From contig NC_042999.1 of assembly GCF_006345805.1 (NCBI RefSeq), positions 160,704,001 through 160,768,000 of the forward strand: a DNA stretch of 64,000 nt. The letters are read 5' to 3'. The notes under the pieces were generated by a model. The model saw nothing but the letters and a program-made list of their open reading frames with translations. It had not been told where the DNA came from and did not search any database. Below are positions 1 through 64,000 of the stretch, piece by piece. Position numbers and translations under genes: made by a program. Source of the stretch: Octopus sinensis. Its lineage: Eukaryota. Numbering within the stretch: position 1 is the stretch's first letter; each line of letters opens with the position of its first letter.

Positions 1-385
1 CCAAGGCCTTGTGAGTGGATTTGGTAGACGGAAACTGAAAGAAGCCCATCGTATATATATATATATGTGTGTGTGTGTTTGTGTGTGTATGTTTGTGCCT
101 GTGTTTGTCCCCCCAACATTGCTTGACAACTGATATATATATATGTATGTATGTATGTATGTAAGTATGTTTGTGTTTGTGTCCATGTTTGTCCCCCCAC
201 CATCAATTCACAACCAATGTTGGTATGTTTACATCCCTGTAACTTAGCGTTTCGGCAAAAGTGACCAATAGAATAAGTACTAGGCTTACAAAGAATAAGT
301 CCTGGGGTCGATTTCTTCAACTAAAAGCAAGCGGGTGCTCCAGCAGGGCCACAGTAAAAAAAAAATGACTGAAACCAGTTAAAAA
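1..385 (+). mobile_element. tRNA-derived SINE family A, 3' part
   Basis: Reverse complement of the family A body at 14362/20312/58011/59052 (gatttggtagacggaaactgaaagaagccc...aaagaataagt). Confidence 0.75.
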
Positions 386-850
386 GAAAGAATACACACA
401 CAAACGTTTGAGTATAAAAAAAAATAAGAGAGAAACGTTTTAGTAGAAAATTAGAAAATGTGGTAAACATTTTTTTGTTTCTCCTGTTGACATATAAAAT
501 ATTTCTTAAGGACTCTACAAAACTATTTGTGTTTTAAGTATTGAGAAAAGAAAGAAAATAAAGAAAGAACAGAAAAAGAAATTGCTAATAGCTTTTCTGC
601 TTCCTAACTACAACTGATTTGCTCCTGATGACTATTGGGCATTTACATGAGAATAAAATTTACATTCATGGTAAATTAGTAGACTATTTGCCTAGTGGAC
701 ACTGCTAATCCTAAAAAAGACTGTGTGCTACTTACTTCCTATCAATCACTAAACCACAGGTAGTATTCATTCACCTAGTGTTTAGCTGAGCAGTCAGGGA
801 GGAACAGAAGACACAAAAACAACTTAGTAGGTGTGAGTGTGTGTACTCTG

Positions 851-895
<45 letters not shown>

Positions 896-1149
896 ATATT
901 TACACCTGCTGAAAAGAAAACTACAAACACTTCCGATGAATTATTACGATGGATGTTATGAAATATGATCAAACTACAGACAAATTGATATCTCAAATTT
1001 AAACAATATAATGAAATTTTAATAATGTAATGAGGTAAGATTTAAATGATTCTTTATATGTATGTGAGTAATAGAGAGAGAGAGTAGAAGGATATTAGCA
1101 AGTGTTCCTATCTGGTTGTGTGTGTATACTAATAAGCAAATATCTGCCT

Positions 1150-1680
1150 TTTGAAAAGTGTATAGATATATGGCGGAATCCTGGTTTAAGTACTCCACAT
1201 AACCACTCATAACTTTTGTAACTTTTGGGGATTTTCAGAAAAGTTTTGTGAATTTGTGTTCTAAACAGGAATTTATGGGAAAACAATCCTTTTTAATTTT
1301 TTAACATGACTACGCCATAAATCCTAAAAGCTCCATGGTTTTCTTAATTTTATTTTTTAAATAGGTGCACCATCATTCCATTAAATGTGTTTGCTGGGGA
1401 AAAAATATTGAAAAACATCAATACATGTCAGAATGACAAAGAAATGAGGAAGGTATCAGGTGATCATGAGATGTACTAAAAATAGCAGCTAAATCGCCCT
1501 TAAATCACACACAGAAAAAGTGTTTTTCTTTTTTACACGAACATATGAATTCCTGTATGTAGAACACAAATTTGCAAAAATTTTCTGAAAATTCCCCAAA
1601 AAATAAAAAGTTATGAAGGGTTATAGGAATGCTTGCACCAGAATTCTGCCACACATACAACTTTCTTGAATATTTCTAAA
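1150..1680. mobile_element. Old foldback/MITE-like element with ~125-bp imperfect inverted arms
   Basis: ~1150-1275 is the imperfect reverse complement of ~1545-1665 (cataactttt...ttttcagaaa...aatttgtgttcta...caggaatt). Confidence 0.55.
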
Positions 1681-2229
1681 TATATATATATGGAAGATAC
1701 AAAATTTTTTATTAATCACTACAATTGTTTTGACCCACCTAGCATTGATTCCTCACAGGTGAGGTACTTAACAACAGGTTCAGGAGCATTTGAAGGTGCA
1801 GATGTGTCTCTTTGGGTGATAAATAAACATAACTCATTATATATATATGATTTATCTATGTGTGTGTATTTGTATGAAAAACACAGCTTGGCAAGAGAGA
1901 CAAGATGAATAAAATGACAGAATAACTTTATTTTATCTAAGTACTGGAGTCAATAAACATACCCACACACATACACACAGAGGGTATTTGGGCTAAATTT
2001 GATATTTTGCATAAAAGGAAGAGAAAACACAATATCCCATCTAAAAATAAAAGTATTTTTAAAATCAAATATATCAGCAAGATTATATCTGAGAGATAAC
2101 AGTTTACTTAAAGTAGCTGCCTCAACTTCCACACACATACTCAAGCCAGCCCCAGAACCCAACACATATTCTTCAATGTGTTCCTGGGAAGATCTATAAA
2201 CACCTTCTTAATCTTGGTCATCAGCTTGG

Positions 2230-2790
2230 CCTTGGTGTTGCAGGTAGACTATACCCCCCACACATAGTCATCCATGGGATTACAATCAAGGGAATTAGAA
2301 GGCCAGAAATTCCCCAACAACTACTTCTGACTCTTTCCGGAAGTATAGCAAGGAGCCGAATCCTACATCCAGCCTTCCAGCAGCAACCCTCGCCAGCTAG
2401 GGATTGATCACAGTCTCCAGTAGCTTAACATAGCTGTCTGATTTAAGCCTGAGGCCCTGTTCAAAGATGTGGGGTGGCATGATGTTATCCTCACTAGAGA
2501 CACACCTGAAGGTGTGGGATATTACATGGATTGTAAGCAGGCCACCTGTTCTTCTGAATGTTGTGCAACAGATCCTGGCAGAAATTCTTTTTATTTGAGA
2601 AGATCCAGATCATCCCTGGGTCAACAGGATATGCCAGCTTATTCAGGAGCTTCTTGGCCACTGTCAAGCAATTCTCCTTAGCTTTAGTTGTCACAATTTG
2701 TCCCTTGCACCTCTTGTACCAGTGGTAGCAAAGATCCTCATTCGGGGTCAGTTTGATGGTGGCGACTCTAACACATCTCTCTCTTGTTTC
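2230..2790 (-). mobile_element. Tc1/mariner-superfamily transposase remnant
   Basis: WIFSNKKNFCQD..HN.QKNRW (degenerate FSDEK) followed by VSSEDNIMPPHIFEQGLRLKSDSYVKLLETVI; stops and frameshifts. Confidence 0.7.
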
Positions 2791-3317
2791 ACACAATTAT
2801 AATATTTATATAAAATTTTGAAGTACTGAAATATGCAGATGTGCTTCACAAGGACATAGCTTGGATTATAACCCTATCTACATATATATATATATATATA
2901 TAAACAACTTATAAATAAGGACAAACGAAAAAATTTCTAATGCCAAATATACCGAAAATTGGACATATTGTCCATAACCATATAATTTTTCACAATACGC
3001 ATGCTACTCGAAAAAAAGCCGACAGAAATTTCTAAAAAATTTCTAAAAATATATATATATTTCGTTTTGGATTTGGTTTACAAGATTCTTTATGTGAGTT
3101 TGTGTGTTGAACTATATTCTGTTGTGTCTGGGGAGAGTCATTTTCTTTTTGTGCCTTATAATTTAACACACTCACTGGTAAAATTTCCACTTATTTCTTA
3201 TTTTTATTTTCCTAAACTTTTCGTTGCGTCTTGCAAGACTATCTGCCTTTTTCCATTGTGGGAAATGAAAAGAACTAAGACTCTACTATCCTGTTCATGG
3301 AATTCCAATGATATGTA

Positions 3318-3532
3318 TTTCTTTATTACCCACAGAAGGGACAAACAAGGACAGACATAGATATTAAGTCGATTACATCGACCCCAGTGCATTACTGGTA
3401 CTTAATTTATCGACCCCGAAAGGATGAAAGGCAAAGTCGACCTCGGCGGAATTTGAACTCACAACGTAACGCAGACGAAATACCGAAAAGCATTTCACCC
3501 GGCATGCTAACGTTTCTGCCAACTCGCTGCCT
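3318..3532 (-). mobile_element. SINE family B
   Basis: cccgaaaggatgaaaggcaaagtcgacctcggcggaatttgaactc core; other copies at 10230-10445, 11420-12095 (three fragments), 12806-12990, 23108-23337, 43360-43520, 45445-45678. Confidence 0.8.
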
Positions 3533-4641
3533 TACAATGAATTCCAATGATATCATGTAGCTTCAGCATGTTTCAGCCTCTGCATCAGTGGTGCTGGACA
3601 TCCACTTTCAACCAGACCTTGGTAATAATACATGAATGTCAGACATGCTCATCATGGGACTCCCCATACATCATTACAACTCTACACTTTGTAACCTTGG
3701 ATTTTTCCACCATGGATGACAAAGAAAATTAGAGCTGCCCACATCTTATGTAGAGGCCTATTGAAGTGAAGTTTCATGGGATACCCTCTTACCTTTCAGC
3801 ATACAATGCCAATAACTGCAGGAGTCTTGGGAGCAGTTTGTGTTAATAGACCTATGCCTTGTGTTTTCCTTGGAGCCCTGGTCTTTCAATCCTCCTCAGT
3901 CACTCCTCTGCTTACTGTCAGGGAGTGAATTGTCAAAGCCCTTCCAAGGCATTTGATCAGATTTTGCTTTGTTGATGGAATAGCTTCTCCTTGCACTAAA
4001 TGTAGCTACATGTGAATCATTCACAATTTTTTTCCTCTGTCTTCCTTTCTATTGGACTTTCCTCTTTTTCTGAAGAAGAGCGTTTGCTCAAAATGTTAAA
4101 CCATCTTTCTTTCCTTCCCTGAGCGTCTACTAATACTTTACATGTACCACGTCCTCACGTTGTTGATTTTTTGTCTTCGTTCTTCTTTTTTTGGATTTAC
4201 TATATATATATATATATATATATATATCTGTTTTATAGATACCATTTTGTAACAATAAGCTAATACTAATTTGTTTAATTTGAGACTGTTGTTTGTAGTT
4301 ATAAGCAGGAATTAGCATAATGGACATATGCTTATGTTTCACTCCTGCTCATTTCAATTGATTCCCAAGCAGACACTGAATTGTACTGCCCAAGTGCTGG
4401 AACCATAGAGATATCCATTTTGTAGCAGATGGTGGTGGAAATGTTTATTTGATAGGCTTGCTTGTGAATTTTCTATGTCCTGGGATTTTGTAATTCTCAG
4501 TTGTCCTTCATTTTCATAAAGCTGAAAGTGTTTATGGATTCGTGGTTTATGATGATTACCTATATTGATATTGATTGATTTACTTCATAGACAATCTCAT
4601 TAGGCTTGGATTTCATCTATATAATGATTTCTAGTTTTGAC

Positions 4642-4699
<58 letters not shown>

Positions 4700-5545
4700 G
4701 TGTATTTGTATGACAATCTTCAAATGTGGACATATTATTAGAATGCTGTATACAGCAGTATTTATCTGAAGAAATTCTCTAATAAAGACATACATTCCTA
4801 AGAACACAGTCAAATATCACTAGCAGAGGAGAATCAGCTGGCATCAGCATCGGAACTGCCACATCACAGGATTTCAGTGTACATGCACTTCTTCAGTGGC
4901 AGACATCCACTAATCACATGCCAGCCAAGTTTCACTGTTAATGGTATATTTATAAAATAACAATGATTTTTCAGTCACTGATGTCACAAGTATGCAACAG
5001 GCTCCTTCAAAGATAGATATAAGTGACAAAAGTAGTATTAACATCAAATGACAATTTTATATCCTACTTAATGTAGATATATTATTAGAATGCTATATAC
5101 TGCAGCACTTTCCTTGAGAGATTCTCTCATATAGATGAACAGTGCTAAGAGCACAGGCATATACTGCTTATGTCGCTGGTATTTGTTTTTAAAGTGACTG
5201 CTTGTTATTTATGACATCAGTGAAAGAACAGTCACTCTCATTCTATATATTGTTGGCAATGAGACTTGGATGCCATGCAGTGAACAGATACCTGCCACAG
5301 AAGAAGCAAACATGAAATTATGAGATCTGGTGATTCAGGCACCCATGTCAAATGATTCTCATCTGCTAGTGGATATTGATATTGTAAATTCATCATTATG
5401 TGCAAAATTTTTTATATACTTCGTATTGAGGTTTTATAATAAGTCACATTTGTATTTGTCAGCTAGCCCTATTGTTAACACATACAACATGAAATATATA
5501 CTACTTGCATCCTTGAAAACATTTTATCTCTCATACAGGTGACAC

Positions 5546-8305
5546 ATGGAAATTACGCATTCCAAAATGAAATTCAACCAACTGCATATAATTTGGATAT
5601 TACAATTCCAGGTAGCTGCTTCAGCTTTCAATGAAACAATTAACATCAAACACACTTGTTATATCAATAACTTTACAATTTTCTGCAAAAACATTGATTT
5701 ACATAATAAAAACTTAAACTTTGAACAGCTCAATGGCACATATATGTTATATCTTATCGGAACAAATCTACACTCTCTACAGGAGAATGTTTTCAATGGT
5801 ACTCAAATTAAGCACTTATCAATATCTGACAATCCATTAACAGTAATTGACAAAAATGCATTTGGTGGACAAGAAGAATTCTTGGAAAGCTTAGAGCTAT
5901 CAACAACAGATACAACAGAACTAGTTGATTTTACAGCCCTTCAAAACCTGTATAACCTTGAAACTCTTGAAATTGAGAATTTCTATATGAACCAGAATTT
6001 AAACAATTTTACTTCTGATAAGCTAACTAAACTGACAAAACTCTCTTTAATAAACAATAAAATTAAATTCTTCAGCACAAAAGCTTTTGTACATTTGGGG
6101 AATTTAACCCAACTTCACATTACAAAAAATGAATTGGAAAAAATACCACTTCCAGAAATCTTCAAATATTTACACAACTTACAACATCTTGACATGACAG
6201 AAAATGCTATCGAAGAAATAAGTATGGGAAATTTGCAAGAAAATAGAAAACTAGAAAATTTGTATTTAATACAAAACTCTATCTCAAGAGTTGATGAATT
6301 TGCATTTCAAAATATTGAGAACAGCCTTCAACATTTAGACTTAAGTATAAACACAATTACAGAAGATCATCTGAAACATTTTAAAAACCTTTCAAAACTT
6401 GAAACCCTCAACTTCAATTACAATAGAATTAAAAGTCTATCAGGCGACATATTTCAAAATATGAATAAACTGAAAACCTTGTCAGTGACAAATAACCAAC
6501 TTACTAAATTGCAAAAAACACATTTAAAAGGTTTAATTAATCTTAAAGAACTATCTCTAAAGAAAAATCAATTGATCATTGAGGCCACAACAATGACTGA
6601 AGTGCCTCTCTTAGAAATTTTATATTTGGATAATCAAAATCTAAAAGGAACTATGGAAATAAAATGGTTAGAAAATACCAGTGGAACACTGAAAAAATTA
6701 TCGTTAAAAGGCAATAGTTTTAATAACATAGATCTTTGGACAGCAATTAAAACATTACCACATTTGGAATTCTTGGATCTTTCCAAATGTAATCTAGCAG
6801 TAATCCCTGCTTTTGCATTTGAACAGAACTCAAAGCTAAAAGCCATAAAGCTAAATGACAACAAATTAGAGAGTTTAGAGGAAGGTGCATTTCAAGGTCT
6901 ACAAAACACTTTAGAGTCTATTAAACTCAGCAAAAACCAGCTCCAAGTTGTGGACGAATGTGTTTTTAATAATTTCAACTGGCCAGAAAAGGAATATTTC
7001 AATATAGACCTCAGCAATAATAAACTGGTGTGTAATTGTTCTCTTCATTGGCTTCAAGTTCAGGTGCAAGAGTTTATTAAGAAATCTAATGATGTCTTTT
7101 TATCTGTTAATTACTGGAAGTGCCTCACTGCTAATGGAGAGGAATTGATTGCAACTACAAATTTGACCTGTGATAGTAATACAACAGTTTGCCAAGACTT
7201 TGGATCAAGATATACAACACAAACTGCTCAAGTAATTTCAACAGTTGAATTATCAACTATTGGTAATATAAGTACTCAAACTAAACAAGAGACCTCCATG
7301 GAAACAACCAAGGAAAGTTCTATTTCAACTACAAGTTCAACACCTAAACTAGAGACTGCTACGAAAACAACTGAAGAAAGTGGTCTGTCAACTACAAATT
7401 CAATTACCAAAACAACTCCAAAACCTTTTCAGAAACCTAACATTACAATTAAACTTTACAGAGAGGCTTCAAATGTTAAAATATCATGGAATATATCAGA
7501 TCTATCCAGGGTAAGGTATTTTATTTTACAAATTAAGGAAATTCTTCCTAATCAAGAAAGGAAAGCTCAATCAGTACTAATACACAAATTAACACAATTC
7601 CATATATATCCATATTTAAACAGTGAATCAATAATACATATTTGTATCATTGTTAATATGACTGCTAATAGCAATTTAATTGATGCCTGTGATACTTTAC
7701 GCCCAAAAGAAAAAGAGCACAGCCCAAGTACGAGCAGCAAAAATACATTAGAGATAGGACTAGGAATTGGTGTATTTGTTGCACTTTTAATCCTTGTTAT
7801 TTTACTCTGTGTATTATACAGAAATCGTAAAAACAATAAGAAACATATATATGAAGAACCTACAACTCCAGAAAGGACACAAGCCAATTTAACACCAAAA
7901 ACTAAACGTTATACAAGAAAAAAACCAAATGAAACTAAAGTGCCAACCATTTCTGTAATATCTCATGGTCAAGTTCAGCCAGATCAACAGCTTTCTGCAG
8001 GAAGCTACCAATATTTGGATAACCCTGGTTTTACACTAGGTGAAAAATATGAAGAAATTCAGAACCCCCAAATTGTGCAAGATAAAGCAATAGACAATAA
8101 GGAAAATATAAGGAATGGTGGTAAGAAAAGTACTTTCCAAGATCAATCATTACCTATAAATAATTTACCTGCACAAAGAGAATCACATTTGAATCATGCA
8201 CAAAGACCTTTACCAAGTCTTCCAAAGAATGAAGATGGTAATATTTCAAGCAATAAAAATGAAATTATTTATACCACACTTGAACTGGTAGAAAGTGATG
8301 TATAA
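5546..8305 (+). CDS. LRR receptor 1: signal peptide, ~17-18 LRRs, LRR-CT, S/T-rich stalk, FN3-like domain, single TM, Tyr-motif tail (FLRT/ELFN-like architecture); single coding exon
   Basis: 919-aa ORF with LxxLxLxxNxL repeats, CNCSLHWL...WKC cap and TM LGIGVFVALLILVILLCVLY. A splice acceptor (ttatctctcatacag) lies just upstream. The second ATG (5567, MKFNQLHIIW...) is shared with the paralog and is the likelier start. Confidence 0.92.
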   Translation: MEITHSKMKFNQLHIIWILQFQVAASAFNETINIKHTCYINNFTIFCKNIDLHNKNLNFEQLNGTYMLYLIGTNLHSLQENVFNGTQIKHLSISDNPLTVIDKNAFGGQEEFLESLELSTTDTTELVDFTALQNLYNLETLEIENFYMNQNLNNFTSDKLTKLTKLSLINNKIKFFSTKAFVHLGNLTQLHITKNELEKIPLPEIFKYLHNLQHLDMTENAIEEISMGNLQENRKLENLYLIQNSISRVDEFAFQNIENSLQHLDLSINTITEDHLKHFKNLSKLETLNFNYNRIKSLSGDIFQNMNKLKTLSVTNNQLTKLQKTHLKGLINLKELSLKKNQLIIEATTMTEVPLLEILYLDNQNLKGTMEIKWLENTSGTLKKLSLKGNSFNNIDLWTAIKTLPHLEFLDLSKCNLAVIPAFAFEQNSKLKAIKLNDNKLESLEEGAFQGLQNTLESIKLSKNQLQVVDECVFNNFNWPEKEYFNIDLSNNKLVCNCSLHWLQVQVQEFIKKSNDVFLSVNYWKCLTANGEELIATTNLTCDSNTTVCQDFGSRYTTQTAQVISTVELSTIGNISTQTKQETSMETTKESSISTTSSTPKLETATKTTEESGLSTTNSITKTTPKPFQKPNITIKLYREASNVKISWNISDLSRVRYFILQIKEILPNQERKAQSVLIHKLTQFHIYPYLNSESIIHICIIVNMTANSNLIDACDTLRPKEKEHSPSTSSKNTLEIGLGIGVFVALLILVILLCVLYRNRKNNKKHIYEEPTTPERTQANLTPKTKRYTRKKPNETKVPTISVISHGQVQPDQQLSAGSYQYLDNPGFTLGEKYEEIQNPQIVQDKAIDNKENIRNGGKKSTFQDQSLPINNLPAQRESHLNHAQRPLPSLPKNEDGNISSNKNEIIYTTLELVESDV

Positions 8306-8870
8306 ATATGAACTTTTAAAAGTCATCGTATTTCAGTATTATTCACTGTTTTAGTCATTAAGCTGCAAGTATACTGTCCATTATTATTTGAATTTCCTGC
8401 ATTGAAGGAAATATAGTTTTAAATATAATTTATTTTGCATTCCTGTTCTGTCGCTTTTAAAGGTTGTATTGTTTTTCATATATTCAATATTTTTCATATA
8501 TTCAATACCAATACACTAAATCAGTTTTTACAGAGCTGATGGCAGCTAAATAGCAACCTATATGACAGAGAATGGTGTTACTTTATTCTCATTATGGGGG
8601 TTCAACTTCTACAGTAAGGATAAATTTTGTTAGTTAAAAATGGAAGGAGACAGCCTGGTCTATTTGAATTTTTTTTCCTTCGCACATTTAAAAAAAAAAT
8701 TATATTCATTACACTGGCTAAAATATATTTGTAACTCTTTTACTGTATGTAAGAATTTTGTTGTCACCTGATCAGAATAACTTGAAGAGACAGTCTGGCC
8801 TATTTGAGTTTTTTTTCCTTAGCACAATATATTTAAATATCATTGGTTTGTAAAAAAGTAAATTAGATGA

Positions 8871-8914
8871 AACTATGCTGATGAGGTCTAATAGACTGAA
8901 ACATATCCATAGTT
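8871..8914 (+). ncRNA. Minimal type I hammerhead ribozyme motif (stem III imperfect)
   Basis: AACTATG-CTGATGA-GGTC taata GACT-GAAA-CATA-TC-CATAGTT: 7-bp stem I, 4-bp stem II, intact core, predicted cut after C8907. Confidence 0.65.
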
Positions 8915-9456
8915 CTTATTTGCCAACAAAATCAGGCTTTTCTCTCAGCTTGTAGAGAAATTAATTCTTAATTTCTTGAAATTCTCTTTTCATTAAGAGT
9001 GGTCAACATTTGTTCCAAGATTTATATTTACTTCTCCAACTAATAGGGAAATTTCAATTAAAAATATTTTTCAAATGGTATTTTATGTCATCCCCTTAAC
9101 TTACTAAACTTTAATATTGTTCCTCATCAGTAGCTGGTATTCAGTTAAATACTAAATTTTATTTTCAACTGAAATTCATATTCTTTTCTTGAAATATATT
9201 TAAATATATATATTTAAATATCATTGGTTTGTAAAAAAGTAAATTAGATGAAACTATTTCATAGATATCCCAAGTAATTGATTTAAACTGTAGAATCCCT
9301 CACAAAAATTGAATTTGTTCAATGCAAAAGTAACACAAACTGTTGCCACTATAAAGTGATTTTATTTTGTTCACAGGTTTATGACAATATGAAAAAGTAA
9401 AGTTGTAAATCTTCCTCACAGTTGTTTGTAAATTAAGAAATAAGCTAATATCTACA

Positions 9457-9890
9457 TCATCATCATCATCATCATTTAGCGTCCGCTTTCCATGCTAGCA
9501 TGGGTTGGACGGTTCAACTGGGGTCTGTGAAGCCAGAAAGCTGCATCAGGCCCAGTCTGATCTAGCAGTGTTTCTACGGCTGGATGCCCTTCCTAACGCC
9601 AACCACTCCGTGAGTGTAGTGGGTGCTTTTTACGTGCCACCCGCACAGGTGCCAGACGGAGCTGGCAAACGGCCATGGACGGAGCTGGCATGGACGGATG
9701 GTGCTTTTTACATGCCACCAGCATGGGGGCCAGGCGAGGCTGGCAACGGCCACGATCAGATGGTGCTTTTTACGTGCCACCGACACGGGGGCCAGACGAG
9801 GCTGGCAACGGCCATGAACGGATGGTGCTACGTGCCACCGGCACGGGGGCCAGGCGAGGCTGGCAATGGACACGAACGGATGGTGCCATA
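9457..9890 (-). mobile_element. RTE-LINE 3' end (family C) with (GAT)n tail and ~4 tandem ~62-bp units
   Basis: Same 3' sequence as the RTE copy with RT C-terminus at 32936-33655; other copies at 30095-30345, 30420-30710, 39640-39835, 53180-53615, 54890-55030. Confidence 0.8.
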
Positions 9891-10458
9891 ATAATTATAC
9901 AAATATACACTTGATACACTAGAAATAACAGTCAAACCTCTTTCAAATCATATCAATACATCTTTAAAAAGGACTAGGTAATGTAGTCTGCAAAATAGAT
10001 TAAAATTTTTTAAAAATAAAATAAAATAAATGTGATGGTCACAGATCATAGTTCTGCTCATTCAGAGCTGAGCCGAGGTTAGATAACAATAATCTAAAAT
10101 AATAAGAAAAACAGAAATCAAAAACTAAAAACAATTATATGAGAATCAAACCAAAAAGGAAGACATGAAAAGCTGCTTAGAAATTGCTATTTAGATTGAA
10201 TACAGATTCAATAACAAATAATAATAATAATACTTTCTCGTACAAGTACAAGGCCTGTAATTTTGGGGGAGGGCGCTAGTCAATTGCATCAACCTTGGTG
10301 CTCAACTTGTATTCATTCTATTGACCCTGAGAGGATGAAAGGCAAAGTTGACATTGGCAGCATTTGAACTAAGAATGTGAAGGTGGACCAAATACTGCTG
10401 AGCATTTCACCCAGCATGCTAACTATTCTCCCAGCTTGCCACCTTATTACTGATGATG

Positions 10459-10524
<66 letters not shown>

Positions 10525-10538
10525 TAATAATAATAGTA

Positions 10539-10597
<59 letters not shown>
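10459..10597. repeat. (AAT)n microsatellite, ~140 bp
   Basis: Directly visible; further (AAT)n runs at ~11398-11417, 11571-11630, 11857-11884. Confidence 0.95.
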
Positions 10598-10599
<2 letters not shown>

Positions 10600-11400
10600 G
10601 GAAAAAGCACTGAAAAAGCTAAGTGTATGAAAACCCATGCTAAAACTGCTGCCTCAGCAAATACCCAAAGAGAGCTAATAATGCCAATGTTGACAAAGCC
10701 CTTATGGCTAGAGTATTCTGGCTTAAAATCAGAAACAGAAGGGTTTATCATAGCAGCCCAAGATCAATGCCTACCTACAAGGAACTACCAGGCTGACATA
10801 TTGAAGAACGGCAGTAGCCCAACATGTCGTGTACATAAACAACAAAATGAAACCATCAATCATGTTGTCTCCAAGTGGAGTCTTTTTGTGCCTACAGAGT
10901 ATCTCAACAGGCATGACAGAGCAGCACAGTATATTCACTGGGTAATGTGCAAAAACTTGGGTCTGCTCCATGGTAAAATCTGGTGGGAACACAAACCACC
11001 TCTGGTGATTCAAAATGATCACATCTCACTCCTCTGGAACTTCATTGTTCAAACTGACAGAAAGATAGATGCGAATAGGCCAGACATTATATTGAAGGAC
11101 TTCAAACAAAAATCAAGCCTCCCCATTGACATAACTGTCCCAATTGACATAAATGTATCTGTCAAGACCAACCAAAAACTGAGCAAGTATAAAGATCTTG
11201 AAATAGAAATCAGCAAAATTTAGAACCTCAAGACTAAAATAGTACCTGTTGTCACAGGTGCTCTAGGATGATAGCGAAAGGGGCTGATTCCTACATAGGA
11301 AACCCCAAAATGGCAAAAATTCAAAAAATAGTGCTCATGGGAACTGCCCATGTCCTACATAAAATGCTGTCTACGTAATCCCAAATTTTAAAACAAACTA
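10598..11400 (+). mobile_element. 5'-truncated R4/Dong-clade (RLE) non-LTR retrotransposon
   Basis: SETEGFIIAAQDQ, degenerate zinc knuckle (CRV...ETINHVVS), RHD, RPDII...DITVP...KLSKYKDL RLE motif, ending IQKIVLMGTAHVL. Confidence 0.85.
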
Positions 11401-11569
11401 ATAATAATAATAATAATCCTTTCTTATTTTGGCACAAAGCCATAATTTTGAGGGGAGGGGAATAGTCAATTACATCATCTCCAAAGGGTAAAAAGTAAAG
11501 TTGACCTTGGTGGAATTTGAGCTCAGAACCCAGAGGCAGATTAGATTACGCTAATCATTTTACTCAACA

Positions 11570-11629
<60 letters not shown>

Positions 11630-12296
11630 CCTAATAATCCTTTCTACTATAGGCACAAAACCTGAAATCTTTTGTGGGAGTGGAGGCCAGTCAATTAGAT
11701 CAACCCCAGTATGCGATTGATACTTAATTTATCGATGCCAAAGGGTTGAATGGCAAAGTTGACTTTGGCAGAATTTGAACTCAGAACGTAGTGATGGGCA
11801 AAATACCACTAAGCTTTTTGTCCAGTTGCCACCATAGTAATAATGATGATGATGATGATAATAATAATAATAATAATAATAATACTTTCTACTAAAGGTA
11901 CAAGGCCTGAAATTTTGGGGGAGGGGACTAGTCGGTTACATTGACCCCAGTGTTTTACTGGTACTTAATTTATGAACCCCAAAAGGATGAAAAGCAAAGT
12001 CAACCTCAGCAGAATTTGAACTCAGAACATAGCAATGAGTAAAATACCACCAAGCATTTTGTCCAGTGTGCTAACAATTCTGCCAGCTTGCTGCGTTAAC
12101 ACCAACAACAACAACAATTATAATAAATAGCTCTAGTGGATTCTGTAAGAACAAACAAGTTGCTATCTGCTCTTACAGAAGTAAATGGTGGTCTACTTGA
12201 GCTATTTCATAAGGTAGATAATAGGTCTCCACAAAATCAAATCAGTCTAACATCATCATACAATTAGCATCCTAACAATGCCTAAGCTATCTTTAA

Positions 12297-12519
12297 CTCT
12301 TTAGCATTTAAAATAGCCATACCCAGCCCAAATATTCAACCCATTTTATGTTCAAACTAGCCACCTCTTACCCTTACCCAACAATGCCATTCTAAAAAGA
12401 ATAACAAATAAATAAACACTCATATCATTGAAATCTCAAAGCTATGAGATAATGCATGACTAATTTTTAAAAATGTTAATAAATATTACATTTGATGGAA
12501 TAATCTGAATGTTAAAGGG
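12297..12519. mobile_element. piggyBac-type MITE family E
   Basis: TTAA|C(C)CTTTAG...AAAGGG|TTAA termini; copies at 23455-23665, 32843-33775 (split), 36301-36876 (split), 45861-46080, 60125-60776. Confidence 0.75.
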
Positions 12520-13118
12520 TTAATGTAGGCATGCTGTATGATGGTTTAGACTTTTACACATGTGACCTGACCCTATTTTATAAGTAGGTAGAAGATTTTT
12601 TTAAGGGAAATTTAGCCTCTACATTGATCAGGTTAATAAAATAAATGCTCTAATAGATGCTTAGGTACTCATCATAATGGTATAGTAGTTATTCTAGAAG
12701 TAATATAGTAACTAAAATGTTATGATTAATTGAACCTACTATCAAGAAAATAAATCTAATTTCAAATGAAAAGTTAATTACATCCAATATCTATTTTTGT
12801 TGTAGCCAAGGCAGTAAGCTGGGAGAACTGTTAGCACACTAGGCGAAATGCTTAGTAGCATTTCATCTATCTTCATGCTCTGAGTTCAAATTCCACCAAG
12901 GTTGTCTTTGCCTTTCATCCTTACAGGGTCAGTAAAATAAGTACCCCCTCCCCAAAAATTGCTGGCCTTGTACCAAAATTTGAAATCTATATCCATTTTT
13001 GGCTGTAGCCATGAAATACATGCACAAATTTACAAAAGGATCAAATCTGTTGAAAGCAAAAGATGAAAGTCAAGTCTTTTTTTAAAAGAACAATGCTTTT
13101 GAGTGGATTTCAGTTTAA

Positions 13119-13337
13119 CCTTTTCGTTACTGTATTTATTTTGAGATGCTCTGTTTCTTTCAATTATTTTAAATATAACAAAGAATTTAGTAAAATAACT
13201 TAGTTATCATTAAGCTAGTATAAGGAACATAAATTGGGATTCAGGTTTGGTGGTTGATTTTTATTCAAAATTTATAAAAACAAGACCTTTGTACTACAGA
13301 GCCAGAGCCAGTTTTGGCCGGGTTGGTATCGAAAGGG
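13119..13337. mobile_element. piggyBac-type MITE family F
   Basis: TTAA|CCTTTTCGTTAC...CGAAAGGG|TTAA; second copy at 60140-60360. Confidence 0.75.
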
Positions 13338-14361
13338 TTAAATCCCAAGTAATAGAATTGGAGAAGCTAACGCTAAAACTTGAAAATCTTTTCAAATCAA
13401 CAGATTCAGATTCTTTGGTAATTAAACTGTAAATAATCTGTATCTTAAAGAATCAACCTCTTACAAAAATGTACATAATGAAGTTATAAATAATAAGAAC
13501 TTAGATGTCTAAAAACAACAAAAAACAAAATGAACTTTGCCAGATGAAAAACAAATTAAACATGAGTCTGCATGTATTACAGTTGTCTGTACTCGACAAA
13601 ATGCCCCAGCATGGTCACAACCAATGACTGAAACCAGTAAGCAAAAAGAAAACAGTATACACTTCATGTTTCAATTGTATAAATCTTGAAGAATGGCAAT
13701 TGTTAAAACCCATGTAAATATTTGAATAAATGATTAAAAATATAAATATTGATTAAAAATATAAAAAACAATTGGTTTTAATATTCATTTATTCATTTTA
13801 TTTAATATTTACTTTTTTTTTATAATTTATTGAGAAAGAGTGAAAGTTATCTAGTCTTGCCAGTCTAGAAGAGACTGGGAGGTAGAGTAATATTACATTT
13901 AACATTTTATTTCAACTAATGAAACAATGAGTGAACTTCTGGGTGGTCTCTCAGACTGTTCAAAACAAAAACCAAATCTCTCAAACTATAATCTACCACA
14001 CTCCTCTCCAGAAAACAGAATACATTAAACAAAGTAATTCTAGAAGTTCTATGTCTGAAGAAATACAAAATGAAGGGCAAAGTTAACATTCCAGCAATGA
14101 CTATCCCATCCCTTTCTTAAGACATTGTGCAATGTATACCATCTTTTCAAGTTAGTAAGGTTTTGGCAGTTCTTTCTAGCTTGTCAAGTAATTACATAGA
14201 GGCTTATTTACTGACTTGAAAATATATTTGCTAATTTCAGTTAAGCCTATATTTAGAGACACAAGAACAGATTGAAGAAGGAAAACCCCATCCTGCAAGA
14301 TATTCATACCTAACTGAAAATAATAAGCTTGTCAGACACAGCCAAGTCATCATTCATATTA

Positions 14362-14780
14362 TCTTTTACTCTTTTACTTGTTTCAGTCATTTGACTGCGG
14401 CCATGCTGGAGCACTGCCTTTTAATCGACAACTCGACCCCGGGACTTATTCTTTTGTAAGCCCAGTACTTATTCTATCGGTCTATCTTTTGCCGAACCGC
14501 TAAGTAACGGGGACATAAACACACCAGCATCAGTTGTCAAGCAATGCTAGGGGACAAACACAGACACACAAACATATACACACACACACACACATATATA
14601 TATATACATATATACGATAGGCTTCTTTCAGTTTCCGTCTACCAAATCCACTCACAAGGCTTTGGTCGGCCCGAGGCTGTAGTAGAAGACACTTGCCCAG
14701 GGTGCCACGCAGTGGGACTGAACCCGGAACCATGTGGTTGGTAGATAAGCTACTTACCACACAGCCACTCCTGCGCCTAT
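14362..14780 (-). mobile_element. Full-length tRNA-derived SINE family A
   Basis: Minus-strand head ataggcgcaggagtggctgtgtgg...gggttcagtccc (A/B boxes), internal CA/TA tract, (agtaaaag)n tail. Confidence 0.85.
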
Positions 14781-15202
14781 ATTGCAAACATATGAATATA
14801 AAAAAAAAAGATGACTAAACAAAAATAAAACAAAAGCAAGCATAGATTCCTACCTTCCAAACTTTTTAACTGTGAAATTAGGAAACCCAAATATAGAACT
14901 GCATATAATAGTCTTTATATATTAAGATTTCTATTTGACTGTCTACGTTTATATGTAGACTTTCCATTAAAAATGAAAACATTGTATTGTTCCTTTTAGA
15001 GCTTAAATACAGAGATGTATTGGATGAAACAGTAAAGTGGTAATAGAAGTTGCAAATAGTGTATATATGATGAAAGAATTGGATGCAGCCAAACAGGAAA
15101 TTGTGATGTTAATAATAAAAAGAAGTTCCTAAAGTCATTCATAAAATTATGTCTACCATAAGGACTCATTTAACTGATGCCAATATAGAACTTTACAAAA
15201 CG

Positions 15203-16012
15203 ATCATCATCATCATCATCATCCTCGTTTAATGTCCATTTTCCATGCTAGCATGGGTTGGACGGTTCAACTGGGGTCTGGGAAGCCAAAAGGCTGCACC
15301 AGGCCCAGTCTGATCTGGCAGTGTTTCTACAGCTGGATGCCCTTCCTAACGCCAACCACTCCGTGGGTGTAGTGGGTGCTTTTTACGTGCCACCTGCTCA
15401 GGTGGCACGTAAAATAATAATAATAATAATAATAATGATTAAGAGGACACTTGGACAGTTATATATTTAGTTATGGGGCAAGTGAAATTGAAATCGGAAT
15501 TGAAATTGAACCAATCCTATGACTGGCACCTGGCAGATGCCAGGAGCCCTGGACTGGAGATACGTAAAAAGCACTATCCGAATCGTGGCCGATGCCAGCG
15601 CCGCCTCGACTGGCTTCCGTGTCGGTGGCACGTAAAAAGCACCATACGAATCGTGGCCGAAGCCAGTGCCACCTCGACTGGCTTCCGTGCAGGTGGCACA
15701 TAAAAAGCACCATCCGAATCGTGGCCGAAGCCAGTGCCGCCTCGACTGGCTTCCGTGCAGGTGGCACATAAAATGCACCAATCCGACCGTGGCCGATGCC
15801 AGCCTCGCCTGGCTCCAGTGCAGGTGGCACGTAAAAAGCACCCACTACACTCACGGAGTGGTTGGCGTTAGGAAGGGCATCCAGCTGTAGAAACATTGCC
15901 AGATAAGACTGGAGCCTGGTAAAGCCTTCTGGCTTCCCAGATCCCCGGTCGAACCGTCCAACCCATGCTAGCATGGAGAACGGACGTTAAACGATGATGA
16001 TGATGATGATGA
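15203..16012. mobile_element. Two oppositely oriented RTE 3'-end copies (15203-15412 minus; 15470-16012 plus)
   Basis: Both show ccatgctagcatgg and outward-pointing (GAT)n tails; the plus copy has ~5 tandem 67-68-bp units. Confidence 0.8.
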
Positions 16013-17746
16013 TGGTATATACCACATAGTAAATAACGACAACTTTAGTCAGTCCATTAAGTAGTCCTGGGATTGTTCCTGGGTGTATTAATGAATGAAA
16101 GTCTTGCTACTTAAAGCATAAAATAGTTATCCTGGACCCACAACATTCAATGCAACATTTGCAATACACATCCCCGATAAATGACAAAGGCTGCTTTTGA
16201 AGATGCTTAGATCATCATTGAAGGAATAGAAGGGGTTAAGGGGGAGAAAGCTCATGTTCTGAGAGAGAAATGAAAATAGAAGATGAAATTTTTGTTTTAA
16301 TAGTGACAATGATTCTTGTCATTTATGGCCACCAGTTCAATTAACTAAAAGTGAAATGAGCCAAGTCAGTGAGGAATACCCTATGTGGTTATTTGGACCA
16401 TCTTGTATTAGTAACTGACTCTTTCAAACTACTCCTTCATGTCTTACAATAGATTGATAACAGCACTCACTGAATTCACCATCTTTCTTTTCACTATTAG
16501 GAGCAAAGATCATTCACACATTTTCACATAACACAAAAAGAAATACAAACACCAGGAATTGCTTACCACACCTGTACAACATTCACACGTAAACTACATA
16601 GTTCAGAAAGCAAGACAATGCACAAACATACTTAGTGTTCCTAGGCATCACATTTGACCAACAGAAAGAAACAACACAAGCCTGCAAAGAATTATATTAA
16701 ATCCAGCATGGAATAGGTGAATCATGCCTAACCCCAATCTCTTCACAAGAAAAAAAGACAAAACAGCAGATTTTACATAATCATATATCATACATAGTGT
16801 AGAAGCCAAACACATGGACTCAAACCAATAAGGGTGTTTCTACACTGATGCTTGTCCTGCTTGAAATAGCAGCCAAATTTCTCGGCTCCCTGTCTTACTA
16901 TCTTTAAATATTCAAGAAAGGATAATGTACTCTTATATAAACAATACAAAAAAAAAAAAAGAAAGAAAAAAAGAAAACAGAAAACAAAGACACTGTGATC
17001 AGACTAGAATGTTCTGACCACAAATGTACCTCAGGCCAGCTCACATGGTTGGAATGGTATAGCTGTCAAATACACTCAAATATTCTAGATCATACCCCCA
17101 CAAAAAAGGCCATCTGGTTGATTAGTAAACTGTCATTAAGAAATACCCTCTAACCAACATAATAGTGGTCCCTTCTGCATAACTACAATGGTTTTTGCTT
17201 GCTTTAAATAACCAATATGTGCATGTGCCCCAACAAAAGTTGGATACATTTGCCTCTCTTTGATCATTCCTACTGTGTCTCCCCACAAAACACAATTCTA
17301 ATCATTTCACCCAAACCTTTACTTCAGTGCTGCCCAACCTTTTCCGAACATGGGCCGGATTTAAGAAAAAACGATGCTAGTGGGCCGGACTTACATTTCT
17401 AGCCTTTCGTTTTTTAATACAACTATTTGAAATAGTTTGAAAAAGTATTCAGAACTGAAAACATTGATTCTATTATTCTATTTATAGAAATTGTCCATTA
17501 TACAATTATAATTCATAACTCAATTTAAACATAGGGGTCCTACATATGATACTGTTTCTATTACTTCTTCACTGCTATCAAAAAATTATAGTCTCCAGAT
17601 ATTACATGAATACGAAATGACCATTAAAAATTTTGATTTAGAACCTTACATTCTATAAAACAAATTTAACAATTGATCAAGATTAAAAAAAACATTTGTT
17701 CAAATAAATGGCTTATATTTCAATAATAAAACAATTTTATTTTAGA

Positions 17747-18143
17747 CTAGTAGTATCGCCCGGCGTTGCTCGGGTTTGTAAGGTAAATAACTATATAAGC
17801 ATTTTTAGAGATGTAAAGTATAATAGCCATCTCAATATGGCTAACCACAAAGGGGGGGCTGTTACTGTAGCTTTTTACGTTCTGAGATTTAATAATAAAT
17901 TTTTAGAGAGTTACTTCCCTTATATATGCCAAAAATGCATTAAAAATGGGAAAAATTGATGGTAATTTTTTTTTTAAATCGTAGACTCATTGTAGACGCG
18001 CGCTAATACCCAGAAGGGCTCGATATGAATCACGACTATAAGATACCCGGTTTTGGTTAAACTGCACCACAAAATGTAGGAGTAGTTAGGAATCTAAATC
18101 GTAGGAGACAGACAGCACACAACCTCACTTTTATATATAAAGA
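17747..18143 (-). mobile_element. Non-autonomous Helitron (397 bp) nested in the hAT
   Basis: Minus strand 5'-TC...CCCGAGCAACGCCGGG hairpin...CTAG-3', inserted between A and T, no TSD. Confidence 0.8.
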
Positions 18144-20311
18144 TGTATACCAGTAATGAACGAAAATATCAGTGAGAAACTTGAAATTGTTTCGAGTCAT
18201 CAAGAAGCTTTTCAATGTCTGCTGGAATATTTGTTAAGGCCAGTCGGAGTTCATCTTCGAGGTGAGCATCACTCAAAGAATTTCTTTTGTTCGATTTTAC
18301 CAATTGCATGCGACTGAAGAGGTATTCACATATCCACGTCGAACCGAACAAAACGAGAAAGCATTTTGAGTAGCAAGTAAGATTTGGATGTTGAGTGTGA
18401 GGCAGACCGTATTTGTAGAAATCCATCAGATTCCTGTTTAAAAAACTGACTCTTGACATCAAAGTCACTTTGCAATTCATTCAATTCCATTTGAAGCAGG
18501 ATCCACGTCAAAAGGCATTGAAAAAATTTTCAGCTGCTCTTCACAAGCACGGAAATCCTTAAATCTCCTGGCAAATTCTTCCTGCATCCATTTTAACTCG
18601 CTCACAAAGAATTCCCGATTTATGGCTGAAATGTGCAGCTGTTTCTGAAGGCAAGAAAAGTGAGCATAATTGCTGTCAGCAATTTGAGTAATCCACAAAT
18701 CCAGTTTCTTTTGGAAAGCTGTCACCTCCCCAAACAAATTATGGATGAGTTTTTCTTTTCCTTGTAACCGCACATTCAACTCATTCAGCTTGTGTGTAAT
18801 GTCCACCAGAAAGGAAAAATCATTCATCCATTAGTCGTCATCAAAATTGATGCATAAATTTCCTTTTGCTTCAAAAAATGCTGCCACATGTTCTCGAATA
18901 TCGTAAAAGCGTTTCAAAGTACGTCCACGGCTGAGCCCCCTGAAAAGGAATGCCAGAAAATTTGGCGTTTATCTCATCGAGAAAATTTCGAAACTGTCGA
19001 TGATTTAATGCGCGACTCCGAATGAAGTTGACAGCTTTCACGACATTATCCATGACGTGATCAAACTTAATGATTTTGGAGCAAAGTGATTCCTGATGTA
19101 TAATGCAATGGTACCACAATATTTGGTCTTTACTCACATTCAGGGATTCCAGTTTTCTTTGGATAAAACCACACAAGCCTTGTTCCTTGCCGATCATGGC
19201 CGGTGCACCATCGGTAGCAATTCCCACCAGGCGATCGTAAGTCAGTCCCACCTTTTCGAGTGCAATATTGATTTCTTTGAAAACAGCAGCACTGTGCAAT
19301 TTTCTTTCATGGGGCATAGAGCAAGTAAATCTGCAGTGATATTAAAACTTGAATCAACACCTCTCACGAAAATCGCCAGTTGTGGTGTATCAGTTATGTC
19401 AGTAGATTCGTCGATGGCAATGCTGTAAATTTAGAAGTTTTTACGAAGTTTCTTCAACTGCATTTTCGTATTTTCAGCCAGTTCTTCAATCCTTCAGGTT
19501 ATTGTATTACGCGACAAGCTAACACATATTATAGCCTTCTCTTTCTCTGGGTACAGAATTTCAATTGCTGAGGTGATACATTCTTTGAGAAAGTCTCCTT
19601 CCAAAAAAGGTTTCGTGATGCATGCGATCTTTTCAGCAATGATGAAACTTACTTTGGCGTATTTTTTCAATCCATCATCTATTTTCTGAAAAATATTCTG
19701 TTGCGAGACTAAATTCCTTTGAAGTAAAAGTACTTTCTCCTTGCGTTGATCTCCTTCATAACGATTATGGGTCGAAGCATGCTTTAATGTGTAATGCCAT
19801 TTCACATTTTCAACTTTTGGAATTGCGATTGTTTCACCACAGGTCAGACAGAGACATTTTGTATTTGATTCCACAAAGAGATGCAAATTTGTCCATGCCT
19901 CGTTAAACCTGTGATTCCCCTTGTCTACTTTTCTGATTTTTCTAGCCGACGCCATGGATGAACAAAATTTGAAATTTATTGGGAAAAAGAAACTACTGTA
20001 ATTTGCTCATCGGTATAAGGCTTCCGTATCACATGAATTATTCATTCATCCACCAAGAATTGGTCTTCAAGCACAAAATCTAATGAAATTCTTAGGCAGT
20101 GATTTTCCCCATTGATTGAGCGATGTTGTGATTGGCTGCTGGCTCAAGCCAGCTTGACTTTACAGTTTTCAGCCACAACACGGTCAGCATGCTTAAAACA
20201 ATCCCTGTTGCAGATAAATCACGTCTCATAATGACGTATGGAGAAGACCTGCGTGAAGCACACTTCCTCAACATAAAGAGGATACTTTAATGTGATTTTT
20301 TTATGATCTCT

Positions 20312-20714
20312 CGCTTTTACTCTTTTACTTGTTTCAGTCATTTGACTGTGGCCATGCTGGAGCACCGCCTTTAGTCGAGCAAATCAACCCCGGGACTTAT
20401 TCTTTGTAAGCCCAGTACTTATTCTATCGGTCTCTTTTGCCAAACCGCTAAGTGACGGGGACGTAAACACACCAGCATCGGTTGTCAAGCAATGCTAGGG
20501 GGACAAACACAGACACACAAACACACACACATATATATATACATATATACGACAAGCTTCTTTCAGTTTCCGTCTACCAAATCCACTCACAAGGCATTGG
20601 TCGGCCCGAGGCTATAGTGGAAGACACTTGCCCAAGATGCCACGCAGTGGGACTGAACCCGGAACCATGTGGTTGGTAAGCAAGCTACTTACCACACAGC
20701 CACTCTTGCGCCTA
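20312..20714 (-). mobile_element. SINE family A nested in the hAT
   Basis: Near-identical to 14362-14780. Confidence 0.85.
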
Positions 20715-22471
20715 TCTACAAATACATTTTTTGTAATTTGTTTTGCAGATACCCATAAATTGAAGACCGACTAGTGGGCCAGATCCGGCCCGTGGGCTGG
20801 ACACTGGGCAGCACTGCTTTACTTGAACTGTAAACCATTTGAAACACCCAGCCCATTTTCTGTACAGACATCAAATTGTGGAAATTCAAAGTGAATACCA
20901 AGTACATCTACTTTCCCAGTTTAGGTTATGGGCACTGTCCCTTCTTAAAATAACATTTTTAAATAATACCAAACTCTCCAATTGCTACCAACTTATCTGC
21001 CCTACATCTTGTTTCACTCAGTAGATCAGTTTTCAGCATATTTTCTTTGTAACTAATGAAAGTTTTATGTTTTTTTATGCTCCATTTTACACCCAGAGTG
21101 TCCTGTTACATTAGTGATATAGATCATAATGTATCCTTTGACGATATTTGTATGACTAAGTTTTTGATCATTTGTTATAAACATCAGAAAGGGTTCTTTC
21201 TCAAGTATTCAAGAAAATTTACTATTACTATGTTCATTATATACTTTATTTAGTCAATGAACGATGTCCATGAACAATGAACAAAAAAATATTTTATGTA
21301 AAGGTTGGTATTTGTGACACCTAAGCACTTGTCATTCTGAAGAAACTGACTAGTAACAACTGACAATGGTTTCTTATGTCAACTTACCTGTCTTACAAAG
21401 CCCATCCCAGATTGCCATAAAAGGACAACAAAGCTATTTCCTCACCATAGAAGGTAGTTGGTCTACTACTATATTGTAAGTAGCCAAGACAATTATTAAT
21501 GATACTCCTCTACAGTACAAGGAAATCTCCACTTGTTATTCATATGGATTACAACAATGGATGATGATCACTTTTGCAACAGAAATGGAAACATTGTTAA
21601 ATTACAAATAAATTATACTTTAAGATTGACAAGAAGGTAAGGTAAGGTTTTATTTTTACAGTGTAGTTTTTTGACCTGTAGCTAGCTTTAGTTTAGATCA
21701 AGACAGGTTTTTACTTCAAAGTTATTTGTTCAGATGACATGTATACAAAGTGACTATTATTAATGCTATTTCCCCTTCAACTTTGTTTCCATTCATTAAG
21801 GAACCTACTTGCAATTTTATCACGTATTTAGGTTATGTTTATTTTCGAATTTAAATGTTTATCACAGTTAATTGAGGTCAGACTTATTATTTTTCCAAAG
21901 TGAGTGATTATATACATAACACACGCAAAATATTCTCAGTCATTGAGTTTCATTAATGAATAAAATAAATTTCCAGTAATCAAATATAATTGCAGACTGT
22001 TTTCCTATAAATTTACATATGAATCTATGACATTAAGATTTGGCAATATTCAGTAAGTGGAAGTTTCATGATCAAAGGAATAAACTTTTAAGGACAAAAT
22101 TAAAAGAGGTCAAGTATATCTAAAAACAAACTTCATGGCAGATACACAAAGGAACCCTGATATGGTTGTTGAACAACAAGCACTGCCCAAAAATGGAATT
22201 CAATGCATTCTTTACTAGTCTTCTGAAACTGGTGAAATGTATTGGTTTATTAATAAAACAAAAGCTGAGATTTCCATGGGAGAGAGAAAAGTGAAATGAA
22301 AAACAACTTGTGATCAAAACTAGGTTACTTGCTATAGATTTACAATACACATAACAAATTTTAATTTAAAAATTCATACCCACTATATATATATATATAC
22401 CAGAGTAAACACATAAATGTGAAACAAGGTGGAAAAAAAGAGTACTCAAATACCAGTAGTAGAGTAATATG

Positions 22472-22657
22472 CTTTATTTAAAGCAGCAGAAAATTCAACA
22501 AAATCTGTTACTCTGAGTTTCTCGTTGCCATTCATGAGACAGTTTTTGTTAGACAGTTTTTTTGTCAGACAGTTTTTCTAACAAAAACTATCTGATGAAC
22601 GGCAACGAGAAACTCTGAGTAACAGATTTTGTTGAATTTTCTGCTGATTTAAATAAA

Positions 22658-22658
<1 letters not shown>
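22472..22658. repeat. 81-bp inverted repeat, each arm carrying a minimal hammerhead motif (miniature inverted Penelope pLTR)
   Basis: Arms 22472-22552 and 22578-22658. Plus copy: CTGATGA-ACG GCAA CGA-GAAA-CTCTGAG-TA-ACAG. Minus copy has a better stem I but core CTCATGA. Confidence 0.7.
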
Positions 22659-22708
<50 letters not shown>

Positions 22709-25172
22709 TATGTAAAGTTTTGTTCAAATTGTAATTTTTTACTTCTTTTAAATATGATAATATAGAAATTGAAATACATTCACACAATACCCTAAGACTA
22801 TATACCACATTATATAAATGTTAAAAGTTATTTTATATGGCACCATGGCCAACATTTATAACAAAATTGTAGCAGTTGACTGAACAGATCAACCCCAGTA
22901 TATTAGTTATTTTAAAAACAATAATGTGAAAGCTAAAGTTAATAGTAGTGAAATTTGAATACAGAAATAAGATGAAAGAAATACTATAAATTTAGTTTAA
23001 CATTATACTATTCCTGGCATTCCAAGAGTCTAAGAAGTTGTGAAAATCTTAGTTGAAACTCAATTCAAACTTCGTTACCTTATAACGCAATTCCTTCGTT
23101 TCAAACCTATTTCTTTATTACCCACAAGGGGCTAAACACAGAGCGGACAAACAAGGACAGACATAGGTATTAAATCGATTACATCGACCCCCAGTGGGTA
23201 ACTGGTACTTAATTTATCGACCCCGAAAGGATGAAAGGTAAAGTCGACCTCGGCGGAATTTGAACTCACAACGTAACGCACACGAAATACCGCTAAGCAT
23301 TTCGCCCGGCGTGCTAACGATTCTGCTAGCTCGCCTTGGTTTCAAACCGATTAACAATACGTTGAATTACATTAGGTTAGAATCAAACCTAAGAAACACA
23401 AAGAATCCACTGCAGTTATTGAAACAACATCATTATGGAATTATCCATATTTAACCCTTTAGTGTTCGCATTATTTTACCAAAAGTAATGCTTTTTTATC
23501 CACATTGTTTTGAATTAATCATGCATTATCTTGTAACTTTGAGAGTCTGATGAGGTAATTGTTAATTTTTAAAACAATATTGTAGGGTTGGTGTGAGAGA
23601 CCAGATCTGGCCAGTTTGACCATAAAACAGGCAGAATACTTTTGGCCGGTTTAAATGCTAAAGGGTTAAATGAAGTGGCCTACATGTTTGTGTTTTTCAA
23701 TGCTTAGTATGTGTAGAAACGCACATTATTCAAGTCAACAAAGCAGCCACCATTTGGTCACTTGACAAGATAAAAAAGATAGCAGCCAAATGCCCTCTAA
23801 AATTACATAGTACCATCTTATAAAATGAAGGGTAAGTTAAAAGAGGAAAAAGAAAAACAAAAGAATGGCTCTACTGAATCAGCGCTGGTCTGAAGTTAAA
23901 CTTCAAAATAACTACGACACATATCTATTGTAGTTCCTCAACTAAGAATTTGGTGTGCTATGATAATGACTATTTTGCACTAGCATTTACAGTTTTATAA
24001 ACAATACTATTATAAGTCTAATGTATTGTCCAAGGGTATGTTGCATGCATACAAACATACACAAACACACACTTATATACATAACATGTTTATGCTCACA
24101 TACATTCAAATGGACATTCAGGCACAGACACCTGTATGCATAAGATCCTAAATAAGGTCATCATTTAGAGGTCAACAACATTGTTGAGTGTTTAGAAATT
24201 AGTCATCATGCTGATGACTAGACATTATTATTGCAAGACTAGTCACTGTTATTGCAAGGTTAATTACACATTAATTTTGTATGATTAATTCCTATCATCT
24301 GCTAATGTTGCTAATCAGAAGAACATATGATAAAGTTTGTTTAAGATAATAGCATCCTTTGACATAAATTCAATAATAAATAATAGCATCATTTGATACA
24401 AACTTATTCGCAACCAAATATGCTTGGTAATTTCTTATACATTAGAACTGATAATTGTAAATTATTGTAATGAGGAGAGGTCAAATGGTTAAGCGGATAA
24501 AGTATCGAACTCTATTCGCTCAGTTTATGTGTCATAAGTTCAAATTCATAGCACATGCTTTGTTGTATTTCCGGGCAAGATATTTCATTCCAAGTACCTA
24601 ATTACACTAAATTCTTGGGAATATACAACAGATTTCCTTTGGTAAACAAGAGATACCAACAGAAGACAAACTACTTAAGAACTCTGCTCTGGGTCTTATT
24701 CTTTTAGCCTTCACTATTTACAGGCAAGTCACAAGGTAGTGAGGTTATTTAAAACACTAGCTTGAGTGATTTCATGACTTTGATTGCTACATATTATCAC
24801 CTGCTAATGTACCAATATCCTATCTATTTTGTCTACCTGGCTGGCACTATTCACATTAGACTATTCTATAAGGATTCGTGCCACATACTTCCAAGACCTT
24901 AGAGTCTTCATTTGTAGTAAATTAATTGAGAAACTGTAAAGGAAAATAGGACACACTTCTTACTCTTTTTAAAGATATTTCATTTACCCTTTTACATCAT
25001 CTAGCCAAGGCTGTAAACATAGAAAATATATACAATAATTATATGCACTGATTATAATCAAGATAAAAATGCTTCTAACTTAAATAAGATGTTTACTAAC
25101 AATGAATTCAGTAAGATTCTATCTTTAAAAGTATGTATTTTTTTACAGTTATCAGAACACAAATATTCCAAA

Positions 25173-27700
25173 ATGAAATTCAACCAACTGCACATAATTT
25201 GGATATTACAATTCCAGGTAGCTGCTTTAGCTTTCAATGAAACAATTAACATCAAAAACACTTGTTATATCAATAACTTCAAAATTTTCTGTGAATACAT
25301 TGATTTACATAATAAAAACTTAAACTTTGAACAGCTCAATGGCACATATATGTTATATCTTATCGGAACAAATCTACACTCTCTACAGGAGAATGTTTTC
25401 AATGGTACTCAAATTAAGCACTTATCAATATCTGACAATCCATTAACAGTAATTGACAAAAATGCATTTGGTGGACAAGAAGAATTCTTGGAAAGCTTAG
25501 AGCTATCAACAACAGATACAACAGAACTAGTTGATTTTACAGCCCTTCAAAACCTGTATAACCTTGAAACTCTTGAAATTGAGAATTTCTATATGAACCA
25601 GAATTTAAACAATTTTACTTCTGATAAGCTAACTAAACTGACAAAACTCTCTTTAATAAATAATAAAATTCGTGATGTTAACATAAATACATTTGCACAT
25701 TTCCAGAATTTAACTCAACTTACTATAAAAAATAATAAGCTAGCAAAAATGCTACATCCACAAGCCTTTGAGCATCTGCTCAACTTACAATATCTTGATG
25801 TGAGTAATAATGCAATCACAGAGATAACAATGGGAAATTTACAAAATGTAAAAAAGATGCTGCAACATTTAGACTTTAGTTCAAACAAAATCACACGTGA
25901 TCATTTGGAACATTTTAAAAACCTTTCAAAACTTGAAACCCTCAAGTTAGATAACAATAGAATTAAAAGTCTATCAGGTGACATATTTCAAAATATGAAT
26001 AAACTGAAAACCTTGTCTGTGAGAAATAACCAACTTACTAAATTGCGAAAAACATATTTAAATGGTTTAAATAATCTCAGAGAACTATTTTTAAGTGGAA
26101 ATCAATTGATCATTGAAGCCACAACAATGACTGAAGTGCCTCTCTTAGAAATTTTATATTTGGATAATCAAAATCTAAAAGGAACTATGGAAATAAAATG
26201 GTTAGAAAATACCAGTGGAACACTGAAAAAATTATCGTTAAAAGGCAATAGTTTTAATAACATAGATCTTTGGAGAGCAATTAAAACATTACCACATTTG
26301 GAATTCTTGGATCTTTCCAAATGTAATCTAGCAGTAATCCCTGCTTTTGCATTTGAACAGAACCCAAAGCTAAAAGCCATAAAGCTAAATGACAACAAAT
26401 TAGAGAGTTTAGAGGAAGGTGCATTTCAAGGTCTACAAAACACTTTAGAGTCTATTAAACTCAGCAACAACCAGCTCCAAGTTGTGGACGAATGTGTTTT
26501 TAATAATTTCAACTGGCCAGAAAAGGATATTTCAATATAGACCTCAGCAATAATAAACTGGTGTGTAATTGTTCTCTTCATTGGCTTCAAATTCAGTTGC
26601 ATGAATATATTAAGAAATCTAATAATAACACTTTACCAGTTAGTTTCTGGAAGTGTTTCACTGCTAATGGAGAGGAGCTGATTGCAAATACATATTTGAC
26701 CTGTGATAGCAGTAAAACAAACTGTCAGGACTTAGGAGCAATACAGAATGTAATTTCAACAAAGGAAAAATTTAATAGTGCTAATAGATATACTGAAACT
26801 AAACTAGAAATAAGCCCAATTACAACTCCAAAATCTTTTAGAAGACCACTGATTTCACTTAAGCTTGAAAGAGTGCTATCAAATGTTGTTAGAATATCAT
26901 GGAATATATCAGATCTATTCTGGGTAAAAGATTTCACATTACAAATTAAGGAAATACTTCCCAATCAAGAAAGGAAATTTCAATCAGAACCAATACATAA
27001 ATTAAGACAATCTCAAATATTTCTTTCTAACAGTGAATCAATTTTACATGTTTGTATCATTGTTAATGTGATTGTTAATAGCAATTTAATTGATGCCTGT
27101 GACACTTTACAGCCCCAAAAAAAAGAGCACAGCCCAAGTACTAGCAACAAAAATACATTAGAGATAGGACTTGGAATTACTGTATTTGTTGCACTTTTAA
27201 TCCTTGTTATTTTACTCTGTGTATTATACAGAAATCATAAAAACAATAAGAAACGCGCATATGAAGAACCTAAAAATTCAGTAAGGGCACAAGTCAATTT
27301 AGCACAAACAAGTAGAGACCACAAAAAAAAGACACCAAATGAAACTAAAATACCAGCTGTTAATGTAATATCTCATGGCCAACTTCAGCCAGATCGACAG
27401 CTTTCTACAAGAAGCTACCAATATCTGAATACGGGGAATTTGAAATCTGAGCATACCTATGAAGCTATCGAAACAGAAAACTCTCCAAATCAATATGTGA
27501 ATGTTAAAGAAACACCAAATTATGATGAAAAAAGGACATCTTTACAAGATTTAAGCGTAGATAATTTCCAGTATAACGGGCAAATACCAAATCAGGTAAA
27601 GAGACCGCTACCGTCTCATAATAATGATGTTAATATAAATGAACCTTTCTATTATAATACAGCCCAAAATTATGCTGAAACTAAAGAAACAGAAATATAG
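25173..27700 (+). pseudogene. LRR receptor 2, paralog of 5546-8305; CDS broken by one 1-bp deletion at ~26527 (pseudogene, secreted variant or assembly indel)
   Basis: ORFs 25089..26540 and 26561..27700 join if one A is restored (aaggatatttc vs aaggaatatttc in the paralog). No other stop. Acceptor ttttttacag at ~25148 precedes the shared ATG 25173. Confidence 0.85.
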
Positions 27701-30700
27701 AATTCTGTACAATGTTTTTTCTTTGTCTCTCATAGAAACTTTCCTATTGCGAAAGACAACTCAATTGTGAAATATATTTTATATCAATTGGAAATATTCT
27801 ACCATTAATGGTAGAGTATAAAATCATAAAACGTTGAATTGCTTTGCATCAACAGGAGAATTTCTACTAACAGTTTACTAAGTTCAATTGCTGTGGAAGG
27901 TGAATATTTCACGCTACTGCTCACCTTATTCACTCACTAATTTACAATTTATTTCACACCATAATGAATAATAGAACTGTTGGCCCAGGATTCCAGTGGG
28001 GACAATCTCTGGCTTACTGCATGTCAACAGCACAGATATGTCTTTGTCACTCTCACTGGTGATAAGGAACTATGTGTAACTCAGTCCAGAATATCAACAA
28101 GGGACTTTATTCAGGGAGCAGCGTTTTTTTAATTTTCTTCCTGATGTTTACATCTTATCAGTAAAATATATACAAAGATATACCTACATACATACAAACA
28201 CACAAGATGAACTTCTGCATAATATCCGTCTACTAAAATCTACTAACTAGAGACTATGACAGAATATATTTTGCTACTGGAGACTACGACAAAAGATATT
28301 TTCGCATGAGCCACACATTGGGACAGAACCCACAACCATGTGATTTTGGAGAGAACTTCTTAACCACAGAGTCAAGTCTGCGCACTTCTTCATTTACAAG
28401 CATGTAGCCAAAGTCACAGCATTTCCCTAATCTTCTTCACTTAGAAAGAGGACAGTTGAACATGCTGAATTCTTCTGAGGAACTTTGCCATTGATTAATA
28501 CTTACTAACATAAAACATCACCCATTTCCTTACATTCCAGATTTTACCCTTCATGTAAATAACTTGTTTAAGAAATTATAGTTCATAATGTTGAATTTGC
28601 TAGAATTAAAGACATACAAAAAGAAACTATTTTCAATTATTTTTACTAAATTATTTTATGAAAAAAAAGAGAAAATAAACACACAAAAAAAAAGATAATA
28701 AAGACTGACAATTAAAACAAATTTTTAAAATCATATTTATGTTAATGAATGAATAAAAAGGAGAAATATATTGAAAAATATAGACTTTGATGTGTTTTGC
28801 TTTTCTATGCTTCCATTTTTAGTGCTCATGTGGAAAATACAAGAAGAGAACTTGCAAGCTAGCCATGACTGGTATTCAATGAGTAATACTGAATGCCAGC
28901 CATAGCTATGAACTGTTCCTAATTTCAAATGATTGAAACTGCATAAAGTCTATCAAGTGTTTGGTCAATGTTTTAATAAAAAGAAATGAATGAGTACAAA
29001 TTAGTTGAGATATTAGCTAAGCTTTAAATGTAATGAAATACGTATTTAAGAGAAATAACTGCATTACTTTGGTCATTTATTATCAAAATACTATATTTTC
29101 CACATGAAAGAACTTCATATGATGCACAACACAAACTGTTACTTTCAAAAAGGAATCATCAATTATTGATAATGTATATATCATCATCATAATTATTTTC
29201 TTTCTTTACATCTATTTTCTTCCTTCTAGGTTGGATAAAACTTATTGCAGTAGTATTCTACAGTCAGATATTTTCCTGCTACGAACCCTCATCAGTTTTT
29301 CAATTAAGGTACTTTTAGCCCATTAATCAAGACACACTGAAACAGCTAAGCTACAGGATGCATTATTTACAGATGTTAATATAAAATCATTATCACCAGA
29401 ATGGTATCATGTGACCACATAGAAACAAACCATCATGCACACGCATGAATGCATAACTTGTGTGTCTACATGTGTTTGCATGCACATACGTGCATGCATA
29501 CATACACAAATGACAAATTCCATAATTTCTGATCACCAATTTCACTCACAAACTGAGACTTTAGTAGAAGATACTTGCTCAGTAATACAGATGCAACAAC
29601 CACATGGCTTCAAAGTGAACTTTCACACTACCATGCCTATATGCAGATTGAACTAGAAACCAGTTCAATAGCTTCATACGCATTACATGTTCATACTGGT
29701 ATAGCCTTCTCCCTACTACACTACAGTAAATACCTCTAATGCCTAGTTTTTCTCTTAGCATTTATAGACACTGTTACCACATATCTAGCAGAGCTCATTC
29801 TTCTCTGGCTCTGCATGCATATAATCCACATTTTTGTGTCCATATCTTGTGTCTATGCAATATCATACTTGGTTCACAAGTATCATATAATCAGCTCTTT
29901 ACTTGTTCTCATTCTGCTCTCTGCATTTTGTGATTTTTTTTTTTTTTGCTTCAATTGTATAATGTGAATTACCTTAGTGTCTTGCTTGGGATCAAACTCA
30001 GAAAACCCAAGGTGAATACACTGCATAGTAGATAAAGACATTGGTTAATGTAGTGTGGTCTCTAAAGGTTCTCAAATCAATCCCATGAAAAATACTAAGG
30101 TGGCACGTAAAAAGCACCATCCGTCCGTGGCCGTCTGCCAGCTCCATCTGGCAGCTGTGCCAGTGGCACGTAAAAAGCACCCACTACACTCACGGAGTGG
30201 TTGGCGTTAAGAAGGGCATCCAGCCGTAGAAACACTGCCAGATAAGACTGGGCCTGATGCAGCCTTCTGGCTTCACAGACCCCAGTTGAACCGTCCAACC
30301 CATGCTAGCATGGAAAGCGGATGTTAAATGATGATAATGATGATGATGATGATAATTCACATAATTTAACTGAAGCAAAATATGTCACAAAATGCAGAGA
30401 TCAGAATGAGAACCGTGTAAATGGCACCCGTGCACTGTAGTCATGCACTGTAGGATGAAAGGCAAAGTTGGTGCTTTTACATGCCACCAGCACAGGTGTC
30501 ATTTACGTGAAATTAGCAATGACCAAGACAACAGGTGCCATTTACACTCCTGGAGTGGTTGGCATTAGGAAGGGCATCCAGCCATAGAAACCATGCCAAA
30601 TCAGACTGGAACCTGGTGCAGCTCTCTGGTTTATCAGTTCAAGTCAAACCATTTAGCCCATGCTAGCATGGAGAGTGGACATTAAATGAGGATGATGATG

Positions 30701-30920
30701 ATGATGATAGGGCCCTGTAGATCAAATAATGGGTTAGGTTTGAAATTCTGATACAACAGCTGAGCTTAACACAAGACACTGAAAAAGGCTGGAGTGTAGA
30801 ACAGCTGAAACATAGTGAAAGTAAGAATCAAGATGAGGAGGACACCAGTCCAACTAATATAAAGAGCATACATAAAATGAACATATTGTGGAAATCTGTA
30901 TATTTCTATTTTTAATTGGT

Positions 30921-31330
30921 CAACTAACGGTTCCTCATGAAGATAATTTTGACGCCGCTCGGGCTCAAAAATTGAACCGTTATGAAAATCTCCTTGAGGA
31001 ATGTGAAGACGCAGGCTGAAAAGCGGAACATTTTCCTATCGAAGTCGGATGTAGAGGGTTTGTTGGACACAGCGTGAGACGACTGTTGTTATCGATAGGC
31101 TTAACTCATCGTAAAGTCAATACCACCATGACCGATATCCAATCTACAGTGGAGAAGGCTAGCCACTGGATTTGGTTAAAAAAAGACGATGAGCGATCGC
31201 TAGAAGTATATTGAGTTCTTCATAACCAGCTGATCTAGCAAGCGGGGCCTCATATCAGTGAGGGGGGCCGGTGCGCATTGATGCTGTCGAGAGGTAGGCC
31301 CCGAAACGGCGCGCATTCTCTCCTGATGAC
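30921..31330 (+). mobile_element. Hero-like (RLE clade) non-LTR retrotransposon 3' fragment with GC-rich 3' UTR
   Basis: QLTVPHEDN...KLNRYENLLEECEDAG*KAEHFPIEVGCRGFVG...EKASHWIWLK (TGA replaces W). Confidence 0.75.
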
Positions 31331-31678
31331 CCCATACACTTGCTAGCTTCCGGTATACGGAGCTTTTAACTGGTAGCACTTGCATGTGCAAGTTGTTTGC
31401 AGGACATCAAAAGAAATTGCTGATGGTCTAATGTGATGAGACATTCTAGATATTGTGTCTTTGCCAAAGGTTCAATGCAGTGATGATAGCAAGGTCCGGC
31501 TATTTGACTTTTAGGCCCATGCTCTAATGTGATAGCCATCTCAATACCATAAACATGTTGCTTTTCAAGTGTCCCTTAATATTGTGCTGCCTGATACAAG
31601 AGAAAACTTTCAAGTAAACTTCCTGTGATGAAACATGAATTATCTTAGAATTGCTAAGCAAAAGATGTCAAGTCTTAC

Positions 31679-31865
31679 CTCACAATATTCTGGTAGTTTG
31701 TGATCAATAGGTAAAGTAAAGCCGTGCAAAGAAGCTGTACTATTCCCTCGATCAAACAAACATTCCACAACATCCATCAATACAATGGAACAGTCCAAAG
31801 CCATGCTGTGGTGGTTACTTGATGACTTTTGACTAGAGTCAAGGACTATAGAGCGACATATCAAG
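31679..31865 (-). CDS. ATG2: ATG2 exon: LICRSIVLDSSQKSSSNHHSMALDCSIVLMDVVECLFDRG...LPEYCE (last visible exon, open donor)
   Basis: Acceptor tttcttctgtcctcag, donor GAG|gtaaga; matches 'LEVLECL...PEYTE'; no stop before the donor. Confidence 0.92.
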
Positions 31866-32547
31866 CTGAGGACAGAAGAAAAAAGGTAATTTTTATTCAA
31901 AAGCATTCACAAAGTTTATTTTTAAACACTTCCTTTTAAAACTATTCTAAATCATTTAATTATATTTATTTGAACATGATTTTATTGCTAGATAAACACT
32001 TTAGTACACTTTATTTACTGGTTTCAGTCATCGGAATGTGATGACTCTGCTGTGGTTCTATGTTGAATTTATTAGTAGTTTTATTTTCCAATCAAGCTAA
32101 AAGATTCATGTCAATAAAATATTTAACTCAATGAAGTTATCAGCTGTACGAATTTTATTGGTTTTTTTAATGGCCAATACCTACAAATGTAAGTAAGTAC
32201 TGTGTGTGTCTGTGTCTGTGTGTGTGTGCTCGTGTGTAATGGAGGTGTATGACTCAGTGGTTGGGGTTTTCAGCTTACTATAAGGTCATGGGTTCGATTC
32301 CAGAACTGGGTAGCATGTTGTGTCCTTAAGCAAGACAATTCATTTCCTGTTACTCCAGTCTGATCAACTGAAAAGAGGGTGTACTGCAGCCCTTTCTTTC
32401 TCCAGTTGTCACATCCTAGATGTTCTATGGGGTAAAGAGTGAGGGGGCCAAGAAGGTGTTTACATCTGCCCATAACTATATGGGTACCTCAAACAGTTAG
32501 GGAAAGCGTGGTCCATTTTACCAAGTCATACTTACTTAAAAGTGGTT

Positions 32548-32548
<1 letters not shown>

Positions 32549-32594
<46 letters not shown>
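32549..32594. repeat. (TG)n microsatellite
   Basis: Directly visible. Confidence 0.95.
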
Positions 32595-32595
<1 letters not shown>

Positions 32596-32935
32596 CCCAC
32601 TTGTTTAAAAGAAAACAAGGATGTTGTTTATTAAAAAAGTCAAAAATTTTTCAAATGTGTTGTCCAAGGATGACCAGTCCAATAACTGAAAGCAGTAATA
32701 GTCACTTATCTAACACATCACATATTTTAAAAAATGTTTCATTATTTATGTTTTCACAGTTAAAGAAGAACAGCAATAAACACTGTTTTACCTCAAGTAT
32801 ACACTTAACATTTCAAGCATTATATGCAAAATAGCTCAATAACCCTTTAGCGTTCAGATTATTCTGTCAAATGTAATGCTTACTTATTTGCATTGTTTTG
32901 AATTTATCATTATTCATAGCTTCAAGATTTTGATG

Positions 32936-33655
32936 ATGTCATCATCATCATTTAGTGTCCGCTTTCCATGCTAGCATGGGTTGGACGGTTCAACTGGGGT
33001 CTGGGAAGCCAGAAGGCTGCACCAGGCGCAGTCTGATCTGGCAATGTTTCTACAGCTGGATGCCCTTCCTAACGCCAACCACTCCGTGAGTGTAGTGGGT
33101 GCTTTTTATGTGCCACTGGCACAGCTGCCAGATGGGGCTTGCAAATGGCCACGGTCTGATGGTGCTTTTTACATGTCACCGGCACGGGGGCCAGGCGAGG
33201 CTGGCAACGGCCACAGTCTGATGATGCTTTTTACGTGCCACCGGCACGGGGGTCAGGCTAGGCTGGCAACAGCCACGATCAGATGGTGCTTTTTACGTGC
33301 CACCGGCACGGAGGCCCGTTGGGGCGGCGCTGGCAACAGCCATGTTCGGATGGTGGATTATGGTATCACTTGTCCTGCCAGGTCTTCTCACGCACAGCAT
33401 ACTTCCAAAGGTCTCGGTCTCTAGTCATTTCCTCGGTGAGACCTAAAGTTCGAAGGTCGTGCTTCACCACCTCATCCCAGGTTTTCCTGGGTCTACCTCT
33501 TCCACATGTTCCCTCAACCACTAAGGTGTGGCACTTTTTCACACAACTATCTTCATCCATTCTCGTCACATGACCATACCAGCACTAACGTCTCTCTTGC
33601 ACACCACAATGATACTTCTTAGGTCCAACTTTTCTCTCAAGGTACTTACACTCTG
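32936..33655 (-). mobile_element. 5'-truncated RTE LINE (RT C-terminus + 3' UTR + (GAT)n) inserted inside a family E MITE
   Basis: EGTCGRGRPRKTWDEVVKHDL...RDRDLWK; MITE halves at 32843-32935 and ~33655-33775. Confidence 0.85.
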
Positions 33656-33844
33656 TGGCTATTTATATTGAGAATGACATTGTACATAAGTATAAGAGGT
33701 TACATCTGGCCAGTTTGAACATAAAACAAATAGAATATTTGGACCAGATATGGCTGGTTTAAATGCTAAAGGGTTAATTAGAGCCTAATTATATTTATGC
33801 AAGAGGAACTGAAATTATATGAGGTAGACAGTGAATTGACATAC

Positions 33845-34103
33845 CCCAGGTGATCATATGGACAAGCAATAGAGATTTTACTGCGGATATCTTTCATATT
33901 ATTGTGAAATGTGTCTCCAAGAACTGTCCGAATTTTACTAAAGAAGTTAGTTGATAGACTTGTAAATTTATCAAATGGTTCGTTGGTGGCTCCAGGGCTA
34001 ACAGCCGGATTTTCATGTAAAATTGTCATGGTTAACGAGCTCAGCTTGATACGGAATTTGGACAGTTCTACAGAAGGATCATCCAGAAGCTTTTGTGTTG
34101 GAT
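33845..34103 (-). CDS. ATG2: ATG2 exon: DPTQKLLDDPSVELSKFRIKLSSLTMTILHENP...ISIACPYDHLG
   Basis: Acceptor ttgtttttgtcag, donor GG|gtatgt; matches 'FQRACPCSHVR'. Confidence 0.92.
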
Positions 34104-35213
34104 CTGACAAAAACAAAAACAAAAAAATTCATAAAAAACTTTTCTGAATTTTCTGATACAGAAATTGTTAAAGTAAATCAACACAACTACAGGAAAACTT
34201 CTTATTAACAACAAGCCACTACATCTAAAATTTGTTGACTTGAAGAAAATCTTTGAAAGAGTACCTCACTCTGTAGTCTGGTGATTAAGAAAACTAGATG
34301 ACTGGCTTATGAAAGCCATGAAACCCATGAGTGCCATGAACAAAGAGAACATTAGCAACAATGAGTTTGGTAAGGAATTTAGCAAGCAGGTAGGTGTCCA
34401 TCAGAGATAGTTCTCAGCTCCTACCTGCTTATTATAGATCATTGGTCCATAATAGAGGGGAACAACAATAACAATGACCTAGATGTTAGAGCCGGATTTA
34501 TCAAAGGTTTAGAGAATAAATTCCAAGCATGGAAGCCAAACCTGGAATCAAAATACCTCAAAGCAAACAAAGTAAGCAAAAAAATTTTAGTTAACAGGAC
34601 TCCAGCCATCTGGGAAGTAAGCATACACAATATGCAGAAGAGGAATAGGTTGTGATTCCATATAGTGAACCCAATGAGGATAATGGAAAGATGTTGGAAA
34701 GAGTAAACTGGGAGAAATACTGGGTACATGAGACATAAGAAATGGTGTTGCGCAAGAGAGAAGACTTTGATGGTGTGAATGTAAGTGGTAAAAGTGGATT
34801 TCAGAATGTAGAACCGTTTGAAGGAAATGATAAAGAACTACAAATGATGAGAAATCATTCTAGAGAAGACTCTACCCATACAAATATGGAAAACCAGCAT
34901 ATGATGATGATGATGATGATGGTCATGGTGGTGATAGTGGTTTATAATCACCATTTAAAACACAAATATATTCAACATGATATTGCACATAGCATTAGGT
35001 ATGAAACTTTTTCTTTATATTGTGTTGCAGGTGATGGCACAAAATACCTTTGATCATAGCCTTGATCAAGGAGACATTTGACTATTTTTTTTAGACATTG
35101 CCCGGGAGAGTTAACTGTTTTTCTGAGCAGTTTGATTAACAATATACAGGCCTCCTTACTAGCTTCTTCTTCATAATTAATTAATTATTAATTAATGTGT
35201 GTGTATGAATGGA

Positions 35214-35245
<32 letters not shown>

Positions 35246-35385
35246 TAGTAGGATCTGCTCCCGGGATTATGCAAAATATCTGGTTTTAGAATTAAAAAAA
35301 TCAGCCTTCTCATGCTACCAACTGAATGTAAATCTATACACATGACTGTTAGAGAAATCAAAAATATAAATTAAAAAAAACTTAC

Positions 35386-35439
35386 CCTTTATATTTTGAC
35401 TGTAACCTGACCGAGGTCTTCCAGTGCTTGCATTAGAAA
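35386..35439 (-). CDS. ATG2: ATG2 short exon (54 nt): VSNASTGRPRSGYSQNIK
   Basis: Acceptor ttgttttacag, donor G|gtaag; symmetric phase 1-1, so it could be skipped. Confidence 0.7.
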
Positions 35440-35694
35440 CTGTAAAACAAAATATAATCCATAATTTAGAAGAATGTACAAGCCTGATGCTTCAGGGTAG
35501 TAATGAAATATGGGAACTGATTGTGAAGGATATCAGAACTGGAGAATAATGAGGCAAACATAATCCATTCAATGTACAATGTTCACCTTCATAGGAGGCA
35601 GAGTACTTGTGAGTTGACAGAGAAGTTGAGCATTAAAGGTGTTAGCTGTTGTATAATGTGAGATGACAGCAATGGTAGACATATGTGATGTGAG

Positions 35695-36077
35695 TGGAGG
35701 CGCAATGGCCCAGTGGTTAGGGCAGCGGACTCGCGGTCGTAGGATCGCGGTTTTGATTCCCAGACCGGGCATTGTGAGTGTTTATTGAGCGAAAACACCT
35801 AAAGCTCCACGAGGCTCCGGCAGGGGATGGTGGCGATCCCTGCTGTACTCTTTCGCCACAACTTTCTCTCACTCTTACTTCCTGTTTCTGTTATACCTGT
35901 ATTTCAAAGGGGCCAGCCTTGTCACTCTCTGTGTCACGCTGAATATCCCCGAGAACTACGGTAAGGGTACACGTGTCTGTGGAGTGCTCAGCCACTTTCA
36001 TGTTAATTTCACGAGCAGGCTGTTCCGTTGATCGGATCAACTGGAACCCTCATCGTCGTAACCGACGGAGTGCTTCC
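35695..36077 (+). mobile_element. tRNA-derived SINE family D (tail type 1)
   Basis: Head ggcgcaatggcccagtggttagggcagcggactcgcgg...gattcccagacc; near-identical copy at 43826-44208. Confidence 0.85.
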
Positions 36078-36467
36078 TATCCTATGTGATATGAATAAAC
36101 GATGAGTGCTGTGTGATGTGAGTGTAAGGTAGCTGCAGCAGAGAAGAATACTAAGGAAGGCATGTTGTGACAAAGCAATGGGATGAAATCACAGGAAGCT
36201 GGGCTTCACACATGCAAAGACAAAAAACTGAAATGATTGGCACTATGATGTCATAGCAGATACATCCAGTTCATGTCTGATTGGGCAAAGAAAAACATTA
36301 ACCTTTTAGCATTTAAACTGGCCATATCCAGCCCAAATATTTTGACTTCTTAATGTTCAAACCAACCAGATCTGGTCTCTCATATCTACCCTACAATGCC
36401 ATTCTTAAAATAAACAATCAGATTATCGAAATCTTGGAGCTATGAGACAATGCACAATCAATTTAAA

Positions 36468-36808
36468 TGGATGGAAGCTCCGTCGGTTACGACGACGAGG
36501 GTTCCGGTTGATCCGACCAACGGAACAGCCTGCTCGTGAAATTAACGTGTAAGTGGCTGAGCACTCCACAGACACGTGTACCCTTAACGTAGTTCTCGGG
36601 GATATTCAGCGTGACACAGAGAGTGACAAGGCCGGCCCTTTGAAATACAGGTACAACAGAAACAAGAAGTAAGAGAAAGTTGTGGTGAGTAAGAGAAAGT
36701 TGTGTAAAAAGTACAGCAGGGATCACCACCATCCCCTGCCAGAGCCTCGTGGAGCTTTAGGTGTTTTCGCTCAATAAACACTCACAACGCTGGGTCTGGG
36801 AATCGAAA
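36468..36808 (-). mobile_element. 5'-truncated SINE D inside a family E MITE
   Basis: 12-bp TSD AATCAATTTAAA at 36456-36467 and 36809-36820. Confidence 0.85.
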
Positions 36809-37109
36809 AATCAATTTAAAACAATGTGTATAAATAGCCATTACATTTGATAGAATAATTTGAATGCTAAAGGATTAAAAGCTTAGATGATAATGGTGAA
36901 ATTATAAATTGGTTGGTGAAATAAATCATAACTGTATTTGAATTACTTTGAGGTGAATATTATAATTAACAATAGATAAACCAGATAAGCAAAAGCAGAA
37001 ATAACATACAAAGAAATTATATTTCTTTCATATATAATATAACTATAAATGTTTAGAATAAAATCTCAGAAAGAAGAAATATATAATATAAAACTTAAGC
37101 AATCCTTAG

Positions 37110-38245
37110 CAGAACAGTCCACAACTCTTCTACTCTACTGTAGGTATGTAGATGACATTAGTATCATAGTCAAGACCAAATCTAGTAACGGTAATGTAGA
37201 AACTGAGAGGAGCATAATGGAGAGCATCCAGAAAGTAGCTAACTTCATCCACCAAAGTATCAAGGTAACTATAGATTACCCCATTAGGTACCATGACAAT
37301 AGACTCCCTGTCCTTGATACTGAACTTTGGTTAGAGACTGTGAACAGCAGAGTGCAGCTCCTCCACTCCTATTACATGAAACCCATAGCTTCAAAATATC
37401 TTGTTCACAAGAACTCAGCTTTGTCACACAACATGAAAATTAACATATGGATAGCAGACTTAGTTAGGATAATGAACGTGTCCCCACTATGCAAACCGTA
37501 TGAAATGCAGAAACATATACAGAACTTCATGCACTGCATGCAAATTTCTGGATATGATCAAAAAGATAGGGTTCAAGTATACAAAGGTGCTAGAAAGAAG
37601 TTAGAGTACATTATATGTAATGGTACCAGTGGTACCTGCCCTAGATATAGAAACAAAGACTGGAATAGGGTACAAAGAACTTGTGACAAAGCAAACAGAG
37701 TGTACACGTGGTATAAAACCAACAAATATCAAGAAGTGATATTTGTAGAGGCCACAGCCCATGGAGAACTAGCCCTTAGATTTAGGAAAGCTCTGAAGGA
37801 GACCAAACTCAACATTAAGATTGTTGAAAAGCCAGGGAACTCCTGTCAGATCACAATTATGTAGGACGTACCCCTTTGAGAATACCATATGCACCAATGA
37901 TAACTGCATGATGTGTAGGATTAGCCCTGGCATTAACCGTAGAACTAGAAATGTAGTTTATAGCACAAGATGCATAGAAGGTACTTGTAAAGACATGAAC
38001 ATGACATACACAGGGGAGACATCTAGGAGCATTGCGGAAAGACTAAATGAATATTTGTGACAATATGACGACAAAAAACTGTACTCCATACTCAACCAAC
38101 ATGCCGAGGACCAACATGGAGGCTACCTGGATCAACTTGATATCCGCATTTTATCCAAGCACCCAAAGGATCCAACACTCAGACAAATACAGGAGTATGT
38201 CCTCATGAATGAAACATCCCCAGTACTGAATAGGAAATATATGTA
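37110..38245 (+). mobile_element. Penelope-like element fragment (RT C-terminus + GIY-YIG endonuclease), degraded
   Basis: YCRYVDDI, LPVLDTEL, YYMKP; then CRTRNVVYSTRC...TYTGETSRSIAERLNE; frameshift and stop present. Confidence 0.85.
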
Positions 38246-38289
38246 GAAGATATCATACCCCCATACCCACAGGTAGAGTAGAATAGTTA

Positions 38290-38800
38290 GGGGGCTGTTA
38301 TGTAGATAGATGTATGTATGTGTGAGTGTGTGTATATGTATATGCACTTGTATGTAGGCATGTGGATATGAATGCAAACAGATAGACATACAGATGGATA
38401 AGTACATAGGTTATAAGAACAGACAAGTACACATACATACACATGTACAAATGAAGACTGAAACACATGACCATATACACACACACTTCATTTCACACAA
38501 GGACACATATGGAGACACACGTCCATACATATGGAGATACACAGGCATACATACAGACACAATACATACTTGCAAAAAAAAAAAACCATACACACACTCA
38601 GTCATGCACACATAAGGAGACAGAGGTACACACACACACACACACATACACACATGAGTATGCAGGCAGAATACATACATACAAACGTACATGCATACAT
38701 ATATATATAAATATGCATACACACACATACATGCATGCATACATACGTACATACATACATACATGTGTATGCACACACACACATGCACACAAACAAACAA
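38290..38800. repeat. CA/TA-rich cryptic low-complexity tract after the PLE ORF
   Basis: Degenerate (CA)/(TACA)/(CATA) runs. Confidence 0.85.
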
Positions 38801-39413
38801 AAAGAACACAGCTTCAATAACGGACAGAACCAACAACTATTGAAAAGGTTGCAAGACGCAACAAAAATTTTAGAAAAACAAAAAAGGAAATGAGTGGAAA
38901 TTTTATCAGTGAGTGTGTTAAATTACAAGGTACTAAAAAAGAATGACTCTCCCCAGACACCAAAGAATATGCTTCAACACATTAATGCACATAAAGAATC
39001 TTGCAAACCAAATCCAAAAACAAAATATATTATAAACATTACTGCATATTTTAGTGATGTAAATTCTATAGGAATACTAAATGTAATTCAAGCTTCTTTC
39101 TACAAGTCATATATATATTGTATATATCAGTAGGATTCATAAGTTGTGATAAGAGAGGAGGAAATTATTTAAACAGAAGAGTCAAATTACTACAATCAAA
39201 TTTAATCTGTATCCTTTGAGATTCAGTGAAATAAATACCAGGTCTAAACTCAATCAATACGTTTGACTGTTTCTTCTGTAAATTATATTGAGTTATCAGA
39301 GATCACTGTAAATTATGGAAAAAAAATTGTAATGGAATTTCATCCCTGAGTAATAATTATAAAAACTACCTGTATAATTTATCTATGAATAGGAAAATAG
39401 GAATAGGCTTAAC

Positions 39414-39536
39414 CTGTGGATGTTGACTTTTCACTTGTATTACTGCTAAATGAAGACTCCATGTCAGAACCTATTGTGACACTTTTATTACTTGCTTTCA
39501 AGGAATAATACATTTCATCTCCAGAAACAAAGTCAT
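39414..39536 (-). CDS. ATG2: ATG2 exon: DDFVSGDEMYYSLKASNKSVTIGSDMESSFSSNTSEKSTST
   Basis: Acceptor gatgtttttcag, donor G|gttaag; phase 1-1 fits neighbours. Confidence 0.85.
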
Positions 39537-40951
39537 CTGAAAAACATCAAATGTCATATAAATTGGCATCATGAAAATAACATGCAATAACAAACACGAC
39601 ATAACACTAAAACATACAAACTGTGTTCATGTATCATCATCATCAGCAGCAGCAGCATTTAACGTCTGTCTTTCATGTTGGCATAGGGTGGACAGTTTGA
39701 CAGGAGCTGGCAAGCCAGAAAACTGCACCAGGCTTCACTGTCTATTTTGGCATAGTTTTTACAGCTGGATGCCCTTGCTAACACCAATGACCTTACAGAA
39801 TGGACCAAGTGCTTTTTACATGGCACCAGCACTGGTAAGGTCTGTTTTGGTATGGATTTTAAAATCTGTGTTGAATGGAATCATGAAGCAGAATGAGGGG
39901 GAGTCCTATCAGGCAATAATCTAAGGTTATTCAATAATTATGAATTCAAACTCAGTATGACACAAAACTAAATTGCATTAAGTAATCATCTGACTGCTTA
40001 CGTTAACACTAAGGGACAAAACGTTAGCTCTTCCACTAGGGACATAGAAGAACATTCCATTATATACAACTGCTGCAATATTTAATCATACCAACAAATA
40101 TGGAAACTAAATATGATTACAATTATATAAAGTACAAGCTAAATTCTCCTCGTAGGCGCAGGCATTGCTGTGTGGTTAGGGAGCTTGCTTCCTAGCTACA
40201 TGGTTTCGGGTTCAGTCCCACTGTGTGGCACTTTGGGTAGGTGTCTTCCGCTATAGCCCCGAGCCGACCGAAGCTTTGTGATTGAATTCAGCAGGCGGAA
40301 GTTACTACCGTGTGTGTATATGTGCGTGTAGGTGCTTGTGCCTCTCCGAAAGAGAGAGAGAGGGAAGCAAATCATAATAAACCCCAATGAAAACCTTTCA
40401 ACGTATGAAAATGGATGGAGTATTAATAAGATGAAAGATGCCCACACTTCTACATTCCACCCAACATTATAAAATACAATATTTCAGGAGAACATGCAAC
40501 ACAAAACCAACATAGCATTGCTAGTATAAGGGAATTGCATATGAACTTCAAGTATTCTGCAAGCTATCTTCATGTTGTAGGGTTGCAAAAGTGGAGCTGA
40601 TTGGGGATACACTCTCTCATGGAGATATTATAGTAAAAGAAATAGGAAATCTTCAAAAGATTTAATGTATGCCTAACAAAAGTATACATTGAAACCTCAT
40701 TTCCTATCAGAAAATCATATGAAGGTAAATAAAATGTTTGTTACTTTCATTTTGTATAGAAATGTCACAAAGTTACTATAAATGAACAACACCTGATCTA
40801 GCACAAACTGCAATCTTTTAGGTCATTTTCATTGAGAGCGTCTTCTTCATTCACAAAGATTTTCATGGTGGGATATATATATAATAATAACAATTAAAAT
40901 GTATTACTAAACAGCTGCTGATATCTGAAATTGTAATTAAAATAGATTTAC

Positions 40952-41131
40952 CTGGCCCATGGGAGCTTATGAGTACTTCTTCAGGAGCATCTGACATATT
41001 GGTCAGATGAGGCATCAAACGGTTGGAGAGAAGATGGTTCTGGAGCTGGTGTTCCACACGTAGATAATCTGTTTGTTTCATTGGTTTATTTGTAGTAGCA
41101 GAAAGACGACTGGGACTATATTCTGATGAAG
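40952..41131 (-). CDS. ATG2: ATG2 exon: ASSEYSPSRLSATTNKPMKQTDYLRVEHQLQNHLL...SHGP
   Basis: Acceptor ttttttaatgtccag, donor G|gtaaat; matches 'KSRPLGAEDLWLIEQDLNQQL'. Confidence 0.9.
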
Positions 41132-41761
41132 CTGGACATTAAAAAACCCAATTACAATTGAAGTTGAAAACTAAAAATTTTTCTTTAATGCTCTACAGTA
41201 GCTTCACAAAAACGTGTTTCTATTTCATTAATAAAACAATAGTTACAGTTTTCAAACGGAGTGCTGAACAGATATAAAAAGCAAAGATGAGTTATGATAC
41301 TCTTTTAATATCTTTAATGCTTACTTTGCATGTCAACTCAAAAATCTGTTTCCAACCTGTAGTAGATACTATATTTATTCATATATTAATGAGCACGCTT
41401 TTTACAGATTTTCAATTCTAAAAATTATGAGAAGCAAATGAATTTTTTGTGACAATATTCAGGATGGCATAAATTATATCTATTGTCAATATGGATTGAT
41501 GTGCAATGAAAAGTTTAAACCACTATAATATTGTTACAGTTTTTTTTTATGATAATGATAATACATTAAAGGTTCATTGTAGTTTATAAATGCGCCCATA
41601 GAATTAACATCAGTCAAGATTGTTTGCAGCATACTAACATATCAAAACAATTCAGAATAAAACTGAAACAGAAACAGCTAAATAATTAAACATACTTAGT
41701 TTCTGTTGATACGTTACTAACATACTGCAGTCCATATGTATATATATATGTATGTGTGCGT

Positions 41762-41814
<53 letters not shown>

Positions 41815-42339
41815 AATCCTAGGATGGAATTTATAAATATTTAATGCATCATTACGCGTGTTTCCACAAATCACATGACTTTTAGGATCATAGTCCATAT
41901 TCCTGGGATGATTACAGTGTAATCCATAGTATCTGTAGGAAACCAGTTGATCATCATCACTGATTCATTTCTTGAGGTGATATAACATTAGTGGATGAGC
42001 CACAGAGGAACGTCTTTCTCTTTTCACCAGTATGAAGGTCATCCTAGGATTACTGTTATTATTATTATATTCATCCTACATTATATTGGTACAACTTGAT
42101 GCAACCCCCAAAAACTGGCTCACTAGTCAGCATCATTAGACTGTAGCATGGCCACAGTCTAATGAGTGAAATGAGTAAAAGATAGAACTTAAAATATATG
42201 CTTGATTGAAAAGAGAGTTGAAGGAGTGATTCAACACTATCAATTCTCACTAGAAACAGGATGTATACTCATACAACAGGATATACTCATAAAACAATTA
42301 TTTTATTAAATTTCAACATTGTATAGAAAAATAACACAC

Positions 42340-42436
42340 CTGATGATGTGAAACAAGACAGAATCTCTAAGAGCACATGAACTTGACGGGGACCCATTAA
42401 AATATCTAAAGATCCGACTTGAAGGTCAACTTCCAG
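42340..42436 (-). CDS. ATG2: ATG2 exon: LEVDLQVGSLDILMGPRQVHVLLEILSCFTSS
   Basis: Acceptor ttcttgatttcag, donor G|gtgtgt; matches 'LEVAGQLGSLHLLLTPRQLQQLQELL'. Confidence 0.93.
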
Positions 42437-42699
42437 CTGAAATCAAGAATATTCATATTAACAGAGATCAATATAAGTTTACTGAAGAAATAAAAATTAA
42501 TCTAAATTATATATCTAATTTCCATAGGTATGCGCATACTAATCTCTCCTCTTTCCCACCCCATCATTATCATCATCACCATTTTCATCATCATCGCATG
42601 GGTTGGATGAGTCTTCTCCCATCCAAGTATCTTACCAATTGTCACAGTTACTTGCTCTTCCCTACTTGAAACTCAGCCTCAACTTTCATCTCTGACCAT

Positions 42700-43280
42700 G
42701 TCTTCTTTGGTTTTCCAATGGTTTCTGATTACAAATATCTTGGGTCATACATATCATCATCTGGAAAAGACTTTCTAACTAGAAAGGGTATGGCCTGGTC
42801 AGCCTGTAATGACATGCATAAGATCTGGTCATCAAATCTAAGTAGAGACTTCAAACTTGAAATCTTCAAAGCCACAGTCAAACCAATTCTACTATATGGC
42901 TCAGAAACCTGGACGTTATCAAAGAAGCTTGAGAGGCGGTTGGATGGAACCTACACTCGCCTCCTTATGAGAGCTCAAAATCTCTTGTGGAAGTGCCATC
43001 CAACCAAAATGCAAATATATGGGAAACTATCACCTGTGTCATCTCTTGTGAAAGGTAGGAGAGTCCAGTTTGCTGGACAATGTTGTAGAGCTGAAAAAGA
43101 GGTAATTTCTACTCTTCTCCTCTGGAAGCCATCTACTCGCAATACCAGAGGGCACACACTCTCCTACCCTGATGTAATCTCCAGGGATACTGGCATCCAG
43201 CAACAGGACCTCCGTAATGCCATGATGGACCGTGAAGTCTGGCATAGCATGGTAAATTCCAATGTCTCGACCACGGTCGG
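42700..43280 (+). mobile_element. RTE/RTE-X LINE fragment (RT C-terminal region)
   Basis: DYKYLGSYI...ILLYGSETWTL...RRVQFAGQCCR...MMDREVW; a more decayed relative lies at ~53985-54330. Confidence 0.85.
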
Positions 43281-43825
43281 TCGAACTTCCATTTTCAACT
43301 TTTTTTTACTCAACTGTCATTCCCTATATGCATCACATATCAATTACAATGCAGTCTAAAGCTGCAAATTGGCAGAATCGTTAGCACACCAGACAAATGC
43401 TTAGCAGTATTTTGTCCATTTTTACATCCTGAGTTCAAACCCATCGAGGCCAACTTTACCTTACCAGTTGAGCACTGAGGTCAATGTAATTGACTTGACC
43501 CCTCTTCCAAAACTGCTAACCTTTGAAACCAATAACAATGTGGTTTTCTCTCTTTCACACTACATTTGATTCCTCTTACATCCAGAAATGTGCTCTGGTA
43601 TTTACATATGTTAACATTGCTCATTCAGCAGAATGTGTGTTAAATTTTACCTCCAGCTTTTGCAGGTTAATTCTGTTTACTTATTTTATATCCATTCTTC
43701 AACAGTGATGCACAGCAATGAAGTTAAAATTTTAAATTTCTCAGAATTTAGATATTACAAAGATTTCTAGGAACACAATTTTTGCAGTTATAATGTTCTT
43801 CTCCATATCAAATATTTGACTAATG

Positions 43826-44208
43826 TGGATGCGCAATGGCCCAGTGGTTAGGGCAGCGGACTCGCGGTCGTAGGATCACGGTTTCGATTCCCAGACCGGG
43901 CGTTGTGAGTGTTTATTGAGCGAAAACACCTAAAGCTCCACGAGGCTCCGGCAGGGGATGGTGGTGATCCCTGCTGTACTCTTTCACCACAACTTTCTCT
44001 CACTCTTACTTCCTGTTTCTGTTGTACCTGTATTTCAAAGGGCCGGCCTTGTCACTCTCTGTGTCACGCTGAATATCTCCGAGAACTACGTTAAGGGTAC
44101 ATGTGTCTGTGGAGTGCTCAGCCACTTACACGTTAATTCCATGAGCAGGCTGTTCCGTTGATCGGATCAACCGGAACCCTCATCGTCATAACCGACGGAG
44201 TGCTTCCA
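43826..44208 (+). mobile_element. SINE family D (tail type 1)
   Basis: Near-identical to 35695-36077. Confidence 0.85.
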
Positions 44209-44429
44209 CCCATTTGACTAATATTGTAAAACTGTGATCAATGAAATGATGAAAATAATGGAGCTGTGTGCAGGTTACTTTGGAAAGTTAGAGTAACCTG
44301 TAGACATAATACAAAAGAAATTAGGCAATGGAGATTACTATTAGAAAATAAAAACTAAGTACAACTGTATATTTTTTATCATTACAAATAGATTTACATT
44401 ACAGCTCCAAAGAAGAGAATTCTGTATAC

Positions 44430-44627
44430 CTTCGGTCCTGCAACAGCTTCATTTTGTTTCATTTTCATTTTAACTTCAGTAATTCCAGAGAGAGCAGCAA
44501 CATGAACTGAAGGTATGCCACTGGATGTAATTGCATTCAAAGAGAGTGGCTGCTGAGTTAACACATCAGGACTGTTCAAAGAACTGGATTTGCATAGGGG
44601 AGGGGAATTGTGGGCAGATTCAAACAG
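44430..44627 (-). CDS. ATG2: ATG2 exon: LFESAHNSPP...HVAALSGITEVKMKMKQNEAVAGPK
   Basis: Acceptor atttatatttcag, donor AAG|gtatac; diagnostic KQNE..GPK motif. Confidence 0.93.
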
Positions 44628-44715
44628 CTGAAATATAAATTCAAATAAGTATCATGAAACACATACACACACTTTATTAGATACATGCATTTATGTCTTT
44701 ATATGGTTGTATCTG

Positions 44716-45010
44716 GAGGCGCAGTGGCCCAGTGGTTAGGGCAGCGGACTCGCGGTCGTAGGATAGCAGTTTCGATTCCCAGACCGGGCGTTGTGAGTGT
44801 TTATTGAGCAAAAACACCTAAAGCTCCACGAGGCTCTGGCAGGGGATGGTGATCCCTGCTGTACTCTTTCACCACTCTTTCTTCTGTTGGCCTGCTCGCT
44901 TAGCCAGCGGGGTGGCGTCATTCGAAGACTAAAACAATGCGAACGCATTGTGACCAGCGATGTGTAACAACATCTGATGGTCTGGTCGGTCATGTGATCA
45001 TGTGATATGG
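44716..45010 (+). mobile_element. SINE family D (tail type 2)
   Basis: Family D head, then a different 3' half (gctcgcttagccagcggggtggc...catgtgatc); minus-strand copy at 56822-57138. Confidence 0.8.
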
Positions 45011-45679
45011 TTGTATCTAACCAACAGTGCTGCACTGTGGCTTTTCAATAGTTCCAGTAGTAAATAGATATCATAGGAAGCAACAAGTTACTGAAGTGAC
45101 CAACAGTAGAAAAATAAAATTGATGAATGTTTCATAACGCTCTCAACAATGTACTGTAAACTGATAAGCTATTCTTTTACCACTAAGCTTGTGTAAAAGG
45201 GTTGATGTAGAACAATAATAATTGTTCAGAAGAAAATCCCATGTTGCATCTAATATAACTTCATAATAGAAATATAATTGTCCATATGCAAAGGTTTGAG
45301 CCATTTAGTTATGAAGATCGATAAGAATGAGCTTTTTGATTTTGACTTAATTCATAACTTCAAACTTGTTAATTGCTTCGTTATATTCAATAATCATTAA
45401 TTGTGTTATGATACTTAAGGTGTGTGGCTAAGTGGTCAAGCAATTGTGGCGTGATTGCAGAAACGTTAGCGCGCCGGGCGAAATGCTTTCCAGTATTTCG
45501 TCTGCAGTTACGTTCTGAGTTCAAATTCCGCCGAGGTCGACTTTCCCTTTCATCCTTTCGGGGTCGATTAAATAAGTACCAGTTACGCACTGGGGTCGAT
45601 GTAATCGACTTAATCCATTTGTCTGTCCTTGTTTGTCCCCTCTGTGTTTAGCCCCTTGTGGGTAGTAAAGAAATAGGTC

Positions 45680-46200
45680 AGGGCATTAGACTCACAATCG
45701 TGAGTTTGATACCTGGTGGCTCATTCTGTCCTTGAGCAAGACTTTTTATTTCACGTTGCTCCAATCCATTCAGCTGGCAAAAATGAGTTGTACCTGTATT
45801 TTAAAGGACCAGCCTTGTCACATTCTGTGTCACACTGAATCTCCCTGAGAACTACATTAACCCTTTAGTGTTTAAACCGGCCATATCCAGCCCAAATATT
45901 CTACATATTTTATATTCAAACTGGCCATATCTAGCCTCTTGCACCTGACCTACATTGACATTCTAAAAATAGACAATCACATCATTGAAACCCCAAAGCT
46001 ATAAGATAATGCATGATTAATTCAAAACAATTTGAGTAAAAAAATATTACATTTAACAGAGTAATCTGAATACTAAAGGGTTAAGGGTATACGTGTCTGT
46101 AGAGTGCTCAACCACTTGTGCATTAATTCCTCAAGCAGGCTGTTCCATTGATTGAATCAAGTGGAACCTTTGTTGTTGTTGTTACCAACAGAGTCCCAGT
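45680..46200 (+). mobile_element. SINE with a different head but family-D tail 1, interrupted at TTAA by MITE E (45861-46080)
   Basis: gtccttgagcaagac head (also at 32240-32410); tail continues across the duplicated TTAA (actacattaa|...|ttaagggtatacg). Confidence 0.7.
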
Positions 46201-46978
46201 GTTTTCATACTTATTACCTATATTGTAATACAATATCTACAACGGTAATTTGCTATTTCACCATTATGGTGCTTAGTGGATAGACACAATACATGAGAGA
46301 AAGAGAAACAAACAGAGACACAATCAGAGTGAAAGGATAAAAAGATAATTTAGGTTAAAGACGACGATTTTTTTTTGTAAAATACTATCTTCTATCTTTT
46401 ATTTGTTTCAGTCATTATACTGCGGCCATGCTGGGGCACCACCTTGAGGAATTTTTAGTCAAATGAATCGACCCCAATACTCACTATTCTTTGTAAAGTC
46501 TGATATTTATGCTATTGGTTGGTGTATGTGTAACTTAGCAGTTACACAGACACACCAACACCAGTTGTCAGGCAGTGATGGAGGGCATGCACACACACAC
46601 ACACACACACCACGTGTTTGTATATATAGATACATATACAACAGGCTTTTTTTTTTGTTTCCATCAACCACTCACAAGACTTTGGTTGACTTGAAGCTGT
46701 AACAGAAGACATTTGCCAAAGGTGCCACACAGTGGGACTGAACTCCAAACCATGTGGTTGTGAAGCAAACTTCTTACCACACAGCCACACCTGTTTTATT
46801 AATTATATCTCTCTCTTTCCTCAGATTAAAGACGTCTTCTAAAACATTATTCTTGACCTCTCAATTTATGATATTCCGAAACTAAAAATACATTCTATTT
46901 CCCTGAGTTTCTTGGTCAGCATGAATGGAACAATGTCAACAGTTACAAATATACAAGAGGAAATGAAGTAAAACTAAC

Positions 46979-47180
46979 TTGTGTTGAAGAGTCACTCGAG
47001 CTGCTATGTGATGTGTTGTATAAATCGTCTGGATGAACTACACATTCTTCTATATGAAATGTCACGCCAGACAACTTGAAATTTTTGCAAGCAATAGCTG
47101 AAGGCTCCCACTTTTTCCTGCCAGAAGAAGGATCAGTTGCAACACTTTCGTTCACTGCCATATCATCAAAAAAGTCCATT
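46979..47180 (-). CDS. ATG2: ATG2 exon: MDFFDDMAVNESVATDPSSGRKKWEPSAIACKNFKLSGVTFHIEE...SSTQ
   Basis: Acceptor ttcttttgcttaacag, donor CAA|gttagt; inside ORF 46943..47281. Confidence 0.92.
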
Positions 47181-47358
47181 CTGTTAAGCAAAAGAAAATA
47201 TAAACAAAGATAAGATAGATATATCATATATATATATATATATATAGAAATTCGGGGTGAGTACTTCATAATTATAAGCACCTGTGTATACCGTTTGGTG
47301 GTGTAGGTGGTGGAGTAAATTGATCAAAATAAAATAAAAACATGATGCGAAGGATTCA

Positions 47359-47436
47359 GCGGTACATATGTTTCGGGCCTTTATTAGACAGATTTATAAC
47401 AATGCATAATGTATGTCTGTGGCCTTCTTCAGCCGC
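47359..47436 (-). ncRNA. Type I hammerhead ribozyme motif in the left PLE arm
   Basis: Reverse complement of 52990-53067. Confidence 0.72.
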
Positions 47437-49132
47437 GCACAACAGCTTCCACAAGGACATGTGTTACATCAAAAATTCTTGGTTGGGGATGCGAATCCTC
47501 TCATTCGCGTACGACATAATGCGGCAGCAGCATAGAATTGAAGCGTCCATCTCCTTCTTCTCTCAATGTAGAATGAGGAAAACTGGATGTTGAGGTAATG
47601 TAAATAAATAAATACATATATAGACGTGAAGATGGAGGGGCGAGAATTCGGGACCAGGGATAACAAATGTATAAAAGGTGTAAGTATAGAAAATATAAAA
47701 ATGTAGAGCATAAAGATATAAAGAGTTATAAGGAGATGTAAAGGGGGTATAAAGGATATAAAGAAATATAAAGAAATATAAGTAAATGTAAAGGCATAAG
47801 GTTATAAAGTGAAAATAGAAATAGAAATAAGAGTAAAAAAACATGATAAAAACATGATAAAAATGTAAAAGAATGTAAAGATAAGGGATGTATAGAGGTT
47901 ACGGACCAAGCATGGTGGTCAGGAGATTGATAAAATTTAGTTGTAGAATTGTCAGTAAATCAACAGTTTCGTCTGGGGACCTAATGTGTTGTAAATCAGA
48001 GTTGATGAGCATTTAATCTGGTTTCTTGAATTAAATGGACTTCTAGTACATACATATCATCATGGATACATACACCCACATACACGCGTACATATACGCC
48101 TCCAAGCCTATAAGCATACACACGCACTCGCGTGTAAACATGTACATAAACACACACGCACCCACATGCACGCGCGTACACACACATACATACAACAGAA
48201 TATCCGCATGCATACACGGACACTATATGCGTACACACTCACATGTACATACGCGCCCATCCCTACATACACACACGTATATGCCCACGCCTCTAGGTCT
48301 AGATATAAGATATTAAAGGATGTATATAAGAACGTATGTAAACAGTCACGTACTCATGTCTATACGTGCACGCACACACGGCTGTGTGTCCGTATGCGCG
48401 TGCACATATACACTCACATACACAGAGACACACGCGCATATGGGTATAGCTATAAGATATCGAAATATGCATGTACATATATGCGCGTGCATATGTATGT
48501 ATGCGTATACATACGTACGCGGACGCTCGTATAGTCAAAAAGTGGATCTATAGGTAAGTAAATAAACATATATAGAGGTATAAAGCGATAAGTTAGGGTT
48601 AAGAATGTGGGTAAGGGTAAAAATTAGAAATAAAAAAATACAGTATAAAAAATAAGAAATACAATGTAATAGTTAGAAATGAAATATAAGAATTATAAAA
48701 ATTATAAGAGTTAAGGTAAGGGATGAAAATAAAAATGAGAATAAATGGAAGTAGAATAAAAGTAAAACTAAAAATAAAAATAAATGGAAGTAGGATAAAA
48801 GTAAAAATAAAAGTAAAAATAAAAATAAAATAAAATAAGATAAAAATATAATTTGGTAAAATTTAACATGAGATGAAGGTGGTTGAAAGTTAGAGGTGTG
48901 TGTTAAACGTAGGGGCGGGTGGGGGGAACTGAAAATTGGAAGGGTGGGAAGTGGAGTTTGGCGGTGTGCGTTCAACATCCGAGTTAGAAATGTGAAAGGG
49001 TATAGATATAGGGAATTAAAGAGACTATATAGGGAGGATATGGGTGTAGGAGAAGAAATATTTAGGGAAAAGAAGTCATATATGGGAGACAAAATTTGTA
49101 TATATAGGAGGAAAATGCAGGGAACCGTATAT

Positions 49133-49169
<37 letters not shown>

Positions 49170-52100
49170 TGTATATATATATATATATGTACACACACGT
49201 ACACGTATGTGCACATACACATACATACACACACACATACGCATATACACGCACATATAGGAAAACGGGAAGTGCTGGAGCCGATAGGTTGCACCGGGTG
49301 GGAGGAAATTGCATGGGGGAGTTGGTATAAGACCTAAGCTTTGTAGTATTTGAAAGTATTAATAAGTTTGTGTATACAGGATGGTTTGAACTCTGACCTT
49401 TTGTTAATAAGATTGTGTTTGTCTTTGAATTTCAAGATGTTCAGGAGTTCTACACAACATAGTTGGCATCCTGCTCTATTATTTAAATAAGGTGCAGCTG
49501 ATCCGATGATGGACCATCTGAGTTTGAAGCCTATGCATTTGTCTTTTAATTCCCAAATTCTTTTAGAGAGGGAGGTGCTGTTAGCCTTATGTCTGTGTCT
49601 CAGCGAGGACCGGTGGTTGTAGTATCTGGATTTCCAGGAGGTTGAGCAACCAATATAGGTGAGTGTGTTAAACTGAGTACTCACCTCACATGAATATATT
49701 ACATTTTTCGCCCTACATGCGCCCTGCAGCGGGCACTCTGATGCACATCTGCAGTTGCATTGCATTGCATTATTCGGTCGTGTGCTGCTAATCCCAGGCG
49801 GAGATGTTGCAATACGAGTGGGGGCGTTGGTATCCTCCTGGTTGTTGATGGGTGTAGTATTTCCTCTGTTGTGTTGGCGGGTGTTATTACTAACTGTTTG
49901 GGTAGTATGGCTACCAGTCTGGTTATGTTGTCTACTGTCTAGATGAGGGGGGTTCTGTTGGTCGCTATGGTTTGCTCTTGATCTAGCTGTTCTAATATTA
50001 ATATAGTTATGTTTAGCTATGAGGCAGCTCATGTTGGGCAGGGTAGAGTAGGAAATCCTAATAGTTTTGTTGGAGAAGATACTTCTATACTTGTGGGTGG
50101 GTGGGAAGTTGTTGGAAATTATAGAGAATATTCTCTTACATAACTTACCCCTAACTGATAAGTTGTAAGGTATGTTGAACCATATATATTTGCGTAATCT
50201 ACTATTATCCCTTCTATTTCTCCTAATAGGATCTATATTGCTTTCGTCGGGAGGGTTACTATTGTGTGCTATTCTATTAGTTCGTCTATTTCCTATACGT
50301 TGTTTGGAGTTTAAATTAGAATTATCGCTAGTGTGAGTTGAGTGCTGAGTTCGATTATAATTGGGAGTTTTATGGCCGACGGACGCTCCCGGGTGGTCTA
50401 CATATGATATTCTCTGGTTATACCCGGCACTATAGAGAGCCTGGTTGTAGTGTTGTGCATGATTATTGAAAATTTCTCTATTAGAGGATAGTTTTGTCAG
50501 TCTGTCTGAGATGGCTTGGACCGTGGTGCTAATTATACAGGGTGGATGGTTGGAAGAGGTATGGATGTATTTGGTAGTCTCTTCGGGTTCCTATACGGGT
50601 GGTGAAGGTGCTTATTCAAATCTAACGTAACATCTAAGAAGTTTACTATTTTAGTATTGGTCATAAATTCTAGTTTAAGATTGAAGGATTTGAAAAAAAG
50701 CCTGATCTTTTTCCTAATTCTTTCTAGTTTACTCCTATTGTTGGTGGGGTATATGAAGAGAGCGTCGTCTCTGTATAGACCCCCCTGAAGATCCGGTACC
50801 TCAGAGAAAAGCTTCTTGAGCAGGTAGGCCCCGACCAGGTCAGTTACCTGAGCTGAATCGCTCGAGCCCATAGCCACATCGAAATTGTCGGGGGTATCGG
50901 ATCTGGTCCAGAGTCTACCGTCGAATTCTATTATGGTTTTTCTAGCAAACTCAGATGGTCCATCATCGGATCAGCTGCACCTTATTTAAATAATAGAGCA
51001 GGATGCCAACTATGTTGTGTAGAACTCCTGAACATCTTGAAATTCAAAGACAAACACAATCTTATTAACAAAAGGTCAGAGTTCAAACCATCCTGTATAC
51101 ACAAACTTATTAATACTTTCAAATACTACAAAGCTTAGGTCTTATACCAACTCCCCCATGCAATTTCCTCCCACCCGGTGCAACCTATCGGCTCCAGCAC
51201 TTCCCGTTTTCCTATATGTGCGTGTATATGCGTATGTGTGTGTGTATGTATGTGTATGTGCACATACGTGTACGTGTGTGTACATATATATATATATATA
51301 TACATGTGCGTGTGTGTGTGTGTGTGTGTGTGTATGTGCATATACGGTTCCCTGCATTTTCCTCCTATATATACAAATTTTGTCTCCCATATATGACTTC
51401 TTTTCCCTAAATATTTCTTCTCCTACACCCATATCCTCCCTATATAGTCTCTTTAATTCCCTATATCTATACCCTTTCACATTTCTAACTTGGATGTTGA
51501 ACGCACACCGCCAAACTCCACTTCCCACCCTTCCAATTTTCAGTTCCCCCCGCCCGCCCCTACGTTTAACACACACCTCTAACTTTCAACCACCTTCATC
51601 TCATGTTAAATTTTACCAAATTATATTTTTATCTTATTTTATTTTATTTTTATTTTTATTTTTATTTTTACTTTTATTCTACTTCCATTTATTCTCATTT
51701 TTATTTTCATCCCTTACCTTAACTCTTATAATTTTTATAATTCTTATATTTCATTTCTAACTATTACATTGTATTTCTTATTTTTTATACTGTATTTTTT
51801 ATTTCTAATTTTTACCCTTACCCACATTCTTAACCCTAACTTATCGCTTTATACCTCTATATATGTTTATTTACTTACCTATAGATCCACTTTTTGACTA
51901 TACGAGCGTCCGCGTGTATACGCATACATACATATGCACGCGCATATATGTACATGCATATTTCGATATCTTATAGCTATACCCATATGCGCGTGTGTCT
52001 CTGTGTATGTGAGTGTATATGTGCACGCGCATACGGACACACAGCCGTGTGTGCGTGCACGTATAGACATGAGTACGTGACTGTTTACATACGTTCTTAT

Positions 52101-52989
52101 ATACATCCTTTAATATCTTATATCTAGACCTAGAGGCGTGGGCATATACGTGTGTGTATGTAGGGATGGGCGCGTATGTACATGTGAGTGTGTACGCGTA
52201 TAGTGTCCGTGTATGCATGCGGATATTCTGTTGTACGTATGTGTGTGTACGCGCGTGCATGTGGGTGCGTGTGTGTTTATGTACATGTTTACACGCGAGT
52301 GCGTGTGTATGCTTATAGGCTTGGAGGCGTATATGTACGCGTGTATGTGGGTGTATGTATCCATGATGATATGTATGTACTAGAAGTCCATTTAATTCAA
52401 GAAACCAGATTAAATGCTCATCAACTCTGATTTACAACACATTAGGTCCCCAGACGAAACTGTTGATTTACTGACAATTCTACAACTAAATTTTATCAAT
52501 CTCCTGACCACCATGCTTGGTCCGTAACCTCTATACATCCCTTATCTTTACATTCTTTTACATTTTTATCATGTTTTTATCATGTTTTTTTACTCTTATT
52601 TCTATTTCTATTTTCACTTTATAACCTTATGCCTTTACATTTACTTATATTTCTTTATATTTCTTTATATCCTTTATACCCCCTTTACATCTCCTTATAA
52701 CTCTTTATATCTTTATGCTCTACATTTTTATATTTTTCTATACTTACACCTTTTATACATTTGTTATCCCTGGTCCCGAATTCTCGCCCCTCCATCTTCA
52801 CGTCTATATATGTATTATTTATTTACATTACCTCAACATCCAGTTTTCCTCATTCTACATTGAGAGAAGAAGGAGATGGACGCTTCAATTCTATGCTGCT
52901 GCCGCATTATGTCGTACGCGAATGAGAGGATTCGCATCCCCAACCAAGAAATTTTGATGTAACACATGTCCTTGTGGAAGCTGTTGTGC

Positions 52990-53067
52990 GCGGCTGAAGA
53001 AGGCCACAGACATACATTATGCATTGTTATAAATCTGTCTAATAAAGGCCCGAAACATATGTACCGC
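52990..53067 (+). ncRNA. Type I hammerhead ribozyme motif in the right PLE arm
   Basis: GCGG-CTGAAGA-AGGCC...GGCCC-GAA-ACATATGT-A-CCGC; palindromic stem III, GUA cut after 53063, A.C at the base of stem II. Confidence 0.72.
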
Positions 53068-53715
53068 TGAATCCTTCGCATCATGTTTTTATTTTATTTT
53101 GATCAATTTTATATATATATAGTCCACTTATGCATACCTTTCCTTCTTGGGACACAAAACTCTACTTGTGAAGACCTGTTCTGGCAAGTTAAAAGCGAAA
53201 TTGATCAACATCAATGGAAACTGTAGCTGTGATACCAGTGCTGGTGGCACATAAGAGAACCATCCGAACGTGGCCGTTGCCAGTGCCGCCCCGACTGGCC
53301 TCCGTGCTGGTTGCACATAAAAAGCACCATCTGATCGTGGCCATTGCCTGCCTCGCCTGGCCTACATGCAAGTGGCCACGATCGAAAAGCACCATCCGAT
53401 TGTGGCCACTTGCCAGCTTCATCTGGCACCTGTGCCGGTGGCACATAAAAAGCACCCACTACACTCACGGAGTGGTTGGCGTTAGGAAGGGCATCTAGCC
53501 GTAGAAATATTGTCAGATCAGACTGGGCCTGGTGCAACCTTCTGGTTTCCCAGACCCCAGATGAACCGTCCAACCCATGCTAGCATGGAAAGCGGACGCT
53601 AAACGATGATGATGATAATGTATGCATGTTTCATAATGCTTCTTTGAATAATGTGTGTATGTGTATATATATATATATATATATAAATGCACACACACAC
53701 ACACATACACACACA

Positions 53716-53905
53716 TACGATAGCATACTGAAAAGTTCCTGGCTTTTGAGAGTATTGTGAAAAGCCTGGTTGGAAGCCTAGCCTTCTGAGTTCTTTTACA
53801 GGGCTTAGAAAAACTGAGACTGGAATATGTTGAATAAAACCATAATTAACTGACCCTCCTGTATTTTCTTTTACCCAAAGCCAGGAACTTTTCAGCACCC
53901 CCACC
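53716..53905. mobile_element. Mariner-derived MITE
   Basis: TIR cores CTGAAAAGTTCCTGGCTTT / AAAGCCAGGAACTTTTCAG. Confidence 0.7.
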
Positions 53906-55767
53906 TTCATATTTCATCAATATCATCATTTAATGTCCACGTTCCATGTTGGCACAGGCTAGACATACACTTACCCAGTACTTTCAAGGCATGTATCGCA
54001 AGTATTGTCTCTATGGAGATGAAACCAGGACTACACAGAAGGAGCTTGAAGTTTGGCTTGATGGTATGTATGCCAGGCTTCTCATGAGCATTCACAACAT
54101 CTCAGGGTAAGATCAAAGGGTTAAGTAGATTTACAGACACATTCTACCTATCCCGAATATCAATCTCCAATGCAGTGTAGGCTTTGCTAGCAACTACAAT
54201 TGTACTGAACATCAGACTATTTCACATTGTTATATTTTGGAGTTTCCCTTACCATATTATTGGACAAAGACCACCCATCTACACTGATGTCATGCCTAGA
54301 GACATGCAACATAATTCTGCACACCTACCAAAGCTAAAGGAGGGGCAGAGATTCCTTACATAACAAAGTGAAACACATCTCAGCCTAGGTCTCTTCACAA
54401 AGAGTATATTCTGGTGTTATTTTTTTAAATCTTGCAGTGCTTGTTTGAGTTGTTCCATGTTATTTCCTCTATCTATTGTTGAGTTGGTGTCTATTTTTAT
54501 TACATTCACCCCAGTGTAACTCTCCAAGTTTATTGCTAATCTTTATAATGGGTTTATCTCTCAGGACTCCATAGAATAGTATGATTCCAATTTCTCCTCA
54601 CCCTTATGGTCATATTTCAGCCATATCAAGCAGAGGCTGATACCGAAGTCCACTGGTTTCACATCTGCTTTTCTGTATTAGCAGAGGATGGACAGGGACA
54701 TGAGGCAGGATTTTATAGTGGGATGCTTTTCCTGTCCCCAACCCTTACCCATTTTTCAAGTAAGTGATCTTTTGCTTTTATTCTATAACTAGTCTGAATG
54801 TTAATAATGAATGTGAACATAATAGAGTTTTGTTCAGAAGGTGACAATCAAACCTATGGGATTTCAAATAACTGCATGGACATACACACACACCACCAAC
54901 ACCACCCTTTAACATTTATTTTCCATGCTGGCATGGGTTGGATGGTTTGACCAGCGCTGGTAAGCAGAAGAGCTGCACCAGGTCCCAGTCTGATTTTGCT
55001 TGGTTTCTACAGCATGTGCTTTTAACATGACACCAGCATGCTCAAATACAATGGGCTTCTTTCAGTTTTCATCTGTCACATTCACTCACAAGGCCTTGGT
55101 CAGCCCCGGGCTATGATAGGAAACAGTTGCCCAAGGTTCCATGGGGTAGGACTGAACCTCAGAGCATGTAGTTAAGAAGCAAACTTCTTACCACACAACC
55201 ATGCTACTACCTATAGAGACACCTATGCTTGTAACATCTGTACTGAAATTAATTACAATTTTATGTAATAATTTTTACCTTATTTGATCTCATTCTTTTT
55301 ATTTGGTCATCAATTTTTGAAGGAAGAATCATAAATCATTGAATTAACATCCATTTATTACTTATTGCTACTTATTTTATGAACTTAGAAGAAATGAAAG
55401 ACAAAGTCTCTCTGGGATCTTGGAAGGATTTCATCTCAAAATATATATATAAAAAAAAAAGAAATATCTATATACAGTAAAGTGTCTGTCTTTAGTCTCT
55501 ACTATGTCAAACAACAAAGGCCTTCAAGTGGTCACTTAACCAGCTAGAAGTAGTAGCCCAAAACTCCTTCAAATAATTCCCAGGCTTCTAAACAAAAATG
55601 AACACGCTAAGTAATGTAGTCCTAGATACACAATGCGTGAAAATGAAATGGACATGGCTAGAATGCTATTAATATATTTGATCATAGCTGACCTGGCACT
55701 AAAAAACAATAACAATAAACTTGGTGCCCTAAATTTTACAATGAAAATTACAACCAGTGTTACTTAC

Positions 55768-55873
55768 CGTTGTATTCTCATCTCTAATCTTGCCTTTTGA
55801 TTTCCAGAATCTTTTAGGATATGATCCAGGCAAATAGATATGTCGTGAACACTTATTTTCACTCTTGATAACA
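55768..55873 (-). CDS. ATG2: ATG2 exon: VLSRVKISVHDISICLDHILKDSGNQKARLEMRIQR
   Basis: Acceptor tttccattccag, donor CG|gtaagt; matches 'VLRRIKVTF...EVRVQR'. Confidence 0.92.
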
Positions 55874-55946
55874 CTGGAATGGAAAAAAATAATAAATAAA
55901 CGCATATAAATACAAATAAAAAATGAAAAATATGAATGGTAATTTA

Positions 55947-56620
55947 CGAGGGGGTACCCAAAAGTAACTAGAAATATCCTGTGGGACAAGCCCGTTGTAG
56001 CTTAGGCTTCCGCTGCTAGAAGTCAGTTGATACGACCCTCAGACATCAGTCTGCTGACCAGCAGTGTCCAGTGAGACCATACTGCCACCTAGTGTGTCTT
56101 TGTTTTACAGTGCTTCTCCTCTGTTCATTCGTTTTTGCAATGGCTAAAACAAAAGAACAGCAAGTTTCCATAAAATTCTGTTTTCTGCTGGAGAAAAAAG
56201 TGGCCGAAACAGTTGTCATACTTCAAACAGCTTACAAAGACACTGCCATAAGCAAAATACAAGTTTACAAGTGGTTCCACTTGTATGTGGACCGTTTAGG
56301 AAAGGTCAATTGTTGCTTGAAAACCAACCTTGTTCAGGGTGATCATTACTTACCAAACAAATGAAAACATCATGAAAATTCATGAACTAATCTTGGAAGA
56401 CTGTCGCCAACAAATTTTGAGTGAGGAATTGCTATTGAAAAGAGTTGCAGTAAAATTAGAACCTCGCTCACTCATGGAAGATCAAAAGCAGTCATGACTG
56501 AATGCATGTCATGAACTGAAAGAACAGTTGGAAGTTTTTTTTAAGGTCATCACGGGTGATGAAAGCTGGTGCTACGGCTATTACGGAGATGTACTTGCAT
56601 AGCAAGTGACCTAACCTGAG
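55947..56620 (+). mobile_element. Mariner remnant (left end + N-terminal transposase)
   Basis: TA|CGAGGGGG terminus; EQQVSIKFCFLLEKKVAETVVILQTAY...QVYKWF HTH; later ITGDESW-like motif. Confidence 0.75.
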
Positions 56621-58010
56621 ATTGTGTGCTTGAACAAAAACAATTGCAGCATGGAAGGTGTTTATAAGCCATTTAAGAAACACACAAAAACTGTTAGATT
56701 CACTTCAACATTTAAATATCATTTGTGTCAAAATATTTTCGGCGCTTTGAGACTGCAACTTGTTCACTGACAAAACTGCATGCTGCATCTGAGAAAGTAA
56801 CACCTAGTTCGTGATATATATGTGTTTATATATCACGTGACCACATGACCGACCAGACCATCAGATGTTGTTACACATCGCTGGTCACAATGCGTTCGCA
56901 TTGCTTTAGCCTTCGAATGAAGCCACCCCGCTGGCTAAGCGAGCAGGCCAACAGAAGAAAGAGTGGGAGAAACAGTGGTGAAAGAGTACAGTAGGGATCA
57001 CCAACCCCCTGCCGGAACGTCGTGTAGCTTTTAGGTGTTTTCGCTCAATAAACACTCACAACGCCCGGTCTGGGAATCGAAACCACAATCCTGCGACCGC
57101 GAGTCCGCTGCCCTAACCACTGGGCCATTGCGGCTCCAATAATAAAATTAAATGTGTTTATATATATATGCAACACAGAATTTTGTCAGTGAACAGGTCA
57201 CAGTCTCAAAGCGGTGAAACATATAGTGTGTTTAATAATGTACCTAATGCAGAAAGACACTCATACACTCACACACATACACTCACAGACAGCTGCAGTC
57301 ATATACAAAATGTAATGTCATCGTCATCGTGATTAGAATTAAAAGTAAAAGTATAAAAGTGAAGCAATATATCACATTACAATACAGATGTTATTTCTTC
57401 ACTTTTATTCTTTGAGTTTTGACACGTGATAAGGAACCAGTGCCAATGCTGCATTGTTTTAATCTAATAAAATTATATGTTGACACTCAAGGGGTCTGAT
57501 AGCATTACCATGTAAAATTTGATTTGATTTGGTTGAGCCATTTGAGAATGCATTGGGAACAGACAGAGATGTGAAGAATTTTAAATATATATATAATTAC
57601 CATTTTTATGTAAGAGATAGTATAGTTTATAATAATCATAACTTTATACATTTAACATTAATGAATCGTTGATTAGAAGTTTTTTTTTTAATGAATTCCG
57701 AATGTGAATAAAATATATCCTTATTCATTTTTTCATAATAGTATATAGAAATTTTTGGAAAAATATATTTCCTACTCCATCATAAATTCTTAACATATGA
57801 TATAAATTTCATCATATAGACTTTATATAATAAGAATGAATAGCAATTATTTTAGATTAAAATATCTTTAGATTAATATTATTAAAGAGGCATAAGGACA
57901 TTTTATGACCATTGTTTGGTCATTTTATGTAATTGTTTGGTCAAATTAATTTATTTTATCTATTTGAATTTTGGTTTTGCTTTTATTATATTTATTATAC
58001 TCTCTCTTTT

Positions 58011-58413
58011 ACTCTCTTTTACTTGTTTCAGTCATTTGACTGCGGCCATGCTGGAGCAACGCCTTTAGTCGAGCAAATCGACCCCAGGACTTATTCTTTG
58101 GAAGCCCAGTACTTATTCTATCGGTCTCTTTTGCCAAACCGCTAAGTGACGGGGACATAAACACACCCGCATTGGTTGTCAAGCAATGCTAGGGGGACAA
58201 ACACAGACACACAAACACACACATACATATATATATACACATTTATACGACAAGCTTCTTTCAGTTTCCATCTACCAAATCCATTCACAAGGCATTGGTC
58301 GGCTTGGGGCTATAGCAGAAGACACTTGCCCAAGATGCCACACAGTGGGACTGAACCTGGAACCATGAGGCTGGTTAGCAAGCTACTTACCACACAACCA
58401 CTCCTGCGCCTAT
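58011..58413 (-). mobile_element. SINE family A
   Basis: Full family A body; twin copy at 59052-59464. Confidence 0.85.
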
Positions 58414-58582
58414 TTTATATTTTAAAATTATTAATGCTAACACTTATAAACATAAGTATATTTTAAATCAATCTATTTTATGATTTAGCAGTCCTCGCAT
58501 GAATGGTCATAAAATGTCCTTATGCCTCTTTACTAATATTAATCTAAAGATATTTTAATCTAAAGTTTTTAAACAAATATTA

Positions 58583-58659
58583 CCCTGATGAGATTCATAT
58601 ATATAAATGTGAATTTTTTATAAATTCACTAGTGGATATGAATTGAAACAAATTGTAGG
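58583..58659 (+). ncRNA. Type I hammerhead motif with long branched stem II
   Basis: CC-CTGATGA-GATTCATAT...ATATGAATT-GAA-ACAAATTGT-A-GG; 9-bp stem II with inner GTGAATTT/AAATTCAC hairpin; stem I only 2 bp. Confidence 0.62.
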
Positions 58660-59051
58660 ATATATGTTTGTTTTAATAATTTGTTATATTATATTATATC
58701 TTTTTATAGTATAATTATATGATATTATAATGTTAATAAATTTATAATATGTCAATTGTATTTCTCTATTTCCTTTAATATTCATATATTGAAAATTATA
58801 CCATTTTAAGTTCTAATTTTTTCTCTACTATATTTTGGTATTTAACTGAAGAACCAATGAAAGTTGGATGTTTTCCATCCTTTTCAAGGAAATCTTTTTT
58901 TCCTTGGATTGAATAATAATAATATACATATATATATATACATGAGTACTGGTATCCCATGGTTTCATAAAATAGCGATATTCTTTATGTTCCTTGTTGA
59001 CATTATGACTGTTTGCTCTGAGTCTTCAAACACCAGTGGAATAAGAAATCC

Positions 59052-59264
59052 TTTACTCTTTTACTCTTTTACTCGTTTCAGTCATTTGACTGCGGCCATG
59101 CTGGAGCACCGCCTTTAATCGAGCAACTCGACCCCGGCACTTATTCTTTGTAAGCCCAGTACTTATTCTATCGGTCTCTTTTGCCAAACCGCTAAGTGAC
59201 GGGGACATAAACACACCCGCATTGGTTGTCAAGCAATGCTAGGGGGACAAACACAGACACACAA

Positions 59265-59297
<33 letters not shown>

Positions 59298-59464
59298 CAT
59301 ATATACGACGGGCTTCTTTCAGTTTCCGTCTACCAAATCCACTCACCAGGCTTTGGTCGGCCCGAGGCTATAGTAGAAGACACTTGCCCAAGGTGCCATG
59401 CAGTGGGACTGAACCCGGAACCATGTGGCTGGTAAACAAGCTACTTACCACACAGCCACTCCTG
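59052..59464 (-). mobile_element. SINE family A
   Basis: Full family A body with (cttttact)n end. Confidence 0.85.
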
Positions 59465-59750
59465 CTTTTAAAAACAGCTAACAGTCAGCAAAAGGAAGAG
59501 TATCTACTTGCAAAATCCTGCTTCATATGCATCCTCTTCCAGCATGGAAAAATGCACATTCAATGAATGAATGAATAATATTTAAAAATAATAAATATTA
59601 TAAAGAGTAAGCAACTTCTCTAAAAATCATTGAACGTTCAACTAATCAAGAGGGTAACAGAATATTTCAGAGTAAGAACATTGATACACTGAAAACCAAA
59701 AGCGGAAAATTCTCAAAACTTTGTCATAGTAGAATAGGAAAACGTCTCAC

Positions 59751-59897
59751 CAGAATCAATAGTGTCAGCAAAAGTATTTGCACCATTATATTTGGTGTTT
59801 TCTTCACTAATTTTTTCATTTCGAAGCATCTCTTCAGCCATCTGCAAGCTAGATGTCATACTTGTTATACTTGAAACCATTTCTTCAAATGAAGGCC
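59751..59897 (-). CDS. ATG2: ATG2 exon: GPSFEEMVSSITSMTSSLQMAEEMLRNEKISEENTKYNGANTFADTIDS
   Basis: Acceptor ttattttcatag, donor G|gtgag; matches ATG2 'MTTSLQLAQECL...FAQTIET'. Confidence 0.93.
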
Positions 59898-60120
59898 CTA
59901 TGAAAATAAAGACAGCTTTGACTTTACACCAAGAAAGTATTTAGAACTGCTGAAATTATCTGTGACACACAAATAGAAATTTTTTAAAAAAATAATAAAC
60001 TGAAGAAGGTATTGAATTTTTAGCTAAAGAGTCTGAGAATATATATCTACATTAGAGGGGAAAAGCATAGCATATCAACATTGAACACAAATTATATTTA
60101 TTTTCATACCCTTTACTTTC

Positions 60121-60780
60121 TTAACCCTCAAGTGTTTAACCCTTTCATTACTGTATTTATTTTGGGATGCTCTGTGTTTCTTTCAATTACTTTAAATATA
60201 ACAAGGAATTTAGTAAAATAACTTCATTATCATTAAGCTGGAGTTAGGAACATAAATTGTGACTAAGGTTTGGTGGAAGATTTTAATTCAAAACTTATGA
60301 AAACAAGACATTTGTATTACAGAGCCAGAGCCGGTTTCAGCCGGGTTGGTAATGAAAGGGTTAAGCCAGCCCAAATATTTTTTTGTTTATGGTTCAAAAT
60401 GGCCAGATTCTGCCTTTTACATTACAATGTCATTTTGAAAATAAACAATTACATTATGGAAATGTTGAAGCCACAATATAATGCATGATCAATTCAAAAC
60501 AATGTGAATAAATAAGCATTACATTTGACCGAGTAATCTGAATGTTAGGTGGTTAACCCTTTAGTGTTCAAATTACTCAGTTAAATGTAAATATTTTTTT
60601 ACTCAAATTGTTTTTAATTAATCCTGCATTATCTTATAGCTTTTGAGGTTTCAGTGATGTGATTGTTTATTTTTAGAATGTCAATGTAGGTTATGTGTGA
60701 GAGGCTAGATATCACCAGTTTGAATATAAAACATAGAATATTTGGGCCGGATATGGCCGGTTTAAACACTAAAGGGTTAA
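60121..60780. mobile_element. Cluster of three piggyBac-type MITEs joined at TTAA sites
   Basis: TTAA at 60121, 60136, 60361, 60553, 60777. Confidence 0.8.
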
Positions 60781-61129
60781 ATATTGTTTTTATATTCAAA
60801 TAGTTGCTGTTTTACTACTATTTTTCAAAACCATGCAGATATCTAAATGTAGATATCTTTAAAACTAGTAGTTCATCTTACAACTGATCACAAAACCATG
60901 AACTAGGAGTGTAGGGAAATCTGTACTCAGGCAAATTGATAGAAAAAAAGTTATAAAGCTGTTTCCTGAGGCTCAAGGTTATTACTGTAGTAGACAATAT
61001 TTATAATAAAACTCTACATTCAAATTAACCATGGGCCTTACAGCTCCCACTTCATGAGTTATCCCATGAGCAATTGTAATTATAACAGGATAGAAGATTA
61101 AATTTTCATAAACATATATTCAAAATTAC

Positions 61130-61298
61130 CATTTTCTGAGCGGCATTTTGGTCTGAGTTCTAGTTTCAATCCATGAACTTCAAATAGGGTACTGCTCCCT
61201 AGCAATGTTGACCATGGTATGGAAACTGTTATTTCATCAATAACACTGCTTACTAACTCCACAGGTACTGAGTAGGTCTTCAGCCATTGGTTGATAAA
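61130..61298 (-). CDS. ATG2: ATG2 exon: FINQWLKTYSVPVELVSSVIDEITVSIPWSTLLGSSTLFEVHGLKLELRPKCRSEN
   Basis: Acceptor ttttattttgcag, donor G|gtaatt; Chorein_N-type 'I.V.IPW..LL' motif. Confidence 0.93.
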
Positions 61299-61376
61299 CT
61301 GCAAAATAAAAGTCCAAATAACATAAAAGTAAAAAAAAAAATAAGTAGGAAAATACACAAAACAAAACAAAAACTA

Positions 61377-62613
61377 CAAGGGTAGGCTGAAAAGTTTATA
61401 GGCTGACTATGAAGGAGTGATGCTAGAGCTGTGAAATTTTGCATGCATTGATTTCAACCCTTCTTATTAATAACTACATTGTTTCTGTTCAGGTAAACTA
61501 ATATCTGACTGTTCAAAGAAGGCTTCAAAAGTAACTAGTCGTGACTTCTCTTGAAAACTGTCAAATTTGGCATCATGATGTTATCAAGTACCTGCAGAAA
61601 AAGGGTTTAGCCCCCCAACGACATTCATGCTAACATGGTTGCACATTAGGGGATGACATTCCAGCTCTATCAACAGTCCAAAATTGGGCAGCCGAATTTA
61701 GGAGGGGAAAAGAGAGTCTTGAAGATGACCCAAGGTCTAGATGTCCTACAACTGTCACCACCGAAGAAAACATTATGTTCACCACATGAGATGGATGATG
61801 GGCAATTGACTAAAAATCAGATAGCCAATGCTATTAGTATATCACATAAGAGAGTTGAGAATATTCTTCACAATGAACTTGCCATGACAAACATTTCTGC
61901 TCGGTGGGTGCCACCACTTCTAAAACCTGCTCAAAAGTGCACCAGGCTGATCACATCATGAGAAAATTTGACATTGCTTGAAGCAGAGCTAAGCCAAGAT
62001 GAGTGCTGGCTTCACCACTTTGAGCCAGAGACAATCCATGCTGTGGAAACACCCCTCCTCATCTCTTCAAAGAAGGTCATGATCATTTCACCTACAAAGG
62101 TGGTGATGGCTTGTCCTTTATGAAGCAAAAGGTATTGTGTTTATTGACTGTCTTGAAAAGGGCCACACCATCAATGGAGAGTGCTATTCCAACTTCCTGT
62201 GGCAGTTATGAAACACTATTAAGGTCAAACACTCAGGAAAACTGATGAGAGGTGTCTTGTTTCATCAGGAGAATGCCCCAGCACACAATCCTTGGTTTCA
62301 ATGGCTGTTGTGCATGACTATGGCTTTGAACCTGCTGACCACCCTCCCTATTCTTCTCATTTAGCCCAATCTGTTGCCCAGCATGTAAAAAACACTTGGC
62401 TGGGAACCAGTATGACAGTGATGATGTCATATATACTGTTGACTATTTTGACCAACAGGATAAAAGCTTCTTCACCAATGAGATCCAAACACTGCAACAC
62501 CAATGGAAGATGTGTGTGGACCACAAAAGAGAGTATGTTGAAAAATAAATTTCATTTGGTCACATTCCATGAGTGTATCTTGGTTGACCTGTGAACTTTT
62601 CAGCCAACCTTCG
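61377..62613 (+). mobile_element. Full-length-sized dead mariner element (~1.24 kb)
   Basis: TA TSDs; imperfect TIRs c(a/g)a(g/a)ggt(a/t)ggctgaaaagtt; remnants WVPPLLKP and HPPYSSHLAQS (cf. WVPHEL, YSPDLAP). Confidence 0.85.
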
Positions 62614-63399
62614 TAGAGTGAAGACTGGAGTAAATATTACTGAATATTTACTTCAAAACTACATTTTCAAAAAACCATATCCAAGAACATTAAAGTCTGA
62701 TTTTTAATTTCATAGACAGCGTCATTGAGAGGCCTTATGGAATATCCTATAATACTATAACATTCCTGAGAAGTATGTCAATATCGTTAGGAATATCTAT
62801 GTAAATTCAAAATGTTGTGTACAAAGAGACTCAGGTGATATAGGTCAACAGGTATTAGTACAAATAAACAAAAACTTTTTACACAGAATATTCACCAACT
62901 GTAACTTCACCAACGTAAATACATACCCATTAGACAGAAAGTTCTTGACCAAAGAATTAGTCCACTTAGTAACTATCTATTCTCACTCTTCAAACCTAAC
63001 ATACATCAATCTTAGAGCCAACATATTTAAGAGTAGTTATTATAAACAAACAGATTTCTCATAACACCAGCAGAAGAAATATTCCTTTATCACAACACAT
63101 ATGGTCACTGAAAGAAAATAATAAACCCTATACTATAAAGCAGAAAATATTCTCGTTATCCAAACCTTATTCTGATAATCATAGGCCTTGCCAATTACAC
63201 ACCACCAAATCACTTGAGATTTGGTGGTGCATAATTTGGTGGTCTCTTCCAAACTACTAAATAAAAATTCTGGACTAATCATTAAATGCCTACATAAAAC
63301 TTACAAATCACTCAGACACTTTAAACCCATGCAAATTCACAAATAGATAACACTGTCTAGCATAATCCGTTCTTCATAAAATTATGTTTCAAAAAAAAA

Positions 63400-63850
63400 A
63401 CAGTTCACAGAGCTCAGAGAGTTATTACCTCTGTTGGCAACAAAAAGTCTCCCTCAGAGTGAAAGATAAAATGTATAATGCTTGTGTATGAATGGCTATA
63501 TCCATGGTAGTGAAACATGGGCTCTGAATGAAGAAGACATATGTAGACTAGACAGGAATGAAGGCAGCCTGCTCCATTGGATGGGCAACATCAGTGTGCA
63601 TGTATGACAAAGTGCAAATGTGTTGCGAGAAAAGTTAGGCTTAAAAGGAATTAAGACTACGTTAGTTTGCACATGTGATGCATATGAATAAAGACGGCTG
63701 TATAAAGAAGTGCCAATCACTGAAAGTGGATGGCACCTGTGGAAGAAGGAGATCTGGGAAGACATAGGATAAAGTGGTGAGGACCAACCTCAGGATGTTG
63801 GGCTACGTTGAGAAAGCGACAATATACCGAGATGTCTGGTGACAGGAGAT
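63400..63850 (+). mobile_element. Decayed RTE LINE fragment
   Basis: FRELLPLLATKSL...HGSETWAL...LLHWM...GTCGR; a further RT scrap at ~62700-62830. Confidence 0.7.
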
Positions 63851-64000
63851 TCTTGAGAAGACCCACCCACGTCAACAAAACTGAGTTTTAGAAGCGCAAT
63901 GGGTTCCACCCACATGTAACAAGAATAAAACTTTTCCCACACCCTACCCCCAACAAACCAAACTACATCTCTTCTCTTCCTCACATTTCCTCTTTTCGTG

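Follow-up and report, generated by a model that had tools for sequence, protein, structure and literature searches.

The window analysed here, a stretch of 64,000 nucleotides from Octopus sinensis, contains two leucine-rich repeat (LRR) genes, copy A (5546-8305) and copy B (25173-27700), which form a tandem pair on the same strand, 17 kb apart, each with a single-exon CDS. The annotated span of ATG2 encloses both LRR genes on the opposite strand, and three short minus-strand segments (31674-31881, 33834-34127 and 39402-39552; overall span 31674-39552), which are conserved with Argonauta and open on that strand, are probably exons of this host gene. The ATG2_CAD gene covers every locus compared, and copy A lies upstream of copy B on the same strand inside the ATG2 span in both O. 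sinensis and Argonauta hians. In O. bimaculoides, the B locus alone was recovered, likewise antisense within the ATG2 span, and copy A was represented only by a partial protein model (P0001), not by DNA. The B orthologues compared were P0002 (O. bimaculoides, 848 aa) and P0004 (Argonauta, 839 aa).

Copy A is an intact single-ORF gene on the plus strand (5546-8305, 919 aa from the first ATG), found in the ORF list and as an annotated gene in GCA_006345805.1, with translation probably beginning at the Met at 5567 (MKFNQL..., signal peptide). Its protein consists of an LRRNT, 18 LRRs, an LRRCT, a Ser/Thr-rich stalk, an FN3-like beta-sandwich, a transmembrane (TM) helix and a tail of approximately 155 aa ending in ESDV. 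Pfam matched LRR_8 (E=1.7e-43), and the AlphaFold2 model of copy A has an LRR horseshoe with pLDDT >90, a 7-strand sandwich at residues 626-711 and a TM helix at 729-757; the repeat register used here (18 LRRs in A, 17 in B) is confirmed by the beta-strands of this model. A Pfam fn3 match was obtained in the homologue P0127 at the position aligned with the FN3-like domain, and no TIR domain was detected in any copy by Pfam search. Both genes encode type I membrane proteins with a signal peptide, LRRNT, 17-18 LRRs, LRRCT, Ser/Thr-rich stalk, FN3-like domain, TM helix and disordered tail. The initial annotation had proposed a candidate cephalopod recognition-receptor system; the family is not confined to cephalopods, since relatives with the same architecture were found in gastropods and other molluscs, and it is one of mollusc-wide LRR-FN3-transmembrane proteins with conserved tail motifs.

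The cytoplasmic tail of A (7861-8305, plus strand) is type-specific past a shared SAGSYQYL region, with 37% identity to that of B, in line with the diverged tail described earlier. It carries KTKRY, YEEI, RPLPSLP and IIYTTL motifs before the C-terminal ESDV, and the B tail (27271-27700) has YVNV/YYN motifs and ends in ETEI. Common to both are SAGSYQYL, RPLPxxP and a C-terminal S/T-x-V/I ending of PDZ type; YxN motifs occur in the tails of B and the outgroup, and IIYTTL occurs in A. The stalk is long in copy A of both O. sinensis and Argonauta, a region that the O. bimaculoides A model skips.

Copy B is interrupted as assembled. Its 5′ part (25173-26540, plus strand; ORF and alignment) encodes, from the Met (MKFNQL...) on, the signal peptide, the LRRNT and 16 full LRRs and breaks off inside the 17th, with the terminus ...NWPEKDISI followed by a premature stop. 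In the codon alignment, one A is missing at 26526-26527 relative to A 6993 (AAG GAA TAT in A, AAG G-A TAT in B), and since the loss of this single base produces the premature stop, B is not an intact CDS in this assembly. The 3′ part (26527-27700, plus strand) continues in the +1 frame and keeps its homology to A across the last LRR, LRRCT, a short stalk, the FN3-like domain, the TM helix and the tail, with 0 stops when a placeholder stands for the missing base.

Similarity between A and B alternates sharply along their length, as had been noted initially and as is borne out by the alignment, by exact runs and by a permutation test. Homology begins approximately 8 bp 5′ of the shared ATG (5559/25165) and fades after ~8021/27431, and no A/B similarity was detected in the ~0.5 kb of flanking sequence compared on each side, which agrees with the earlier description of dissimilar flanks. 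The N-block (A 5559-6064, B 25165-25670, both on the plus strand) extends from the signal peptide to the LRR5 beta-strand and contains an exact identity of 364 bp (5691-6054 = 25297-25660); this run had been correctly located but assigned to LRR1-4, whereas the block continues through the LRR5 beta-strand. It is followed by the centre (A 6065-6385, B 25671-25919, plus strand), from the convex part of LRR5 to LRR9, in which protein identity falls to 55% over 84 aligned residues and B has a 72-bp gap (one 24-residue LRR) opposite A 6236-6307, so that B lacks the LRR8 of A, as do the B copies of O. bimaculoides and Argonauta; the initial estimate of roughly half identity and a difference of one repeat was accurate. 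Beyond LRR10-12 (A 6386-6583, B 25920-26117, plus strand) lies the C-block (A 6584-7057, B 26118-26590, plus strand), covering the convex part of LRR12, LRR13-18 and the start of the LRRCT. Within its 474 bp there are exactly 3 substitutions, all non-synonymous (6741 C/G, T>R; 6830 T/C, S>P; 6934 A/C, K>N), and the 1-bp deletion in B; these counts were known from the initial annotation, which overlooked that the indel is a frameshift that breaks B. The high similarity that it reported for the TM segment corresponds to a 56-bp run (7771-7826, plus strand) identical to B 27181-27236, within a wider similar zone at ~7684-7860.

Divergence along the pair is not uniform, uniformity being an outcome that the initial annotation had named as a possible refutation: synonymous divergence (dS) between the two O. 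sinensis copies ranges from 0.01 to 0.86, being 0.011 in the C-block (0.112 for orthologues), 0.042 in the N-block (0.110 for B orthologues), 0.08 in the TM segment, 0.11 in LRR10-12, 0.34 in FN3, 0.58 in the tail and 0.86 in the centre. As yardsticks, dS between the B orthologues of O. sinensis and O. bimaculoides is 0.08-0.13 across LRR blocks and that between Octopus and Argonauta is ~0.8-1.2. With 258 differences over 2264 aligned sites, the longest identical run in 10,000 permutations was 116 bp at most, compared to the 364 bp observed; the heterogeneity is not due to chance. Polishing with short reads across paralogues could have made the blocks look slightly more identical, in absolute terms, than they are.

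Comparison with the other two species reveals how these segments group. For the quartet of O. sinensis and O. bimaculoides sequences, the ratio of informative protein sites supporting grouping by type to those supporting grouping by species was 2:9 in the N-block and 0:6 in the C-block, compared with 24:0 in the centre, 8:0 in LRR10-12 and 43:0 in the tail. For the O. sinensis and Argonauta quartet, it was 0:55 in the N-block, 0:56 in the C-block and 2:0 in the centre. Polarisation by an outgroup gave 16 species synapomorphies in the N-block and 15 in the C-block. Argonauta hians has its own identical A/B runs, three in the N-block (215, 141 and 72 nt) and two in the C-block (478 and 191 nt), and the 3′ edge of the N-block falls at nearly the same codon in Argonauta and Octopus. 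These patterns indicate that the A/B duplication predates the Octopus-Argonauta split and that gene conversion has been recurrent and independent in each lineage, acting on an N-terminal block (signal peptide to LRR5) and a C-terminal LRR block (LRR13 to LRRCT), with the latest events in O. sinensis very recent. The TM tract, for which juxtamembrane and TM dS is 0.08 in O. sinensis versus 0.41 in Argonauta, has been homogenised in Octopus but not in Argonauta. The background of LRR10-12 was homogenised around the sinensis-bimaculoides split, with type-specific concave-face residues (NFNY/KLDN, KK/SG) persisting; the T/R difference in LRR11 is specific to O. sinensis, as O. bimaculoides A has R like both B copies. 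We therefore consider it probable that A and B are old tandem duplicates with repeatedly converted end blocks, whose centre and tails have been kept as two types. The initial proposal of an old pair under ongoing segmental conversion, with the centre escaping, is upheld by the quartet counts and outgroup synapomorphies.

Other origins of the mosaic may be weighed against this account. A young duplication with subsequent rapid diversifying selection on the centre and tails, producing a hypervariable ligand-binding core, could draw on the C-block, where 3/3 differences are non-synonymous, and on LRR10-12, where A/B dN/dS is 0.99 versus 0.34 for orthologues and the differences fall, as initially claimed, on exposed concave-face x positions (8/15 versus 4/41 at convex or loop positions, Fisher p=0.0013), an enrichment repeated in O. 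bimaculoides (p=0.003) and present in weaker form in Argonauta (p=0.04). However, centre dS is ~8 times that of orthologues, which marks this segment as old and not as fast-evolving; its orthologues in O. sinensis and O. bimaculoides are 87-89% identical, like the remainder of the protein, with dN/dS of 0.22-0.41; A/B differences in the centre show no preference for concave (7/20) over convex (25/52) positions; and both types are present in Argonauta. Such an origin is thus very improbable, and the terms hypervariable and diversifying used initially do not hold for the centre, which together with the tails comprises two conserved types under purifying selection and not a variable core. That the identical blocks arose from paralogue collapse or from cross-mapping during consensus polishing is hardly credible: although the assembly is a single haploid consensus built on long reads and the 1-bp deletion lies inside one block, the two-block mosaic recurs in the independent Argonauta hians assembly and in O. 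bimaculoides proteins, species-specific substitutions are common to both copies within the blocks (9 and 6 sites), and polishing could not create blocks from sequence that is about half identical elsewhere. Somewhat less remote, but still unlikely, are separate duplications in the Octopus and Argonauta lineages without long-term conversion, which would require the same LRR to have been lost twice and the tails to have changed in parallel. In the centre, B of O. sinensis is indeed nearer to its A (55%) than to B of Argonauta (48%), and Octopus-Argonauta nucleotide quartet sites support type by just 15:9:5 there and by 16:10:8 in the tail, signals so near saturation that the pre-split age rests mainly on shared indels, few synapomorphies and synteny. 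On the other hand, the same 24-residue LRR is missing at the same position from all three B copies, the outgroup-polarised centre has 4 B-synapomorphies besides this shared deletion and 0 species synapomorphies, the long stalk is common to both complete A sequences, B tails are 48% identical across genera versus 25-37% for A against B, and gene order and orientation in the ATG2 span match between O. sinensis and Argonauta. Since A/B dS in Octopus is far greater in the centre (0.86) than in the end blocks (0.01-0.04), conversion is required in any case.

The deletion in B, located inside the freshly converted C-block, is either a consensus (assembly) error or the mark of a very young pseudogene or allele. 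A recently inactivated B that is still overwritten by, or donates to, a functional A, leaving one working receptor and a decaying partner, is a tentative but sizeable possibility. The stop (26538-26540) precedes the last LRR, LRRCT and TM; of the 3 substitutions that postdate conversion, 2 are non-synonymous changes peculiar to B (T>R, S>P); sinensis-bimaculoides dN/dS is ~0.8-2 for the B stalk, FN3 and tail; and no O. sinensis B entry was found in the protein collection searched. Against inactivation, the 390 codons 3′ of the deletion remain open, a relative-rate test on this region found no excess of changes specific to O. sinensis B (tail 5 versus 8, FN3 2 versus 3), and the B orthologues are uninterrupted in O. 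bimaculoides and Argonauta. GAA is kept at this codon in A of O. sinensis, B of O. bimaculoides and both Argonauta copies, the deletion being found in B of this assembly only, and 1-base deletions are common residual errors of long-read consensus assemblies.

The evolutionary pattern itself is already known and is described here in an unstudied mollusc gene family. Its closest precedent is TLR1/TLR6 of mammals, in which segmental gene conversion between tandem LRR-receptor paralogues occurred independently per lineage and homogenised one C-terminal tract comprising LRR16-19, the cap, the TM and most of the TIR domain (Kruithof et al. 2007, PMC2077338). As in the octopus genes, the converted segment is more similar between tandem paralogues than between orthologues, tract limits are nearly equal across lineages and the other LRRs are type-specific. 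Unlike TLR1/6, the octopus copies, putative receptors of a molluscan family, have two homogenised ectodomain tracts, a distinct cytoplasmic tail and no TIR.

Extracellular conversion with divergent cytoplasmic tails is also found in the adjacent paralogues SIGLEC5/14 and SIGLEC11/16, whose ligand-binding domain is kept identical and whose activating member is short-tailed and recruits an ITAM adaptor through a charged residue in its TM. The octopus genes resemble them as neighbouring paralogues with a converted extracellular part and divergent tails, but their probable binding centre is unconverted, their TM segments resemble each other and carry no charge, and the tails of both are long and have motifs in common; together with the absence of TIR, these features leave the initially suggested role as paired immune receptors unsupported. 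All that is said of function here is what we infer. Accumulated divergence and the 72-bp heterology may block conversion in the centre, and selection against losing two distinct binding surfaces may also do so. Since the centre is spared, the A and B proteins would have a scaffold in common, perhaps also a partner interface, and could differ in central ligand specificity and tail coupling.

Automatic annotation names P0002-P0004 Toll-like receptor 4, which the octopus proteins resemble in having one TM and an ectodomain that forms an LRR horseshoe; their matches to TLR3/8/13 ectodomains, in structure and in sequence, are of a generic LRR kind. This identity was rejected and the name is a misnomer: no TIR was found in any copy, and TLRs lack both the membrane-proximal FN3 domain and the tail motifs of these proteins. 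For the full-length protein, the best non-cephalopod matches are generic LRR proteins with ~25% identity, and the likeness to known LRR-FN3-TM proteins is one of domain order. Such proteins similarly combine a capped LRR ectodomain with one FN3, a TM helix and an intracellular part that has no enzymatic domain, whereas in the octopus proteins the LRRs are more numerous, there is a mucin-like stalk, and the tail is longer and carries conserved Tyr/Pro motifs.

Copy A of the LRR receptor pair is a 919-codon ORF without interruption on the forward strand (5546-8305), and its exact product is annotated in the Octopus sinensis record CM016861.1 (GCA_006345805.1), in which position 160,704,001 corresponds to window position 1. 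The ORF of copy B (25173-27700) is split in two, one part extending from 25089 (with the shared Met at 25173) to a stop codon at 26538-26540 and the other, in a different frame, from 26561 to 27700. Global alignment and a scan for exact runs reproduced all the sequence features listed for the pair in the initial annotation, including an identical run of 364 bp (5691-6054 and 25297-25660), a 72-bp gap in B facing A 6236-6307 inside the diverged centre, a 474-bp block (6584-7057 and 26118-26590) with three substitutions, all non-synonymous (T>R, S>P, and K>N), and a 1-bp deletion in B, a TM segment with 56 identical bp, and diverged stalks and tails. The flanks have no similarity in the approximately 0.5 kb compared on each side, and homology begins approximately 8 bp 5′ of the shared ATG. 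When the 258 differences over 2264 aligned columns were shuffled 10,000 times, the longest identical run never exceeded 116 bp, compared to the observed 364 bp.

Homologues of both types were found in O. bimaculoides (P0001, a partial A-type model; P0002, B-type, 848 aa) and in Argonauta hians (P0003, A-type, 915 aa; P0004, B-type, 839 aa), where the two lie approximately 11 kb apart on one contig with A upstream of B. Comparisons were based on a protein alignment of six sequences and a codon alignment of five, in which a placeholder stands for the missing base of B. A segment-wise check of dS (Nei-Gojobori) between A and B of O. sinensis revealed that divergence is not uniform and spans approximately 80-fold along the gene: it is lowest in the C-block (LRR12/13 to LRRCT, 0.011) and the N-block (signal peptide to LRR5, 0.042), followed by the juxtamembrane and TM region (0.08), LRR10-12 (0.11), the stalk, FN3 and rest of LRRCT (0.31-0.38), the tail (0.58), and the centre (LRR5/6-9, 0.86). 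As yardsticks, dS between the B orthologues of O. sinensis and O. bimaculoides is 0.08-0.13 in the LRR blocks (approximately 0.11 in both the N- and the C-block), and Octopus-Argonauta comparisons give approximately 0.8-1.2. Measured against these values, dS places the end blocks after the separation of O. sinensis and O. bimaculoides, and gives the centre an age similar to or greater than that of the Octopus-Argonauta split, for which fossils provide a lower bound of approximately 29 Ma (PMC12682272). At an orthologue divergence of approximately 4-5% per site, about 16 differences would be expected to have accumulated in the 364-bp run since the two Octopus species separated; none is observed, suggesting that the age of the last N-block conversion is at most about one sixth of that interval.

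Informative sites, written as type:species, were counted in sinensis/bimaculoides and sinensis/Argonauta quartets. The N-block (2:9 and 0:55, respectively) and C-block (0:6 and 0:56) group by species, as does the TM in the sinensis/Argonauta quartet (0:11), whereas the centre (24:0 and 2:0) and tail (43:0 and 4:1) group by type; LRR10-12 gave 8:0 and 1:6. Polarisation with an outgroup relative (P0121; 871 aa with 18 LRRs, whose KTKRY motif resembles A and whose YVNV...TTI end resembles B) identified 16 species synapomorphies and no type synapomorphy in the N-block, 15 and none in the C-block, and four B-synapomorphies and no species synapomorphy in the centre, the species synapomorphies of the end blocks being present in both lineages. 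The same 24-residue LRR is missing from all three B copies, and a long stalk is present in A of O. sinensis and Argonauta, a region skipped by the O. bimaculoides A model. In Argonauta, A and B share identical DNA runs both in the N-block (72, 141 and 215 nt) and in the C-block (478 and 191 nt). The N-block ends at nearly the same codon in both genera (alignment column 157 in Argonauta and 165 in Octopus), the edges of the C-block differ (306-529 and 351-508, respectively), and homogenisation of the TM region is absent in Argonauta.

In the end blocks, paralogues are closer to each other than to their orthologues, independently in more than one lineage, as expected under concerted evolution, whereas the centre and tail group by orthology within Octopus and, more weakly, across genera (four synapomorphies and shared indels). 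Read together, these patterns indicate that the duplication is old and that segmental gene conversion has recurred since, independently in each lineage. Thus dS, the site counts, the synapomorphies and the Argonauta runs give good support to the proposal that the pair is old, that segments of it are still being converted and that the centre is protected. The evolutionary phenomenon is a known one, of which A/B is a new example from a mollusc LRR-FN3 family that is uncharacterised; as an instance of mosaic concerted evolution, the pair is clean and is replicated in three species. In all five sequences, GC3 is approximately 0.30 in the converted blocks (5559-7057 and 25165-26590) and 0.14-0.25 in the centre, stalk, FN3 and tail; the pattern is suggestive of GC-biased gene conversion, yet is confounded by amino-acid composition, and this explanation was not retained.

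The centre had also been described as hypervariable and diversifying. Between O. sinensis and O. bimaculoides, its identity is 89% in A and 87% in B, compared to 89% and 92% in the N-block and 94% and 92% in the C-block, and its dN/dS is 0.41 between B orthologues, 0.22 for A between Octopus and Argonauta, and 0.34 between paralogues. Differences between A and B in LRR5-9 are evenly spread over the concave x positions (7/20) and the convex or loop positions (25/52). With a conservation of 87-89%, a dN/dS of 0.22-0.41 and no concentration of differences, a hypervariable core can be dismissed, and the centre is best read as two conserved types. The expectation that variable sites lie on the concave face, which fails in LRR5-9, holds in LRR10-12, where concave positions account for most differences (8/15 vs. 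4/41, p=0.0013), as they do in O. bimaculoides and in LRR10 of Argonauta. In LRR10-12, dS is low (0.11) yet paralogue dN/dS is approximately 1, and the concave residues are mostly common to both Octopus species (NFNY vs. KLDN in LRR10), a pattern consistent with selection that preserves the type-specific contact residues, or soon restores them, while the background is homogenised. The parts kept distinct, namely LRR6-9, a few concave residues of LRR10-12 and the tails, are candidate specificity sites for a ligand search. At the loop of LRR10, Argonauta A (L002) additionally carries a partial duplication of 9 residues (ITSLAGDNH-ITSLGGN), which is present in no other copy.

The single indel noted in the 474-bp block does exist, but the coding sequence of B is not intact. 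One A is lost from AAG-GAA-TAT, where all four other sequences compared have GAA, and the resulting frameshift truncates the product before the last LRR, LRRCT, FN3 and TM. Since the deletion lies within the freshly converted C-block, it would be younger than the last conversion. The 390 codons 3′ of the deletion are still open, and a relative-rate test with Argonauta B as the outgroup found no excess of replacements specific to O. sinensis B downstream (tail 5 vs. 8, FN3 2 vs. 3), so that the frameshift in this assembly appears to be either a very young change or a consensus error; the truncated B product is carried by no contig on record. Two of the three C-block substitutions are unique to B of O. 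sinensis, and dN/dS between the B orthologues of the two Octopus species (26590-27700 compared with L001, the O. bimaculoides B locus) is approximately 0.8-2 in the stalk, FN3, TM and tail, although counts are small (e.g., 8 synonymous and 34 non-synonymous in the tail); elsewhere, B has a dN/dS of 0.3-0.4 in the LRR part between these species and 0.28 in the tail over the Octopus-Argonauta span. The unique substitutions and the 3′ dN/dS are weak hints of relaxed constraint on B. Copy B should be flagged as broken in the O. sinensis reference, and, together with the partial A model of O. bimaculoides, its frameshift prompts the question whether the two genes have been lost reciprocally or are incompletely annotated. 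The latter model (P0001) is a 628-aa product from 2015 lacking the stalk, FN3 and TM, and its full-length NCBI counterpart is absent from the protein collection.

A Pfam scan of A and both parts of B detected LRR families only (LRR_8, E=1.7e-43), with no TIR domain (PF01582/PF13676) at E<=0.01. An AlphaFold2 model of A, based on a 13-sequence alignment (mean pLDDT 69), predicted an LRR horseshoe (residues ~60-470, pLDDT >90), a disordered Ser/Thr-rich stalk (549-619), a seven-strand beta-sandwich (626-711, pLDDT 70-83), a TM helix (729-757), and a disordered tail. The motif register gives 18 LRRs in A and 17 in B, in agreement with the beta-strands of the model. The domain aligned to the sandwich in a gastropod homologue (P0127) matches Pfam fn3 above the cut-off (E=6e-7), and the octopus sequence itself has a weak fn3_4 match only (E=0.02). 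The predicted architecture, with a capped LRR domain, one FN3, a TM helix and a non-enzymatic tail, is that of an LRR-FN3 single-pass protein. According to Pfam and the model, A shares N- and C-terminal LRR caps and a single TM helix with TLRs, but not the cytoplasmic TIR that characterises them; because TIR occurs in no copy, the name 'toll-like receptor 4' given by automatic annotation is wrong and is corrected here.

Queried with the C-terminal half, which excludes the LRRs, an exhaustive HMMER search returned 12 proteins, two of which are the pair's own orthologues. Among the other ten are nine proteins of 820-890 aa aligned over the whole architecture and one 256-aa fragment; they include Patella, Batillaria and one RefSeq protein, the remainder being Logan, ENA or JGI sequences. 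Since relatives with the whole architecture occur in non-cephalopod molluscs, the family is mollusc-wide rather than specific to cephalopods. A new kind of recognition system is not established. A search for decapodiform orthologues with the C-terminal half of P0121 yielded one Logan fragment only. Tail motifs shared within the family comprise KR(Y/F)xK, VISxGQ, SAGSYQ(Y/F)L, RPLPxxP, YxN and Y-x-E-(I/V), with a C-terminal S/T-x-(V/I) added in cephalopods. In alignment A1, SAGSYQ(Y/F)L, RPLPxxP, KR(Y/F)xK and YxN are kept from gastropod to cephalopod members, which implies a conserved set of intracellular partners.

Several known systems were compared with the pair. Paired activating and inhibitory immune receptors, to which A and B had been likened, are expected to be near-identical in the ligand-binding region, whereas here the central LRRs, the presumed binding part, are the most divergent (55% identity, with a one-repeat indel) and homogenisation in the LRR domain is confined to the end blocks. 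Such receptors also combine an ITIM tail in one member with a short tail and a charged TM in the other, whereas the TM segments of A and B are nearly identical and without a charged residue, and both tails are approximately 150 aa long with SAGSYQYL and RPLPxxP in common. ITIM-like motifs are found in A (IIYTTL/LNYITV); however, because Argonauta B also has one (LSYQNL), a contrast of ITIM and non-ITIM tails was rejected as a signature. On the evidence of the alike, uncharged TMs, the long tails and the unconverted presumed binding centre, the analogy fails its defining tests. Cassette diversification as in VLRs would require an array of partial LRR donor cassettes, but tblastn of A against the whole 64-kb window found the two genes only. 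The best precedent for the evolutionary behaviour of A and B is TLR1/TLR6, in which independent conversion in nine mammals preserves the similarity of one segment as other LRRs become different (PMC2077338). By architecture, the closest described type is LRR-FN3-TM, exemplified by TRIL (PMC6004582). No named TRIL, FLRT or ELFN protein was among the matches listed, and PDB sequence and fold matches were generic LRR ectodomains only (LRRC15, ALS, LGR4/5, LRIG1, GARP, TLR3/8/13), providing no discriminating relative.

Several features suggest that A and B are cell-surface receptors or adhesion molecules that would signal via SH2, SH3 and PDZ adaptors, namely the architecture, tail motifs deeply conserved among molluscs, a low copy number, and C termini of the class I PDZ type (ESDV in A and ETEI in B). 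Neural or developmental roles are common among LRR-FN3 proteins, and by analogy such a role would be as compatible with the pair as immunity. A bolder and rather unlikely reading is an octopod-specific two-receptor module, with a shared scaffold or partner interface, two central specificities and tails, and perhaps one dispensable member. Recurrent conversion would keep the common scaffold or partner interface identical (both LRR ends, and the TM in Octopus), selection would have kept two central binding specificities and two signalling tails distinct over tens of millions of years, and one member might be dispensable in some species (B frameshifted in O. sinensis, A known only as a partial model in O. 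bimaculoides). If true, such a module would give molluscs a counterpart of TLR1/TLR6 or of paired receptors.

The annotated span of an opposite-strand ATG2 gene (approximately 2120 aa, Pfam ATG2_CAD) encloses the LRR genes in three species, with both loci nested in O. sinensis and Argonauta hians and the B locus in O. bimaculoides, for which the sequence compared (B locus plus 10-kb flanks) ends approximately 2.5 kb short of A. Three minus-strand segments in the window (31674-31881, 33834-34127 and 39402-39552) are open and conserved with Argonauta and are probably ATG2 exons; Pfam does not recognise their peptides, and one of these, used as a protein query, retrieved a 98-aa ENA protein only and no Octopus ATG2 protein. 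In another contig (L005; ENA ERZ21867824, ctg102401l), the three ATG2 exon-like segments occupy 4 kb (6562-10611), compared to approximately 8 kb in the window, and the following 9.7 kb contain no LRR homologue, suggesting that the nesting in ATG2 may be restricted to octopods.

Other elements were also observed in the window. A 3.5-kb segment (17324-20817) missing from the collinear O. bimaculoides sequence contains minus-strand ORFs (18169-19955), one with a Spin-doc-type zinc finger (Pfam E=2e-7), and looks like a degraded transposase-derived element. An inverted repeat (47690-49526 and 50946-52736) has arms of approximately 1.8 kb, 93-99% complementary, around a 1.4-kb centre, which is overlapped by an unassigned minus-strand 232-aa ORF (49334-50032) that shares approximately 190 bp with the left arm. 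Either a foldback-type element or a palindromic artefact of the assembly could account for this repeat. Finally, a GC-rich dispersed repeat of approximately 200 bp, with spurious ORFs reading ...GAFYVPPA..., occurs in many copies in both orientations (including 9455-9655, 15203-15403, 15815-16014, 30157-30356, 30543-30708, 32939-33122 and 53428-53632) as well as in flanking sequence from O. bimaculoides and Argonauta; this repeat is probably SINE-like.
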